A DNA stretch of 64,000 bases from Moniliella sp. 'wahieum' (GCA_003971905.1 RSEE01000024.1:682001-746000); one strand, 5' to 3'. Positions 1 to 64,000 are shown, counted from the first letter of the stretch. Numbers and translations are program-made. The notes: a model not told the origin generated them from the letters alone.

Positions 1-500
1 AAGTTGCGAACATACAGCTGGGTGCGTGGGTCGAAGCTGCTCAGCGGACCCGACTGCACTCGGCTTCCCTGATGGATGGAAGAGGTGGCAGAGGGGAGGG
101 GAAGGAATGCGATTGTGGTTGAGACTGGGGTTGGAATGGGTCGGGGTGTCGGGGTGGGGTGGAAAAGGAGGTATAGCCAGGGATTGCCCCATTCACACTA
201 GGGCTTCCACGTAGGTTCAAGCTTATAGTTGAACTGGGGTTAGGACTGGGATGGCGGGGTGGGGCCGCCAGTTGGCCCATAGGCCGGGCCCAACGACGGA
301 TAGGAACTTGTGGAGCGTGTCGAGGCGAAGGCGGATGAGGAGGTGGAGCGGGCGCGTTCCATCAGCAGCAGCTGTGGCGAGCAGCACAGCAGCAGCGGCG
401 GTCGCAGCAGCGGCAGCGGCAGCAGATGGGCCTTCGATTGCATCTTCGAGGCTGGGGTCAGCGGGACACCCGTGCGGGCGGGTTTGTCGTCGGGCAGCAT
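1..500 (-). CDS. 5' part of a probable RRM RNA-binding protein, running off the window start
   Basis: The minus strand at 1-50 reads GPLSSFDPRTQLYVRNL, an RNP2-like motif (LYVxNL) after a Pro/Ser-rich leader. The start (ATG at 500 or 443) is uncertain, and the frame is interrupted by an indel or intron. Confidence 0.5.
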
Positions 501-2717
501 GGCCAGGGAGGGTGGAGCGTGGGGGCGAAGACACTAAAGGGACGAGCCGGGCAGCGGAGAGAAGGGCAGGGCAAAAAGACCAGACAAGAGACAAGGCGCA
601 TCCCACGGCACGGGAGGAGCAGAGGGCAGAGACCGAGGGGGAGCAGCAGAGGCTGGACGGGCCAGACGTAGAGTGAGAGGGGAGCGGCGGGGAGTACTGA
701 GTACTGACTGAGTACTGACGCTGGCAGGAAGAGAACCTGGCAGCGAGTGGCTGGCTGCGGCCGTATGTGGACCAGCTGCGTCCGGGCACCGCAGCACTGT
801 GCCAGCCGCCGCCGCTGCGACGGACGAGCAGCGTAGCGCGTGACGTCATGGCGGGGGGCGGCGCTGCGCTGGCGCCGTGCCGCCCCCGCGACCGACGACT
901 GCGGGTCGGGGGTGGCGCGGGGGGGTGGCACTGGCCAGGTGCGGCCCACCTGGTTCTCGCGAGCGAGCACTAAAGAGGGGCAGCCGACGGCGAGCGTAAT
1001 CGGCCCCAGTACGTGGCAGCATATATGTACTCAGACCGAGTACTCAGATCCTGATCTCGGGTCTCTCCTCTCTCCTCTCCCTCGTCGCTCGACTGGCGCA
1101 AAGACTCGCGCAATTGGCGCCCGCCGGCAAGCGCCAATGGCGCATCGGCTCGCACCCGCAAGCCTTTTGCTCTCTGCCTTTCCCCGCGCCACCGCCACCA
1201 CCGCCCTGGGCGTGACACCCCGGCCACCCCCCACCCCCTGCCACTCCACAGAATGCACCGGCAAAGCCACAGCCCTTATTCCTACTGACTGATCGCACCG
1301 TGACACATGTCCTCAGAAGCCATCCATGCCAACGACGATAGATGGTCATCTTCGCTTGCTCCGCGCGTTGTAGTTGTGTTGAACGTTGGCCGTCGGACCG
1401 TGTCAGCATCCACTGTCGCACTCCCCAAGCGAACCACAATCGTGCCGCAAACCAAGGTAATTGTATCCTGTGCAAATCCATTTGACACATGTGCATTCCT
1501 CACTGCATTCATTCAATCGGGGGTATCGCCTCTCCCCCCGTTTTCGCGTGTTGTGGCCTCCGCCGCGTCGGCTCTCCTAGGCTCATCTGTTTGCATTCCA
1601 AGCCCAATGTTCTGGCTCCGGCTCTCGTTCCCTCAAGTTGCTTTCGAGCCTCGCCTCTTTTTTCTAGAGTCAGTTGCTCCCTTGGCGGACCATGCGCTCC
1701 ATTTGGCCAGGGGCGCGCCCCACTAGCCCACCTGTGCATCTGGGTCGCACGCGCGAAGCGTGTCGCGTGAACCAGGCCCGAGAGGAGGTAGCTACGTCGA
1801 GCCACCAGCAGAACGGGAACCAGGTGGGGGACGACCAGCGCTGTCGTCACAGTCATTGGTGGATGCCTACTAGTATGGCCCAGCCGCATCCCAGCCTCGA
1901 CGCAGCTACTCGGTTGTCCAACCGACTGCGACTGCCGACTGATGCTGTGATGCAAGATGCAAGAGGAGGTCTTAGTCCAACGTCAGTCGGGGGGGTTGGG
2001 CCGTCCAGTCCCGTTTAGCGTGCACCACGCCTCCTCTGTGCACAGTACGAAACGCCTCAAGGAGCGCGCGCACCCCCGCCATGGGCCGAGGGGCTACCTG
2101 CGCTACAACTCGTCCGTTCGAGACACATGGCACCATGCGGAGGGGAGAGGAGGGTGCGGCGTCCTCCTCATGGTATAGTAAGTAGTAGTAGTGCACTGGC
2201 AGCTCAGGCCTACTCGGGTGCGAAGAGGCCCACGCGCCTGCGTGTGGGGACTTCACGTGGGCCGTGCTCCGTGGGATCCACCTCAGCGCCAAAGGATATG
2301 AGCAATAGGAGTAACAGGGAGCTTCTCTGGTACAATCCGCGCCAGTAGGCCAGGCACCTGCCCTTGGTCCGTCTGCCTGGACCTGCCTCGTGCGCTGGCA
2401 ATTGCCAGCGCTGCGCCACGGAACAAGGTACGGGAACGCATCGCAAGCCCGCGCTGCCTTTCGTACTTTGTACTTCGTACCACCACCAGCCTGCCTCGAC
2501 CCGCTGCTCGCCGTCCGGCGGGGTTCGGTTCGGTTCGGTTCGCCGCTCACCGCTCGCCTCTCAACTATGCGCCCGAGGCCTGCTCACGCATCGGGAGGTC
2601 CAACTCCAACAGGTAGGTGGCGCGACCGGCAGGCAGGCGCACACAAAACAAAGATAGATGTGAGGGGAGAAGGGAGAAGGGAGAAGGGAGAGGGGAGAGG
2701 AGGGAGGGGAGAGGGAA

Positions 2718-4908
2718 TCAAGTGATGGTAAGCACAATTGAGTGTTTGTGGTTGCGCCCCAGCTCTTGGCCACACACCTCAATCGCAGCAAACCATTTAT
2801 CCCGCAGCACCTCTTCGACCGTACAGCGTTGCTGGGGTCGGGGCAGAGCATGCGCTTCAACAGTGGTCGGCATTCTCGTGGGGTCAAGTTGGCCAACGGT
2901 CCTGGGGCCGAGGAGGCATGGAAGGTGTGTACAAACTGGTTGAAGGTAGGGTCGGCCATCTTGGCCACTCGCCAGGGCAGTTCTTGAAACTGCATGCAGT
3001 ACAGCACGATCCCCGCTGCCCACACGTCGACTAAGCGAGCATCGTACTCTTTTTGCTCAAACTGTTCGGGCGCAATGTACGGTTCGGAGCCACAGAGGCC
3101 CTTGGAGTAGTGCGTCGAGCGTTCCCAGCACATGCGAAACACGTCTGACACGCCAAAGTCGGTAATCTTGACCCGACCCTGTGCGTCGAGCAGGAGATTT
3201 TCAGGCTTGATGTCCCGATGCGCCACGCCCATCGAATGGAGATAAACAATGCCCAAGATGGTCTGCTTAAAGTAACACTCGATCTCCATGGGTCCCATGC
3301 CACCGCGCTTGATGGCCGCATACAGGTCGCCACCCGCACAAAATTCCATCACCTCGCACCAGTGCTTGTTTTCATCTTGGACCAGGTCCACAGTTTCGAC
3401 CACATTAATGTGGTGCAACGTTGACGAGATGCAAAATTCCGACGTGAGTTTCTTGACATACTCCTTTTCCGTCTCGTTTTTACGTCGCTTGCGAAACTCC
3501 TTGACCGCATACAACTTTTCCGTACTGCGATCCCACTTGTGCGCCAAGCGCACCACCGCCGTCGCACCTTTCCCAATCGCGCCTTCTCACACACCCCATA
3601 CTTTTTCAACAACGACACATTGTCCCCTGAGCCGACGCCTTCTTCGACCCGGCCTTCGACCCGCCCGAAGCCGAGCTGCCCCGCCGCGACAGTTTCGGTC
3701 CACGAATCATGTCCCGCAACGTCGACGACGCCGACGACTTGGTTTCCTCTTTTTCGCGCTCCTTGTCCTGCTCCCGCTCCCGCTCCCGCTCCCGCGACAC
3801 ATCCTTGCTCGGCGCCGGAGAAAGCGGGGGGGCACGAGCAGCCTGGGCCCGCGCCTGCTCTCGCTCCCGTGCCGCCGCAGCCGCAGCAGCAGGCGCTTCA
3901 AGGTGCGCCAACGCAGCTGCCGTCAACCGATCGGGCTGGTCACGCCGCACACTGCCCGCCCGCGCCGGCGCGGGCGCGGGCGCAGCCGCGGGGCTAGGCT
4001 GCGAACCAGCGTCCAACGATAACCTCTGTACCGGTCGCGTTAGGTCCTCGTGCGAAACGCCGGGCGGCCCAGCAGCTGGCTTGGCTCCCATCATGCGCTT
4101 CAGCATCCCGGGCTTGCGCTCCACCGACTTGGACGAAGGTGAGGGCGGCACCTTGGCCCCCCGCGCGGCGGACGTCGGCGTGCCGGAGCCAGAGCCTGAG
4201 GTAAGAGGCGCCGCGGGCTTGCCAAGCCCGGGGAGGGGGTAGTAGCGCCTTGTGCAGGAGCGGGCGTGGGCGCGGGTGCCGGTGCGGGTGCGGGAGATGG
4301 GGCCGGGACATGAGCGGGACCGGGGGCGTGCGTAGCTGGCGCTGGCGCTGGTGGAGCTGGAACTGGAGCTGGAACTGGAGCGGGAGCGGGAGGGAGCGAG
4401 GCTTGGGCTAGCGGACGAGGCAGGGGAGGACTTGGAAATCCTAGCGTCGTGGCTGGACTGGCGGATGAGGGCGGGCGGGACGGAGCGCAGGGGCGAAGGG
4501 CGGAGGTGGGCGAGTTGGGCGGCGGTGAGGCCAGCGGGGGGCGGGCCAAAGGGGGAGACTTCCCTTCGAAGGGCGGGGGGTGATCAGAGGCAAGGTGGGT
4601 GTGCACCACGACATGGTCCTTGGACTGCATCCCGCTCAGCCGGTGGCGCGGAAGTGGTAAGGGGCTCTCCAGTGGGCTGGGCGGGCGGGAGAGGTTGGAC
4701 TCGGTCTCGCTGTCGCTCAGCAGCTCGCCAGCTTTCGTGTCGCGCTCCCAGCCGGGCGCATGCGGGGCGAGGGGGAAGGCCAGCGGGGTGTGGAGCGAGG
4801 CGGGTGGCGCGGGGGCGGGGGCGCAGAGGTGGTGGTGGTGGTGGGCGAGGTGGTGGTGGTGGGCGAGGCGGAGGAGGCAGGCGCCAGGCTGGGGGGCGCG
4901 GGCGGCAT
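2718..4908 (-). CDS. Ser/Thr protein kinase, fungal HAL/Npr1/Hrk1 family
   Basis: Contains YAVKEFRK, KKLTSEFCISSTLHH, HRDIKPENLL, DFG, GLCGSEPYIAPE and DVWAAG motifs in ORF 2561-3556. The C-terminus continues in another frame (RCTVEEVLRDKWF, stop at 2718). The low-complexity N-terminus has several indels, so the start is uncertain (4908 or 4630). Confidence 0.92.
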
Positions 4909-5608
4909 GCTGGGAGGCGGGGACGGTGGTGGGCTGGAGACAGGCAGCCAGCAGCGGCGGCGGGCCAGGCAGGGCGAAAAGATGGCGAAAAGCAGGCGAA
5001 AAACAAACCAAAACAGGCGGAAACACGCGCAAGACAGAGCCGGCCGAGCACGTGGTTGCGGTGTGGTGTGCGGTGGACGGTTGAAAGTTGCAGGAGGCCA
5101 CTGGGCGGCCTACGATGCAATTGCTCGACGCCTCGTCAGATCTCAGATGGCGGCCGCTCGGCGACCTGCCACGGCCACTGCGCCACGGGCGGGTGCGTGC
5201 GGGTGCGCGAGCAGCACTGCGCTCGTCTGTGGCGAGCCATGGGGCACTTGCTACCGGCTGCGAGATGCTACTGGCTCCTAGTTGCTCGGTCCTCGGTCTG
5301 GGGACTCTTACTCTGTCTGCCGCTGCCGCTGCACGTGGGCTTTGTCTTTGTCTTTGTCTCCCTCTCTCTCTGGGGGGTTTCGGCCCGCCGGCCGGTGGTG
5401 GTCAGTATATCAGTACTCAGTCTGAGTGGTCGGTGGTCGGTGTTCGCATGTCGGGATTCGGTGTTCGATTCGGCCCAGGTCGGTTCGAACCGTAACCGTA
5501 TCCCCGGGTTCCAATTTCCTCCCTTTCCGTGCGGCCGCCCGCGCCTCCATTCCGCCCTGCGCTGCCCTAAACGTTTAACCCCCGAGTCAATATTCCCTCC
5601 CTCGTCAT

Positions 5609-5857
5609 GCAAAGCAAAGCAAAGCAAAGCAAAGCAAAGCAAAGCAAAGCAAAGCAAAGCAAAGCAAAGCAAAGCAAAGCAAAGCAAAGCAAAGCAAAGC
5701 AAAGCAAAGCAAAGCAAAGCAAAGCAAGCAAAGCAAAGCAAAGCAAAGCAGCAAAGCAAAGCAAAGCAAAGCAAAGCAAAGCAAAGCAAAGCAAAGCAAA
5801 GCAAAGCAAAGCAAAGCAAAGCAAAGCAAAGCAAAGCAAAGCAAAACAAAACAAAAC
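5609..5857. repeat. (GCAAA)n pentanucleotide microsatellite, about 47 copies, decaying into (ACAAA)n
   Basis: Directly visible, with two short interruptions near 5725 and 5750. Confidence 0.99.
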
Positions 5858-6277
5858 ATATGCATAACGAAGCAAAACAACAAAACGACAATCAAGCTTC
5901 AAGCAAGATCAGATGCACAACCCCACAACTCCATAACCAAAGCAGGTCCCTTGCCCGCGCCAAGCCACTGCACTGCACACGTAGTCCTTGCCTCTACCCC
6001 GCCCCGTCCCGTCCAGGCGCACGACGCGGCGTGGTCCAGCGAGGGGCCATGCCCGCTCATGCGCCCGCGTATGCGCCCGGGGCTGGGCCAAGCTCAGGGG
6101 CTGTATCACGGACGTGAGGCGTGCGCGCGCTGGCCACTCGCTCCAAATCGCCCTGGGGGTCGACGGCCACAAGGCCAAACGCAAAAGCGAAAACGAAAGC
6201 GAAGGCCGAGGCGAAGGCCGAAGCGAAATCGGTCGCAGCCGTGTGTTGCGTCCGGGCCCGCTCCGCATCCGCGGTGG

Positions 6278-8209
6278 CTACCGAACCGTGAGCTGGTCCT
6301 GCGCCGGCGGTGCCTCCTCGCTTCCCCAACCCCGTGGGAAAGGCAGCAGGGACCCTAGCGAAGTGGGCGTGACAGCCTCCTCCTCCCCTTCCTCCTGCCT
6401 CTTCCTCTCTTCCTGCCCCTGCCCCTGCCCTTGCTCCTCCTCAGGCACAGGCGACGCCTCTACGTCCCGCTCGTCGTGCGACGCGTAGGCGTAGGCCGCA
6501 GGCGAGGCGAGGCGGAAAGGTGTCCAAACGGCGACGGCGTGCGCGTCGCGTCCCTCCACCTCATCCTCATCGACATCTTGGGCTTGGGCTTGGGCTTGGG
6601 CAGCAGGGGCGCCTCGGACGGCGCCAGGCCAGCGTGGGTCCAAGCGAACAGCCGTCGGGCTCGCGGGGGGCGGGGTGCATACTGGGCTCCGTGTCGATGT
6701 CGGTGTCGGTGTCGGGGTCGGGGTCGGGGTCGGGGTCAGTGTCGGTCTCGGGTGACGCCTGCAACGGTCCGTGCACCCGGACCGGGGGGGCCATGGGCAA
6801 CGACACAGACGTTGACGGTGGCGTTGACGGTGGCGTTGACGGTGGGGTTGCGCGACGGTGCTTGATCCACCACTGCAGAGCCATGGGCAGCAGCGAGGCG
6901 GCGGTGAGCAGAGTGAGTTTGGTCACCATCTCGGGCGACCAAAGTTTGGCCTTGATCAAGCTGAGGCCCGAGGCGGGGGGTAGCGTTGGGCGGAGGGTTA
7001 GGAGACTCGTCGAGGGGCAAAGCAGCCAGGAGCTCTTGCGCAGATCGCCGAGCTGGGTCGTGAAAAGTTCCAGGTACACTGCCGAGGAAATAGGAGGCCC
7101 AGAACGGCGCGAGCGGCACGCGCAGCACGGCACAACACACGTTCATCGCGCTCCAGGGCACGATGGGTACCAGACGCAGGAGCACGAGGTAGGTCCAGGT
7201 TGGCGTGGCTGTCGCTGGGGGGCAGAGGGGGCGGGACAAGGTGGGACATGCGCGCGCGTGCCTGTCCGCCTTTCTTGGGTCGGGCCCTCGAGCCCGGGGG
7301 GGGGAGCGAAGCCCATGACGGCAGGGCGGTCGAGGACAGAGAGAGCGCACGGCGCATTGCCGCCAACGGTTTTTGAAACCCAGGCAGGCGTTCCAGGATC
7401 GGACCGACAGGCGGGCAAGGAGGTAGGACAAAGTCCCCCCCGTAGCAGTGAAGAAACAGGTGTACAACGTGGCGGCATACGTGCCGTAGAGCATGCCCAA
7501 AAACACATTCATCACCACCGAGCCCGGAACGCTCCAGGCGTGTTTCCACGTAAAGAAGCTCAACAGCACCGCCCAGGTGTGCACGGCCGTCGGCACAGTT
7601 TGGTGCGCGTACGTCTGGAGCGAAAGGACACGGTGCGGATCTCGGTGAGCGTCAGGTGCGTGATACCTTTGGCTGGCAGCGACAGGGGCAGGCTCAGCAG
7701 CCCACCAATCACCGCCGCCGTCGACAGGACAAAGAACATGCCGACGCGCAGAGCGATGCGCACCGACGCGGCCGATAAGAGCGCTGGTGCATCGCCCACT
7801 CGAGCCGGTGACGATGGTGGGGCAAAGAGCCTTGACGGGGACCAGCGGTACCACGGCCGTCGAGGCGAGGCGGACGCAGGTGCGCTGGCGTACACGCCGG
7901 CAGGCGGCACAGGGTCAGCTCGCCGTGCTCGTCAAACACAAGCGCCGAGGCAAAGGACGGAGGGGAGGGCAGGACACCGTGGTGGTGGCTAGACTGGGGG
8001 GGCGGGGGGTAGGCGGGCGGGAAGAGCGGTTGGGCCGGGCTGGAGGGCCGGAGTCGAGGTCGGATTGGGACTGGTCTACGAGAACGCGCGCTGGGGCAGG
8101 GGCATGGCCAGTCGCAGCCGCACATCGGAGCGGGAGGAGGTCGAGGGGGACGGGGCGAAGCAGGGGTGGGCGCGAGGGGCGGCAGGGCCAGGGGCGCCGA
8201 GGGGGACAT
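6278..8209 (-). CDS. SNARE-associated Golgi protein (TVP38/TMEM41/DedA-VTT domain), with frameshifts
   Basis: Shows WKHAWSVPGSVVMNVFLGMLYG...TATGGTLSYLL and LLRLVPIVPWSAMNVCCAVLRVPLAPFWASYFLGSVP, the typical VTT-domain helices. The N- and C-terminal parts lie in adjacent frames and the ends are approximate. Confidence 0.85.
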
Positions 8210-8273
8210 GGGGCAGCCGGCACGTGCCAGTGGGTGGGTGGGCGCAGGCACAACACACGCTGTGTGGGGAGGG

Positions 8274-8387
8274 ATGGGGGTGAAGATGGAGATGGGGGTG
8301 AAGATGGAGATGGGGGTGAAGATGGAGATGGAGATGGGGATGGAGATGGGGTGGAGATGGGGGTGGAGATGGAGATGGAGATGGGGG
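8274..8387. repeat. Degenerate (GATGGA/GATGGG)n hexamer array with 18-bp higher-order units, upstream of the TVP38-like gene
   Basis: GATGGGGGTGAAGATGGA occurs three times, followed by GATGGA/GATGGG units. Confidence 0.9.
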
Positions 8388-9544
8388 CGACAAGGGGCGG
8401 ATGGGTGCTGGGTGGATGCGTGCGCAGGGCTATGGCCTAAAGCACATCGGCATCATTAATCACGGCGCAGTAATCACCCACATGAGCAGCCCACTCGGAT
8501 GCCTCGGGGGCGAGGCGTACTAGGGATGCATGATGCAGGGTGCGGTGACGCTGTGCTGGTGCCACGCGACCAACCCACCCCCACCCACCCCAGCCCTGCC
8601 GCTGGAGGCTCAAGCGCGAGGCATTGGATCATGAGATCTGAGATCTGAGATGCGGATGGGTTCGATGGTTGATCTTCGGCCTGCGGCGCGGGCCAGTGCG
8701 GCAGGCCGAGGCATGCCGACGCAGCATCCGCTCGCCGCCCAACGCCGATGACAGCACAGCCGCCCTCAGCCTCAGCCTTAGCGCAGCCTGGGCGCGCAGC
8801 TCCAGCACTGCCGCCGCAGCCGCAGCCGCAGCGGCATCATCCATCAGCCACACCGCCCATCCCACCCAGTCCCCGCCCTTGCCCGCCCTTTCTCTCCCAT
8901 GCCCCATCTCCCATCTCCCATCTCCCCTCTCCCCTCTCTTCTCTGCGCCTCCCAGCCGAAGCACACGTTCTCGCCCCTGTAGACATGATCCCACCCCTCC
9001 CTTGTCCTCAGCCTGTGCATAGCATGGTCCGCAGCTGGCACATACCCGGGCATAGCATGCGTCTCACCTCCCCAGCCGCCATCTTTGCTCCCTTGTCTTC
9101 CGTGGGGGCGTCATGTTGGGCAGCGTCCAGCCACTCGCGTAAGGGCAACCCTGTCTGCGCCTCCCTTTGGATTCCCGCGTCGGTTGAGGTGTTGGTCTGT
9201 CCATGTGGGTCACTCCTCGGCGCTCTCCCCCGGCACGCTTGCACGCGTCTATCGCTTGTGTCCCAACCCGCCAAACCACATCGTCGGTCGTCCGGTGCGG
9301 ACGAGGTAAAATGCATTTGGCCTGCAGGTCAAGCAGATGTTTTTTTCAGCACGTTGGAGATGAAGGGGGCGAGGGGGGGCGCCCCCCCCCTCCGCCTTGC
9401 CCGCACGACGCAACCGCAAGACGGAGCGGGCGTACAAGGATGCATAGCATAGGCATAGGATGAGACAGGGCTCTCGAAAAGAGAGTGAGGGATGGGAAGG
9501 AAAACAAAGTAACGGCGATACAGCGCATGGCGAAGCACGTAGTC

Positions 9545-10306
9545 TTAGTCGGCCTTCTTGAGCGTACCACGGATAAGACCGGTGCGGCGAGCGGCAATGA
9601 GACCGGCCTTTTGACCGGCGGGGGCCCAGCGGGAAATGGTCGAGGCATGACCAATGTGCTGGTGGTTACCACCTCCGTGCGGGTGGTCGACGGGGTTCAT
9701 CGCCACACCACGAGTACGGGGCCACGAGTTGCGCTTGACGCGGTACTTGTGGAATGCGCGGCCGGCCTTGAGCAAAGGCTTGTCGATCCTTCCACCGCCA
9801 GCAACAATGCCCACCGTGGCGCGCGAGGCCGACGAGACAATCTTCTTTGCGCCCGAGGGCAGACGGATGCGGGACGTCTTGCCATCGGCATCGTGACCAA
9901 TCAACGTGGCGTAGTTGCCCGACGCACGCGCCAACGTGCCCCGGTCCCCTGCCTTCTCCTCGACGTTGCACACAATCGTACCCTCTGGCAACGCCGACAA
10001 AGGCAGCACATTGCCCACGGCCAGCGCGGCGCGTTTGCCGCAGTAGACAAATTGCCCCGTGGACATACCCTCGGTGGCAATAAAGTGCTCGGTGCGCAGC
10101 TTGTAGCGGTACGGGTCACGGAACGTCACCTTGGCCAACGGCGCGCCGCGACCAGCATCGTGCACGATTTCCCGTACCACCCCACGAATGTACCCGTTGC
10201 GCTCGGCATAGTCCACCGTGCGCAGCTTGGCTGGCGCAGTGCGGTGCGACGAGTGCGACTTGAAGATGCCGCCCGACTTGCGCTGCGAACGAATGACACG
10301 ACCCAT
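9545..10306 (-). CDS. RPL2: 60S ribosomal protein uL2 (L2/L8), 253 aa, no intron in the CDS
   Basis: Intact frame reading [10 protein letters not shown]...[21 protein letters not shown]...GLIAARRTG. Confidence 0.98.
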
Positions 10307-11246
10307 GCTGCCTGCTTGCTGGCGGTTAGGCCTTAGGTTGGTGGCTCGGAGCAGGCGCAGAGGAGCGCAGCGGGCAGGCCTCCGCGCCCAGAGGGGCAGT
10401 GCCTGCCCGGCCGGCCCACACAGCCCAGGTGGCTGGGCAGCCCGGCCAGGCGCAATTATTCCATCGATGGGAGGAGGGGGGTAGGGTTGGGGCTCCCTGG
10501 TGTGATGCATGATGCATGATGCAGATCGACCGCATTGATGCATGATGCATGATGCAGGGACGGGCTCTTCGTGTGCAATGTTCAATGTGCAATGTTCAAT
10601 TTGAACGTGCATTGTTCCGAGGGGGCGTAGGGCCTACTGGGGGGACAGAGTGTGCTATGCGCTAGGGTTAGTCCCACGCAGCCTCGGGAGCGCAGTGGAT
10701 CCGGACGTGGCCCCCCCTGTGCGCCCGAGCGTTCGCCGTGGGGTACACCCGGCGCAGCGCTGACTGCTGACTGCTTCAGCTCGTGCGCTGCGAGCCAGCA
10801 AGGGATAGACAGGCCTGCCGTCGAATCTGTCGCATCTCCTCCACGTAATGGTTCCTCCGCTTGCCATCTCACACGCAGAACGCCGGGCACGAACGCAGAA
10901 CACGAACGTAACGCCCCGAGTCGGGCGGTAGGACATCCCACGTGGGCGCTTGCTACCTTGCGAACCTGACCCCGGGCCAGGCCTTGCGCTTGCGCTGCAA
11001 GCCAGGGACCAGGCCCCGCACTACGCCAAGCACGATTACCGATTACCAGCAACGAATGATTCATGACCCAACCTCAGCCCAGCAAGCAGGCCTCGCCACC
11101 GACCCGCATATGTATCAAAGGGGGGCGGGCAAGACCATACAGAAGCATACAAAAGCAGATCTAAGCAGACCGAAGCAGGCCGAAGCAGACTGGGCCGTAG
11201 CCACTCGTTGTGCTCTTGCGAGGCAGCGAGGTGGCGCGTTGGCGCG

Positions 11247-13696
11247 TTAGCGGGGGGTCAACGCCGCATGGCCGTCCCAGGCCACCAACTCTTCACACCG
11301 AGCAATCACCTCGTCGATCGACCACTTGCCTCCCGGGCCGCCCGAGCCGTACTTCAAGTGAATCAAGGTGCCAATCTCGTCGCACGCACGCAGCACATCG
11401 TCCATGTCCTTCTTGGTGTGGGCCGCCGAGACGCAAAAGCGTACGCGGGAGGAGACGAGCGGGGTGGCAGGGTAGGCTACCACCACCACGTTGATCGGTG
11501 GTCGTGACGGCACGGATTCGGGCACGAGCGAGGCCGGGTTGTCGACGTCTTCTAGTTTTGCCTTTTCCTCCGGGGAGAGGTCGAGCAAGAGTTTGGCGCG
11601 GGCTTTGCGCTGCGACGGCGGCAGGGCCAAGGAGCGGTCGAGCATCATGCGACCAAACATGGGCATCTTGCTCGGCTGGAACAGCAGAAGCGGGATGATG
11701 GGACTGTCGCGGTGCCCGTAAATGATGAATCCCAGCTTGCGCAAGCCCGAGGAGAGGTAACGTGCATTGAAAGCCAGTCGGCGCAACCGTTCCATGCCTT
11801 CTTGGCCGTTGCGCATCTGCGGCGGCAAGCCTTGTGCAACAAAGGGCGGGACCAGGGCCAATTCCTCAGCGTCGTTGCCGACGCCCATGATGATGCTCAT
11901 CGAAGCTCATAAGAGCTACAATTTGCGTCAAGACCGGCGGCGATAAGGTCTCGCCATAATTGTTGGCATGGTTCAAGAGCCGGATCCGGTCCACCACTTC
12001 CTTCGAGCCGGCAATGTACCCGCCCGCCGCGCCAAACGACTTGGTAAACGTGCCCATCAGGATCGTCACCTCTTTCGGGTCCACACCAAAGTAGTCGCAC
12101 ACGCCACGGCCGTTCGGACCGATCGCGCCAATCGAATGGGCTTCATCTACGTACAGGTGGAACTGGGGGTAGGGGTCAGCGACGCGATCGACAGCAATAC
12201 CAATGCCAAGACCAAGACCAAGACCAAGACCAAGACCAAGACCAAGACCAAGACCAAGACCAAGACCAAGACCAAGACCAAGACCAAGACCAAGACCAAG
12301 ACCAAGACCAAGACCAAGACCAAGACCAAGACCAAGACCAAGCCAAGACCAAGACCAAGACCAAGACCAAGACCAAGACCAAGACCAAGACCAAGACCAA
12401 GACCAAGACCAAGACCAAGACCAAGACCAAGACCAAGACCAAGACCAAGACCAAGACCAAGACCAAGACCAAGACCAAGACCAAGACCAAGATCAAGGGG
12501 AGGCACGTACCTTGTACCGCCGTTTGAGCCGGATCATATCGGGCAAGTTGACCAGGGTGCCTTCCATCGAGTACAGACCCTCTACAATGACAATGATCTT
12601 TTTCCAAGGGCGGTGGGTGCGGGGCATGCCCTGGGAGATGCACTCGCGCAGCAACTTTTCCAGCTTGTTCATGTCGTTGTGGCGGTACTGACGGATATGG
12701 GCACCGGAAATGCGCGCGCCAAAGCGAATGGAAGAATGGTTGTACTCGTCCGAGATGATCAACGTGCCTGGGCCAGCGATGGCCGGGATGGTGGTGGAAT
12801 TGGTGGCAAAGCCCATGGAGATCACCGTCGCTGCTTCCTGGCCGACAAAACGCGCTACCAGGTCCTCTGATTGCTTCTGCAGATCAAGGTAGCCCGCACC
12901 AAGGCGGGAGCCCAAGGAAGAAATGCCATAGGTGTTCAGACACGCCTCGACAGCATCGGCGCAGCCACCGTGGGACTGGGCAAAGCCAAGGTAATTGTAG
13001 GCCGAGACGTTGAGGCAGCGGGTCTGGGTGCCAGTGAGTTGGAACGTGCTGAAATAGTCGGGCGTGACGCGGTCCAACAGTTGGACCGTGCGGCCACACA
13101 CGCCAGTGACAGGATGGGCAAAGCAGTCGTCCAGGCGCTTCTTGAGGCGACGGGTGTAGAACGAGTCAAAGTCCGAGTTGAGCGCAGCGTAGCCATTGTG
13201 TTCCATCAAGTGCTCGTAGCTCTTGGGATAGAGACGCCTGCCAACAAAGTCGCGGCAATGACCAATGATGATGAGCACAATGTAGGTAAAGTAGGTAAAC
13301 AGAACAACCATGTACGCCGGCTCTTCTTCAAACGGAGCAGGCAGTGGCTCGCCCGTGCGGTGCTGGGACGTGTAGCGATAGGCGGGCGTGGCGTCGTGGC
13401 CAAACTCTTGGTGGATGAGGCGGGTGCCCTCGGCGGCAGTGGGGTGGGGCTCGCTGGGCTGCGGCTGCTCAGCGGGCGGGGTGGCATGCTGCGGCTGGGG
13501 CGCCTTGAGGGCGGGGGCGAGGGCCGAGAGGGTGGTGGTGTGCGCGGTGGGGTCGTCGGCGGGGGACGAGACGGAATGCTCCGAGGGGCGAACGAGAGCC
13601 GGCGGTCAGAGAGGGTGTGGGCCGGGAGTTGGACAGGGCGGCGGCCACGGCAGCGGCGTCGACGGCAGGCGCGCCGGACGGGGGGAGCGAAGCCAT
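11247..13696 (-). CDS. LCB2: Serine palmitoyltransferase subunit 2, one intron (12163-12510)
   Basis: Contains [39 protein letters not shown], the PLP-lysine motif GTFTKSFG and [17 protein letters not shown]. The intron GTACGT..GCTGAC..CAG joins RRYK to FHLYVDE in frame. Indels occur near 11910 and in the N-terminus. Confidence 0.95.
12206..12492. repeat. (CCAAGA)n hexanucleotide microsatellite, about 47 copies, inside the LCB2 intron
   Basis: Directly visible, with a single 1-nt slip near 12342. Confidence 0.99.
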
Positions 13697-13700
13697 GGCT

Positions 13701-13735
<35 letters not shown>

Positions 13736-15330
13736 TGCAGCTGGTGGCGGTGGTGGTGGTGGCGACGGAGGTGGTGGGCGGACGGGGGGGGGAGGTGCGC
13801 GGGGCGGTGCTGCGCAATCAGTCCGAGAGCAAGCCTTGGCTGAAGGCCGAGAGCATCGCGCGCCGCCAATGAGTAGCCCTCAGGCCTCAGTATCAGTACA
13901 GCAGTCCTGCTCAGTCCGACGCGCCGTCCTCGGCCCCAGTCCAGTCACCCATCATCCATCCTCTCACCTGTGACATGCGACCGAGTGACCAATCACCCGC
14001 ACGTCCGAACACTGCCCCCCTTCCCCCTTCTCCTGCCGCCCCCCCAGCCCCGGCACCACACGGCACGGCGCCCCTCACGCATCGCCGCCGGCGCGCCGTT
14101 GCGCCTGCGACCTGACAGGCGCGGTGCCGAGTGAGACGGATCGGCCCGCGCGCCCGCTTACCAGCCCACCGCGGGCACCGCGCCACCCTCCTCGCCACCG
14201 CGGCCACGTGGCACTAGGGTTATCCAGGGCCCGCTCCAGCACACTCCGCTCCCACGCCGCTGCCCGCGTATGTCATGCATCATGTGTGTCACATGTCATG
14301 CATCATGACTAGCCGTCGGCGCGGGGCACAGGCAGGCACGGGGGCAGCTGCGACGCTGCGCGTCGAGCGGGTTGCTCTTGCGACAAACGTTGAACGTTGA
14401 AACTTGAACGTTCAACTTGAACGATCGCTCCAGGGTTCAGCCGGTACGTTCAGCCCGCGCGTTGCAACCGGTCGCAGCGCAGCCGCCCCACCGCCATCCT
14501 TAATCCTTTAGCGTCCTCATTCGCATTGCGCGCACTGGCCAATCAACATTATCAACCAATCACCCCTTTCAAGCGGCCCTACGTCTCGTCCCAGCCCCGT
14601 TGAGCTGCTGGAACCCGCGCGCCTGCTGCTCCTTCCTCCTGCGCCCTGCCGCACCTGGTCCCGCTCGGCAGCTCGGCAGCGCATCTGCTCATCCGCTGCG
14701 GTGGTGTGCGGGGAGGCACAGTGGACGATCCACAGTGGGAAGACGTTGCTGGCCGAGGTGGAACCCCTCCGACTCTCTGTCCTTCTGCGCCGGTGGCTGG
14801 CGTGCGCTCCCCAGCCAAGCGTCAGATCTCAGCGACTGGGCGGCACGGGCGGGCTATAGACTGCGGAGGATCGGTGCGTGCAGGGGACTGACTGCGATGG
14901 GGAGGCAAAGTAGCAGTACTGGCAGTGACAAGGTGCGTGCCCGGAAACGGGATCTGGCGTCTGGGAGTGGCCTCCTTCACACCCTTGGGCTGGCGTTTGC
15001 TTTCCGCTGTCAAAAGCGGGGCTCAAGAAACACACGAGAGGCTAGAAAACAATGGCGGGGTGGATAGATAGATCGCTTCTCGTCGGGCGGTAATGCATAA
15101 TGCGCGTTGCATGCACGAGTGGATAGCAGAAATAGATGGAGCGCCGCAGTGAGTAGGAACTGCAATGCCAGGCCATTCTGGCCCAAGACGAACGTCCAAG
15201 TGACCCAAGCGTTGCATTTCATTGCATGCGCGGTGGTACCCTTGAAGCTGGAAGCTTGATCTCGAGCCAATCTAGACTCAAACAGAATCCCAATCCCATT
15301 CGTCGCCGCTCGAGCCATGTGGGCGTGGTA

Positions 15331-16860
15331 TCAGTTGTACATGTCAAAGAAGGGCTCAAAGCCCATCTTGGCACCTTTTGGAATACAATCAGCCCGCGCG
15401 AATGGGAAATGTACGCTTTGAGAAACCCTTGGCCGATGAGGCTCGTGACAAGTGTCTCGATCTCCAGCGCCGAAAAGGGCTCCTGCCACGCCATCTGCGC
15501 CAGCGCGGTCAAGTGCGAAATGGGGAGCGTCGGCGGTCCGTTACTGGGAGGCTGCGATTGTCGGTAGAGGACAGCCCTGAAACAAGGTTAGGATGTGGTA
15601 CCACAATTCCCAAGGGGTGAGTGCGCGCAGCGCGCAGGAGGGAGGGGGGGGGGGGAGGGTGAACGTACACTCGTCGCACCAGGCAGCCAGGTGAGCAGCG
15701 GCAGGTTCTCGTGCAAGAGGAGATGAACCTTGTGCGTTGGAAAAAGCTTTCCTTCTGGGTGCGTCGAGGAGGGACAGGAGCTGTGCGCCATTGCCCCTCT
15801 TGGCAGCCTGCTGCAGCGGATCAAACACACTTGCGAGCGGTGCGAGCGCCGGAAGCGAATAGAGCAGGGGCGAGGGGAAGATGCCTTGGATCAACCCCAC
15901 GGTCAACAGCGGGATGGCAATCAGGCGGAGATTGTGGTCGGTGGTGCAAGTGGAAGGGGTGGTGAAACTTGACGTTGCGCTGGGCGCATGGTCAAACGCC
16001 CAGCGCAGCTCAGTGTAGGCGGCACGGAACGACTGTTGCCCCAGGCGCAATCGGCCAACAAAGTAGTGATACGATACCCGGTCCGCCAAGGTATACGACT
16101 CCTCCCCTGTCCCAGGAGAGGGAGAGGGATCGTGGTCCCTGTTGGTTTTTAACGCATTGTCCACGCTGCCAAGGACCGTGCTGCAAAGCCGGAGGTTGTC
16201 CAGAGCAAAGTAGGCCTTGAAGCTAAGCACTGCCAGGGGGAGCACGGCAGCGCGTTTGGTTTCCAGACAAGGCGACGGGGTCCGGTCGTTGCTCGAGATC
16301 CCGACCGACTTGGACAGACGGCTGGCGGCATCGGTCGTGCGGGTATTGGCGTCCCCTGGGGCCGAGGCATCCGCGCGGCGAGCAAGGCGCAACAGTGTCT
16401 GACCACAAAGGACGAGCGTGGGTACGAACCACACCAGGTCGGGCTGCTGAAAAGCCAGGGCCGCTCGAGCATATACCTGCGCCCAAGCAAGGTAGGCCGC
16501 GTCAAACACGCCCCTGTCAATAGCGCGGTCGACAAGTAAAGACGAGGGCGCCGGGTGCACCGCCGCGTAGGACAGCAGCTCCGACACAAACGCAGCAATC
16601 CGCCCATTGGCCGGGGCCGAATTGCGGCCATGGACGGGCCAGGCCTTCTCTGCCGCAGCCGTACGCGCGTCGTCGGACGCACTGTTGGCGGCAGCAAGGG
16701 CAGTCCAGAGTGGAGAGGCCGGGGAGAGGGCGGTGCTGGACAATGCAGGAGCAAGTTGGGCTGCCAGGCCGCTGGCGGCCGTGGCGGGAAGAGGTGTGGC
16801 AGCGTCGGCCTGGACGGCGGCGTGGAGCAGCTGCACGGCTCGGCCGACGGCATCGGCCAT
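15331..16860 (-). CDS. PCI-domain protein of the CSN12/Thp1/PCID2 family, intron 15577-15668
   Basis: Shows KRAAVLPLAVLSFKAYFALDNLRLC, YTLADRVSYHYFVGRL and a winged-helix end EIETLVTSLIGQGFLKAYISHS. The intron reads GTACGT..CCTAAC..CAG. Some indels are present. Confidence 0.85.
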
Positions 16861-19800
16861 GGCAAGACAGCTGCGTGCGACACTCGCTCCGGCGGTGGTG
16901 GTGCGGGGATGGAGGGAGCGGGAGCGGATGGAGGACGACCGGCAGACGGGCTGGCCAGGCAAGGGCGTCTGCTGTTCTTAGGTCGTAGGTCCGCACCGTG
17001 GAAGCCACGATGAACGATGGATGGCCAGTTGAACCTGACCACCAGCGCCATGCCACCCATGTCACGTGATGCACAGTTGCAATGTTCAGCCTCTCTTGCC
17101 GCCCCGCTGACCTACTGGTGCGCCACAGACACACAACATAGCCGTCAAGCTCTTCGCCCTGCATGCATCACCATCATCGCCACCACCACCACCACCACCG
17201 CCAACTACGATGAGCTCGCTCGGCAGCCGCGAGTCCCTTTACCGCGCAGAAATCTAGGGGAAACGTGGGCAACACGCTGAGCTCCAGCGTGCCCGCGAAG
17301 AGCGCACGCGCCGCCGCCTTTTTTCCCCAGGCTCGCGCCGAGGATTCCTCCACCACCGACTGACGTCAGACGGCACGACATCTGCTGGAGCACGGGATTG
17401 AGCACTGAGCTGAACATTGGCGTATTGAAGCTAAAAGAGGTTACTTACTTAGCCTAGGGCAACGGGGCATTGCCTCGTTCCTCGAGCTGAGCACCCGCAT
17501 TATCGAGCGTGCCTTGACGGACAGGTATGATGTTACTGATGTTACTGGCGAATTATTACGTTAGAAAACGCTGCGGCCTTGCTTGCCCAAACCGGGGGTC
17601 CAATTCAGCTTCGAGAAATGTCACTCGTTGTAGGACGAGCAACTGTGCAAACACCGATCTGTCACCTCTTCATTGGTCCAGGTTTCACCCGAAGAGCAGT
17701 GCGTGGCAGCGTACTCCAAGGATCTCAGCCCGACTGGAGTGGATATGTTGAACGACAATGCACCTGATTGGCCGGGGTGTGTGTGTGGAACATGCGTTTC
17801 GACCCTGCTTCGCCGACCCGAGTTTTAGGGTTCCATGCGTCCGTAGGCGTTCTGTCGGTCGCGCACTCTCCCTTTCCGTCCCAATGTGGTCGTAGGGAGA
17901 ACGCACTCAGGGCATAATATCGTACTGTGAACCCCACGGGTGCGTGCGTTGCCTCTTAATGACCCCATTGAGCGCCAACAATGGTCGCACCCACCTGGTA
18001 TTATGTTACTTTGATCGAAACCGCAATACTTGCCATATCGCCTCGGCAGATAGCGAAGCATCGGCCTGCACGGGGGGCTGGACCAGCTCTCGCAACCCGT
18101 TGCAGCGCATCGAGTTGACGCCTCCGTCAGGCGTCGCTGGACCGAGGCCAACGTTACGCGTGACCTCGCTCCCATTGGCAGCGCAGGAGACCAACACGTT
18201 CCTCGTGGGATGGGACGATGGCGCGCTGCATTCAGCGCAACAAGTTGACCGCGCCGACAGTCTGCTGGGATCATCAGTGTTACCAAACGCGTTCTTCCTC
18301 CGCATGCGGCGCCTGGGAAGGCACGTTGCTCTCATCTCGGCAGCAACTGGAACTGGGCTTCGCTCTGGCGATGTATCTCGACGGACGTACGTAGCACCCG
18401 CAGTGGACAAAATGCTGCTGTGCCCAGCGACGCGGACGCAGCCCACCCGCAGCGGGCGCCTCTCTACCCTCCACACGCGGCTGCTGAGCTGTGAGGCCTG
18501 AGGAGAGCAACGATGACGCTGAGGGCTATGACGTTGCCTGGTACCCGAGTTACCCAGCTGTCTTTGCTCAGGTCGACGGGGGTGGGCAACGCGGACTGTG
18601 TTACCATCTTACCCTCGATTTGGAATGGCGACCTTGGTGGTGGCAGTAGGGAGAAAAAGAAGACGGGAGGGGATGGAGGCACAGCGGTATATGGAATCCG
18701 CAGCGCGTCCGTCGGGATGGGAACACTGTGTTTTACAGTTTTTGTTCCGCTTACCAGCAACTTGACCATTGCAACCTACATGGCAAGTGTTGGGGTATTC
18801 AAACACACCACACTCCAACCTCCCCCCCCTCCTGGCCATGACACTGTGGTACAAGCATCGTCCTACTCCAACCTTGTGCGATGCGAAGCTCTACGTATAC
18901 CTGTCTTGGACAGCGGCGACGACAGCACGGAAGTCTCACTCTTCCTCTCTTCTGACACATACAATCGTTCCCATTGCCCACACCGGCTTCCTTTCAGTGC
19001 ATTCTCTTCTGCTCGATAGTTAAACAGGAACGCTTATTGGAGAGATGTCAGACTCACACCGTGCTAGGGGGCCCTTGGCCCACTAGGGCAGTAAGGGCAC
19101 AACCATGGCGTGATTCCTATCAATTGATGGGAGATCCTGTGTCCACCTCTCGACTGTGCCCCCTTCCTGAGCAGGAGGTACATATACCTCCTATCCGTCC
19201 ATAGATGCAGGCAATCCATCTGCTCCCTTTCCCCCATCTCCGTCTCCTGACAAGAGAAGAAAAATGGGCGGCCCGAGGATGGATCCATCGGCCGCCCTCC
19301 ATGGTACTGGTCTCGGTACTGTGAAGTTGATGAAGGTAGCCGCCCCGCTAACGGCAAGCGCAATTGAACGTTCGAGCAACCCCTCGCCTAATCCTGCTTT
19401 ATGCTAGGAGCTTCCCAATACAAGACCACTACACCTGGGCTCCTTCGCTGCAACAAGAGAGGTAGGACGGATATTTTTAAGAAAAAGACATTATTTGGGA
19501 TAGGCGTGCTCTCGAGGACACTGCTGCCTTTTCTATACCTCTCTCGATGGGGAAGGGGAGAGGTGCGGCGGCACCCCATGGCTCAGAGATACGGGTTCGC
19601 CATCTTCAGATTGTCATAATGAGAGTGAGCAGGAGGAGGAAAGAGGAACAAAACGGTGAGGGATGGACGGATGGCGGGGACTGGCAGTGAGACGAGGAGA
19701 TAGTGTAGGGGCGTTGTTTCGTACTATATGCCAAATAGGAAGAGATGTTGGCTGCTTTTTGATTGTCTCTTTTCGGTGCCCATGGCCTGTGTGGGTGCCT

Positions 19801-19934
19801 CACATATCCCTACTATCGACTCTCTCTTATCAACTTACCACGACAAGAGTGCCATCGCATTTCAGTCTATTTCGGGACGGTCAATAATAGTGGCTGGGGG
19901 GTAACGCAGGCGAAGGAAGAAGCCAAGCAGGCCT

Positions 19935-20327
19935 TGTCATGGGCCTAGCTAGCGATGCTAGCAATGGGGAATGGAGATGGTATTCCAGAGCGAAGAGGGG
20001 CTAGGGCTCAGAGGCCAGGGGAAGCTCGTGAAAGGTCCGGGACGCGCACTTGTCCGGTTGATGCACTGTGTGCATTGGGCCACGTGTCAGTGAAGGTCGA
20101 TGGGTGGTCAACAGGCCTGGCTCTGGAGGTTACCATGCAGTGGTCCCTTTTTGTCGTGCTTGCGAAAGTGGCTTTGGGACGATGGGTTTGTCACGGTGCT
20201 CTCGGCTACTCAGGGAAATCTTCTTACTATCCTGTTCTCCTTGCCTCTACCAGGGCTTACTTACTATCCTTTGCTTCCCTGGACACTTGTCGCCTCACTC
20301 GTCTCGCCCGACGCGGCGCATAATACA
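19935..20327 (+). repeat. Diverged dispersed repeat (LTR-like, begins TGTCA), copy 1
   Basis: Shares GGCCTAGCTAGCGATGCT, ATGGAGATGG, AAGGTCCGG, TGCACTGTGTGCAT.GGGCCACGT and GGTGGTCAACA, in the same order, with 42011-42372. The right end is approximate. Confidence 0.7.
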
Positions 20328-21062
20328 GGTTGGTTGCACTGCAGAAAGCCCCTGTCGACACAGGCCAGGCGAGGCTACAATTTCAATATCCGAGGTTGCA
20401 CCGACTGCCCTTCCATCCGATCTGATAAGATGGGCGCGATTGCTGTTTTTTTTTTTGATGGCAGGCGTGGCGCTGCGCTGGCCGTGTTCGCGTCGGCGTG
20501 TCCCTCGGTTCGTTTCCCGGGCCTTGAGCTTTAAGCTTTAAGCCTCATGCGTGCCGCTGGGGACAAGCCGTGGGGCTTGTTCCCACTTTGAAGCGCACAG
20601 GAGCAGCCTGGCGACAGGCACCAGGCCCTGACGATAGCCCCGATGATCTTCTGAGGCGTGCCTCAGCGCCCCAGAGCGCTACAGGGAGGCCGGGAGAGAA
20701 AGTGCACGCGTGTGCCGCGATGGGCGCATCAGCGCTAAGCGCTAAGCGCTAAGCCGCCTCCGAAGACACCTGCACCCGCACCGCTCGGGGTGGCTGTCTT
20801 CGTTCTGGTTTGCGCGTCAACGTCAACGCGTAGTAGCTGGGGGCAGCTGGCGTGCGTTTGGCCCGACGCGGAGAGCAACGAGGAGCCAGGCTTGGGGTGG
20901 TCTGTCCTCGGCTGCCTCACGGCCTCACGCCTCATCCGCTCTCCCGCCCGGCCCGTCGAGCGCAGGAGCCGGTGGGATCCGGGGGAGGACGCCGGAGGGG
21001 GGCAGTGCCGCGGCACACAGAGCCCCCGTGGCGCGGGGCCGTGGCGTCGAGTAGCGGACTTG

Positions 21063-21070
21063 TATATATA
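21063..21070 (+). promoter_or_regulatory. TATA box of the GATA factor gene
   Basis: TATATATA in GC-rich context, about 185 nt before the ATG at 21249. Confidence 0.6.
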
Positions 21071-21248
21071 GCTCTAGTGCCGGCCGCGCTTAGGTAAGCC
21101 CCCGCTGCGATTTTCTTCGTTGATGCACATGCTGAGCCTTGCCCTCATCACGTCTCGACGGCCGCGACCACCGTCTCGCTCCTCCAGCCGCTGTGTTGCT
21201 CCCTCTCCCTCCTCCGCCTGGCCCCCGCGCGTGCCGGAGACGCCCAGC

Positions 21249-24222
21249 ATGGACCCACCACACTTTATCCTGCCCCTGCGCTTCAAGCCGGTACGCCCCC
21301 CGATCCCCCTAACTGCGTGCCATTGTCCGCCAGCCTGCTAACCGTCGGCGTCTGAGCAGCAACCGCAACCGCAACCGCAACCGCAACCGCAACAACAACC
21401 ACAACCACACCCGCTTCCGGCACCATCGTCCTCTTCCTCTCCCGCCTCTCCCCGGCTCCAGGATACGATTGCCTCGTTGGTGCGCACCTGGCGTGCCTGC
21501 CACGCGCTCACCAACGCCCTCGAGGAGGGGGAACGGTTTGAGTATGGTTCCTGGCGCATGTGGGGCATGGCGTCGCGTCGACGGCCGCTGTGCCCATCTC
21601 CCCCACCCGTTGCTACAGAGGAGGCGCAGACGACTACCACCACTCCTACCAGCGTTGTGGGCGAGGATGGGCGGAACCAACGTCGGCGCCTGCACCGCTC
21701 CTCCAGCTCGGAATCCCACGTCAGTCTCGGTGCCAGTCGCGGTGGACCCGATCCCAGTCCTGGACCCAAGTCCAATCCGCGCAAAAGGGCAGCTAAGTAC
21801 CTTGTTGAAGTCGAGTGCGATTGTGGAATGGACCTACCCGGATCCAACATTGCGTTTGGCCTCAATTCAGCTAGCACTCCGCCCCAACCGGATCTGGGGC
21901 CCCTATGGGAAGGCCACGAGTTTGACATTGAACAGTGGCTTTCTCTCCCGCTTGACGTTCCTCCCATACCACGGGACAATCCCCGCCCGGATCCAGGCGA
22001 GCGGAAGCGACACGAGCTGCCCGGGACGCAGGACAAGGGTCAGGGCACCAACGCGGCCGCCGGCACGATCGCGGTACCGGTAACGTGCAGTTCGCGTTGT
22101 GAGCATGGTGATTGCTGTCTCAAGACGCTCAGCAGCGGGTCCCAGAGCTCGGGAAGTAGTGCGTTGGGCGAGTCTGCTGGCCCACGCAAACGCTTGTGGA
22201 CCGTTCACCCTGCATCGCAGGACACAGCCAAGGCGGGCGCCGAGTCGGACGCTGCGCTGGCGTTGCATCCGAGCCCGATGCCGGCCGAAGCGGGGCTCGA
22301 GGTGCAGGCGGTTGGGCCTCAGGTCCCCCTGCCCAAGGGCAAAGAACTCTTTCCCACCCACCTTCCTCCCCGCGCCCGGCGTTGAGTGCAGATGACTTGA
22401 TGCGCGAGTTCCTCCCATGGACCGAATGCCCCCCTTCCAGCCCGTCCCGGCTGAAAGCTGCTCCTCCCTGGCACAGCTGATGGTGCCTCCGCCCGGAGGG
22501 GGCGGATGCGGGACTGGTTCCCGACCTGCTCACTGCCACCTCAGCCACGCACACAACCACCTCGTCCCGCTCGGCTATCAGCGCACCAGAGGGCCAGGGC
22601 CCCGCTGAGTCTTCTCCAGGGAAGCTTGCCATATCCACATCGGTTCCACTCAATCGAAAGGGAACGGGACGACAAGTCACCCGCTATGCTCAAGCACCCC
22701 AAGCGGATGCTGACCGCCCCCATTGTTCCAACTGCAACTCGTCGCGCACCCCGTTATGGCGTCGTGACCCTGAGAACAGGCTGTTGTGCAATGCTTGTGG
22801 CCTGTTCCAAAAGCTGCACAAGAAGCCGCGACCGATTACGCTCAAGACAATGTACGAGCATCATCCCCAGTGCGTTGCGCCCAACGCGCACCAATGTCGC
22901 GTGCACGGATGCAAGTTTGAGCCAGACAAGAATCCCCAGACGTGCGCCAATTGCGGGACGGCGACCACTCCGTTGTGGCGCAAGGACGACAAGGGCAAAC
23001 CCAACTGCAATGCGTGCGGGCTGTGGTGGGTGCTGCACAATACCCCCCGCCCGCTCAAGATGCGCGTGGACAAGATTCGCAAGCGCAATCGGATCGACGA
23101 GAGCCGAGGGGCAAGCCTCAGACCAAGCCGCCGCCCAAACCGTTGGCCAAGACGCCCGGAAAACCACCCGGCAAGACTCCCGGCAAGACTCCTCCCTCTA
23201 CCGCCGACTCGCCAGATCCTTTGGGCACGCCCTCCACTTCCGTCCTCCCTTCCCATGTCCCCTCCCCAGCCCCTGCCTCCAGTCCCTCTCCGTACCCTCT
23301 CTGGCCTCCCCGCCGGCCCCGAGCCCTGCGACCGGTCTCGCCGCCAGCATGGAGCCCAGTATGTCTGCTGCTTCCGTATCGGAGATACCGGTACAGCCCA
23401 CCTTTGCCAATCTCCTTGCCATGGTCGGTCTCGGTTCACCCCAAGCTCAAACACCCCCCGCACCCGGCGCTCCTGCCCCTCAGCCTCCTCCGCCCCCACA
23501 GTCGGCAGGAGGCCCATCTTACCTCCTTGATTCCCAGGGAGGCATCCCGCTGCTAGCCACTCGCTCGAGGGGGGGTTGTCGGTCCAGTGCCCCCACACTG
23601 GGCAGAACTGGTTTGTGCCCCAAGGAAACGAGGAGGCGTCTCTGTCCCACCCGCCATCGCAACCTCCAGCCCCACCTGCCCCCTCGGCTCCCGTTTCAGC
23701 TGCCGCGCCCGCTGCGCCCGCGCACGCTCCAGCCCCGTTGGACCTCAACCTGCCGTTCGGGGTGAACTTTAACCTGCCCACCCTGGACCCAGTTGGGTTC
23801 CCTTACCTCGACCCTACCGCTTCGTGGCCCATCCACCTTCCTATGCAGCACCCCCACACCCCGCTCTGGCCCACCAGATCTGCCTCCACCCCTTCGGGCG
23901 AGACGCCGCCCGCTGCGCCCGCGGGCGCTGGCAGTGCGCTGGGCGAGGCGATGGTGCCAGACATGAGCAAGCCCGAGGCAGCGTCGCCCGTACGCAGTGC
24001 GCGCGGCGTCCCCGTGGCCGACCGCGCGGGTCGCGGGCACAAGGACGACGCAAACCCTCGGTTCCGCGCCGCCGTTCGTCCCTGTCCCAGCCGCCTGCCG
24101 TGGGCCCCGCAGGCGCAGCGCAAGAGCAAGAGCAAATGCCAGCGCTGTCGACGCCCAGCGTCGGCCTGTCGTCCTCGGCCTCGCTCGTCGAGGCGTTCCG
24201 GCGACTGCAGCGGTCCGAGTAG
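21249..24222 (+). CDS. Two-finger GATA transcription factor, AreA/Gat1-like, with a DUF1752-like N-terminal motif; intron 21291-21359
   Basis: Fingers are CSNCNSSRTPLWRRD..LCNACGL and CANCGTATTPLWRKDDKGKPNCNACGL..RKRNR. The N-terminus reads LVRTWRAC..LEEGERFEYGSWRMW. A phase-0 intron reads GTACGC..GCTAAC..CAG. Several indels make the 3' end approximate. Confidence 0.85.
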
Positions 24223-24686
24223 CCCCAGCGCAGGGTTTTGTGGGCCAGGGCGAGGGGGAGCCCAGCCCATGCGTCGGTTCTGCTCCGCTAATCTATCTAT
24301 CAGACCCAGTATGCGTGGCGCCGCAGGCCCCAGCATAAGCAGCGCGTAGCCGCCAGTGGGACGGGGTGGCACGGTCGGTCGGGCGCCGCTTAGCGCTTAC
24401 GTCAGAGGCGGGGCTGTGCGGCGAGCTGGGCGAGGTTAGGTAAGCGGCGCCGCAGCAGCGCGTGCGGTGAAAGATTGAGAAAAGGCTGATTACCGCCAGC
24501 TGGGCTGAACGGGTGAACGTTCGTTGAACGTTGAGCCACCGTGATCGCCACGCCGCTCGAGGGAAGCTTCAGCTTCAGGCAAGCAGGCAGGCAGGCAGGC
24601 AGGCAGGCAAGCAGGCCAGCAGGCAAGCAAGCACGCCCACTCGCAGCTGCGCGCTCCCCACTGCCCATCGCTCGCCAGAGCATGCC

Positions 24687-26312
24687 ATGGCCCGCCCACA
24701 CCTCCTGGCCACGCCTCCGTCTCTAGCCCCGCCCGCCCCCGCCTCCGCCCCCGCCTCCACCCCCGCCATGCCGGCGCCCTACCCCTCGACCTCATCTACC
24801 CCGCCATCCAGCTCTACTCGGTCGACAACACCTTCTTCCCCAAGCAAATCCACCTCGCCTCTGGCCCGAGGGGCGAGCCATCCCACATCCGCATCGGCCG
24901 ACAAACCAACAACAAGACTGCGCCTTCCCCACAAATGCTACTTGATTCCAAGGTGCTCAGCCGCACCCATGCCGAGATCTGCGGGACCAGGACAGGTATG
25001 GATCAAGGACGTCAAGTCCCAACGGCACATTATCAATGGCGAGCGCCTCCTCAGTGCCGATGGGCATGAAAGTGATGATTTTGAGCTGCACAACGAGGAC
25101 TTGGTCGAGTTTGGCATCGACATTACCGGTGAAGACATCAACACCATCGTGCACCACAAGGTGGCGTGCAAAGCCAGTATTAACCGAGCAGACGCGCTTC
25201 GTGCCCGGGAAGAATTCACACGACTCGACGGGCATAGCGACCCCCGGACCCCCCGCATCGGAGAGGGCATCGTCCCCCGCTCCTTCGACCTCTCATGCGC
25301 TTGCAGGCGAACTGAAAAAGTCGCGTGAAACTGCGCTGACGATGGACCAGGCGCGCCAGGAAATGCAAGATGTCCATCAGGCTCTTGCGCATGGCTCCGA
25401 CCCTCCGACCCGCTCGCCCAGCCAACCCACCAACATCTCGTCCCCGCCATGGAGGGAAAGCCAGAGCCCGACCCTCACCTGGCGCAGGACCTAGCTGCTC
25501 TCCACAACACGTTGGAGGCAGTGCAGAACGCACTGCAAGCCCAAAACGAACGCATGGTACTGCTTGACACCACTGCCATCCAACAGCAACAGATCGAAGC
25601 CGACTTGGCCGACTTGCGCCTGGCGGTGGAAGAAAGCGAACGCGCTCAAGTGGATATGGACGACACCAGCTCCGTTGCTAGTTTCTCTACTGTTACCGAA
25701 GACACCCCGCTCCCGCGCCGCTCTCTTCCTAGTGAAGGGGTGGCCAAAGTCAGCGCATTTTTGCAGCAGCACGCCCAGAACGGGAAAGGCCGGGAAGCAG
25801 AAACAGAGGATGAGGACACTGAGGACGAGGATGCCGATGAGGTGGAATCTCTTTCCTCCCCAGGAGCCCCCCCTGACCTGCCACCTCACCTCAGGGAATC
25901 GTACCCGGGAGGCGCAGTGGTTGCGTGCTCGGATGTGGATGCGCGCCTGGCAGTCCTGGAAGGCGTATATGCGTCCCAAACCAGTCGAAAGGAGCTTTCA
26001 ACACGGTTAGCCACCCTGGAACTGGCCCAGGCTCACGCCACTGCCTCGCGGCGCGAGTGGCAAGAGGAACAAGAAGCGCGATGGCAAAGTTTTGCAAGTC
26101 AATTCGCGCCGTTCCTTGCACAGGCACAGGCACCCAGCCATTCGCCTCTTTCCTCCTCCACCATGGAAACCAGCACGTACAATGGCGGTACCACGGGCGC
26201 CACCAGCCCCCTCCCGCCTCCAGAAGCAGAAAAGACGATGCCATTCCCTTGGGGCGTTAGTGTGGCTGGAGTGGTGCTGCTTGTCTGGTGGATGGCGAGG
26301 GCGCAACCTTAG
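24687..26312 (+). CDS. FHA-domain, coiled-coil, tail-anchored protein (Far9/Far10/Vps64/SLMAP-like STRIPAK subunit)
   Basis: Reads across frames IRIGRQTN..DSKVLSRTHAEI..IKDVKS..INGER..VEFGIDI..HHKV, then a coiled coil and a C-terminal hydrophobic tail GVSVAGVVLLVWWMAR. Confidence 0.85.
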
Positions 26313-27883
26313 TCTCCACTGTTCCCCCCCCCCCGGCAGATGGCGCCTTGCCCTGCCTTGGCTGGCATCTTGAACGACATCCTCTCCTCTCCTATCCCTG
26401 TTCCTACTGGCACGACCTCCGGCTCCTCAGTCCTCAGTCCTCAGTTCTCAGACCCAGCAGATCGCATGCCCTCATACACGTGCTCGGCACGCTGCACTAT
26501 CGACACTCATGTACTGGCTGGGCTCATGCACTCATGTACTTTCCGTGTGCACGTCCTCATGTACCCATGTGGTACCTACGACCTCTTACCTCGATCGGCT
26601 GCCCCGTACCTAAGCTGTAAACGTTATAGGCTCTACCTACTCCGTATATCTCCCCAACGCTCTCTGCGTCTCTCGGCAACTTGTCCTGGTTGGATTATAA
26701 TTTGCATTTCACCCTCGTTGCCTTGCAAGGCCTAAGGCCGGATATGCCTCGACTTTCCACTTGACCAACTTCACTCGTCGCGCGACGGTACGGAGTAAGA
26801 ATTGGCGCGGCAAGTGCGAACCAAGGGCGTGGAAAGTCAGCGAAACGATCGGCAATGGAATAGAGGAAAAAGAACGCGGCATCAGGGAAAAAAGGGTGTT
26901 CGAGAGAGAAGAAATATGTGGCTGACTGGAGGCGCCACTAGGCCCCCCCACAACCCAGTTTGCTTTGGCAACACGCCCGCCGTATCCACCAATACCGCCG
27001 ACACCCATACGGCGGACGGTGATGTATGAAGCGCAGAATAATGGATTCAAATGACGCTGCAAGGCGAGGGACTGGCAGTGAGACCGTAAAAGAGAGAAGA
27101 GCGGCCTCTTTAAAAGCGCTCATCTTCAGCGTTTGGACAAAGATTCGGCCAAGTGCTGGGTTTATAGGATGACGAGAAGACTGCCAAAAGCATCTGGAGA
27201 CATGCCCAAGGTCCCTTCCACCCGCTGGCCATGATGCGCGGCGACACGGAGCTCCTGTGCCACCTAGATGGCCAAACCATGTGTGATTTTCGACCACCCG
27301 ACTCAAATGAAGAACTCAAGTCGGTCGGAGTCTCACGTGAATCGCATGGGAGGTGTGGTCGATCGCGCGCATGCTTACTGCGTTGGTTGGTACCCCTTCG
27401 CCCCCTCCAACCGGGATACGAATTATTAGCGTCGGGAGCCAGAAGGTCTGACCTGTCGGCGCCGCCATGAGGCATCAGCGCATCAGCCTCCGACAGTTGG
27501 TGGGCGCATCTTGGCAGCGCTGAAGCTTGAAGGTCGAAGCGAATCACTGTGTGCCTAACGGGCCTTGCTGATTGGATAAATGGGTTGGGAGATGGAGTCG
27601 ATGATCGATGAGCTAAGCATCAGCAGAGCGCCATGATGCATGATGCAAGCTATGCATGCGTGACATGTGACAAGAGACATGTGATGCATGCGAGGTACAG
27701 TCAAAATGACTGGACGGGCCAATTCCGCAGCACTGCTGCTTGAAGCCGCACCAGACCGGAGACACAGTTTTATTGCGCCAGGGTTGGGTCAGTGCAAGCT
27801 AGGGTTGGCACCCGCTGCCTGCCTGCGCGAAATCGGCAGCTGCGTGCTACGCCCCGCCGCCCACGTCCATCCAATCGCTCGCA

Positions 27884-28242
27884 ATGGTAAGTGGCTGCTT
27901 CCTTCTGGGAATCGTCCATGTTCCTGTTCCTACGACGGTACTAACCTGCGCGCACAGCCTAAGCAAATTACCGAGATCAAGCAGTTCCTCGAGGTGGCAC
28001 GCCGTAAGGATGCGACCGCGGCCCGGATCAAGACGTCGATTGTGAAGCCCTCGAAGGCTGTGTCGTCGACCGGCAAGAAGAGCAAGAAGTCCAAGAAGGG
28101 GGACAACACGGTGTACAAGTTCAAGTTGCGGACAAGCAAGAACCTCTACACGCTTGTTCTCAAGGACGCTGAGATTGCTGCCAAGATCAAGCAATCCCTG
28201 CCCCCTGGTCTCGAAGTGACCGAGATTGCGCCCAAGAACTAA
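27884..28242 (+). CDS. RPL38: 60S ribosomal protein eL38, with intron 27887-27957 directly after the ATG
   Basis: ATG/GTAAGT..TACTAAC..CAG/CCT gives [44 protein letters not shown]. Confidence 0.96.
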
Positions 28243-29159
28243 GTGTCTCGCTCGTCTTGTCTTGTGTTTCGGCTGGATCGGGATGGATCTCGCGTCGCGA
28301 GCACTCTTCCTGCCCGTTGCCCACGCACGCCCTTCGGCACGTTGGGAAGTATGCCTACTATTAGACCCCATGTCACCCCCCCCTCCCCCCCTGCCCTCTT
28401 CCCTCTTCAGACAGAGACGGGGGGTTCATCTTTGCTCTGCAATGCAAAACTCCGCGCTGGCGGGACGAAGCAGCTGTCCCTTCTTTCCCTGCGTGTACTT
28501 GTAGTCGGATTAACCCATGGGTGTGATGGCCGCGACCCATTGGCTGGCGAAACCCCTGTCCCTTTGCCCTTCGATATAAAGAGGCCGTACTAGGCTGCAG
28601 AACCCCCCGTTGCTTCCCTCTACACTCGGTAGCGTCGTGGTAACCCGAGGTCGTGACCAATGAGCCAAGTCAATAGGTTCGATACCCAAATGGGTCGTTG
28701 TTTTACTGTCCTGGGCTGCAGCTTGACGGGCAACAGAGCAGGGCTGTTAGGCCAGTGAGAGGCCCACGAAAGCTAGCTTCTAAGGCACTTGGATGTGCCG
28801 GCCGAGACAGTGCCGCGCGTAGTGAAACAAGTCGATGTATGTGGTATCGGTGGTTGTGTGGGAGCGAGCGTGGTGGACAGAGAAAGAGCATGCCAGATAG
28901 TCTAACCATCAATATATCTGCGTGCATTAGCGCTGGGACGACGGACTGTCGCACGAGAAGCGGGTGATGAAGGTTTCTTGGCACCCCCCTCCTCTGGCTG
29001 CTCTTGTCTTGTCGGCGTCCAAGTGACATGAGACGGTACCTGTGGCAACTGATGTCTGGAAGTTAAAAGCCTCATCGGTTACATGCTTCAAACCAACTTC
29101 GACGACGATGAAGGAGAGAGCAGTGATTAATGATTCACCACTGTGGCCCGTCAACTCGA

Positions 29160-29205
29160 ACGCACGGACGCACGGACGCACGGACGCACGGACGCACGGA
29201 CGCAC
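29160..29205. repeat. (CGCACGGA)n octamer array, about 5.5 copies
   Basis: Directly visible. Confidence 0.95.
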
Positions 29206-29662
29206 TATAGTAGAAGGACGAAACGTCGAGTCCTGATTAATGATTAGATTATGCATTATGGTCGATGATGGTCCTCGCAGATGATGCAATCGCACGCGTA
29301 GTCGCGGTCAAAGCCCCACCCAACGACCTCTACGGGCCAACTGTGAGGCGCGTGAGGCCAGCCGCGACCAAGCCTGCGCGCCTGTGGCAAAGGGAAACCA
29401 CGGAGTTGAGAAAACGCTGCAGCTTCATCAAGTGGGTCTGAAGCTTGAAGACGGAGAAGTACAGGAGTCTGACGGACCCTGCCGGTGGCCACACGGACGA
29501 GTCACCCGGCATGAGAACCGTCAATTACGCTGCTTGCGACTAGGCGTTGTGGTGGGGGCTCATTAATCACATGCATTCGAACGACACCTGAAATTGCGCG
29601 GAACGGGCCGGTGGTTTGGCGAAACGGGATGGCGCAGCTGCGAGATGCATCGTGAAATATTT

Positions 29663-29858
29663 CGAAACGAGTCGAAGCTTCCCTCTCAGTCCACCCTGTT
29701 CGAATTGCGGTGCGTTACGTCATGGCTTGCCCCGCTCGTCGCTGTCCGAGGCAGGGCGAACAGAGCCGAACCAAGCAGCACCACCTTCGACTGTCTGGAG
29801 TGGAAGCTTGTTGGGCCGAGGCGGGCCATGACGTGCACGCCGGCGTGGGCATATATAA
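29663..29858 (+). promoter_or_regulatory. HSP70 promoter: gap-type heat-shock element, TGACGT site and TATA box
   Basis: cGAAa-cgagt-cGAAg-cTTCc at 29663-29682, TGACGT at 29829 and TATATAA at 29852-29858. Confidence 0.65.
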
Positions 29859-29933
29859 CCCGCCTTCCTGACAGGGTCGGTTCCCCTCCTCCCCTCCCAT
29901 CCATCTCCTCCTCCTTCTTCCCCTCTCTCCATC

Positions 29934-31856
29934 ATGACCAAGGCTATCGGAATTGACCTCGGCACCACCTACTCGTGCGTCGCCGTCTGGCAAAACGACC
30001 GGGTCGAGGTGATTGCCAACGACCAGGGCAACCGCACAACTCCTTCTTACGTCGCCTTTACCGATTCGGAGCGGCTGATCGGCGATGCTGCCAAGAACCA
30101 AGTGGCGATGAACCCACACAACACGGTGTTTGATGCCAAGCGGCTAATCGGACGCAAGTTTTCCGATGCGGATGTGCAGTCGGACATGAAGCACTGGCCC
30201 TTCAAGGTAATTGATGTGGGCAGCAAGCCGGTGATTCAGGTCGAGTATAAGGGCGAGACCAAGACGTTCACCCCTGAGGAAATTTCGTCCATGGTGCTGC
30301 TCAAGATGCGCGAGACGGCCGAGGCCTACCTCGGTGGCGATGTCAAGGACGGTGTCGTGACGGTGCCGGCCTACTTTAACGACTCGCAGCGCCAAGCTAC
30401 CAAGGACGCCGGTGTCATTGCCGGTCTCAACGTGATGCGCATCATCAATGAACCTACCGCGGCTGCCATCGCCTACGGTCTTGACAAGAAGACTGAGGGC
30501 GAACGCAACGTTCTCATGACTTGGGCGGGGTACCTTTGATGTCTCCCTGCTTACCATTGAGGAGGGTATCTTCGAGGTCAAGGCCACTGCGGGTGACCCA
30601 TTTGGGTGGCGAGGACTTTGACAACCGTCTCGTCAACTTTTTTGTGCAAGAATTCAAGCGCAAGAACAAGAAGGACCTTACCACCAACGCTCGTGCCCTC
30701 CGCCGCCTGCGCACCGCGTGCGAGCGCGCTAAGCGCACCCTTTCTTCGGCGGCTCAAACTACCATCGAGATTGATTCGCTGTATGAGGGCATTGACTTCT
30801 ACACCTCCATCACCCGTGCTCGGTTCGAAGAGCTGTGCGGTGACCTGTTCAGCCACACCATCGAACCGGTCGAGAAGGTGCTGCGTGACGCCAAGGTCGA
30901 CAAAGGTCAGGTGAACGACATTGTGCTTGTGGGTGGCTCGACACGTATTCCGCGTGTGCAAAAGTTGCTCTCAGACTTCTTCAATGGCCGTGAGCTCAAC
31001 AAGTCGATCAACCCAGACGAGGCTGTTGCCTATGGTGCCGCGGTGCAGGCTGCCATCCTGTCGGGTGATACGTCGGAGAAGACCCAGGACTTGCTGCTGC
31101 TCGACGTTGCGCCTCTGTCGATGGGTATTGAGACGGCCGGTGGTGTGTTCACGCCGCTCATTAAGCGCAACACGACGGTGCCTACCAAGAAGTCCGAGAC
31201 GTTCTCTACCTATGCGGACAACCAGCCGGGTGTGCTGATCCAGGTGTATGAGGGCGAGCGCGCCCGCACCAAGGACAACAACCTGCTGGGCAAGTTTGAG
31301 TTGTCGGGCATCCCGCCCGCCCTCGTGGTGTGCCGCAAATCGAGGTGACGTTTGATGTGGACGCCAACTCGATCCTCAATGTTTCGGCGGCGGACAAGTC
31401 GTCGGGCAAGTCGCAGAAGATCACCATTACCAACGACAAGGGCCGTCTGTCGAAGGAGGACATTGAGCGCATGGTCTCGGATGCTGAGAAGTACAAGGCT
31501 GAAGATGAAGAGGCCGCGTCTCGGATCAGCTCCAAGAACGGTCTCGAGTCGTATGCGTACAACCTGCGCAACTCGCTCAACGAGCAGGGCGTGTCCGACA
31601 AGCTCGATGCCGCCGACAAGGAGAAGCTTGACAAGGCCATCACCGAGACGATCGAGTGGCTGGACAACTCCCAAGAGGCATCTAAGGACGAGTACGACGA
31701 CAAGCAAAAGGAGCTCGAAGGGATTGCCAACCCCATCATGCAAAAGCTCTACGCTGCTGGCGGTGCTCCTGGTGGCGCGGCCCCGGCGGTTTCCCAGCAG
31801 GCGCTGCTCCCGGCGCGGGCGGGGACGACGGCCCGTCGGTCGAGGAAGTCGACTAA
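29934..31856 (+). CDS. HSP70: Cytosolic Hsp70 (Ssa type), intronless, with apparent indel errors
   Basis: Contains [44 protein letters not shown] and the C-terminal GPSVEEVD stop. Frame breaks occur near 30515-30600, 31318 and 31780-31820. Confidence 0.97.
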
Positions 31857-33242
31857 ACGTTCCTTGTCCGTCGCATAGCATCTTCTAAGCTCTTGTACAT
31901 TAATACCATTGCCCCTCTTTGCGTTATCCTCCGCACAGCATGTGCCCCATCAATAATTATAGTGACTGATGCATTCGTTCTAGCGGCTCGTTCCTCTTTC
32001 CTCAAGAGTCCTTCGTATGTTGCCATGTGATGAGGAGGATGGTGTGTAGTAAGTAGTGAGGCCTTACGCACTGCCTGTCGGAGAGAGGACATGTTGGCCG
32101 AAGGCCGACATGCGTATCAGTGTGCTGTGATAGACCAAAAAGAAACGCACAGCGGTCAATTGGAACGACTATGCTTGTTTGAAGGAAACGAAGAGGGGCC
32201 GTGGGACACGCTACAGGACATGCTACTACGATCCGTCTACGTTCTGCGCAACGGCATCGCCCAGCTTGGTCGCGTCAACATGTCAACCGATATCACCTCG
32301 CAAGTATCCCAACTCAGGTCGTCGAGAGAATACAGTCATGCACCGGCACAGGCACCATAGTGTACGTGCACCATGCACCATGGGGGTGAGTCACGCGGCA
32401 GTCTGACTCTTACCTGAGCCTCAGGCAGTCCTCCCTATCTATATCAGCTCCTGCGAGCCTAGTCGCAAAATGGCGCTCGCTCTAGTCTGTGTGACTCTTG
32501 TGACGTTGAAAGTGTTGGACATGGAGAACGATGTTGGCGTTGTCGTTGATGATCGATGACGCTGATGCATGATGGCGGTCGGACCGGGTCGGAACAGGCC
32601 GACACGTCAGATCTGAGAGCGAGTCTGAACAGCAGATCCCCCGACGCAGAATAACTCGGTCCTCAGCCGGCCAGCCTGCGCACTCCGAAAAGGGAATCTC
32701 TCCCGCCGCAACGTTTTAGTTGACGGATTATAGCCACCGTTGAACGTCCTTGACGTTGAACGCCGCAATGCCATGGACCAGTCGCACGTTCCTCGACGGA
32801 TGCGGACGTTGGACGTTGGGCGTTGGACGTTTTGGACACTTGAACGTTGGCGCCGCTCGCCGCCGCGTCGCTGGCTGCGCACACGTAGCGCATGCATGTG
32901 CGCGGCCTTGTCGCGCTGCGCGCCCCGTCCGCAGTCCGTGAAGCTGTCCGCAGTCGGTGAAGGAGAGTGGACACCAGGGGCACGACCATCGCACTGCCCC
33001 CCTTTTCGAGCCGGTTGAAGACAGTTGCGCGGCGAGATCGAGGGCGGGCTGTCTGTTCCATGTAGTGTGGTGGAGGCACAGCGCCGCGCAGCCCAGCCCA
33101 GGCCAGGCTACAGTACAGTAGGGTTACGCGTAGCGTCGCCGGAGTTCCTCCGGCGGGGGAAGCAGGCGCGGCGAGGCCTGCTATAACCGGTAACCCATCC
33201 GACCGCTGCCCAGCAGGCCCACCACGTGCCCCTTGCGGGGGG

Positions 33243-33249
33243 TATATAA
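33243..33249 (+). promoter_or_regulatory. TATA box upstream of the small zinc-ribbon ORF
   Basis: TATATAA in very GC-rich context, with CACGTG about 20 nt upstream. Confidence 0.6.
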
Positions 33250-33557
33250 GCCGGCACTCGCCCGACACCCACCACCCCCTCCAGCACCGCATCCGCCAGC
33301 TGCCCCCGTCCCGGTGCCCCCCGCGCCGCCTGCCTGCCCCACGCCGGCCCTGCTCAACGCGTCAAGTGGCCAGTAAAGGCCGGTCGGTGGACATCCCTCG
33401 TTGGTCCTCTCCTCCTCTGACGCCAGCCACGCACCGCGCACATCAGCTGTCCCACTGCTCTCACACAGTGTTACCGCCGCAAGCAGCCCGCCCCCCCCTC
33501 CCATCCCCATCCCCCGCCCGCAGCGCTCGGCCTGCAGTACGCATTCTGTCCCCCACC

Positions 33558-33682
33558 ATGTCGACCGTCACCCACGTCCGCGCCTACTGCCCGTGTGCAA
33601 GCAAGCGGTCCAGGCCAAGGCTGATTCACGCAACATGAGCGTCCAGTGCACCGAATGTGGCTTCATCATATATCGTTCCTAG
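33558..33682 (+). CDS. Putative 41-aa CxxC-x16-CxxC zinc-ribbon microprotein (needs one base restored near 33591)
   Basis: CCACCATG start context. Restoring one base in the C run gives MSTVTHVRAYCPVCKQAVQAKADSRNMSVQCTECGFIIYRS-stop. Confidence 0.6.
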
Positions 33683-34319
33683 CCGCTGCCTCCCATGCCC
33701 CCATCTCACTCACGCCCCCACCCTTTCTCCCCTGGGTGCCAGCAGTGCTTTCTGCCCCGCCTTTCTCCTGGCATCTCGGCCCCTCCCTCGTCTCCGCGCC
33801 CTGCCCCCCCTGCCAAGCCTACGCCCCCCCTTAGCCCAAGCATCCTTCTTTCCCCCGTTCCCCATACCCTATGGTCCACCACCACCACCACCATCTAGTC
33901 TGAACCCATAACAACATGTGCCCTGCATATTCCCACCCGGCCCGATGTACCCCCTCATTCGAACAAGAACCCACGAAAACCCTAGCGCCATTGGGATGGT
34001 TCAACAAGACGATAGACAATCGGTGTGCGAGGGGGACCCAAACAGAGGGAGCACGAGAGACACGCTTGTATCGCGGTATGCCTCTCGGGAGTCGGAGATC
34101 CGAGATCGCAAATCGGAACTCTGCTCCTAGCCGCACGCCACATGCACCTTGGCCGACATCCAGTCTAGTCTGGGCGGGAAGACACCCCAGGAAAAAGGGG
34201 GAAAGTAGGACAGATGGGCAGGCAGGGAAAAAAAGGGGGGGGGGATAGGGAGAGGAGAAGAGGGAGAAGGGAGGGAATGATCCAGGAGCAACGAGATAAG
34301 AGGACCCAGGTGGATGGAG

Positions 34320-36492
34320 TCAACGCCGTCGCCCATCATTGGATCGCTCGTCTTGTCTCCGAAGCGGTGGGATGGGTGGGATGGGGTGGGCGCTGGACCA
34401 GCTGGGCGAGGGCGAGAGGCAAGTGCGTGCTGCTCTGGCTTTGCAATCGACCTTGGGCTTCTTCCCGCCCTCCTCGTCCTCGGCCACCTGGGCTGCCAGC
34501 TCAGGATCAATCGACTCCTCCACAGTCCCAGGCGGAGGCAGCCCCTGGATAAAAATCGGCGGCGCGCGGCGGTAAGGCTGGCCAATCGTCCGGACCACCT
34601 GCTCCACCCCTTGGGTCAACAACAACTCCTCGTTCAGCACGGCAATCGCCTTCTTGCCATTCAAATTGATAAATCCACGACGAAAATCGTTGGCAGCTTG
34701 GGCGAGCGCGGGGGCGTCGCGCGCCGAGGGGGCCTCGGTCAGAGGAGGCAGCGACGAAACATCCCTGCCTTCCGCCGCGGCGCGGGCAAGAGCCGAATGT
34801 TGCCGCGCGGTCAACAGATCTTCAATCCGTTGCCGCGCCACTTCCACATGCTTCTCGCGGTAATGCGCCAAAGAGTTGTCTTGGCGCGTAAAACGCGAGT
34901 TGCAGTTGCGGAACAGACAGCGGAACCGTTTGATAGAGCCATGCGTCGTGCGCCAGTGCCGCCCCCATGACCCGTCGTACTAAACGTCAAGTTGCACCCG
35001 GCCCAGCCACACGGGTGCCGTTTTTTGCCATCAACCAAGATGGGCGCAATCTTGGGCCGAACGCGCGGATGCATTTCGAAGCTTGAGCTGGATCCTAGCG
35101 CTGGCGACGGGGGAAAAAGGGAGGTTAGTGCCGTCCAGTCAGAGAGAGACACGTACTAGGTCCAGCGGGCGTGACCAGGCCGCGCGCCGATAACAGGCAA
35201 GCCGCATTGGTTGGCCGGTACCGCATGTCGGGGGGGTACGGTTCCCACCGTTCGGCCGGGTAGCCCGAGCTGAGATTCTGGCCGTCCCACGATCCCCGGT
35301 CGTACGCCGGCTCGTACCGCTGTTCCCCCTCGCCCCTGGGGCCAGAGAGGGTGGGGGCAGGGGCAGTGAGGCCATTGTGCGCGTACACGTGGGCAGACGG
35401 GGAGAGTTGGCTTGGGTGCGGTTGAGACGGGAGGTTGACTGGCGCGGCGGCGGTGGGGGCGGGGGCGACGGAAGGGTTGGGGGCGGCATAGGGTTCACCC
35501 GCGTACGCCGCGCCGTCAGCCAAGCCCAAGGAGGAATTCATCGGGCCGGCATAGTCCTGGGCGAGAGGGTATACTACCGTTCGGTATTCGGCGGAGGCGG
35601 GGCGGTAGGGCATGGTGGGCAGCTGGGGCTCCGGTCGACTTCGAAGGGTACGGTCATCGAAAAGTAGGGCGTTCGCTGAGTCAGACTGCCCTGAGACGGG
35701 TGCGAGGCCGGCACCGCTGGTGCCGGCCCTACGCCCGGGGCCGACGGCAGGCGCAACCGGCTGCCCTGATTTAGGAGACTGAAATTGTCCATCTGCCCAG
35801 GCCAGGCGGGGGGGGGAGGCGGTATGGTCAGTATGGTCGGTATGGCCCAGCGGGTGCGCAGGACCAATGCCAAGGCCGGAGGCGGCCAGATTGGAGCTGG
35901 CGCCCGCACTGCCATCTGGGACGGAGCTGGGGTCTACGCCAGGAGCGGAAGCGGCAGTAGAGAGCGGAGCGGCGCGCCGCAGTCGTTTGTTGGGTGGTTC
36001 TTTCATCCCTCCGGGCGGAGCAGTGGAGGCGGGGATGACGGCCATGGACGATGTATCTGACAGGAAATGCTGGCTTCCTGAGTTGGTGGTGCTAGTGCCG
36101 TACGAAGCGTAGGACAGGGTGGGCAAGCTCGCGCTCGATGCAGACCCCACGGACGAGGAGATGGAGCGCTGCAGGGGCCGTAGCTCAGGTCGGCGTGTGG
36201 TGTCGGCAGGCTGCGCAAACGCGTGGGGGGGCATGGAACGGAGGGGGAGTGGATAGGATGCGGTGGGGTGGGGTGGAAGGGAAGGGAAGGGACGGGGAAG
36301 GGGCGGGAGGGGACGGAAGGGAAGGGGAAGGGACGACGGCGTGGAGCCAGGTGGCGGGGCAGAGGTGAGGCCTGGGGCGTAACCGAGGCGATGGAGGTGG
36401 GGGGCGGGGGGCGGGAGGAGCTGGCAAGTGGGGGCAGCAGCAGCAGCAGCAGGCGAGAGGGTCGGCGAGATGGAGGAGAGGGAGCAGGCCAT
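34320..36492 (-). CDS. Two-finger C2H2 transcription factor, Nrg1-like; intron 35101-35156
   Basis: After fixing one indel near 34965 it reads CGWAGCNLTFSTTGH..RHWRTTH then CLFRNCNSRFTRQDNSLAHYREKH. The intron GTACGT..CACTAAC..CAG joins the two ORFs in phase. Both ends are approximate. Confidence 0.8.
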
Positions 36493-38210
36493 GGCTGCCC
36501 AGCGTGAGCTAGGGGGAGTTGCCCTGACGCTGGGGATGTGGTGATGCGTGACGCGTGATGCGTGACGAGTGACGGGTGCTACTGACTAGTGACTTCCCCG
36601 GTGACTAGTGTGACACGGGCGGCAGGTGGCAGCAGTTCCTGACAGCTGCCGAGCACTGGCGCCGTGCGCCGACAGGCTGGGCCCTGGCGTGTGCCCGAGG
36701 GCATGCCGCCCCAGGGCGGGGCACAGGGCGCTGTGCCCAAGCGGGCATGGCAGTGTGCCGAGCCGAGCGCAGGCAGGGCGCAGCTGCCCGGCTGTTGTTC
36801 GATCGCAACGCGCACTGGGTACGCCTGCAGCACGCACGCCCGAGCACCGCTCCTCGCAGCGGCCGCACGACCCACCGCCGCAAGGATCCATGCACGCCGC
36901 TGTGCCTGGGGCATACGCTAGGCCAGCGCCTGTGCCCCCCACCTGACCCGTGCGGGAAAAACAGCTGCAGAGGACCCGCACCCTCTGAAGCTTTAGACCG
37001 CCGACCCTGCAGCGCCGCAGCCGCCCAGTCTGAGCTACGCAAGGGCGCCGGGGCTGCCAGGACGCCCTCCTGCAAGCCTTCAGCGCTTCAGCGCTCCAGC
37101 GCCGCAGCGCCGCAACGCCTCAGCGCTGAGCCGCTTAGCGCCAACCGGCATGGCTGTGACAGGCGTGATGCGTATGACTGTGACAGCGTGGCCGCGACAA
37201 AAATGACGTCGGCCACCGGGTCACCTTTGACGTGTGGCGCGGTGGCACGCCTCACGCCTCACGCATGCCAGGCGCGTCCAATCCGTTTCATTGATCATTG
37301 ATCGATGATCACCGATCTTCCGTACAGGTGTCCACTTCCATCCCCCCCCCCCCACTGCGAGCTGCTGTCGGCTGCCCCCTGTTGTCTGGGGCGGCGGGTG
37401 CGAGGGGACGCAGAGGACTGGAAGGACCCTGGCAGGCGGCAGGTGAAGTGGCAGACGTAGGATGCACCCGCATCCCCGCGCCTCCGGCAGACGGAGGCGC
37501 CAACACGTAGAGTGGCAATCCTGGTTGGACCCCTCCAGACCCCGCCGGTGCCCGGTGCCGCTGGCATCTGCCATCCACCACCTGCGTGGGAGGTGTGGTG
37601 GCAAAGCAGGGCCATGCAGGTTGCCAATGCGAGGTAAAAGATGCTGCGCTGCTCGGCAGGGCCCCGCTGCCCATTTGCTGGGCACGATGTATGACGTCGA
37701 GGTTAACGTTATGGCCATGTCATCATGTCATCGATCTTCGATCACTTCCATCCGTACGCGGGCTTAGCGCTTAGCCGCTTTAGCGCCCAGGCTCAACGGC
37801 TGAGCCTCAGCACTTTGCGCTGATTCTAGCGGTTGTCACCCATAGGTCACGCGTCGCATGCTGCGATCCTGGCGCAGACATCTCAGGTCTTGCCGGGTAG
37901 GGCGAGACCCTGTCCGATCATACCTCTTTCGCGTCGGAGAAGGGCGGGATGCGGAGCCATCGGCTATGGGAGTGCTATGGGAGGCGATGCCGTTGTGGTC
38001 CATCGGCTAAAGGCTATCGCTACGCGAAGGCAGCTGTCGGCTACCGCAGCAAAAAACGCACTGCGTGCATGTTAAGGATGCGCTGCAATACGCGCTTCGA
38101 GCTTCGGGAGAGCACAATGCGAAGTGTGGTATGGCAGCCCACACCAAAGCACTGCAAGCGCAACGGTGCAACAGCTGCCCCCCCTTGGTTGGCTTACGAT
38201 GCAGGAGGGA

Positions 38211-38387
38211 GGCAGGGCAGGCAGGGCAGGCAGGGCAGGCAGGGCAGGCAGGGCAGCAGGGCAGGCAGGGCAGGCAGGGCAGGCAGGGCAGGCAGGGCAG
38301 GCAGGGCAGGCAGGGCAGGCAGGGCAGGCAGGGCAGGCAGGGCAGGCAGGGCAGGCAGGGCAGGCAGGGCAGGCAGGGCAGGCAGGC
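38211..38387. repeat. (GGCAGGGCA)n 9-bp tandem array, about 19 copies
   Basis: Directly visible. Confidence 0.98.
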
Positions 38388-40133
38388 AGGAGGGTAGGCG
38401 CGAGGCCGGCGGGGGACACATAAAAACGCCAAAACCCATCTGTACACGGACCAAACCGATTGCCGGTTACGGTAAGGACGCGTGAAGCTTTTGAAGCTTG
38501 AAGTTTTGAAGTCAGGCGTCGGTTACTGATCACCCACTTTGCGTTTCATCCTCCACAGGGCAAAGAGCCCGGGGAATTGGGTCAAATCAATCCGAAACAG
38601 CGAAAACCACACGATTTAGCGTACTTGCAGCTAGGTTCCCACACTACACAGCAAAAAATAGATGAGAGTGAGTCGATTTCCGTCTTGATGAACCAGATTC
38701 GCCATTTAATATATATTCAGTACACTCGCAGTGCCAACAGTATAGTGCTCGATACCGTCGGCTACTACAAATGTCAACGTTTGATCAAACACCCTTTACG
38801 TTTTACATTTTGAAGCGGAAGCGCTAAGCGTTTCAGCGTTTGCTTTAAGCTTTCCTCTTTAAGCGTTGAGCTTTAGGATTTAAGCTCTATCAGCTTTACC
38901 GGTTACCGGTTTTACTGATGAAGCGGTGAGGGGTGTCCGTGATGCATGATGTGCATGATACACAGGATGGATGATCGATGACGGGTTGACGCGTTGGCGG
39001 GTTCCATTCGACTGAAACCCCCAGGCTCCGTGGGATCTAAGACACCTGCCTGGGCCGAAACCTACATGCTACAAGCCTTCGTGCCAATGTGCAGCAAGAA
39101 CTCAGAATCGACCCGGACGGCCTGCGAGGGGTGCCCAACGCTCACATGCGCTCACATGAGATCTCAGATGGGGTCTTAGTACCGTCGGGGTGCAGACGGT
39201 TTCGATGATCCTGCCCGCGAGCCGCTCGGGGTTGCGATGAGGATGGTGAACTAGGGTGTACTAGGGTGTACTTTGTCGGGCCGCGGCGCGCACTTTGGCG
39301 TTTTGCCGTGGTTGCGATGCATGCATATCACAGCATTGCATGAGAATGCATCATGAAAACCGCACACGTGTAGAGAATTGATAAAGCTGGCACCATAAAA
39401 AGCTTGAAGGTCGCACCTTGAAGCTCGACAGCTTGACAAGCTTTTGACAGCTGGCGCCGGTTGTGGGGTGTTGGACCTTAGGCCCTTTGCCACAAGGCCA
39501 CAAAGCAAGCCACTGCTGGGGCTGCTGAGGAAGGGGCAAACTGGGACAGACAGGGCCCCCTGTGTCTCGGTTGGCTGAGACTGGATCTGCGCTTTTGCTC
39601 TTTTGCTGAAACTGATGACTGATATAACTACGTTTGCTGCACAATCTCTCCATCCACATATGCCTCATGCACGTCCCAGGCCTCACACTTTACACCAGCA
39701 CATGTCACATGTCACAGGCCTCTCCCATGCTGCGAATGCCACGCCGTGTCTCCACAACGCCCTAACGGTTCGATCAGGTCCAAAAGACTCAGGTCAACTA
39801 TGGAGAGGAAACGCGTGTGAAAAAAGGAAATCATGAAAGGGCCCGTGGTACGCGACCCGTCTCTGGTACGTTTCTATGTAAGGTATGTCAGGCCGAGTAT
39901 ACTCTGGTATGCCCCACCTGCCAATACGTAGAAAGGGGCATTTTCTTCACATTCGAAGACAAACAACGCCCTCTTCTCAACAAGCTTTCCTTTGAAGCTC
40001 AAACGTAATATAATGCAATGATATAATTCGCACTTCAAGAGACGAAGACCACACGCGTTGCAGAGAGAGACTCGCCAGCAGGCGATATAAGGTTGCGGGG
40101 AAAAGCAATGGGAAGCATAGAGAGGCATACTGC

Positions 40134-40385
40134 TGCTAGAGTGAGACTTGGGCACTCGCGATCCTATGGATCAGCTGCAAAACAGCCTTCAGACAAGGCG
40201 TGAAGGCAAAGTGGGGAGCCACAAGTCTTCAAGCAACGTCTCTGAAGGGAAGGAGAAAGGAGAGAGAAGGGAGATGGAGCGAGCAGGCGTGCGCGGCCTG
40301 CGAGCGGAACGCTTCCGCTCGGCTAGGCGAGCGTCACCGATCCATTGAGGGCCGCGCAGGAGAACCCTAGCAGTACCCTCTAACT
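40134..40385 (-). mobile_element. Solo LTR, reverse-complement copy of 60825-61079
   Basis: Near-identical in reverse complement over about 250 bp. The terminal TG reads AG, there is no adjacent internal sequence, and no clear TSD was found. Confidence 0.85.
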
Positions 40386-42010
40386 CCACCTTAATGCACA
40401 CAGGTTCTCGGAACTGTTTATGTAGGAGAGCGATACACAGGGCGGCGAGCGATTATCAATTTTGAATGAGTTACCCATGTTACATGTTACCACCTCCTCC
40501 CACGGACCATACCGAGAACGCGCCCAAACGCTTTTAAAAAACATACGTGGTCATCATCAACAAGTCTCAGGAAAGACATTCAACAAAGAGTCAAAAAGCT
40601 CACCCTCTTCATTCCCCATTTACCTCGACAGCCAGTTCTACGCCACTCCGTCCCGTGCTTCTTCAGCCTCACTGTCGTTAGTTCTTGAGGCCTGGCCTGG
40701 TTTGGCCGACAATGGACGGCTTACTATGATGCCATCACAATGAGATTAACGTTGAGGCCTGTGAGGTCCGGCCTGAGGGTACTGCGCCTACACGGATGGA
40801 GTGCGTTGAGGCACCCGAGGCTCTCAACCTGAGGCCTAATAAGGTATACCACTCCGGGGCTGCTCTGTCTCATCTGTTGTAATTCTCCCCTCTCGAATCT
40901 AAAAGTCACACATGGGCACCTCATGTTCTTCAAACGAGCCTATGCCGAACACCCCCCCCCCCCTGGCTACTAGAATTAAGCATCCGATAATCTCTCATTT
41001 ATGGTTGTAAGGCCGGTGGAACAAAAGGATTTAGGTGAGAACCTCTGGAGGTGTAGAGCCATGCCATCGCGGTGGTGGTGCCAGTTGAAGTCTAAACCTT
41101 AGGCCTTATATGCCACACCTGGAGGAGACAGGGGTTCGGACAAGCTGGAGAGGATACGCGTGGTGGCTTCGGAGGTCAAATAAGGAGCAAAAAGGGCTAC
41201 AAAGGCGCCTTGGCATATATAAGTACGGGACCGTGGGTCCCAACAATGGGATCTCACGGATTATTTGCCCTTCCTTCTGCCTGGCCATTGTCAGGAAAGA
41301 AGAGCGATAACCAGCAAGGCCGCTCGATGAACTCCAGTTGGGCAGCCATCCTCTAGTAAAAAGTCAGACGATTGGACGTATATCAGAGGCGAATACGGCC
41401 CGGCGATCTAGGCTTACCCAAGTGTTCCCTGCACCTTTTGCTCGTGCCAATGTGGTGAGCCTACGGACCGATCCTCTCACATTTCGGACCGCGGCCGAGC
41501 TTGCGAGCTCATTAACATTAATCATTCCTCATTCCTCATTCCTGACCTCAGGCTTCGGGCCTCACCGCCTCACCGCCTCACCCCAACCTAGTCACGGTTG
41601 TGGATCGATGGTGAGAAGGGTCCCGGAGAAGGCCTTCGGCCTCAGCCTGAGACCCGAGACCTGAGGTCATGCGGGCCTGACAATGTCGACGTTCAACGTA
41701 TTCAACCAAAGAGGGTTCTGAGATCTGATGTCTGGCCACAATGGGGATGTCACATGGCAGGGTATGTGATGAGAACCTGCGCGCGCCTATAGTACGGCGG
41801 GCCTGGCTATATCCAAGACAGTGCCAAAGAGTCCATTGTACGTGGGTTCATTCATTCACCCGAGTCCGTTGGACTCTCAGGTCGCAGAACTCAATTCTCA
41901 TCCGTCTCCACACTCCCCATCTTTAGTCCTCATCGTCTCTCATCTGTTGTGGGCCTATACGTGTGCTATGAGTCTTTTTCGGTATCCGGGTCCTGGTACC
42001 AGGTAAGCGG

Positions 42011-42372
42011 TGTCACAGGCCTAGCTAGCGATGCTGGCGATGATGGATGGAGATGGCATTCAAGAGCTAAGGAGAGCTAGAGCTATGGGCCTTGATAGGC
42101 TCCTGGCCTGTAGGCCAATGGAAACCCGTGGAAGGTCCGGAACTCACTGCCCCGGTGCACTGTGTGCATCGGGCCACGTATCACTGAAGGCCGATGGGCT
42201 CTAGACCACTGGTGGTCAACAAGCGGCAGCCGCGGTACAACAGCGGTCCGTAGCACTTTGTGGGATGCAACCACATGCAGTTGTGGCTCTGAAAAACGTC
42301 ATGGTGGCTCTTTTTGCACAACAAAAAACTTATGAATGAGAGCTTCTCTCTATATTACCACGGTCATAATAC
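42011..42372 (+). repeat. Diverged dispersed repeat (LTR-like, begins TGTCA), copy 2
   Basis: Collinear blocks shared with 19935-20327. The right end is approximate. Confidence 0.7.
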
Positions 42373-44439
42373 CTGCCGAGGCCTGACTCTCTGCCAATTG
42401 TTTTCTCTCTTCAAGCTTCAAGCTTCAACTTCAAGCTTCAAGCTTCAACAATATCCATCGTCATCTCTGCTCTCGATAGCCATTTTGCCAATACTATTAC
42501 GCGACGATTACGGAGGAACAACTTTACGTCGGACCCTCCAGTTGCTGTACCTGCTGTACCCCACCTTACTCTCTCCCGCTGCGCTGCGTGACGCGTGACG
42601 GCGTGACGGCGTGACGGTGTGGCGTGTGACATACTATGTGACTTTCCAACATACTATAACGCGTAACGTAGAACGCATAACGCGTAATGCTAGCGGCTCT
42701 CAAAATACCTGTCACGCGCACGGGACCTATGACGGAGTCGCGTGAAACTTGCTGATGTGTGTTTGCAAAACGGTCACGTCCAGCCTCTGTTCCATCCACC
42801 CGGCCTCTGTCCGTCCCCCCTGTGTACGCCCCTTCGCGGTCCTTTCCCCAATTTGTATCCACACCCTCCCTCCCTCCCTACCTTAATTTTGTTCCCTGCT
42901 TAATTACAACTTCCTTTGCGACCTCGCTTTGTCATGGGATTAGCCCCCAGGGGGCTCGCCCCTAAGTATGTCGTGTACCAAGTCCCAGACCCGCTTGGCG
43001 TCCAAACTACCTTGTCCAAGCTGCTGTCCAAGCATCTTCACGACCGAACAGCATAGGGCGACGATGTAGCTCATCCACCCGCCCCTCTTCGCGCAGTCAT
43101 CTTCATCAACTCTTCGCGCGGCGAGAAGCCAAGAAAATTGCCAAAAGATTTGATGTGGGAGTGCGTCTTTTCTTTTTTTTGCCAATTGGAGTGCTGATGG
43201 CTAACCAGTCCTGCCTCTTTTCTTCAGCACTATACTTTCGCCCCTCTCCGCATCGGACTGGGCGGGAAACACCCATCCCCCCGAAGCGGAAGAACGAGCG
43301 GAGGATCAAGCCAAGTTTGCGCAGGGAGAGGAGCCGGTGGTGTGGTGGGAACGAGCTCGCTCGATGTATTAATGGGCATGCCAGATTGCGACGAGCTGTT
43401 CTGGGTTGGCGTCCCATCAGTTAATACGGGCTTCGATTTGATTCAGGTCGCCGGCTATGTCGCCCGAGGCGAGGTAAGCGAGGCTAAACCATCATTCACG
43501 CCCCGGGACACCAAGTTGGCCATGAACTGCAGAGCCCGAGCTCGAACGAACGGCGGGTCTATATATGTGGGCAACGTAGCGCATTGGCTACTCACTGCTG
43601 CACCTTGCCTCTTGGGGGCGTGAACACTTGTCTCTATATGTCCATCCCCTTCGGTGTGAAAATGCGGAGGGCACCCAGCTGTGCAAAGCGTGTCAACTCT
43701 ATGTCCCGTGTTGCCCTCTACCTTGTAGCCCGGCCCCAGTGACCTTCCATTTTCCGGCGCCAACAGCCTTTGATTCTCCAGCACAACTCCCACGGCCCCG
43801 CGGCCGCAGCCCCACTGTCCGATCAAGCCGGAGATCAACAAAGCCCCCGCCGAGGCAGCAGCGATCCCTTCTTCATCCGCTCGTCCTCTTGTTGAGCCAT
43901 CCAGCAGCGCCGGCATCATCACAAGCGCCCACACCCTTTAACCTCCACCGACGAGAGAGTTACACGGAGACGCAGTGAGCGGTCCCGAGTTCCAAGGTAG
44001 GGATCGGACTTTGAAAAACGAGAATGCGACGGCAATTTCGTTCCGGCCTGAGTGCTGCGTATGTGGAGCACAGATTACAGTGGCTCCGCTGCAGGGAGCA
44101 CGGTGCTTGGTTTACTGGGTGCGTTTGATTGCTCATCTAGGCCCATCTCGTCCATCAGGAGCAACTCAACAACGTCCATGCCATTCTCGACCATGTTGGC
44201 AGATGCCTGCTCGCGGCTGCTCCTGCATCACCATATGTCCTCTATAAGTGTGGCAATATGGTATCCATGTCCGGCGGGCCCAGGTATGCCTGCATCGTCC
44301 CCGGTGAAGTAGCAGTCGGCGGGATGGTGGACAAGGACCGGGTGTAGTGGGGGGTTCAGCCTAGCTCAGCGTTCAGGTCTGCCATTTGTTAGGCGAAACG
44401 CGCTCAACGTTGAGGTTCCACATCCAGCCACCGCCTTGT

Positions 44440-47300
44440 TTCCATCTTGCAATACTCCCCGCGCGACTCAAGCCACCTCCATCGCCCTCACCCACCACCC
44501 GCTACATCTCGTCCCACGATCGTCGGCGCAGCCAAGAAACACCACGAGTATCGGAATCAGCTGCCCTCTCTCGTTCTGCACCCCGCTGATATCACGTTAG
44601 GCACCGGATGCCTTCGAACCACCACCCCCGTCATCTTGGATCGCGGCGTCTGGGATCGCGGCGGTGGGTAAGTGAAAAGGCAACCTTGTAGGGAGCGGTT
44701 CGCATACATTCCACGCTGACTGGGCGCGGGGGGGGAATGAACGTACGAACAGAAGAAACACGCAGGGAACCTGGCGCCATCACTAAAGGCGCAAGTGCGA
44801 CTCAACCACCAGATGAACACGCCCCACAAGCAAGGCCAACCAAGACAAGTGGACGAATCGGACATGCTTCCCCCTGTCCGGTCCACCAGGGCTTGGTGCG
44901 CGTTCGGCTGAGCCTACCATGCTGGGTGTGTAATAGAGACGTGTGGCGTTGAAGTGCGTCCTGCGGCCGAACATACGCACGAGAGTTCGCTTGTAGCTCG
45001 GCCAACACTGAGTCATGGGCCGTAAGCAGGTCATCGCAGCGACACGGCCCATGGGTCCCTCGAAAACGGGACGAGCGATGACGACACTGTTGGCCCATGG
45101 CCGCTCACGGCGCGCTTCAAAAACGTACATGATGAAGGTGAGATCGAAGGATTTCTCTAACGAAGCCGAGATATGCTCGTACTTGAACTTCTACAGGGCA
45201 TCATCGTAACCCTTTGGAGAGGCGAACCCATTCAACCTCGGTTCGAGCACAGCCTTTGGCACCCATCCTACCTATACAGGCCGCGTAATATCGCCGGGCA
45301 CCACCCTCACCGACGTGACGGACAATAACTGCACCGGAGTGGACTTGGATGAAATCGACTTTGCCGCTTTGATTGCAACATTCAGACCAGAAAGACGTTG
45401 GGGCAGGTCTATCCGGGCGGGTCCAGCCCCTCTTTTCTTAGTACGTGCGGCCCTCGAGTGCGACCGCTTCGATGATTTTCTCCCCGCCCTCACTTAGAGT
45501 ATTTACCGCGGCACTGTCCCAGGCCGTACGTTCCTGCTGGCCTCCCGTCTTACCCCCCTGGAGAAGGCATCAGTAGGTATCCGCCCCATCGTCTGTGGAG
45601 AGCTGATCTACCGTATGTGCGCCAAAGGCATCGCTCGAGCGATCGCCCCCGACAGCTGGCTCTCCCCACTCCGCTGGGAGTAGCATCGCCAAAAGGAGTG
45701 GAGCCTAATGTACGGATGGTCGAGAGCATGACAACGACAGGTAGGGTGGACGACACTGGGCGATTTCAACCACGTCGCTGTGCTCGATTTTACTAGCGCT
45801 TTCAACACTGTGTGCCGTCGCACACTCACCAAAGCGCCCCACAGATTCGCCCCGTGTCCTTTCATTGGACCGATGGATCTATGGTACCCCCACACAGCTT
45901 TGGGTTGCGTCGGGTGGGAATGAGACAGGTGTTTTGTCGGAAGAGGGCATCCGGAAGGGCGATTCCCTCGCCCCCTTTTCTTCTACATTGCAGTGCGGCG
46001 CATGCTGGAGAAGTTGGAAAAGGAACTGCCACCGGGCACCTTGTGATAGCATACATGTACGACATTTTCGGACGAGATTCAGGCATTACCGCCAGAGCTA
46101 GGGGTGGATTGTCGTCGATCGTGGCTCCGGGACCAACTGGCGAGAGTCTGAGGAAGAACATGCCCAAGTTTGATGGCCTCATCTTTAGGGACGCGTCTTA
46201 CTATGGCGGTACACAGTATTCAGACGAACCCGCGTCACCTGCTCCGCACCATGCAGATGGAGGGTGAGCTGGACGATGTGCTGGCCGAGATTGATGCCTT
46301 CATGTGTACGGAGTTCAGGTGGATCCGGGGCGACGAGGACCCCAAGGTGCCAAGGACGATCACTTCCACATGCTCATGAGCTAACGCACGGGCTGCAGCC
46401 ACAACGAGGTCAACGACTATCTTATTACCACTTATGTTGCCCCATCGGGACCACACACGGCGACAGGGGGAACGCATCTAGGAAGCAAAACCAGCGCTGC
46501 CGGGAGATGTAGGAGAAGAGGCGGCAAGAGCTGCTCCAGAAGCTAAACCTTGCCGATGGTCCAATGTGGCCGAGCACAGCAACCCGTTGTGCCACACTTG
46601 GCTCCTCCATTCTATCAGCCCCGTGCCTCCGGCTCACCGACAAGCAGGTTGAGGTTGGTCTCCAGCTCCGCATACTGTGCCGCCATGCTGTGCCGCTCCA
46701 CGCGCAGCATGTGCAAGTGCAGCGTCATGTCCTCGCTGGAGCACGTCATGGCTTGCACCCGCACCCAGGCCAAGTTTGGGGCATTGCATCATGCAGTGCG
46801 GGAGCCCATTCTCTACCTCGTTCGCTCCATCCCCGACACCCACGTCCACAACGAGCCCACTGTGGTTATAGAACGAGGCGCGGGAGGAAGCCAGTGCGCA
46901 CTGACTGCCGCGCAATGGGGCCTGGAGCAATCGGAGGATCAGGAATGGCGGTGGACCATACGCTGCGCGACACGGGAACGCCGGAGGCGCAGACCGCGTA
47001 CCGGACAGTGATACATGAGAGCACCGCGACGCCTTTGGAACACTGGGAGAATGAGCTGCTTCGGCTGCTGGAGCAAGCAGAATGCGACAAGAACGCCAAG
47101 TACCATCAGGGACGCACCCAAGAACCGTTTCCCCCCTGGTTTTGACGACGCGAGGATAGTACTACGGCACCAAGACAACGGGCAAGATGGTTGCGCACTG
47201 GAAGGATTTGACTACTGACTCCCAAAGGAAATGGTTCCTTGCTCGGATGCCTATCACGTTCATCCGTGCCCACACACGCTACTTCGGGTATGGGAACGGA
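44440..47300 (+). mobile_element. Decayed CRE/Cnl1-clade non-LTR retrotransposon (RT, CCHC knuckle, restriction-like endonuclease)
   Basis: RT motifs are LLASRLTPLEK..GIRPIVCGELIYR (about 45535-45615), LGVASPKGVEP, LDFTSAFNTV, GIRKGDSLAP and IAYMYDI (YxDD decayed). These are followed by CKC..LEHVMAC, HHAVR, NEP, RTD and KNAKY. Stops and frameshifts are present and the ends are approximate. Confidence 0.85.
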
Positions 47301-47939
47301 TGGCGGGCACCAGAGGGTCCTGATATCCTGGCGATCCCCCTGGTTCCTTAACAGGGGTGGCGCTACCAAGCAGCACACGCAAAATGAACGGGTCGGTTTA
47401 GGCGTAGCGTTTCCCCTGTCCCAGCCTTAATCCCTGTCAATGATATGGATGCAGAGTAGAGACTATACTCATCACCATTGATGCATACAATGATGGTGTA
47501 CACACCCAGTCTACAACTGTTTTTGACGACTCTTCGTGTGAACACGGTACATATGGACACTGCCAATGTGGTTGTCCTCACTGATATTGCTCCAATCGAG
47601 CAGTGGCCCCACGTTGCCCCTGGGTGCAACGGGTGCGTCTTTGGTTGTTCTTCCCGTGCTTCTTATACATCTGTTGCCTTTATAGTAGAAAACTGAGTAG
47701 TATGGCCGTGGCAAACATACCGTCGCATTGTCCAACGAAACTAATCATATCACAACAGTGTGAGCCTCCCACAGTGTGCCAGTTATAGGCGGCAGAGGGG
47801 CAGGATCGAGGAAGTGAGATCTGGGAGAGGTAACATGTAGCAGTGGGAGACGTTCCCTCCCTTAAGATGGGCTTGTGAGAGGAGGTTAACAACAAAGCGG
47901 TGTAATAGTTGAGAGACACCAAGGAACCAAGCGAGGGAG

Positions 47940-48938
47940 CTAGTGATGAGACGCAAATACTTGCGCCACTGTCTCGTCCAGGCCGATCGCGCGGTCGCCC
48001 AGCAAAGCCAGAAAACGGGAATTGTCCACCGTGGTGAGATCTTTGGCGTCCAAGTCGGGCAAGGACTGCCAGCTAGCAGCCAGCGGCGCGTCGGGCACCG
48101 CCTTGAGCACCGCCTGGACCAGACTTCGCAACGTATAGATCGAGTGGTACGCCAAGATTCGTTCGTTGTTCACGTCGGGGTTGATGAGCGCCTCGACGTG
48201 CAGCTGCGCCACGTTGGTCACATTGACGAAGAATTGCGAGAAACCAAACATGCCGAGAAAGCTCGGGTCGCCCTGCGCCAATTGTGGCACCACACCATTG
48301 GTACTGTTGGTCGATGCGCCAGCCAACTCACCGCCCAGAGTCAAATTGGGGTTGACGGTGCACACGCCGATTTGGGGGTTGGCACGCTGGAACGCCAACA
48401 CGGCTTTTTCCGCCTCGTACTTGCTCGCCGTGTAGATGTTGAGCGGAGTGGGCTGAGTCTTGGCCATCTCCAACCCGGCATCGTTCCATGTCGCCGGGGT
48501 GAGGTGGTGCGAAACTTCCCTGTCCCAGTGGGCGACAGCAACACAACTGGACGTGACCACCACGCGACGTACGTTGGCCTGTTTGCTAGCGTCCAACAGA
48601 CCTTGCGCGCCCGCCACGGAGCACGTGACCACGTCCCACCCAGTCCCAAGCGACATGTTGGACGCGATGTGCGCCACGCCCTGCACGCCTTGCACTACCG
48701 ACGCATACGCCCCCTCGGCGGCCATGTCCGGTACCACCACCTCCAGCCGGTCCGACCCGAGCGGCGCAAAGCCCTTGCGGAACGCATCGGCTTTAGCGTC
48801 TGTGCGCACCGCAGCACGCACGTTCAGCCCCGCTTTCAGCGCTTGGTCCACCACGTGCGAACCGACAAACCCACTGGCGCCTGTGACCAGCACCCACTCG
48901 CCCGGACGAAGTGCAGCAGAAGAAGAGGTCATGTTCAA
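47940..48938 (-). CDS. NAD(P)-dependent epimerase/dehydratase family, aldehyde reductase II / Gre2-like
   Basis: Intact 332-aa frame with VLVTGASGFVGSHVV, GVAHIAS, VVTSS and catalytic YTASK. Confidence 0.93.
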   Translation of the reverse strand: MNMTSSSAALRPGEWVLVTGASGFVGSHVVDQALKAGLNVRAAVRTDAKADAFRKGFAPLGSDRLEVVVPDMAAEGAYASVVQGVQGVAHIASNMSLGTGWDVVTCSVAGAQGLLDASKQANVRRVVVTSSCVAVAHWDREVSHHLTPATWNDAGLEMAKTQPTPLNIYTASKYEAEKAVLAFQRANPQIGVCTVNPNLTLGGELAGASTNSTNGVVPQLAQGDPSFLGMFGFSQFFVNVTNVAQLHVEALINPDVNNERILAYHSIYTLRSLVQAVLKAVPDAPLAASWQSLPDLDAKDLTTVDNSRFLALLGDRAIGLDETVAQVFASHH

Positions 48939-49123
48939 TGTATGTATGGGTGTAAGGGTGGGGTGGGATGCGGAGGGGAGGAAGAAGCGTAGATGAAGAA
49001 AGGAGTAGGGCAGCCAAGACGAACCAGCTCGTCTTTTATTTCTTCGGGAGTGGCTCTATCAAAGGGTAGTGTTGCATGATGGAGTTGCGCCTTGGGTCTC
49101 GCTGAGGTTCGGACATTTGACAT

Positions 49124-49609
49124 TGTTACGGGGCGCTCCGGTTATCTCCGGACGCTGAGCCCCGCATTCGTAGCAATCTCAGCCCAACACGCGTCAGTTA
49201 GGTTACACTAGCGAGAGAGAGCCAGTCAACACCTTATCCTTGCTGCGGATATCATCCGCGGCCCGCCATGGTCGCATGGGCTTATGCATGGGTACGATGA
49301 TTTGTGCCCATTGCGTCCAGTCTTGTCAGAATCCTTCCTGCTGCGCCCGACTACGCAGCGTCAGCGCCTTGGGGAGCAAGGACTGTGCTTACTAGTCTTT
49401 ACCTCTCTGGGAAGTGCCCCTCATTCTTCTGTCTACTATACCTGTCATGCAGAGGCACTTGAGGCCTGGTTCCTTCTGCTGTATATAAGCAGCCATGTCT
49501 ATAAGGCTTGCTACTTAGCTGTGGTCCTTGTCGACCATCTTGTCTCCTCCCTTTGGTCTCCCCGACTACCAGTTCCTCTCTCGCCCTTCCACCTTCTACC
49601 ACCCTTACA
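49124..49609 (+). mobile_element. Possible LTR remnant
   Basis: Starts TGTTACG, has an internal TATATAA near 49482 and a pyrimidine-rich tail, and may end at CCCTTACA. No second copy or TSD was found. Confidence 0.3.
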
Positions 49610-49817
49610 CTTACGAATTTACGACTTACGTCGAGTGCACTGCAAGCCGCGGTTACTCTCATCAGTAGCGCTTACTCTTCTTCAGGACGATCCAACTTAT
49701 GGATCCGGAAGACGGGGGGAAGGAAGATCAGTAGAGAGAGAGAGGAAGGGAAAGTCTGCCTCCTGACAAGTGAGCAGGCAGTTGATGGTGTATTGCATTG
49801 CACAGGAGCTACAGAGA

Positions 49818-52515
49818 CTAGAGAATATTCCTGCCCGCCAGGAAGGAGTATTGCAAAGAACTATGAATCCCAAGGTTCCGGGCGTGGGCTACCGGCGCCA
49901 CTATACACCAGTGCGGCGTTAAGTCGCGGTCACGCAGCGGCTCCAAGACCTTGCATCCCTGGCAGGCTCTTGGTGTGGAGGTCGGAGACGTTGTCCACAC
50001 CAGTTTGATGGACACAGGCGCGACAATACCCGCTCGGTTGCTCTCACGTATATAGTGGTAGGAGCGAGTTGCCGGCGGCAGCACACTCTCCCAGACCCCC
50101 TGGTCTTCCAGGTTCTTCACCTCGTGTCCTGGAACGCCTGCTTCCACTCGCTTGCATCCGCACCTCGTCATGCCTCATGTTCGTTGCGGGCATCCACCCA
50201 CAGAGGGGGAACATCCCTACAATTGTCCCCACCATTTCCCGCCGTGGCCGCGGCAGAATTAACCAGACTGACGTGACGAGGCCGTCGACGCCAAGTTCGT
50301 GTCGTTGCTGCGAGAAGGACTCGGCACGCCTCACCAGGCACAGTCCTCGGTCTTGTGCGTCTTGGGCCCGTATTTGCCGCTTGCCGTGCGCGCAGGAATG
50401 AATTTGATACGTTCCGTCAGATCCTCCCACGTCACGCCATCGATTTCAGCTTTCCACGGGAGAGTGACAGGTAAGACGCCTTTTCCTAGACCGTTGATCA
50501 GGAACATGTTGCGAAGGGAGGAAGGTCTGCGCCTGCATAAATCTCGTAGGGCCGCGCCACGCGTCAAACAGTCGAATGTACTCCGCACCACTTTTGTCAC
50601 CACGCATAGGGGTAGGGTCGTTACGAAGAAGCGTCCATGGATCCTGAGAAGTGCGTGTCCGCTTGAAATAGCTCCATATCGCGGACGCCAATAGAGGTCC
50701 GGAGATACCGTCTTTCAGGGCCCGACGAGGGCACGTGGGTCCGTCCCTGTCCAACGTGGTGACCAGGAACTGCCCCAGGTCAAGGTCATGCTCATAATCG
50801 TATCCAGTCTGAGAGCTTGCATTGTCCAACAGGAGCACATTCGTCTTGATTTCGTTATCCAGGCTTCGCTCTACAGCTCCAAAAAAGTCTTGCATATACG
50901 ACGACCACGAACGATAGGATGCAGCTTTTGCTGTGAGCTTGGGCAGATTTGACCAGCCACCACTGTGCTTCAAAGCAGTTTCAATCGCGGCGTTGACCGT
51001 AGGAAGCGACTTTTGAGGTACGGCAGAAGCCAATGGTGTCACGATACCGAGGTGCACCGCTCTCTTCCTAGCCGCCACAATCAGACCCATCACCATATTG
51101 CCGGGCACAACAGTGCGCGCCAAGGCAATGATATCGTTCATCTCTGGGGGAGAATGCGTGACATTGGGCCAAGTTCTCAACATGTCGGCCCCATCCCGAT
51201 GTAGTGGTGACGCGGCCTGGTGCGCCTGGTCCTACAACGGCAGTTCCGCCGCCAATAACTGTGGCTGATCCATCCGACTCGGTGTCAGACTCCGGTTGGG
51301 AGGTAGGAACAGCAGCGGATGTGCCGTGATAGGCAGCATCCGAACGGAGTGAGGGGAGACGGTTCGGGTCCGGCAAAAGCACGGAGGCGCCGCTTTGCGT
51401 GGCGCTCGGCGAGGGTGCGGCGTTAGTTCTCATAGTAGCGTTGCCCGGCAAGGAGATTTCCTGCTCTTGGTGCATGCGGCGTGGTGGTAAATAGCCGCTT
51501 GGGTTGATGTGACCTGATCTTTGAGAACGAGTGTTCATAGACCGGCGCTGAGACGGAAAGAAACTGGGCTGTGCCTGAGGGGCGCGGCCTGAGCGCGGGG
51601 TCGCGAGCGTGCGGCTTCTGTTGTTCCGTCTTTTGCGGCGGTGGCGGGTGGACCGGGTGGAAACCGGGGTGGCAGCCGGAGCCTGAGCGGCTTCGCGCGC
51701 GGCAGCGGGGATGAGACGGTGCAAGATGTTGTACCACTCGTCCCAGCCGTAGGTCTGGGCTTCGACGAGTCGGATTCTGAATTGGTTGGGTATGCAAGCG
51801 ATCGCCTGCTCCATGAGGGTGCGTCATATGCCGGCGCGCCGCCGAGGGTCTCGCGATTCTTGTAGACCTCGGCCGGAAGCAGAACAAGGGACGTCAGGTT
51901 CCGGTAGTGCTGACCTCCGAGGATGCTGGCCTTGAGTTCTCTGCGACGCTGGGGAAGGTCAGGGAAGGTCAGCGCTCTCTTCCAGTGCGACGACGTATTG
52001 GGGCCAGGAGTCGGAACCTTGACACGAGATGAGGGCTACCTGGGCCCACGGTATCGACCCGGGCACCAACGTGGCACCGTAGTGACACACTCGGCTCGAA
52101 TTCATGTCCAGGCCTCTGTCCGTACAGAAACGCTCGAAGTTGAGCAGCCAACGGGGAAGATCCAAGGGTTCGGATGGAATTTCTTGCCGAAATTCTGTAG
52201 GCCCGAATTGCGCCTCGTTGGATCCTGAGGTCTGGGCGATACCCGGGGTGGTAGACGGAGGTCCGGCTGAGCCAGCGACGGCGCCAGTCACGGTGGCATG
52301 TCGAAGCGCGCGCAAGAGCATTAGTACTCGTGGCTAAAGGATGCCAGGAGCGTCGCTAGGAAGATCGTACTCGAGTAGCGGCTTCTGCGAGAGCTTGGCA
52401 ACGAGAGCATCCTTGCTGAGATCGGCCGCGGACGGCATGCCGGCAGCCGTGGCGATGGAACGTAGGGGCTCTACGTTGCAGGCGTGCCAGTAATAATGCT
52501 CGGACACGGACATCC
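49818..52515 (-). mobile_element. Degenerate LTR-retrotransposon gag-like relic with a copia RT-start fragment
   Basis: Consecutive broken ORFs read LPRWLLNFERFC (gag capsid-like), LPKLTAKAASYRSWSSYMQDFF (copia gag N-terminus-like), HKTEDC (knuckle remnant) and EVKNLEDQGVWESVLPP (copia RT start-like). Confidence 0.55.
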
Positions 52516-52913
52516 TGTGAGGGTAGCGGGAAGGCATGGGGAGCGACAGGAATAAGGAGCGGGAGCGAGAGGAATATTCGTTCCACCCAGTAGCTCTTGC
52601 GTCGTCGACTTGACACGAGCAGCACACTCGGCTGTGCAAGTACTAGCGAGCAGCAGACCAGACGATCAGAGCGGTCAGGAGGTATTGAGTGGAGCGAAGA
52701 GGATGGGGGTGGTCGCGAAGGACAGGAATGGGAGGCTGCGGGTTGCCCGCTGCGCCCCAGTGCCCTGAGGCGCACTGCGTCAGCCTGGGCACGCTATCTA
52801 TCCACGTAACTGTAAGATCACCGATCATTCGATCATACATCATGATTAAATTGATCGGCTGGATCGTCGGGTAGGGTTGCCTGGATTTGAAAGTGGCAAC
52901 TGGCGGTTGTGGA

Positions 52914-54545
52914 ATGCCATCCCACAGCATGCCGCTGTCCCTCGCTGAGCTGGATTCGGGCCTTGTGCGGCGCACCTTCTTCAGCTCGCCTCCTCTCCCA
53001 TCTTCGACCCCCCACCCACCCATCGTGGACAGCCCCGACGACGCAGGGCACGCGCAGGAGGATTGGAAGGACGTGTTTCGTGTGCTGACAACGTCTGGGG
53101 CCTGCCCGAGCCGCTCCCAAGCAGAAGCAGCGGCGTCTCGACGCCATCGCTCAGCGCCTCGTGACCAGCACGCCGGCGTATGACCTGGTTGCACTCGAGG
53201 AGCTGCGGGTGTCGCACGTCGACTACATTGCGCTGCAGCGTACCCTCGCCCCCCCGTTTCCCATGGTGCAAGTTCTTGTACGGCGGCGCCTTTGGCATGG
53301 GCCTCGCCCTCTTCTCCCGCTTCCCCATTGTCCGCACCAAGTCTATCTCGTACGACTACAACGGGCTCCCTGTCGCCGTGGGCGAGGGCGACTGGATCGT
53401 TGGAAAGGGCGTGGATGTCGCTACGATTGATGTGCCTGCCCTGCCCCGCGGGCTGGATGTGTTCCTCACCCACACTGTAGCTGCCGGTGGCGAACAGGGG
53501 CCCGAGTGGACACGCTGTCCACGCATCACCCAAACTTGGCAACTGGCCCAATGGGCGCGCGACAGCGCCAACAAGTCCGCCATGTCTTGCTCGTACGCCC
53601 CCCTCCACCTCACTTTTATCCCCTACGCTAACGTTGTCTTGCCTTGCCAGATGGGCGACTTTAATTGCACCCCGGCCTCGCTGTCTGCCCGCCGCTGCGC
53701 GACGTTGGGGGCTGACTGACGTCTACCTCGCCACCCACCCTGACATGGGCGAGATACAAATGGCTCTTGCCGCCGCGCGTGACGAAGAGGGAGAGGGCGG
53801 TCACGAGGGAAAGGACGGTAGGGACGCCGCCTTGCCCGATCCTCATCGTGGTATCGCCGAGCTAGGCATAACGTGTCACTCGCCGCTCAACAGTTGGACA
53901 GCAGGCAAGAAGCTCGATGGAAACGCGCTCCGCGGTGCAGGAAAAGTCTGGATTACATCTACTAACTCCTCCTCGTTTCGTCGACGACGTATGAACCCCC
54001 GCCCTTTCCGCTCCGACCTCAACCTCCACTTTGCCTCAAGCAGCGAGGGGAGAGATGACCCCACTTTCTTGCCATGTTGCCTTTACCAACTCATCCCGCA
54101 GCACAACATCAGCTACTCTGACCATGTCGGCCTGGGGCGACCTTCCTCCTCGCTCACCCCTCCTATCCCCCTCCGGCCACCGCACCCCTGGTCGTACCTA
54201 GGGACCCAGAGCAGGGCATGACGTAGACCTGTCAGAGGGAAAAAGGGCCCGCGCGGTCGAGTGCCTTCACGCGGCTGTCTCCGCGTTGGTCCAAGGGCAA
54301 GCACAAGCGGAGGGTTCTGGCTTGGGTGTTTCTCAATACAGTGGTGTTGGCGGTGGTGGCCCTGTGTATTGGTGCGGGGTTCCAGCCGCCGGGGGGGTGG
54401 GCGCTGTGTTTGCTTTTTTCTCTGTTGTTGCCGGGTTTGGCGGGATGACAATGTTATACGCTGGGCTCATCTGGGGCCAGTGGGAAAAACGTGGGTGCAC
54501 TCTCTACGCAGTCGATGTCTATGCACAACAGAGCCCACTGACGAA
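52914..54545 (+). CDS. ISC1: Inositol phosphosphingolipid phospholipase C / neutral sphingomyelinase, with frameshifts
   Basis: Reads across frames FRVLT.NVWGL, YDLVALEEL, GLALFSRFPI, GDWIVGKG, RITQTWQLA, GDFN and YSDHVGL, with a C-terminal TM segment ending GLIWGQWE. The ends are approximate. Confidence 0.85.
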
Positions 54546-55251
54546 CTTGTGTTCTTTTGTCTCTTGTGTTCTCCCTTTCTCCTACAGGTATGCACCACAC
54601 CATGCGCGAATCCATGCAGGAGGAACTGCGATGCCTCCATCACCTCTCCACCCGCACATCTACCGTACCTCCCATTATCACTCCTGCCGTACCTGCTCGC
54701 ACCAATCCCGCCTTCACCCCTGCCCTGTAACCGGGAACGTCCGCTTTTTTCTCCTCAGCTCACTTCTTCCGCTCAAACTCTTTTGCCCTGCATTCTGCAT
54801 ACCAATGATCCATCCCCCACTTTCCTCCTCGGCCTCATCTAACCCCACACTAATTCCAAAATCCCCCCGTCGGCATAACCGATTTCTTTATGTTTTTGTT
54901 CTTTGTGTGCCAGTACCTCAGTTCTTTTCATGTTTGCTGACTTGCCCCCGAGAAAAATAAAAAAAGCTGATTTACCTCGAGTGAATGCAAACAGGTGTCA
55001 CGGAGCTACCTGGCAATACGAGTAGTAGGGTAGAGAGAAAGCGACCGAGAAGAAAATGGGGCCGAATCACCTTGGGGATGCGAATGAGCGTGGCAGACAT
55101 AATCGATAATCTCTGGGCCATACAAGTCCGCCCGGCCCTCAATTCCGCCCACGGCGTGGAGCGGTTATGTTCAACTGGCAGCCGGGACCGCTTGCTCGCC
55201 TTCTTGCCTTGCTGCCTCTCTGCACCGCGCGTGGACGGCCAGGCGGATTCG

Positions 55252-58200
55252 ATGTCGTTCGCGCGGCTGCCTGTTGAAGTTGTCTGGCAAGTGGCCGACA
55301 CGCCGCAGCTGGAGCCGTGCGATGTGGTCGGCTGGCATCGACGTGCAAGCGTATGTGTTGCTGCTGCTCCCGCTGTCCTGCGCCACAGACTGACCCTCGC
55401 GCCTTTCGCTTGCGCTCTGCCCCGCAGGGCTGCACGCGTGTCTCTCGGGGAACGACACGCTTTGGCGCCGCATCGCCTGCCGGCTGCTGCGCCTGCCCTT
55501 GTCGCCTCTGCTCCCGCTCCAAGACGCGACCTACGCCTGCGGCCTGGACACTGTTCCTCGCACATGGCAGGCACTGGTCATTGCCAACGAACTCCTCCAC
55601 GCCCCCTTTGGATGGAGTTTGTCTGGCACACCTCTCCGGCTTCCGCCTCCTTCTCCTCTCCTTCCCCGCACAGATGGACCCCACACAACCCTGCCAACTC
55701 CTTTGTTCTCCGCCCGCTCGTCAATCCGGTTGTGTTCGACGAGTGTGATGGTGAGGCGCCGGCCAAAAAGGGGATCAATATCGAGGTCCAGCCGCAGAGC
55801 AAGTACGGCGGGTTGAGCTTTCGCAGTACCCGGATAACGTTCGACGAAGACGATGAGCTGATGTTATATTGGGACGAGTCGCACAAGAATGTGTTGTATG
55901 CCTATGCCGCACCGGAAGATTGGGACTTTTTGGGGGGCGATGTGGTCTCTGATGGTCCGTTGCTGAGCGTTTGGCGTCGGGGTACGTTGCTGTTTTGGTT
56001 GTCGTTGCGGTGGCTCCTGCTTGTTCATATTTCTCGTTCTTGTTCCTCCCCTCTTCTTGATCTCATGCCTGACCTTTCGCCACAGACAATCCTGAGAGCA
56101 ATACCAACATATCTGTCGTCGTTCACCATGGTGGTTCGGACTTGAAAGCCCAGGACGATGCGCACTGCGTTGCGACCGATGATGAATATTTCTCACCAAA
56201 GCTCAAGACCACCATCTTGGACATTCCCGGTGGGTTACTTTACCAGAAGTTCTTCTTATTGGGAATCCGATTCGCCCTGGTAGGAAATGACTGCTTGGTA
56301 GCTTGGTACGTCTTGTGCTCGCATGCGTGATGAAGGGAACCAGGATGATGGCAGTGGTCTGGTTTTGGTCTCTCTTTGTGGTGGTTCTAACGCGGTCTTC
56401 TTTGGTTGCCCGCCTTCCGCCGCCTACCTCCCCCCCTCCCCAAGTGGTCCGGCGGTTGATTACTATCATATGCCTGGAAAACAAATGGTTTCCATGTTCA
56501 ATCTAACCACAGGCCAGGCCGTCGACTCACTTGCGCCTTTGGGTCTTACGCCCCGGCTCTTTTTCCACGATATGATCAGCGATCCGAGCGACCCTACGAT
56601 TAAGTGGACAGGATCATCCGACATGGTTGCTCAAGATGCTAAGTCGGGCAAGGTCTTGTTCTCGCTGAACCAATTGCTCTTCGATCCTTCCCAGTATCAT
56701 CTCGATTCCCAGCGCAGCCGGATGCTCAGTTGGCAACCCGCGGTGGATTTGAGCCAACCACCGCGGCCGAGAAGAACAAAACCGGTATGCACCCTCTGGG
56801 TTTTGTTGGCCGGGGGAAACTGTTGCTCGGCGGTTGGGGGAGCGGGATGACAAGTGACTAACCCTCTTTTTCCTGCTTGTCTCTTTTGTTTTGCCAGGGG
56901 AGGAATCGTGCGTTCAACGGCGTTAAGAAGGCGGGGATGACGAATCATAATTGGTTTCGGGTGGATTCGTGTGTGACGTCAAGTCTTCCCCGAAACGGAG
57001 ACACTCGTGTTTTCTTTGTCAGCAAGACCCTGTTGGAGGACGAAGACACCGAGGATGAGGAGTTTATCAAGGGCCACGTGCGTTATAAATTTCCTACAAA
57101 CTCTACCTTGGTGTCCTCAAGGGCTACAAGCATGCCTTTACTGGCCGTGTCCACCGCCACCCGGCTTGGTTCGCCATCCTTGATTGCCGCACGCCCGACC
57201 GCCTGGTCCCCCGGCCAAGAGATTGGCCCAGGCTGCGCCCGTGGATGCAAGATGGCCGCGCCATGATTCCAAGCATGTTGCATCTCCAAGCCTACCACTC
57301 CCTTCTTCTCGGCCCCCGACCGACGACCAGGCTTTGGCGCCTTGCCAGGGTGTAGGTCCCTTTGATATTGAGGATACGGCAAAGCATGACTACCAATTCG
57401 GGGTGTTGTTGATCAATGTGCTGGATTGGACCCATGCGCGGCAGCCCGAGGAAATCACCTGCACTACCTTACCCTTTCGCCCGTTTACTGTGTTGCCCAA
57501 TGGGGAACCCCATGTAATCCAACGGTGGATTGACCCGGGCTTGTACGCCTTTTCTTGCGTTCACGACCTAGAACAGATTCAATGGGACCACTGCGCCTTG
57601 ACCCCGACAGGCGTACTTGTTTCCTTGCAGCCCATGAAACATGTTTTCTATCGCTGCATCCAGTCCATGAAGGGAGGGATGGAATGGGGAGCCTTGACGC
57701 CGTCTCCTTCGACTCGGAAGATGAGGAGTGGGCTTGGGCCAAGTACTCTGTGTTGGACTATGATGGAGATACCGGCTACGCGTTCCACTGGGACTGGAGC
57801 ACCGCTGCCCAACGGTACCTCGCAACTCACTAAGCTCCATCCAACGTACAACAACATGTGCCCACCACAACACGACTCTTCCCTGCCACGGCTCCCTGGG
57901 GCAAGGGGGCGATGGACGGCTCCTGGTCAGCCTGTGATCAGATGGCGTCCGTCGAACGGACGGAGGGGATGGTGCTGCCCAACCTGGATGCCAAGCTGCC
58001 AGGGGTTACGGTCTTGGTCAATCTTAGTGGTCCCCCCCAATGGATTCCTTGGCTGGTTCTGTGTTCCACGATGTATAGTTTTGGTAGACGCACGGGCTAT
58101 AGTAATGGTAGAGCCCTTACTAGGACGGGCTGCAGCCTGCTGTAAAAATGTCGGATATATGGCGTTTCTCTATGAAACCGGAGGGTGGGTAGGAGTACCA

Positions 58201-59055
58201 CTGGTGGTAGAGTGGGGGCTGCGGGTGGTGGTGGTGGTCGTTGGGCAGGGGCGATGGTGGAAGCTGGAGCCAAAACGCGTCGCTTGGATCGCGTCTCTTG
58301 CCACCGCCAGCTGCCCCCTCTCGCCCTACACGCGACCCACATCCTGCCCCGGGACCGGATCGACATCCCACTACGCACCATCGCCTCGTCCCCCTCGCGC
58401 TTGGGCGTAGATGAGAGGAACAACAGTCAGGTAGGGTGTGATTCTCACCCATTCCATGCCGACCGGCTGTGTGGGAGGATGGGCGTACGAAGAAAACCGC
58501 AGGGAGCGCGTGAGTGCAGTCCCTCACGTCGCAAGCCAGAGCCAGCCATCCCAAAACATGCCCTTCAAGCAAGGACGAAAGACACAAGGCTTCACCCCGT
58601 CCAGACCACCAGTCTTGGGACGCGCCCGGTTCACCACGCTGGCTGGCTACTTTCGGCCCAGCTTTGGCAGTCGACGACGTGACGGGAACGGGGGTCTGGA
58701 ACGGACCTCACCATTTTCGGGTACCGACACGTTCTCACTGGCGGCCTAATCTCGACCTCTTCCTTACGCCAAACGTCAGAGCAAAAAGAGGCCACCACAC
58801 CAATTTGACCGGACTCACTGCCATACTACTCGGTAGTAGTACCCCAAGAGTGCCTTGGACACATTGGCCAAGCAGCGCACGCAGTTCAGAACGTTGTGCG
58901 GATACATACGTCTTCTCGTCTTGCATTCTTGGTCAGCCAACGCACCGAGAATGCCTAGTCTAACTCCTAGGCTGTGGGTTTGCAACATGATCGGTAGGGA
59001 AACCAAGCAAATGTCACGGGCGGGCGCCGCCAGGGGCCCGCCCTGGGGTGTTTGA
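55252..59055 (+). CDS. Putative F-box-like protein, fragmented (gene with errors or pseudogene)
   Basis: MSFARLPVEVVWQVADTPQLEPCDVV.LASTCKRM resembles an F-box start. It is followed by a chain of overlapping plus-strand ORFs with beta-rich character. The extent is uncertain. Confidence 0.45.
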
Positions 59056-60824
59056 GGGGTACAATCCCTTGGGGTCCTAAGGACGACTCACGGTAGTTAC
59101 GCGCTTGGGCTGGTTGGTGGGTCCGCTGCGGAGCTAGGGACAAGGAGAGGCCACTCGGCGTATAGCAGAGGCGGCTGCAAGTGTGGCAAGGCTGCGTAGC
59201 ACCGGCTTGGGCGGCAGTAGCGTGTCTGAAGCCTTTAGGCTCAGGGAAGGGGAAGGCAGCGGAGGACCCTAGACATAAGTGATTGAAATTAGCAGTGCGC
59301 ATACTTGCCTTGAGAGGGCGGCTGCTTATCGTCAAGTACAGGAGTGCCTGCACTTTTACCGCGTACGCGTCGCTTGCCTGTGGATAAGAGGCATTGCTGC
59401 AGCCCAGTTCCCTTGTTGTGGAAGTATGTACGTTGAAATTTTGGCTGGGGCTGCCTAGCCGGCATCTGCTTTCAGTAACTCCCACCGCAAGAGAGCACAA
59501 GAGAGCACAAAGAGCGTGGGCAACGTACCATCACCACAATTTGGGCTAGTAATCTTCATCGAACCCATGTGCGCACCAAGTGTTGGAGAGATACCGTCCA
59601 TATCGGTTACAGCTGATCGCATTGTTGGGAGCGGCGAGGGCATCGAGCCAAGTTCCTAGGGTATGGGCATGGTGTACGAAACTGCATGCAAACAGTACCA
59701 GGGCCACAAAGCGAACAAAGATGATAGCAGCATTGCCATACATCATGACAGGCAGACGGGTGTACTCGCGGCTGGTGCCAGGAAGATGGGGCCGCACGGG
59801 ATGAAGCACTGAGAGGCGTATCGAACGTTATGCCTCACTGTACCAACCAAAGAAGGGACTTCTACTTTGAGGGGCGCTGCTTCTTGGAAGAGTTGGCATA
59901 AAAGTAGAAGGCCAACAGGCAGCAATCTAACATCACGTATTCCTTTCGTCAGCGTTTGAAGGACAGCGGCCAACACATGCATGACCCTCATTGAATCCCC
60001 ATATCGCACATAGCCCCACACCAATCAAAAACATGTACGGTAAACGGTGCACCTTAGCGGGGCGACAAAGGAAAGAAAGACGACCAGGCGATGTGCTAGC
60101 AACGAGAGCACATTGGTTATCTTGTTGCATATTAGTCGGCAAGGAAAACGTAGTACAGGGGAAAACCTGTGCGATCAAGTGGTGAAGGTGTTTCTTAATG
60201 ACCATGCCACCTCCCTCTTCCTAGACGCTCCCAATGCACCCAAGTTGTAGCGCGATCCTTGTTTTCCCATCTTGTCTGGGTCGAAGCTAGTAGGCTGCAC
60301 ATTGTAATGCGCATCCTGTTTTCATATGCGAAAGTCAGTGATGGGCCAAAGGAGCAAACGTGAGGACTTACTGCAAGTTCTCCATGTATGCAGCTAATAA
60401 ACAAGCTAACGTTTGGTATGCCCTTTTTGGATGTGTACGGGGTGGGGGGGGGGGGCGTGAAAGGAATGCAGGATGGTCTCGATCCTTCGCGCCGGGTTGA
60501 GACCAAGAGTTGAACGTAGCTCCGGGAGGGCGCTCAACAGCCTCCCTGCAAATGAACATCCCTGTGGGCACCCCCCTATCCCGTTTGTTTCGAGAGAGAG
60601 GGGATTGAGCGCCGGTTTCGGCGAATCGAGCCGGTGCTTTACACCCGCGATATCGCGAAAGGCCGCACATTGGTCGTCCAGCCGCAGTCAGCCGGAACAA
60701 CGCACATGCTGAAAGTGCTGGCCAGAACAATGACTTGGCATACGTGGTGGTGGTGGTGGTGGGGCAAAGGAGCAGGCGGCTACAGGCCAGACCAATTGTG
60801 ATGTGTCAACGTTGCAGATGCACG

Positions 60825-61079
60825 TGTTAGAGGGTACTGCTAGGGTTCTCCTGCGCGGCCCTCAATGGATCGGTGACGCTCGCCTAGCCGAGCGGAAGCG
60901 TTCCGCTCGCAGGCCGCGCACGCCCTGCTCGCTCCATCTCCCTTCTCTCTCTCCTTTCTCCTTCCCTTCAGACGTTGCTTGAAGACTTGTGGCTCACCAC
61001 TTTGCCTTCACGCCTTGTCTGAAGGCTGCTTTGCAGCTGATCCATAGGATCGCGAGTGCTCCCAAGTCGCACTCTAGCA
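60825..61079 (+). mobile_element. 5' LTR (TG...CA, 255 bp) of an LTR retroelement, followed by a copia-type PBS
   Basis: Runs TGTTAG...CTAGCA and has a second copy at 40134-40385. GGTTATGTCGCCC follows directly and resembles the GGTTATG(A/G)GCCC half-tRNA-iMet PBS of copia/Ty5. Confidence 0.8.
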
Positions 61080-61083
61080 GGTT

Positions 61084-63261
61084 ATGTCGCCCTTATCTTC
61101 TGCCTCTGCGCATTCTGCGCACCCGGTTTACTCGCCTCGCGACATTGTGGAAGCGTATGTTCGTCGTGGCGAGTTTGACCCCAACTCCCAAGTCGGGATA
61201 GCCCCTGGCACGACAGCGAAGTGGCCGGATTTTCGCATCAAGGGCACGACTTATGCTTGGGCTAAACTGAACGCCGTTCTTTCGGACGTTGACGAGGACG
61301 TCGCTGCCAAGTTCATCCTGGAAGTCATTCCTACCATTCGCCACTGGGGTATGCCGATGAGTGGCATCGCCTCCCCGCTCCCTGGTTCGACAGTGCAGAC
61401 AAGGACTCCTTGGTGGCTAATCTCGTTGCCAACTACAGCAAGGACCATGGCGGCGAAGACGTCTTGCTCACACCGACCGACTTCTATGTTGCCTATGCCT
61501 TTTACACCAGGAACCACTGCTTCTCTAGCATTGATGACTTGCGGTGGCAACTGGACCAGTGTCTCCGTGATGTGCGGCTTGCTTGGAAACTGTACGAGAT
61601 CGATCAGGCTTCCAAACACATTCGCAAGCGTGTCGCTCTGAAGCGTCGTGCCATGCGTGACATGCTCCTCGACCCAGCGGACTGTATCAGAGAGCCCCAA
61701 GGTGTGGTCGTGTCTGGCCCCAAGCATGTGGATTGCCCTCGTGATCGTGCTGGCATACCTCTGGCTGCAGCACCACTCGTTGACGAGCCTTTCCCGGCTC
61801 GTGGTGCCAGCGAGCCAGCGGAACACCTTGCTTCGCCCGCGTGTGAGCCAGTTGCTGTCGCCCATGAGCCTCTGGGCAAGATGCCACGCGTTGGTCCTGA
61901 TTTACTGACGATGCATCCCGCTAGTCCCAAGTCCGGGGCTGAGTTAGCTGCTGTTGGGTACGACCCTGTTGCAGCAATGCCGTCTGTTGGCCCGGACTTA
62001 CTCACAGAACATGGTGCCTGTATTCCGTCGGAAGCACATTCCTCCGAGTCCATGTCACCTGCTGTCGTGGTTCATGACCTTGTGGCTCCGATGGAATCCG
62101 TCGACCCTGATTCACGACCGGCGGATCAAGTCCATACGACGTCGGGGGCGCATTCGCTTCAGGAGGGGTCAGTTGCTGTTGCTGCTCAGGTTTCAGCGGT
62201 TGCGATGGCATCTGTTGGTCCGGATTTACCCCCAGCGGGTGGTGACCATGCGTCACTGGGGGTGCATTCCCCCAGGTCCACGCCAGCTGCTATCGCCGAA
62301 CCGGATCCTGTGGCTGCGATGGCATCTGTCGGCCCGGACTTACCCCCAGCGGGTGGTGACTATGTGTCACGGGAGGTGCATTCCCCCAGGTCCACGCCAG
62401 CTGCTATCGCCAAGCCGGATCCTGTGGCTGCGATGGCATCTGTCGGCCCGGACTTACCCCCAGCGGGTGGTGACTATGCGTCACGGGAGGTGCATTCCCC
62501 CAGGTCCATGTCAGTTGCTATCGTGGCTCAGGATCAGACAACCGATCAGGCGCTTGGTGGCCCGGTACCCGTTGCAGTCCCGTCGCCTCGTAAAGGGGGC
62601 TGATTACGCTCGGTGCCTTTGCACCCGATGAAGGGGAAACAATGGCTGACTTGGCACCCGATCAAGGGGGGCCGGTGGCTGGCCTGGCGCCTGATACAGT
62701 GGGGACGGTGATGGCATGGCACCTGATCAGGCGCTCGGTGGCCTGGTACCTGTTAAAGTTCAGGCGCCTGGCCAAGGGGGGCCGATGGCGCTTGGTGCCT
62801 CTTCACCCGATGAAGAGGAAACGATGGCTGGCCCGGTACCCGATGAAGGGGGGCCGGTGGTTGGCCTAGCGTCTGACAAAGGGGGGCCGGTGGTTGGCTT
62901 GGCACCCTATCAAGGGGGGCCGGTGGTTGGCCTAGCGTCTGACAAAGGGGGGCTGGTGGATGGCATGGCGTCCGACCAGGCGCTTGGTGGCCCGGTTCCC
63001 ATTGACGTCCATCAGGCACCCGACCAAGGGGGCCGATAGCGTGTGGCGCTATTGGCCAGGCGCCCGACAAAGGGGGGCCGACCGCGTGTGGTGCCATTGG
63101 CCAAGCGCCTGACAAAGGGGGGCCGATGGCGTGTGGACGTGTCGGCCTGGTGCCTGACCAAGGGGGACCGATGTCGCGCGCTGCTATTGGCCGAGCGTCC
63201 GATCAAGGGGGGCCGATGGCGTGTGGCGGTGTCGACCTGGCGGCTGGACATGGAGAATTAA
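61084..63261 (+). CDS. Gag-position ORF of the LTR element, with long repetitive C-terminal region and frameshifts
   Basis: The ATG lies inside the PBS. ORFs 61084-61641, 61410-62603 and 62716-63039 chain together. No protease, integrase or RT motif was seen in the window. Confidence 0.55.
61875..62520 (+). repeat. 114-bp (38-aa) tandem array: three near-identical units plus about three diverged upstream units
   Basis: GCGATGGCATCTGT starts at 62202, 62316 and 62430. The unit is AMASVGPDLPPAGGD..VHSPRSTPAAIA.PDPVA. Confidence 0.95.
62640..63230 (+). repeat. Array of 33-bp (DQGGPVVGLAP-like) and then 42-45-bp related units
   Basis: Recurring GA(C/T)(C/A)AAGGGGG(G)CCG core. Confidence 0.85.
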
Positions 63262-63728
63262 CGGTCGCCGAGCTTGCGGACAAGCTTTGCACGGTCGGCC
63301 TAGCACCATACGCAGGGAAGGCGATTGCCGCTGTGTCAGAGCTTGCGGCCATCGACGGGATGCGGGAAAAAGGGGGGCTGCCCCCGTCCTTCCGCACATG
63401 CATTTACGCGCCCGGACCACCTTGCCTTACTGTTCCCTCCCACCCACCCTTTTCAGCGATACTCACCATGTGTTGGCAGGCCTGCCTGTTCCAAATTAAG
63501 CACGGGCACGGCACCGACCCTCAGGCACACATTGTCATGTCGGGAGAGAATATTGATACTGACCTGAGGTCTCTTGGCCGGGGCCCAACACCGACGCAAG
63601 CCACCCTAGCTGCCCTTCTTACTTGGTTAGCTAGGGAGGTAATGTGCGGACTCGTTGGTCCTCTTGTGTGCTCTGCTTTAACGTCCCGCTCTCCCATTGC
63701 ACCCAACATGATGGGCGGTTCTGACGGC

Positions 63729-64000
63729 TTCCTATCTGACCCGGGCGGGTGGTATTTTGATCGTTCCAAGACCACAGGCACCGTTTACGATTTGGGCTAC
63801 ACGGGCGGCTGTGGCAGTTTCTTACCTGACTCGGACCAGTGGTACTTTGACCGATCGACGATCGGGGGCACCGTTTATGTTTTGGGCTACACGGGCAGCG
63901 GTGGCACTTTCCTATCTGACCTGGGCGGGGGGTACTTTGGCCGTCCCAAGACCAGTGCTGCTGTTGACAGTTTGGGCCACACTGACAGCGGTGGCAGTTT
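63729..64000 (+). repeat. 90-bp (30-aa) tandem array, three units, running off the window end
   Basis: TTC(C/T)TA(T/C)CTGAC at 63729, 63819 and 63909. The frame is open from the ATG at 63642. Confidence 0.9.

Follow-up and report, generated by a model that had tools for sequence, protein, structure and literature searches.

In a 64,000-nt window of nuclear DNA (the whole stretch analysed) from a fungus of the Ustilaginomycotina (smut relatives), we observe palindromic heptads whose occurrence is real and far above chance level, and whose basic object is a single +7 insertion with a 12-base core and not a tandem array. These heptads are probably the record of a past mutational process and not a regulatory signal, and on balance, judging by their sequence, we lean toward reading them as fossil excision footprints of a cut-and-paste DNA transposon that acted at T-N-A. 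The transposon itself is something we infer, because the window contains no element, terminal inverted repeat, or transposase.

Anatomy of the 12-base core

The core reads T-N-A-y-z / z'-y' / T-N-A-y-z, or the reverse complement of the same, and represents a net gain of 7 bp by insertion where the ancestral sequence was pq-TNA-yz. It contains a direct repeat of TNA with an identical N, and between the two copies lies a 4-bp palindrome copied from two bases of one flank. The spacer base recurs unchanged (N1 = N2 in 58 of 71) and seldom as its complement (6 of 71), so that the structure repeats by translation instead of by true double mirroring. A direct TNA repeat is the mark of a filled-in staggered cut, and both target copies stand here as a direct repeat, as in a hairpin-type (hAT/Mutator-like/Transib-like) footprint. 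Pairs of TNA sharing the same N peak at offset 7 only, where they make up 102 of 166 pairs, versus 17-52 of 69-111 at the other offsets compared (3-15).

Most sites span 1.4-1.9 units. Of the 52 period-7 runs, 20 measure 12 nt and 12 measure 13 nt, and 36 fall within 10-13 nt, i.e., below two full units. In 48 of the 52 the repeat continues for 2 nt or more past the 10-mer (TNA, palindrome, TNA) on one side or both (right only in 26, left only in 16, both in 6; neither in the other 4). In these 48, the palindrome is therefore the flanking dinucleotide plus its reverse complement, as in P nucleotides. Because extension by at least 2 nt on both sides is seen in only 6 of 52 and the one-sided 12-mer is the norm, the ancestral site was not itself a palindrome.

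The phase is fixed, with runs starting at T or ending at A, and both bases are needed: 66 of 113 events of the form 5+2+5 carry T at position 1 and A at position 3, and in the 75 events of the form 4+3+4 with A, T precedes in 66. The bases y, z, and N follow the background composition, with 13 of the 16 possible hexamers present, and 48 of 66 cores have G or C at N. Outside TNA, a symmetric 7-bp target is only weakly visible, a point against the transposon reading: in the 32 single loci z is G in 16 (P = 0.02) and base p is C in 12 (P = 0.34), and right and left types stand at 22:10. In the composite at 14287-14307 each palindrome is copied from the flank on its own side, left from left and right from right, which is the only order permitted by two successive events. 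A pattern demanding the same N throughout picked out the seven runs that have three TNA copies.

The loci are as follows (coordinates in the window; strand + or -, or a dot where none is assigned).

692..707 (-): AGTACT-G, 16-nt run, palindrome from left flank
707..718 (-): 12-nt core AC-TGA-GTAC-TGA, left type
5136..5148 (+): TCA-GATC-TCA-GA(t), right type
5410..5421 (+): TCA-GTAC-TCA-GT, right type
5892..5904 (+): TCA-AGCT-TCA-AG(c), right type
8452..8462 (.): TCA-TTAA-TCA, 10-mer core alone
8632..8651 (+): TGA-GATC x2 -TGA-GA(t), two-unit array, right type
10326..10337 (+): TTA-GGCC-TTA-GG, right type, RPL8 ORF edge
10503..10523 (+): TGA-TGCA x2 -TGA-TG(ca) array, upstream of RPL8
10536..10556 (+): second ATGCAT-G array, identical, 12 bp past the previous one
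13878..13890 (-): CC-TCA-GGCC-TCA(g), left type
14273..14284 (+): TCA-TGCA-TCA-TG, right type
14287..14307 (.): composite TG-TCA-CATG-TCA-TGCA-TCA-TG on one ancestral TG-TCA-TG
14386..14401 (-): AACGTT-G, 16-nt run, then degenerate copies to 14423
14822..14832 (.): TCA-GATC-TCA(g), core alone
15091..15103 (+): TAA-TGCA-TAA-TG(c), right type
18492..18503 (+): TGA-GGCC-TGA-GG, right type
20527..20543 (.): AAGCTT-T, 17-nt run, both sides extended
20731..20754 (.): AGCGCT-A array, 24 nt, longest of all
24387..24399 (-): (c)GC-TTA-GCGC-TTA, left type
24522..24534 (-): (c)GT-TGA-ACGT-TGA, left type
27521..27532 (+): TGA-AGCT-TGA-AG, right type, upstream of RPL38
27598..27611 (-): ATCGAT-G, 14-nt run, left type
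27632..27647 (.): ATGCAT-G, 16-nt run, both sides
27660..27672 (+): TGA-CATG-TGA-CA, right type
29124..29135 (+): TGA-TTAA-TGA-TT, right type, upstream of HSP70
29234..29246 (+): TGA-TTAA-TGA-TT(a), right type
29248..29260 (+): TTA-TGCA-TTA-TG, right type
29439..29450 (+): TGA-AGCT-TGA-AG, right type
29560..29569 (.): TCA-TTAA-TCA, core alone
32548..32559 (-): GA-TGA-TCGA-TGA, left type
32563..32574 (+): TGA-TGCA-TGA-TG, right type
33184..33195 (+): TAA-CCGG-TAA-CC, right type
36546..36558 (-): (g)CG-TGA-CGCG-TGA, left type, within degenerate heptad stretch 36541-36594
36583..36594 (+): TGA-CTAG-TGA-CT, right type
37299..37310 (+): TGA-TCGA-TGA-TC, right type
37762..37775 (.): GC-TTA-GCGC-TTA-GC, 14 nt, both sides
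38491..38503 (+): TGA-AGCT-TGA-AG, right type
38896..38911 (+): TTA-CCGG-TTA-CCGGTT, 16-nt run
38940..38951 (+): TGA-TGCA-TGA-TG, right type
38970..38981 (-): GA-TGA-TCGA-TGA, left type
39699..39716 (.): ACATGT-C, 18-nt run
40476..40490 (-): ACATGT-T, 15-nt run, left type
41097..41108 (-): CC-TTA-GGCC-TTA, left type
41717..41728 (-): TC-TGA-GATC-TGA, left type
42409..42448 (-): AAGCTT-C arrays, two adjacent 20-nt (CT-TCA-AGCT-TCA-AGCT-TCA-A, twice), left type; the 20-mer is tandemly duplicated
42586..42600 (.): ACGCGT-G, 15-nt run, then period-8 GCGTGACG copies
42657..42668 (+): TAA-CGCG-TAA-CG, right type
42678..42687 (.): TAA-CGCG-TAA, core alone
55099..55111 (+): TAA-TCGA-TAA-TC, right type; sole locus past 44 kb

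An earlier sequence-only reading of this DNA had described intergenic arrays of period 7 built from 13 different A-NNNN-T palindromes. All 13 are present, and the named hexamer is found at 25 of the 25 positions given; the loci listed within 692..44415 are real, but about twice as many exist (51), one of them at 55100, past that range. The array as the unit, and its symmetry about two alternating centers, give way to the single +7 insertion with its directly repeated spacer.

Enrichment and period specificity

Counts of the 10-mer (TNA, 4-bp palindrome, TNA) amount to 58 positions at 51 loci, where 200 dinucleotide shuffles average 1.7 and never exceed 6, and the 12-mer cores number 66 against 0.29 expected from such shuffles (maximum, 2). 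In the window the other 10-mer classes are at expectation (ANT, 2 versus 1.7; GNC, 9 versus 8.4; CNG, 14 versus 8.7), so the comparison with other odd palindromes proposed by the earlier reading comes out in favor of TNA. A blind scan of geometries joining a target-site duplication (TSD) with P nucleotides lets t = 7 alone stand out, with 61 versus 4.9 in controls for (t = 7, k = 2) and 47 versus 5.0 for (t = 7, k = 3); the neighboring geometries give 8 versus 1.1 for (8,2), 37 versus 19.9 for (6,2), and 1 versus 0.4 for (9,2). In the surroundings of XNX' 7-mers, only (k,j) = (2,2)/(3,3) is enriched, at 66 versus 2, 2, and 4 in the other classes. By-products expected of hairpin footprints show no enrichment in the window, and exact 7-bp duplications are in no excess once the palindromic arrays are set aside. 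That other product classes are missing is observed directly, as are the scar anatomy and the enrichment.

Tandem repeats of a short unit are very common in the DNA of this fungus. Exact period-7 runs of at least 14 nt number 41, of which 18 have a unit of a 6-bp palindrome plus one base; 100 dinucleotide-preserving shuffles yield a mean of 3.69 such runs (maximum, 8) and 0.45 palindromic ones (maximum, 2), an enrichment that the earlier reading had anticipated. Its rule that every hexamer starts with A and ends with T holds for 16 of the 18 palindromic arrays and fails for GCGCGC-A at 15623 and TGATCA-T at 37288, the T....A class accounting for one of the 18. The preference for period 7 over periods 6 and 8 is borne out, with fully palindromic units in 0 of 79 period-6 and 0 of 19 period-8 runs; palindrome-plus-one-base units occur in 0 of 8 period-9 runs. 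At period 5, the unit includes a 4-bp palindrome in 30 of 124 runs (16.25 of 55.68 in shuffles) and is A-initial in 1 of the 30. The same hexamer palindrome recurs at offset 7 thirteen times (11 of them A..T), versus 0-4 times at every other offset in the range 4-21.

Ordinary microsatellite dynamics, in which heptamers that form slipped hairpins expand more readily and palindromic units pile up, could draw on a DNA full of short tandem repeats, and a contribution of slippage is likely once two units are present, a few loci having 3 units. However, 36 of the 52 runs (10-13 nt) are beyond the reach of 7-bp slippage, and since 32 of 52 are only 12-13 nt, below two full units, slippage cannot have founded them. 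The phase is fixed, palindromes are not enriched at periods 5, 6, 8, or 9, and T..A, G..C, and C..G hexamers, which should hairpin equally well, are not enriched either. Given the sub-two-unit runs, the fixed phase, and the enrichment of the TNA class alone, we reject slippage as the founding step and give this explanation as a whole only a very slight chance.

Genomic context and decay

By coordinate comparison, 0 of 51 loci lie inside Pfam-matched coding stretches, in line with the earlier statement that conserved coding sequences are spared; the locus at 10326 reaches the end of the RPL8 ORF but not the portion matched by Pfam. The loci are in non-coding DNA, many of them upstream of RPL8, RPL38, and HSP70. 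Such clusters, together with the sparing of Pfam-matched coding stretches and the recurrence of a few motifs, e.g., TGATGCATGATG and TGAAGCTTGAAG, are what functional cis-elements or DNA-shape elements in promoters, such as dimeric-factor sites kept by selection, might produce. We consider this distinctly improbable, as the half-sites are direct and lack dyad symmetry, there are 13 different cores with y, z, and N at background composition, the extra two bases always copy the flank, and many degenerate copies have no protected position. Copies with 0, 1, and 2 violations number 66, 81, and 268, versus 2, 9, and 198 in the composition-matched ANT class, and in the 59 one-violation copies lying outside perfect copies the mismatch may fall at any of the 12 positions, 5-7 times at each of the T/A positions; the decay pattern looks neutral. 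The DNA-shape element suggested earlier loses its footing here, while the argument that fixed geometry with free sequence speaks against a single transcription-factor site and ordinary slippage stands. A dyad-symmetric transcription-factor site (e.g., of the bZIP type) is rejected on the spacers, complementary in 6 of 71 versus identical in 58.

Proposed mechanism

The product is exactly that expected of hairpin-type excision of an element with a TNA-centered 7-bp target duplication. The putative element would insert at nnTNAnn and make a 7-bp TSD centered on N, converting pq-TNA-yz to pqTNAyz-[element]-pqTNAyz, and would exit by the hairpin route of hAT, Mutator-like, and Transib/RAG transposases. 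Its excision would seal both flanking ends as hairpins, and a host nuclease would nick each hairpin 2 nt (or 3 nt) beyond the tip, yielding 3' overhangs that are self-complementary (one strand carrying yzz'y', the other q'p'pq). These would be overlaid and each strand ligated without trimming or filling, so that both strands gain 7 nt and differ in the central 4 nt, after which replication or mismatch repair would fix either pq-TNA-yzz'y'-TNA-yz or pq-TNA-q'p'pq-TNA-yz. Such a course would explain the direct TNA repeat, the flank-copied 4-bp palindrome of free sequence, the A....T hexamer, and the period of 7. The net +7 would be the untrimmed hairpin joint at t = 7; we infer it, like the element, the hairpin chemistry, and the sequence of events, from the scars and not from an element. 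Short arrays may grow by repeated hits and then by slippage: every scar would double the count of TNA targets, and because the inner TNA of a scar lies within a perfect 7-bp palindrome, a subsequent excision there would yield two overhangs that pair along their whole length.

Among the mechanisms listed in the sequence-only reading, hairpin-opening repair at TNA with 7-bp target duplications or excision footprints is the sole one that the anatomy fits. Repeated fold-back, or a rolling hairpin, predicts mirror symmetry about both centers and hence spacers alternating between N and N', which the 58 identical pairs out of 71 contradict. Duplication of a target that is itself a 7-bp palindrome is at odds with two-sided extension in 6 of 52 runs only.

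Another way to divide the 12-mer is W5 + rc(last 2 nt of W5) + W5, as would result if a hairpin-type element (Transib-like or hAT5-like) duplicated 5 bp, TNAyz, and a 2-nt P addition were kept at one flank only. Counting both strands there are 113 such 5+2+5 events, with W = TNAyz in 66. TNA is, however, off-center in this duplication, and the mirror product (P addition on the T side), expected equally often, is not seen; the pair of T at position 1 and A at position 3 alone is enriched, at 66, the next commonest pair reaching 9. One hairpin would have to open off-tip and the other exactly at the tip every time, whereas the 7-bp model needs no trimming. We regard the 5-bp version as improbable.

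If the transposon reading is true, the 64-kb window holds about fifty legible records of one precise mutational event, and the scars disclose the target nnTNAnn, the 7-bp duplication, the flank-hairpin cleavage, and hairpin opening 2-3 nt off the tip for an element absent from the window. They would also form a clear case of short tandem repeats arising from transposon scars and not from slippage, with an in-built reason for scars drawing further scars. The signature TNA-yz-z'y'-TNA-yz is simple and countable in any assembly, and could serve to date and map past activity of such elements and to study how basidiomycetes join hairpinned ends.

Search for an element and possible breakage without one

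The search for a transposon with 7-bp or TNA TSDs, as proposed earlier, came back empty in the 64 kb, which contain neither filled sites nor an element with defined termini and a transposase. Of the window's 107 inverted-repeat pairs, the 25 longest include none that resembles transposon termini, and a Pfam scan of 180 ORFs brings up no transposase family; of 1,246 pairs of identical nnTNAnn 7-mers 40-12000 bp apart, one alone reaches 10 of 14 complementary inner bases. Scars occur at about 1 per 0.85 kb over the first ~43-44 kb, on ~4% of the TNA sites there (57/1438). Like the missing element, this density, which is very high for excision scars, counts against footprints.

The same break-and-hairpin chemistry might operate without a mobile element, through a host-encoded or domesticated transposase-like nuclease or other recurrent breaks in open promoters, nnTNAnn being cut with a 7-nt stagger and repair leaving the +7 scar. 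The lack of an element or transposase in the window would suit this, as would the very dense scars, their clustering upstream of the highly expressed RPL8, RPL38, and HSP70, and the prevalence of one uniform product class. However, one enzyme would have to make a staggered cut that is duplicated and also close the ends into hairpins, and we know of no nuclease that does both unless an inserted element lies between them. In addition, a simple staggered cut, once filled, gives exact 7-bp duplications, and those show no excess beyond the palindromic arrays; cut-and-paste elements, for their part, can be rare or extinct while their scars remain. We find this explanation unlikely, albeit with a real chance, and it would point to an unknown endogenous break-and-repair process in promoters. 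Its extended form is more doubtful: a host or domesticated hairpin-forming nuclease would repeatedly break nnTNAnn in open promoters, error-prone repair would be a major endogenous source of insertions, and the arrays built may become co-opted promoter sequence. Under such a nuclease, a rough steady-state estimate puts the event rate per TNA site at about one-third of the per-base substitution rate.

Comparison with known systems

Canonical hAT elements make an 8-bp TSD on nTnnnnAn. They are rejected here on the net gain of 7, on the period-8 geometry (8 versus 1.1 in controls), and on the 8 listed duplicated 8-mers, none of which has T at 2 and A at 7. PIF/Harbinger elements duplicate a TNA target, usually TTA/TAA, and so resemble the heptads in their T-N-A direct repeat; however, a 3-bp duplication adds 3 bp and not 7 and leaves the flank-derived 4-bp palindrome unexplained. 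Such elements would leave a TWA duplication with 3 bp gained, or excise precisely. We reject them on the 7-bp gain, on the prevalence of G or C at N, and on same-N TNATNA, which at 38 of 101 is barely over other offsets. Tc1/mariner footprints share a uniform, near-palindromic scar of few bases between duplicated target bases, but their filler comes from constant element ends and their target is TA, whereas the heptad filler is variable and copies the local flank; with no TA duplication and 13 different flank-copied fillers, this origin is likewise rejected.

Flanking-DNA hairpins are described for hAT, Transib, RAG1, and a Mutator-like element, with opening by host enzymes such as Artemis and footprints left by end joining (PMC5499845). 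Ac/Ds footprints in Candida and yeast consist of P-nucleotide palindromes centered at the element border, with a few predominant types, and depend on the Artemis relative Pso2 (PMC5873905). By these accounts (PMC5873905, PMC5499845), hAT elements (Ac/Ds, Hermes) resemble the heptads in that the duplicated target is kept, the junction is a short palindrome complementary to one flank, few product types prevail, and host end joining does the repair. However, the heptad scars gain 7 bp and not 8, their T and A are one base apart and not four, their palindrome arm of 2-3 nt is nearly invariant, and they are known here without the element. The Candida Ac/Ds hairpin footprints are heterogeneous, with 28 types in 128 revertants (PMC5873905). 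One product class dominates here, a difference that counts against the excision reading.

Basidiomycete DNA transposons with 7-bp TSDs include hAT7 of rust fungi and Kyakuja (KDZ) of Laccaria, which belong to the same phylum and make a duplication of the length predicted for the putative element (PMC12730594); the supplement gives consensus sequences without TSD lists, and the two are described from rust fungi and mushrooms, not from Ustilaginomycotina. Kyakuja further differs in its CA..TG termini without inverted repeats.

V(D)J coding joints (RAG, Artemis) arise in somatic cells of vertebrates, are joined imprecisely, and lack a target duplication, but are alike in that hairpinned flanks are opened a few nucleotides off the tip, giving self-complementary 3' overhangs and P nucleotides. 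Artemis opens hairpins by a 2-nt rule.

Palindromic arrays with a period of seven

At all 25 positions for which the sequence-only reading had named a palindromic hexamer, that hexamer is present. We observe 41 exact runs of period 7 that are 14 nt or longer, 18 of which have a 6-bp palindrome plus one base as their unit, compared with means of 3.69 runs and 0.45 palindromic runs in 100 dinucleotide-preserving shuffles. The proposed rule that each hexamer starts with A and ends with T holds for 16 of the 18 palindromic arrays. Fully palindromic units are absent from the 79 runs of period 6 and the 19 runs of period 8, and none of the eight period-9 runs has a palindrome-plus-one-base unit; at period 5 a 4-bp palindrome occurs in 30 of 124 runs, shuffles giving 16 of 56, and A is not favored. 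An identical hexamer palindrome recurs at offset 7 in 13 cases (11 of them A..T), against 0 to 4 at each other offset from 4 to 21. The period-7 palindromes are confirmed, and the effect is limited to period 7. Tandem arrays, which had been taken as the repeat itself, are present, but the basic unit is smaller, with 16 of 52 runs reaching two full units.

Anatomy of the repeated core

We counted 10-mers in which two copies of X-N-X' (N, any base; primes, complements), with N identical in both, enclose a 4-bp palindrome. When the four possible classes are compared, TNA alone lies far above its shuffles.

Counts of the X-N-X' + 4-bp palindrome + X-N-X' 10-mer in the window and in 200 shuffles
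TNA class: observed at 58 positions (51 loci); shuffle mean 1.7, maximum 6
ANT class: observed 2; shuffle mean 1.7, maximum 6
GNC class: observed 9; shuffle mean 8.4, maximum 18
CNG class: observed 14; shuffle mean 8.7, maximum 18

In sequences of the form T-N1-A + palindrome + T-N2-A, N2 equals N1 in 58 of 71 cases and is its complement in 6, and TNA is therefore a direct repeat rather than half of a dyad. This excludes both fold-back synthesis, which had been suggested for these arrays, and dimer-binding sites. Pairs of TNA share the same N in 102 of 166 cases at offset 7, compared with 17 to 52 of 69 to 111 at offsets 3 to 15. Of the 52 maximal period-7 runs around the 10-mers, 20 measure 12 nt and 12 measure 13 nt; their phase is fixed, and 48 of them extend at least 2 nt past the 10-mer on one side or more (right only, 26; left only, 16; both, 6; neither, 4). 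From this phase and one-sided extension, the core is thus T-N-A-y-z/z'-y'/T-N-A-y-z or its reverse complement. Such 12-mer cores of both types number 66, against 0.29 in shuffles (maximum, 2), and the 13-mers are about as many as 12-mers lengthened by one base through chance would give. Between its TNA copies, the core carries a dinucleotide from one flank and then that dinucleotide's reverse complement, the source being the right flank yz (right type) or the left flank pq (left type). Deleting any seven consecutive bases of a run gives back pq-TNA-yz, so the event is a net insertion of 7 bp that duplicates TNA.

Three further candidates were rejected. Template switching or snap-back synthesis at a break, dismissed on paper, predicts the complement of N in the second TNA, seen in the 6 of 71 cases, and the free y and z give no microhomology. 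Footprints carrying element end bases (a 3-bp TNA duplication with 2+2 terminal bases) would require 13 element families and give no account of y and z being repeated after the second TNA. The idea of a three-frame stop, in which TNA supplies TAA or TGA on either strand and period 7 visits three frames, leaves the palindrome and the flank copy unexplained.

Fixed and copied bases

Among events of the form 5-mer, reverse complement of its last two bases, and the same 5-mer (both strands), 66 of 113 combine T at position 1 with A at position 3, and the next commonest combination of bases there accounts for 9. For "4+3+4" events with A at the critical place, T precedes in 66 of 75. N in the cores is C in 22, G in 26, A in 11, and T in 7 cases, and the 13 hexamers are seen one to seven times each, roughly tracking dinucleotide composition; the three absent hexamers have AT-only cores. 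T and A are fixed in the 66 events while the other bases are free, so T and A are recognized and the rest is copied. Target symmetry beyond TNA is only hinted at: among the 32 single loci, z is G in 16 (p=0.02) and position p is C in 12 (p=0.34).

Among the footprint geometries scanned, with duplication length t and the junction replaced by a palindrome of arm k, t=7 alone stands out.

Events by footprint geometry
t=7, k=2: observed 61; simulated controls 4.9
t=7, k=3: observed 47; simulated controls 5.0
t=8, k=2: observed 8; simulated controls 1.1
t=6, k=2: observed 37; simulated controls 19.9
t=9, k=2: observed 1; simulated controls 0.4

A variant built on a 5-bp duplication, the length of the directly repeated T-N-A-y-z, strikes us as improbable. 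Exact 7-bp duplications with a nonpalindromic unit are few.

A candidate excision mechanism

A staggered cut that is filled in has directly repeated target bases as its mark, and a hairpinned end nicked off its tip has an inverted flank copy at the joint (P nucleotides). Excision footprints of the hAT type combine a target direct repeat with a flank-derived palindrome, as do the heptad sites, the period-7 repeats of a 6-bp A....T palindrome and one spacer base. Flanking-DNA hairpins are described for hAT, Transib, RAG1, and one Mutator-like element; host enzymes such as Artemis open these, and the subsequent end joining produces footprints (PMC5499845). In Candida albicans and budding yeast, Ac/Ds footprints are described as deletions or P-nucleotide palindromes centered at the element border, two types making up 35 and 18 of 128 events, in a process that needs the Artemis relative Pso2 (PMC5873905).

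We propose that a heptad would start from a 7-bp duplication, pqTNAyz, with both flanks hairpinned at excision. Each hairpin would be nicked 2 nt 3' of its tip, a 2-nt nick on the 3' side being the Artemis rule, giving a 3' overhang yzz'y' on the left end and q'p'pq on the right. The upper strand of the right end and the lower strand of the left end would then each begin exactly at T. Were the overhangs overlaid and each strand ligated without trimming or filling, both strands would gain 7 nt, the upper becoming pq-TNA-yzz'y'-TNA-yz and the lower pq-TNA-q'p'pq-TNA-yz. These two predicted products match the observed right (26) and left (16) types, and in this joining geometry the net gain would be as long as the duplication, namely 7. 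Nicking 3 nt away from the tip would yield the same products, with each overhang's terminal T paired to the basal A of its partner, which may be the reason for a single dominant product. When P addition (k) is set against trimming (j) around X-N-X' 7-mers, (2,2)/(3,3) alone is enriched, with 66 cases compared with 2, 2, and 4 in the other classes, and the two combinations yield one product because T pairs with A. Outside the main type, the k=1 form occurs at two loci only, 11034 and 37250.

We infer this chemistry of hairpin, nick, and join from scar anatomy, and on balance we lean toward reading the heptads as excision scars of a cut-and-paste transposon. Two points weigh against a transposon: scars are dense for an element that moves by cut and paste, and with a single product class they vary less than footprints obtained experimentally. 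In the window, the inverted-repeat pairs listed (the 25 longest of 107) include no terminal inverted repeats of such an element, anchoring on the target duplication gave one weak match in terminal complementarity among 1246 candidate pairs, no element was found among the dispersed repeats, and Pfam returned no transposase family on 180 open reading frames (ORFs). The same break-and-hairpin chemistry acting without a mobile element would sit easily with these results; the likeness to hAT-type footprints favors the transposon, and we consider the element-free version rather unlikely.

For chemistry, the heptads find their nearest known parallels in hAT-type excision footprints and V(D)J coding joints; for duplication length, in hAT7 and Kyakuja. 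The 7-bp-duplication families reported in basidiomycetes include hAT7 in rust fungi and Kyakuja in Laccaria, the latter with CA..TG termini and no inverted repeats (PMC12730594). Cryptococcus KDZ elements make 8-bp duplications (preprint), and Pack-CACTA makes 3-bp duplications. Canonical hAT (8 bp, nTnnnnAn) does not fit the heptad sites; PIF/Harbinger has only the TNA repeat in common with them, and Tc1/mariner only the idea of a uniform scar. In the open-access literature searched, we found no description of palindromic heptad arrays, TNA-centered 7-bp footprints, or tandem repeats built from such scars.

Growth and decay of the arrays

In each of the seven runs that contain three TNA copies, a palindrome derives from one flank or more. 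At 14287-14307 the sequence is TG-TCA-CATG-TCA-TGCA-TCA-TG, its left palindrome derived from the left TG and its right one from the right TG, which is the sole order possible if one TG-TCA-TG site underwent two events in succession. A first event would leave the inner TNA within a perfect 7-bp palindrome, and if an element entered and left again at that point, the resulting overhangs would be complementary throughout. A further unit is found at 7 of 51 loci, whereas scars are present at only about 4% of TNA sites, a difference that may arise because of these complementary overhangs. Slippage probably also acts once two units are present; as the origin of sites that mostly fall short of two units and carry a flank-derived palindrome, we give it very little credence.

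Some arrays were altered further. The 20-nt array at 42409-42428 is additionally duplicated as a block, and two identical 21-nt ATGCAT-G arrays lying 12 bp apart at 10503-10556 (GATCGACCGCAT), upstream of RPL8, look like a 33-bp duplication of a preexisting array. At 42586-42630, one heptad (GCGTGAC GCGTGAC) is followed by a period-8 repeat (GCGTGACG, three times), a continuation that lies outside what the footprint model explains.

The 12-mer rule is obeyed in full by 66 copies, violated once by 81, and violated twice by 268; the corresponding numbers in the composition-matched ANT class are 2, 9, and 198. In the 59 one-violation copies outside perfect ones, the violation falls on T0 in 6, A2 in 7, T7 in 5, A9 in 6, N in 7, the y group in 13, and the z group in 15. 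No position looks protected, and decay looks neutral.

Genes of the window and location of the heptads

An HSP70 exon at 30497-31348 has 95 to 96% identity to proteins from Ustilago, Tilletiaria, Pseudozyma, and other members of the Ustilaginomycotina, which places the window in the nuclear genome of a basidiomycete related to the smuts. Its GC content is about 60%, and its content of short tandem repeats is very high. A codon-usage gene finder was confounded by in-frame microsatellites, and gene positions were obtained without it, from Pfam on the 180 ORFs.

Pfam-supported genes of the window
2561-3586, minus: protein kinase
6736-7914, minus: VTT-domain membrane protein
9545-10336, minus: ribosomal protein L2/L8 (RPL8)
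11247-13605, minus: aminotransferase
22481-23530, plus: GATA factor
about 27958-28242, plus: ribosomal protein L38 (RPL38)
29859-31878, plus: HSP70
47940-49055, minus: NAD-dependent epimerase

Rfam and tRNA scans gave no Rfam families or tRNAs in the window. On the minus strand at 29715-31884, ORFs antisense to HSP70 match PF10712 (NAD-specific glutamate dehydrogenase), which we take to be this family's known antisense-of-HSP70 artifact.

The sequence-only reading had placed the arrays outside conserved coding sequences, and comparison of coordinates puts all 51 loci outside the coding stretches matched by Pfam. Many are found upstream of RPL8 (10326-10556), RPL38 (27521-27672), and HSP70 (29124-29569), where a regulatory element might sit; given that no position looks protected, we hold a regulatory explanation to be highly improbable. 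A heat-shock element, TGAAGCTTGAAG upstream of HSP70, was considered and rejected: its second pentamer has TTG, not TTC, and the motif is one of 13.

The interval from 36.5 to 42.7 kb holds 17 of 51 loci, and the two 4-kb bins over 36 to 44 kb hold 19 of 58 10-mers. Beyond 44 kb there is a single heptad locus, which accounts for 1 of the 58 TNA-palindrome-TNA 10-mers. Positions 44001-64000 contain 0 to 31 short-tandem-repeat bases per 4 kb, versus 18 to 400 before 44 kb, and 16 ORFs of at least 200 amino acids, versus 2.4 simulated. Pfam finds the epimerase and a weak Exo_endo_phos match there and nothing else. For the ORF at 57184-58410, there were no homologues among longer proteins, and the protein atlas gave only subthreshold look-alikes; GC1-2-3 profiles gave no decision on the coding status of 44 to 64 kb.

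The sole interspersed repeat found in the window is a dispersed pair of about 200 bp (19923-20104/41999-42198) with 78 to 91% identity and a 24-nt indel; aligned for presence or absence of a heptad, its homologous part has no heptad site.

Other tandem repeats are also conspicuous. About 50 GCAAA copies with a 97% match occupy 5609-5855, in the repeat-rich stretch between the kinase and VTT-domain genes. Another 50 or so copies, of CAAGAC, lie at 12195-12497 between two minus-strand ORF pieces with Pfam support as aminotransferase (11866-12492 and 12493-13605), probably an intron that is nearly all hexamer array. About 21 tandem copies of a 9-nt unit, GCAGGGCAG(G), at 38185-38426 give spurious collagen-like Pfam matches in two frames. 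Finally, tandem repeats of 114, 45, and 90 nt at 61962-64000, all multiples of three and with 60 to 87% identity, suggest a repetitive protein-coding gene that extends past the window end.
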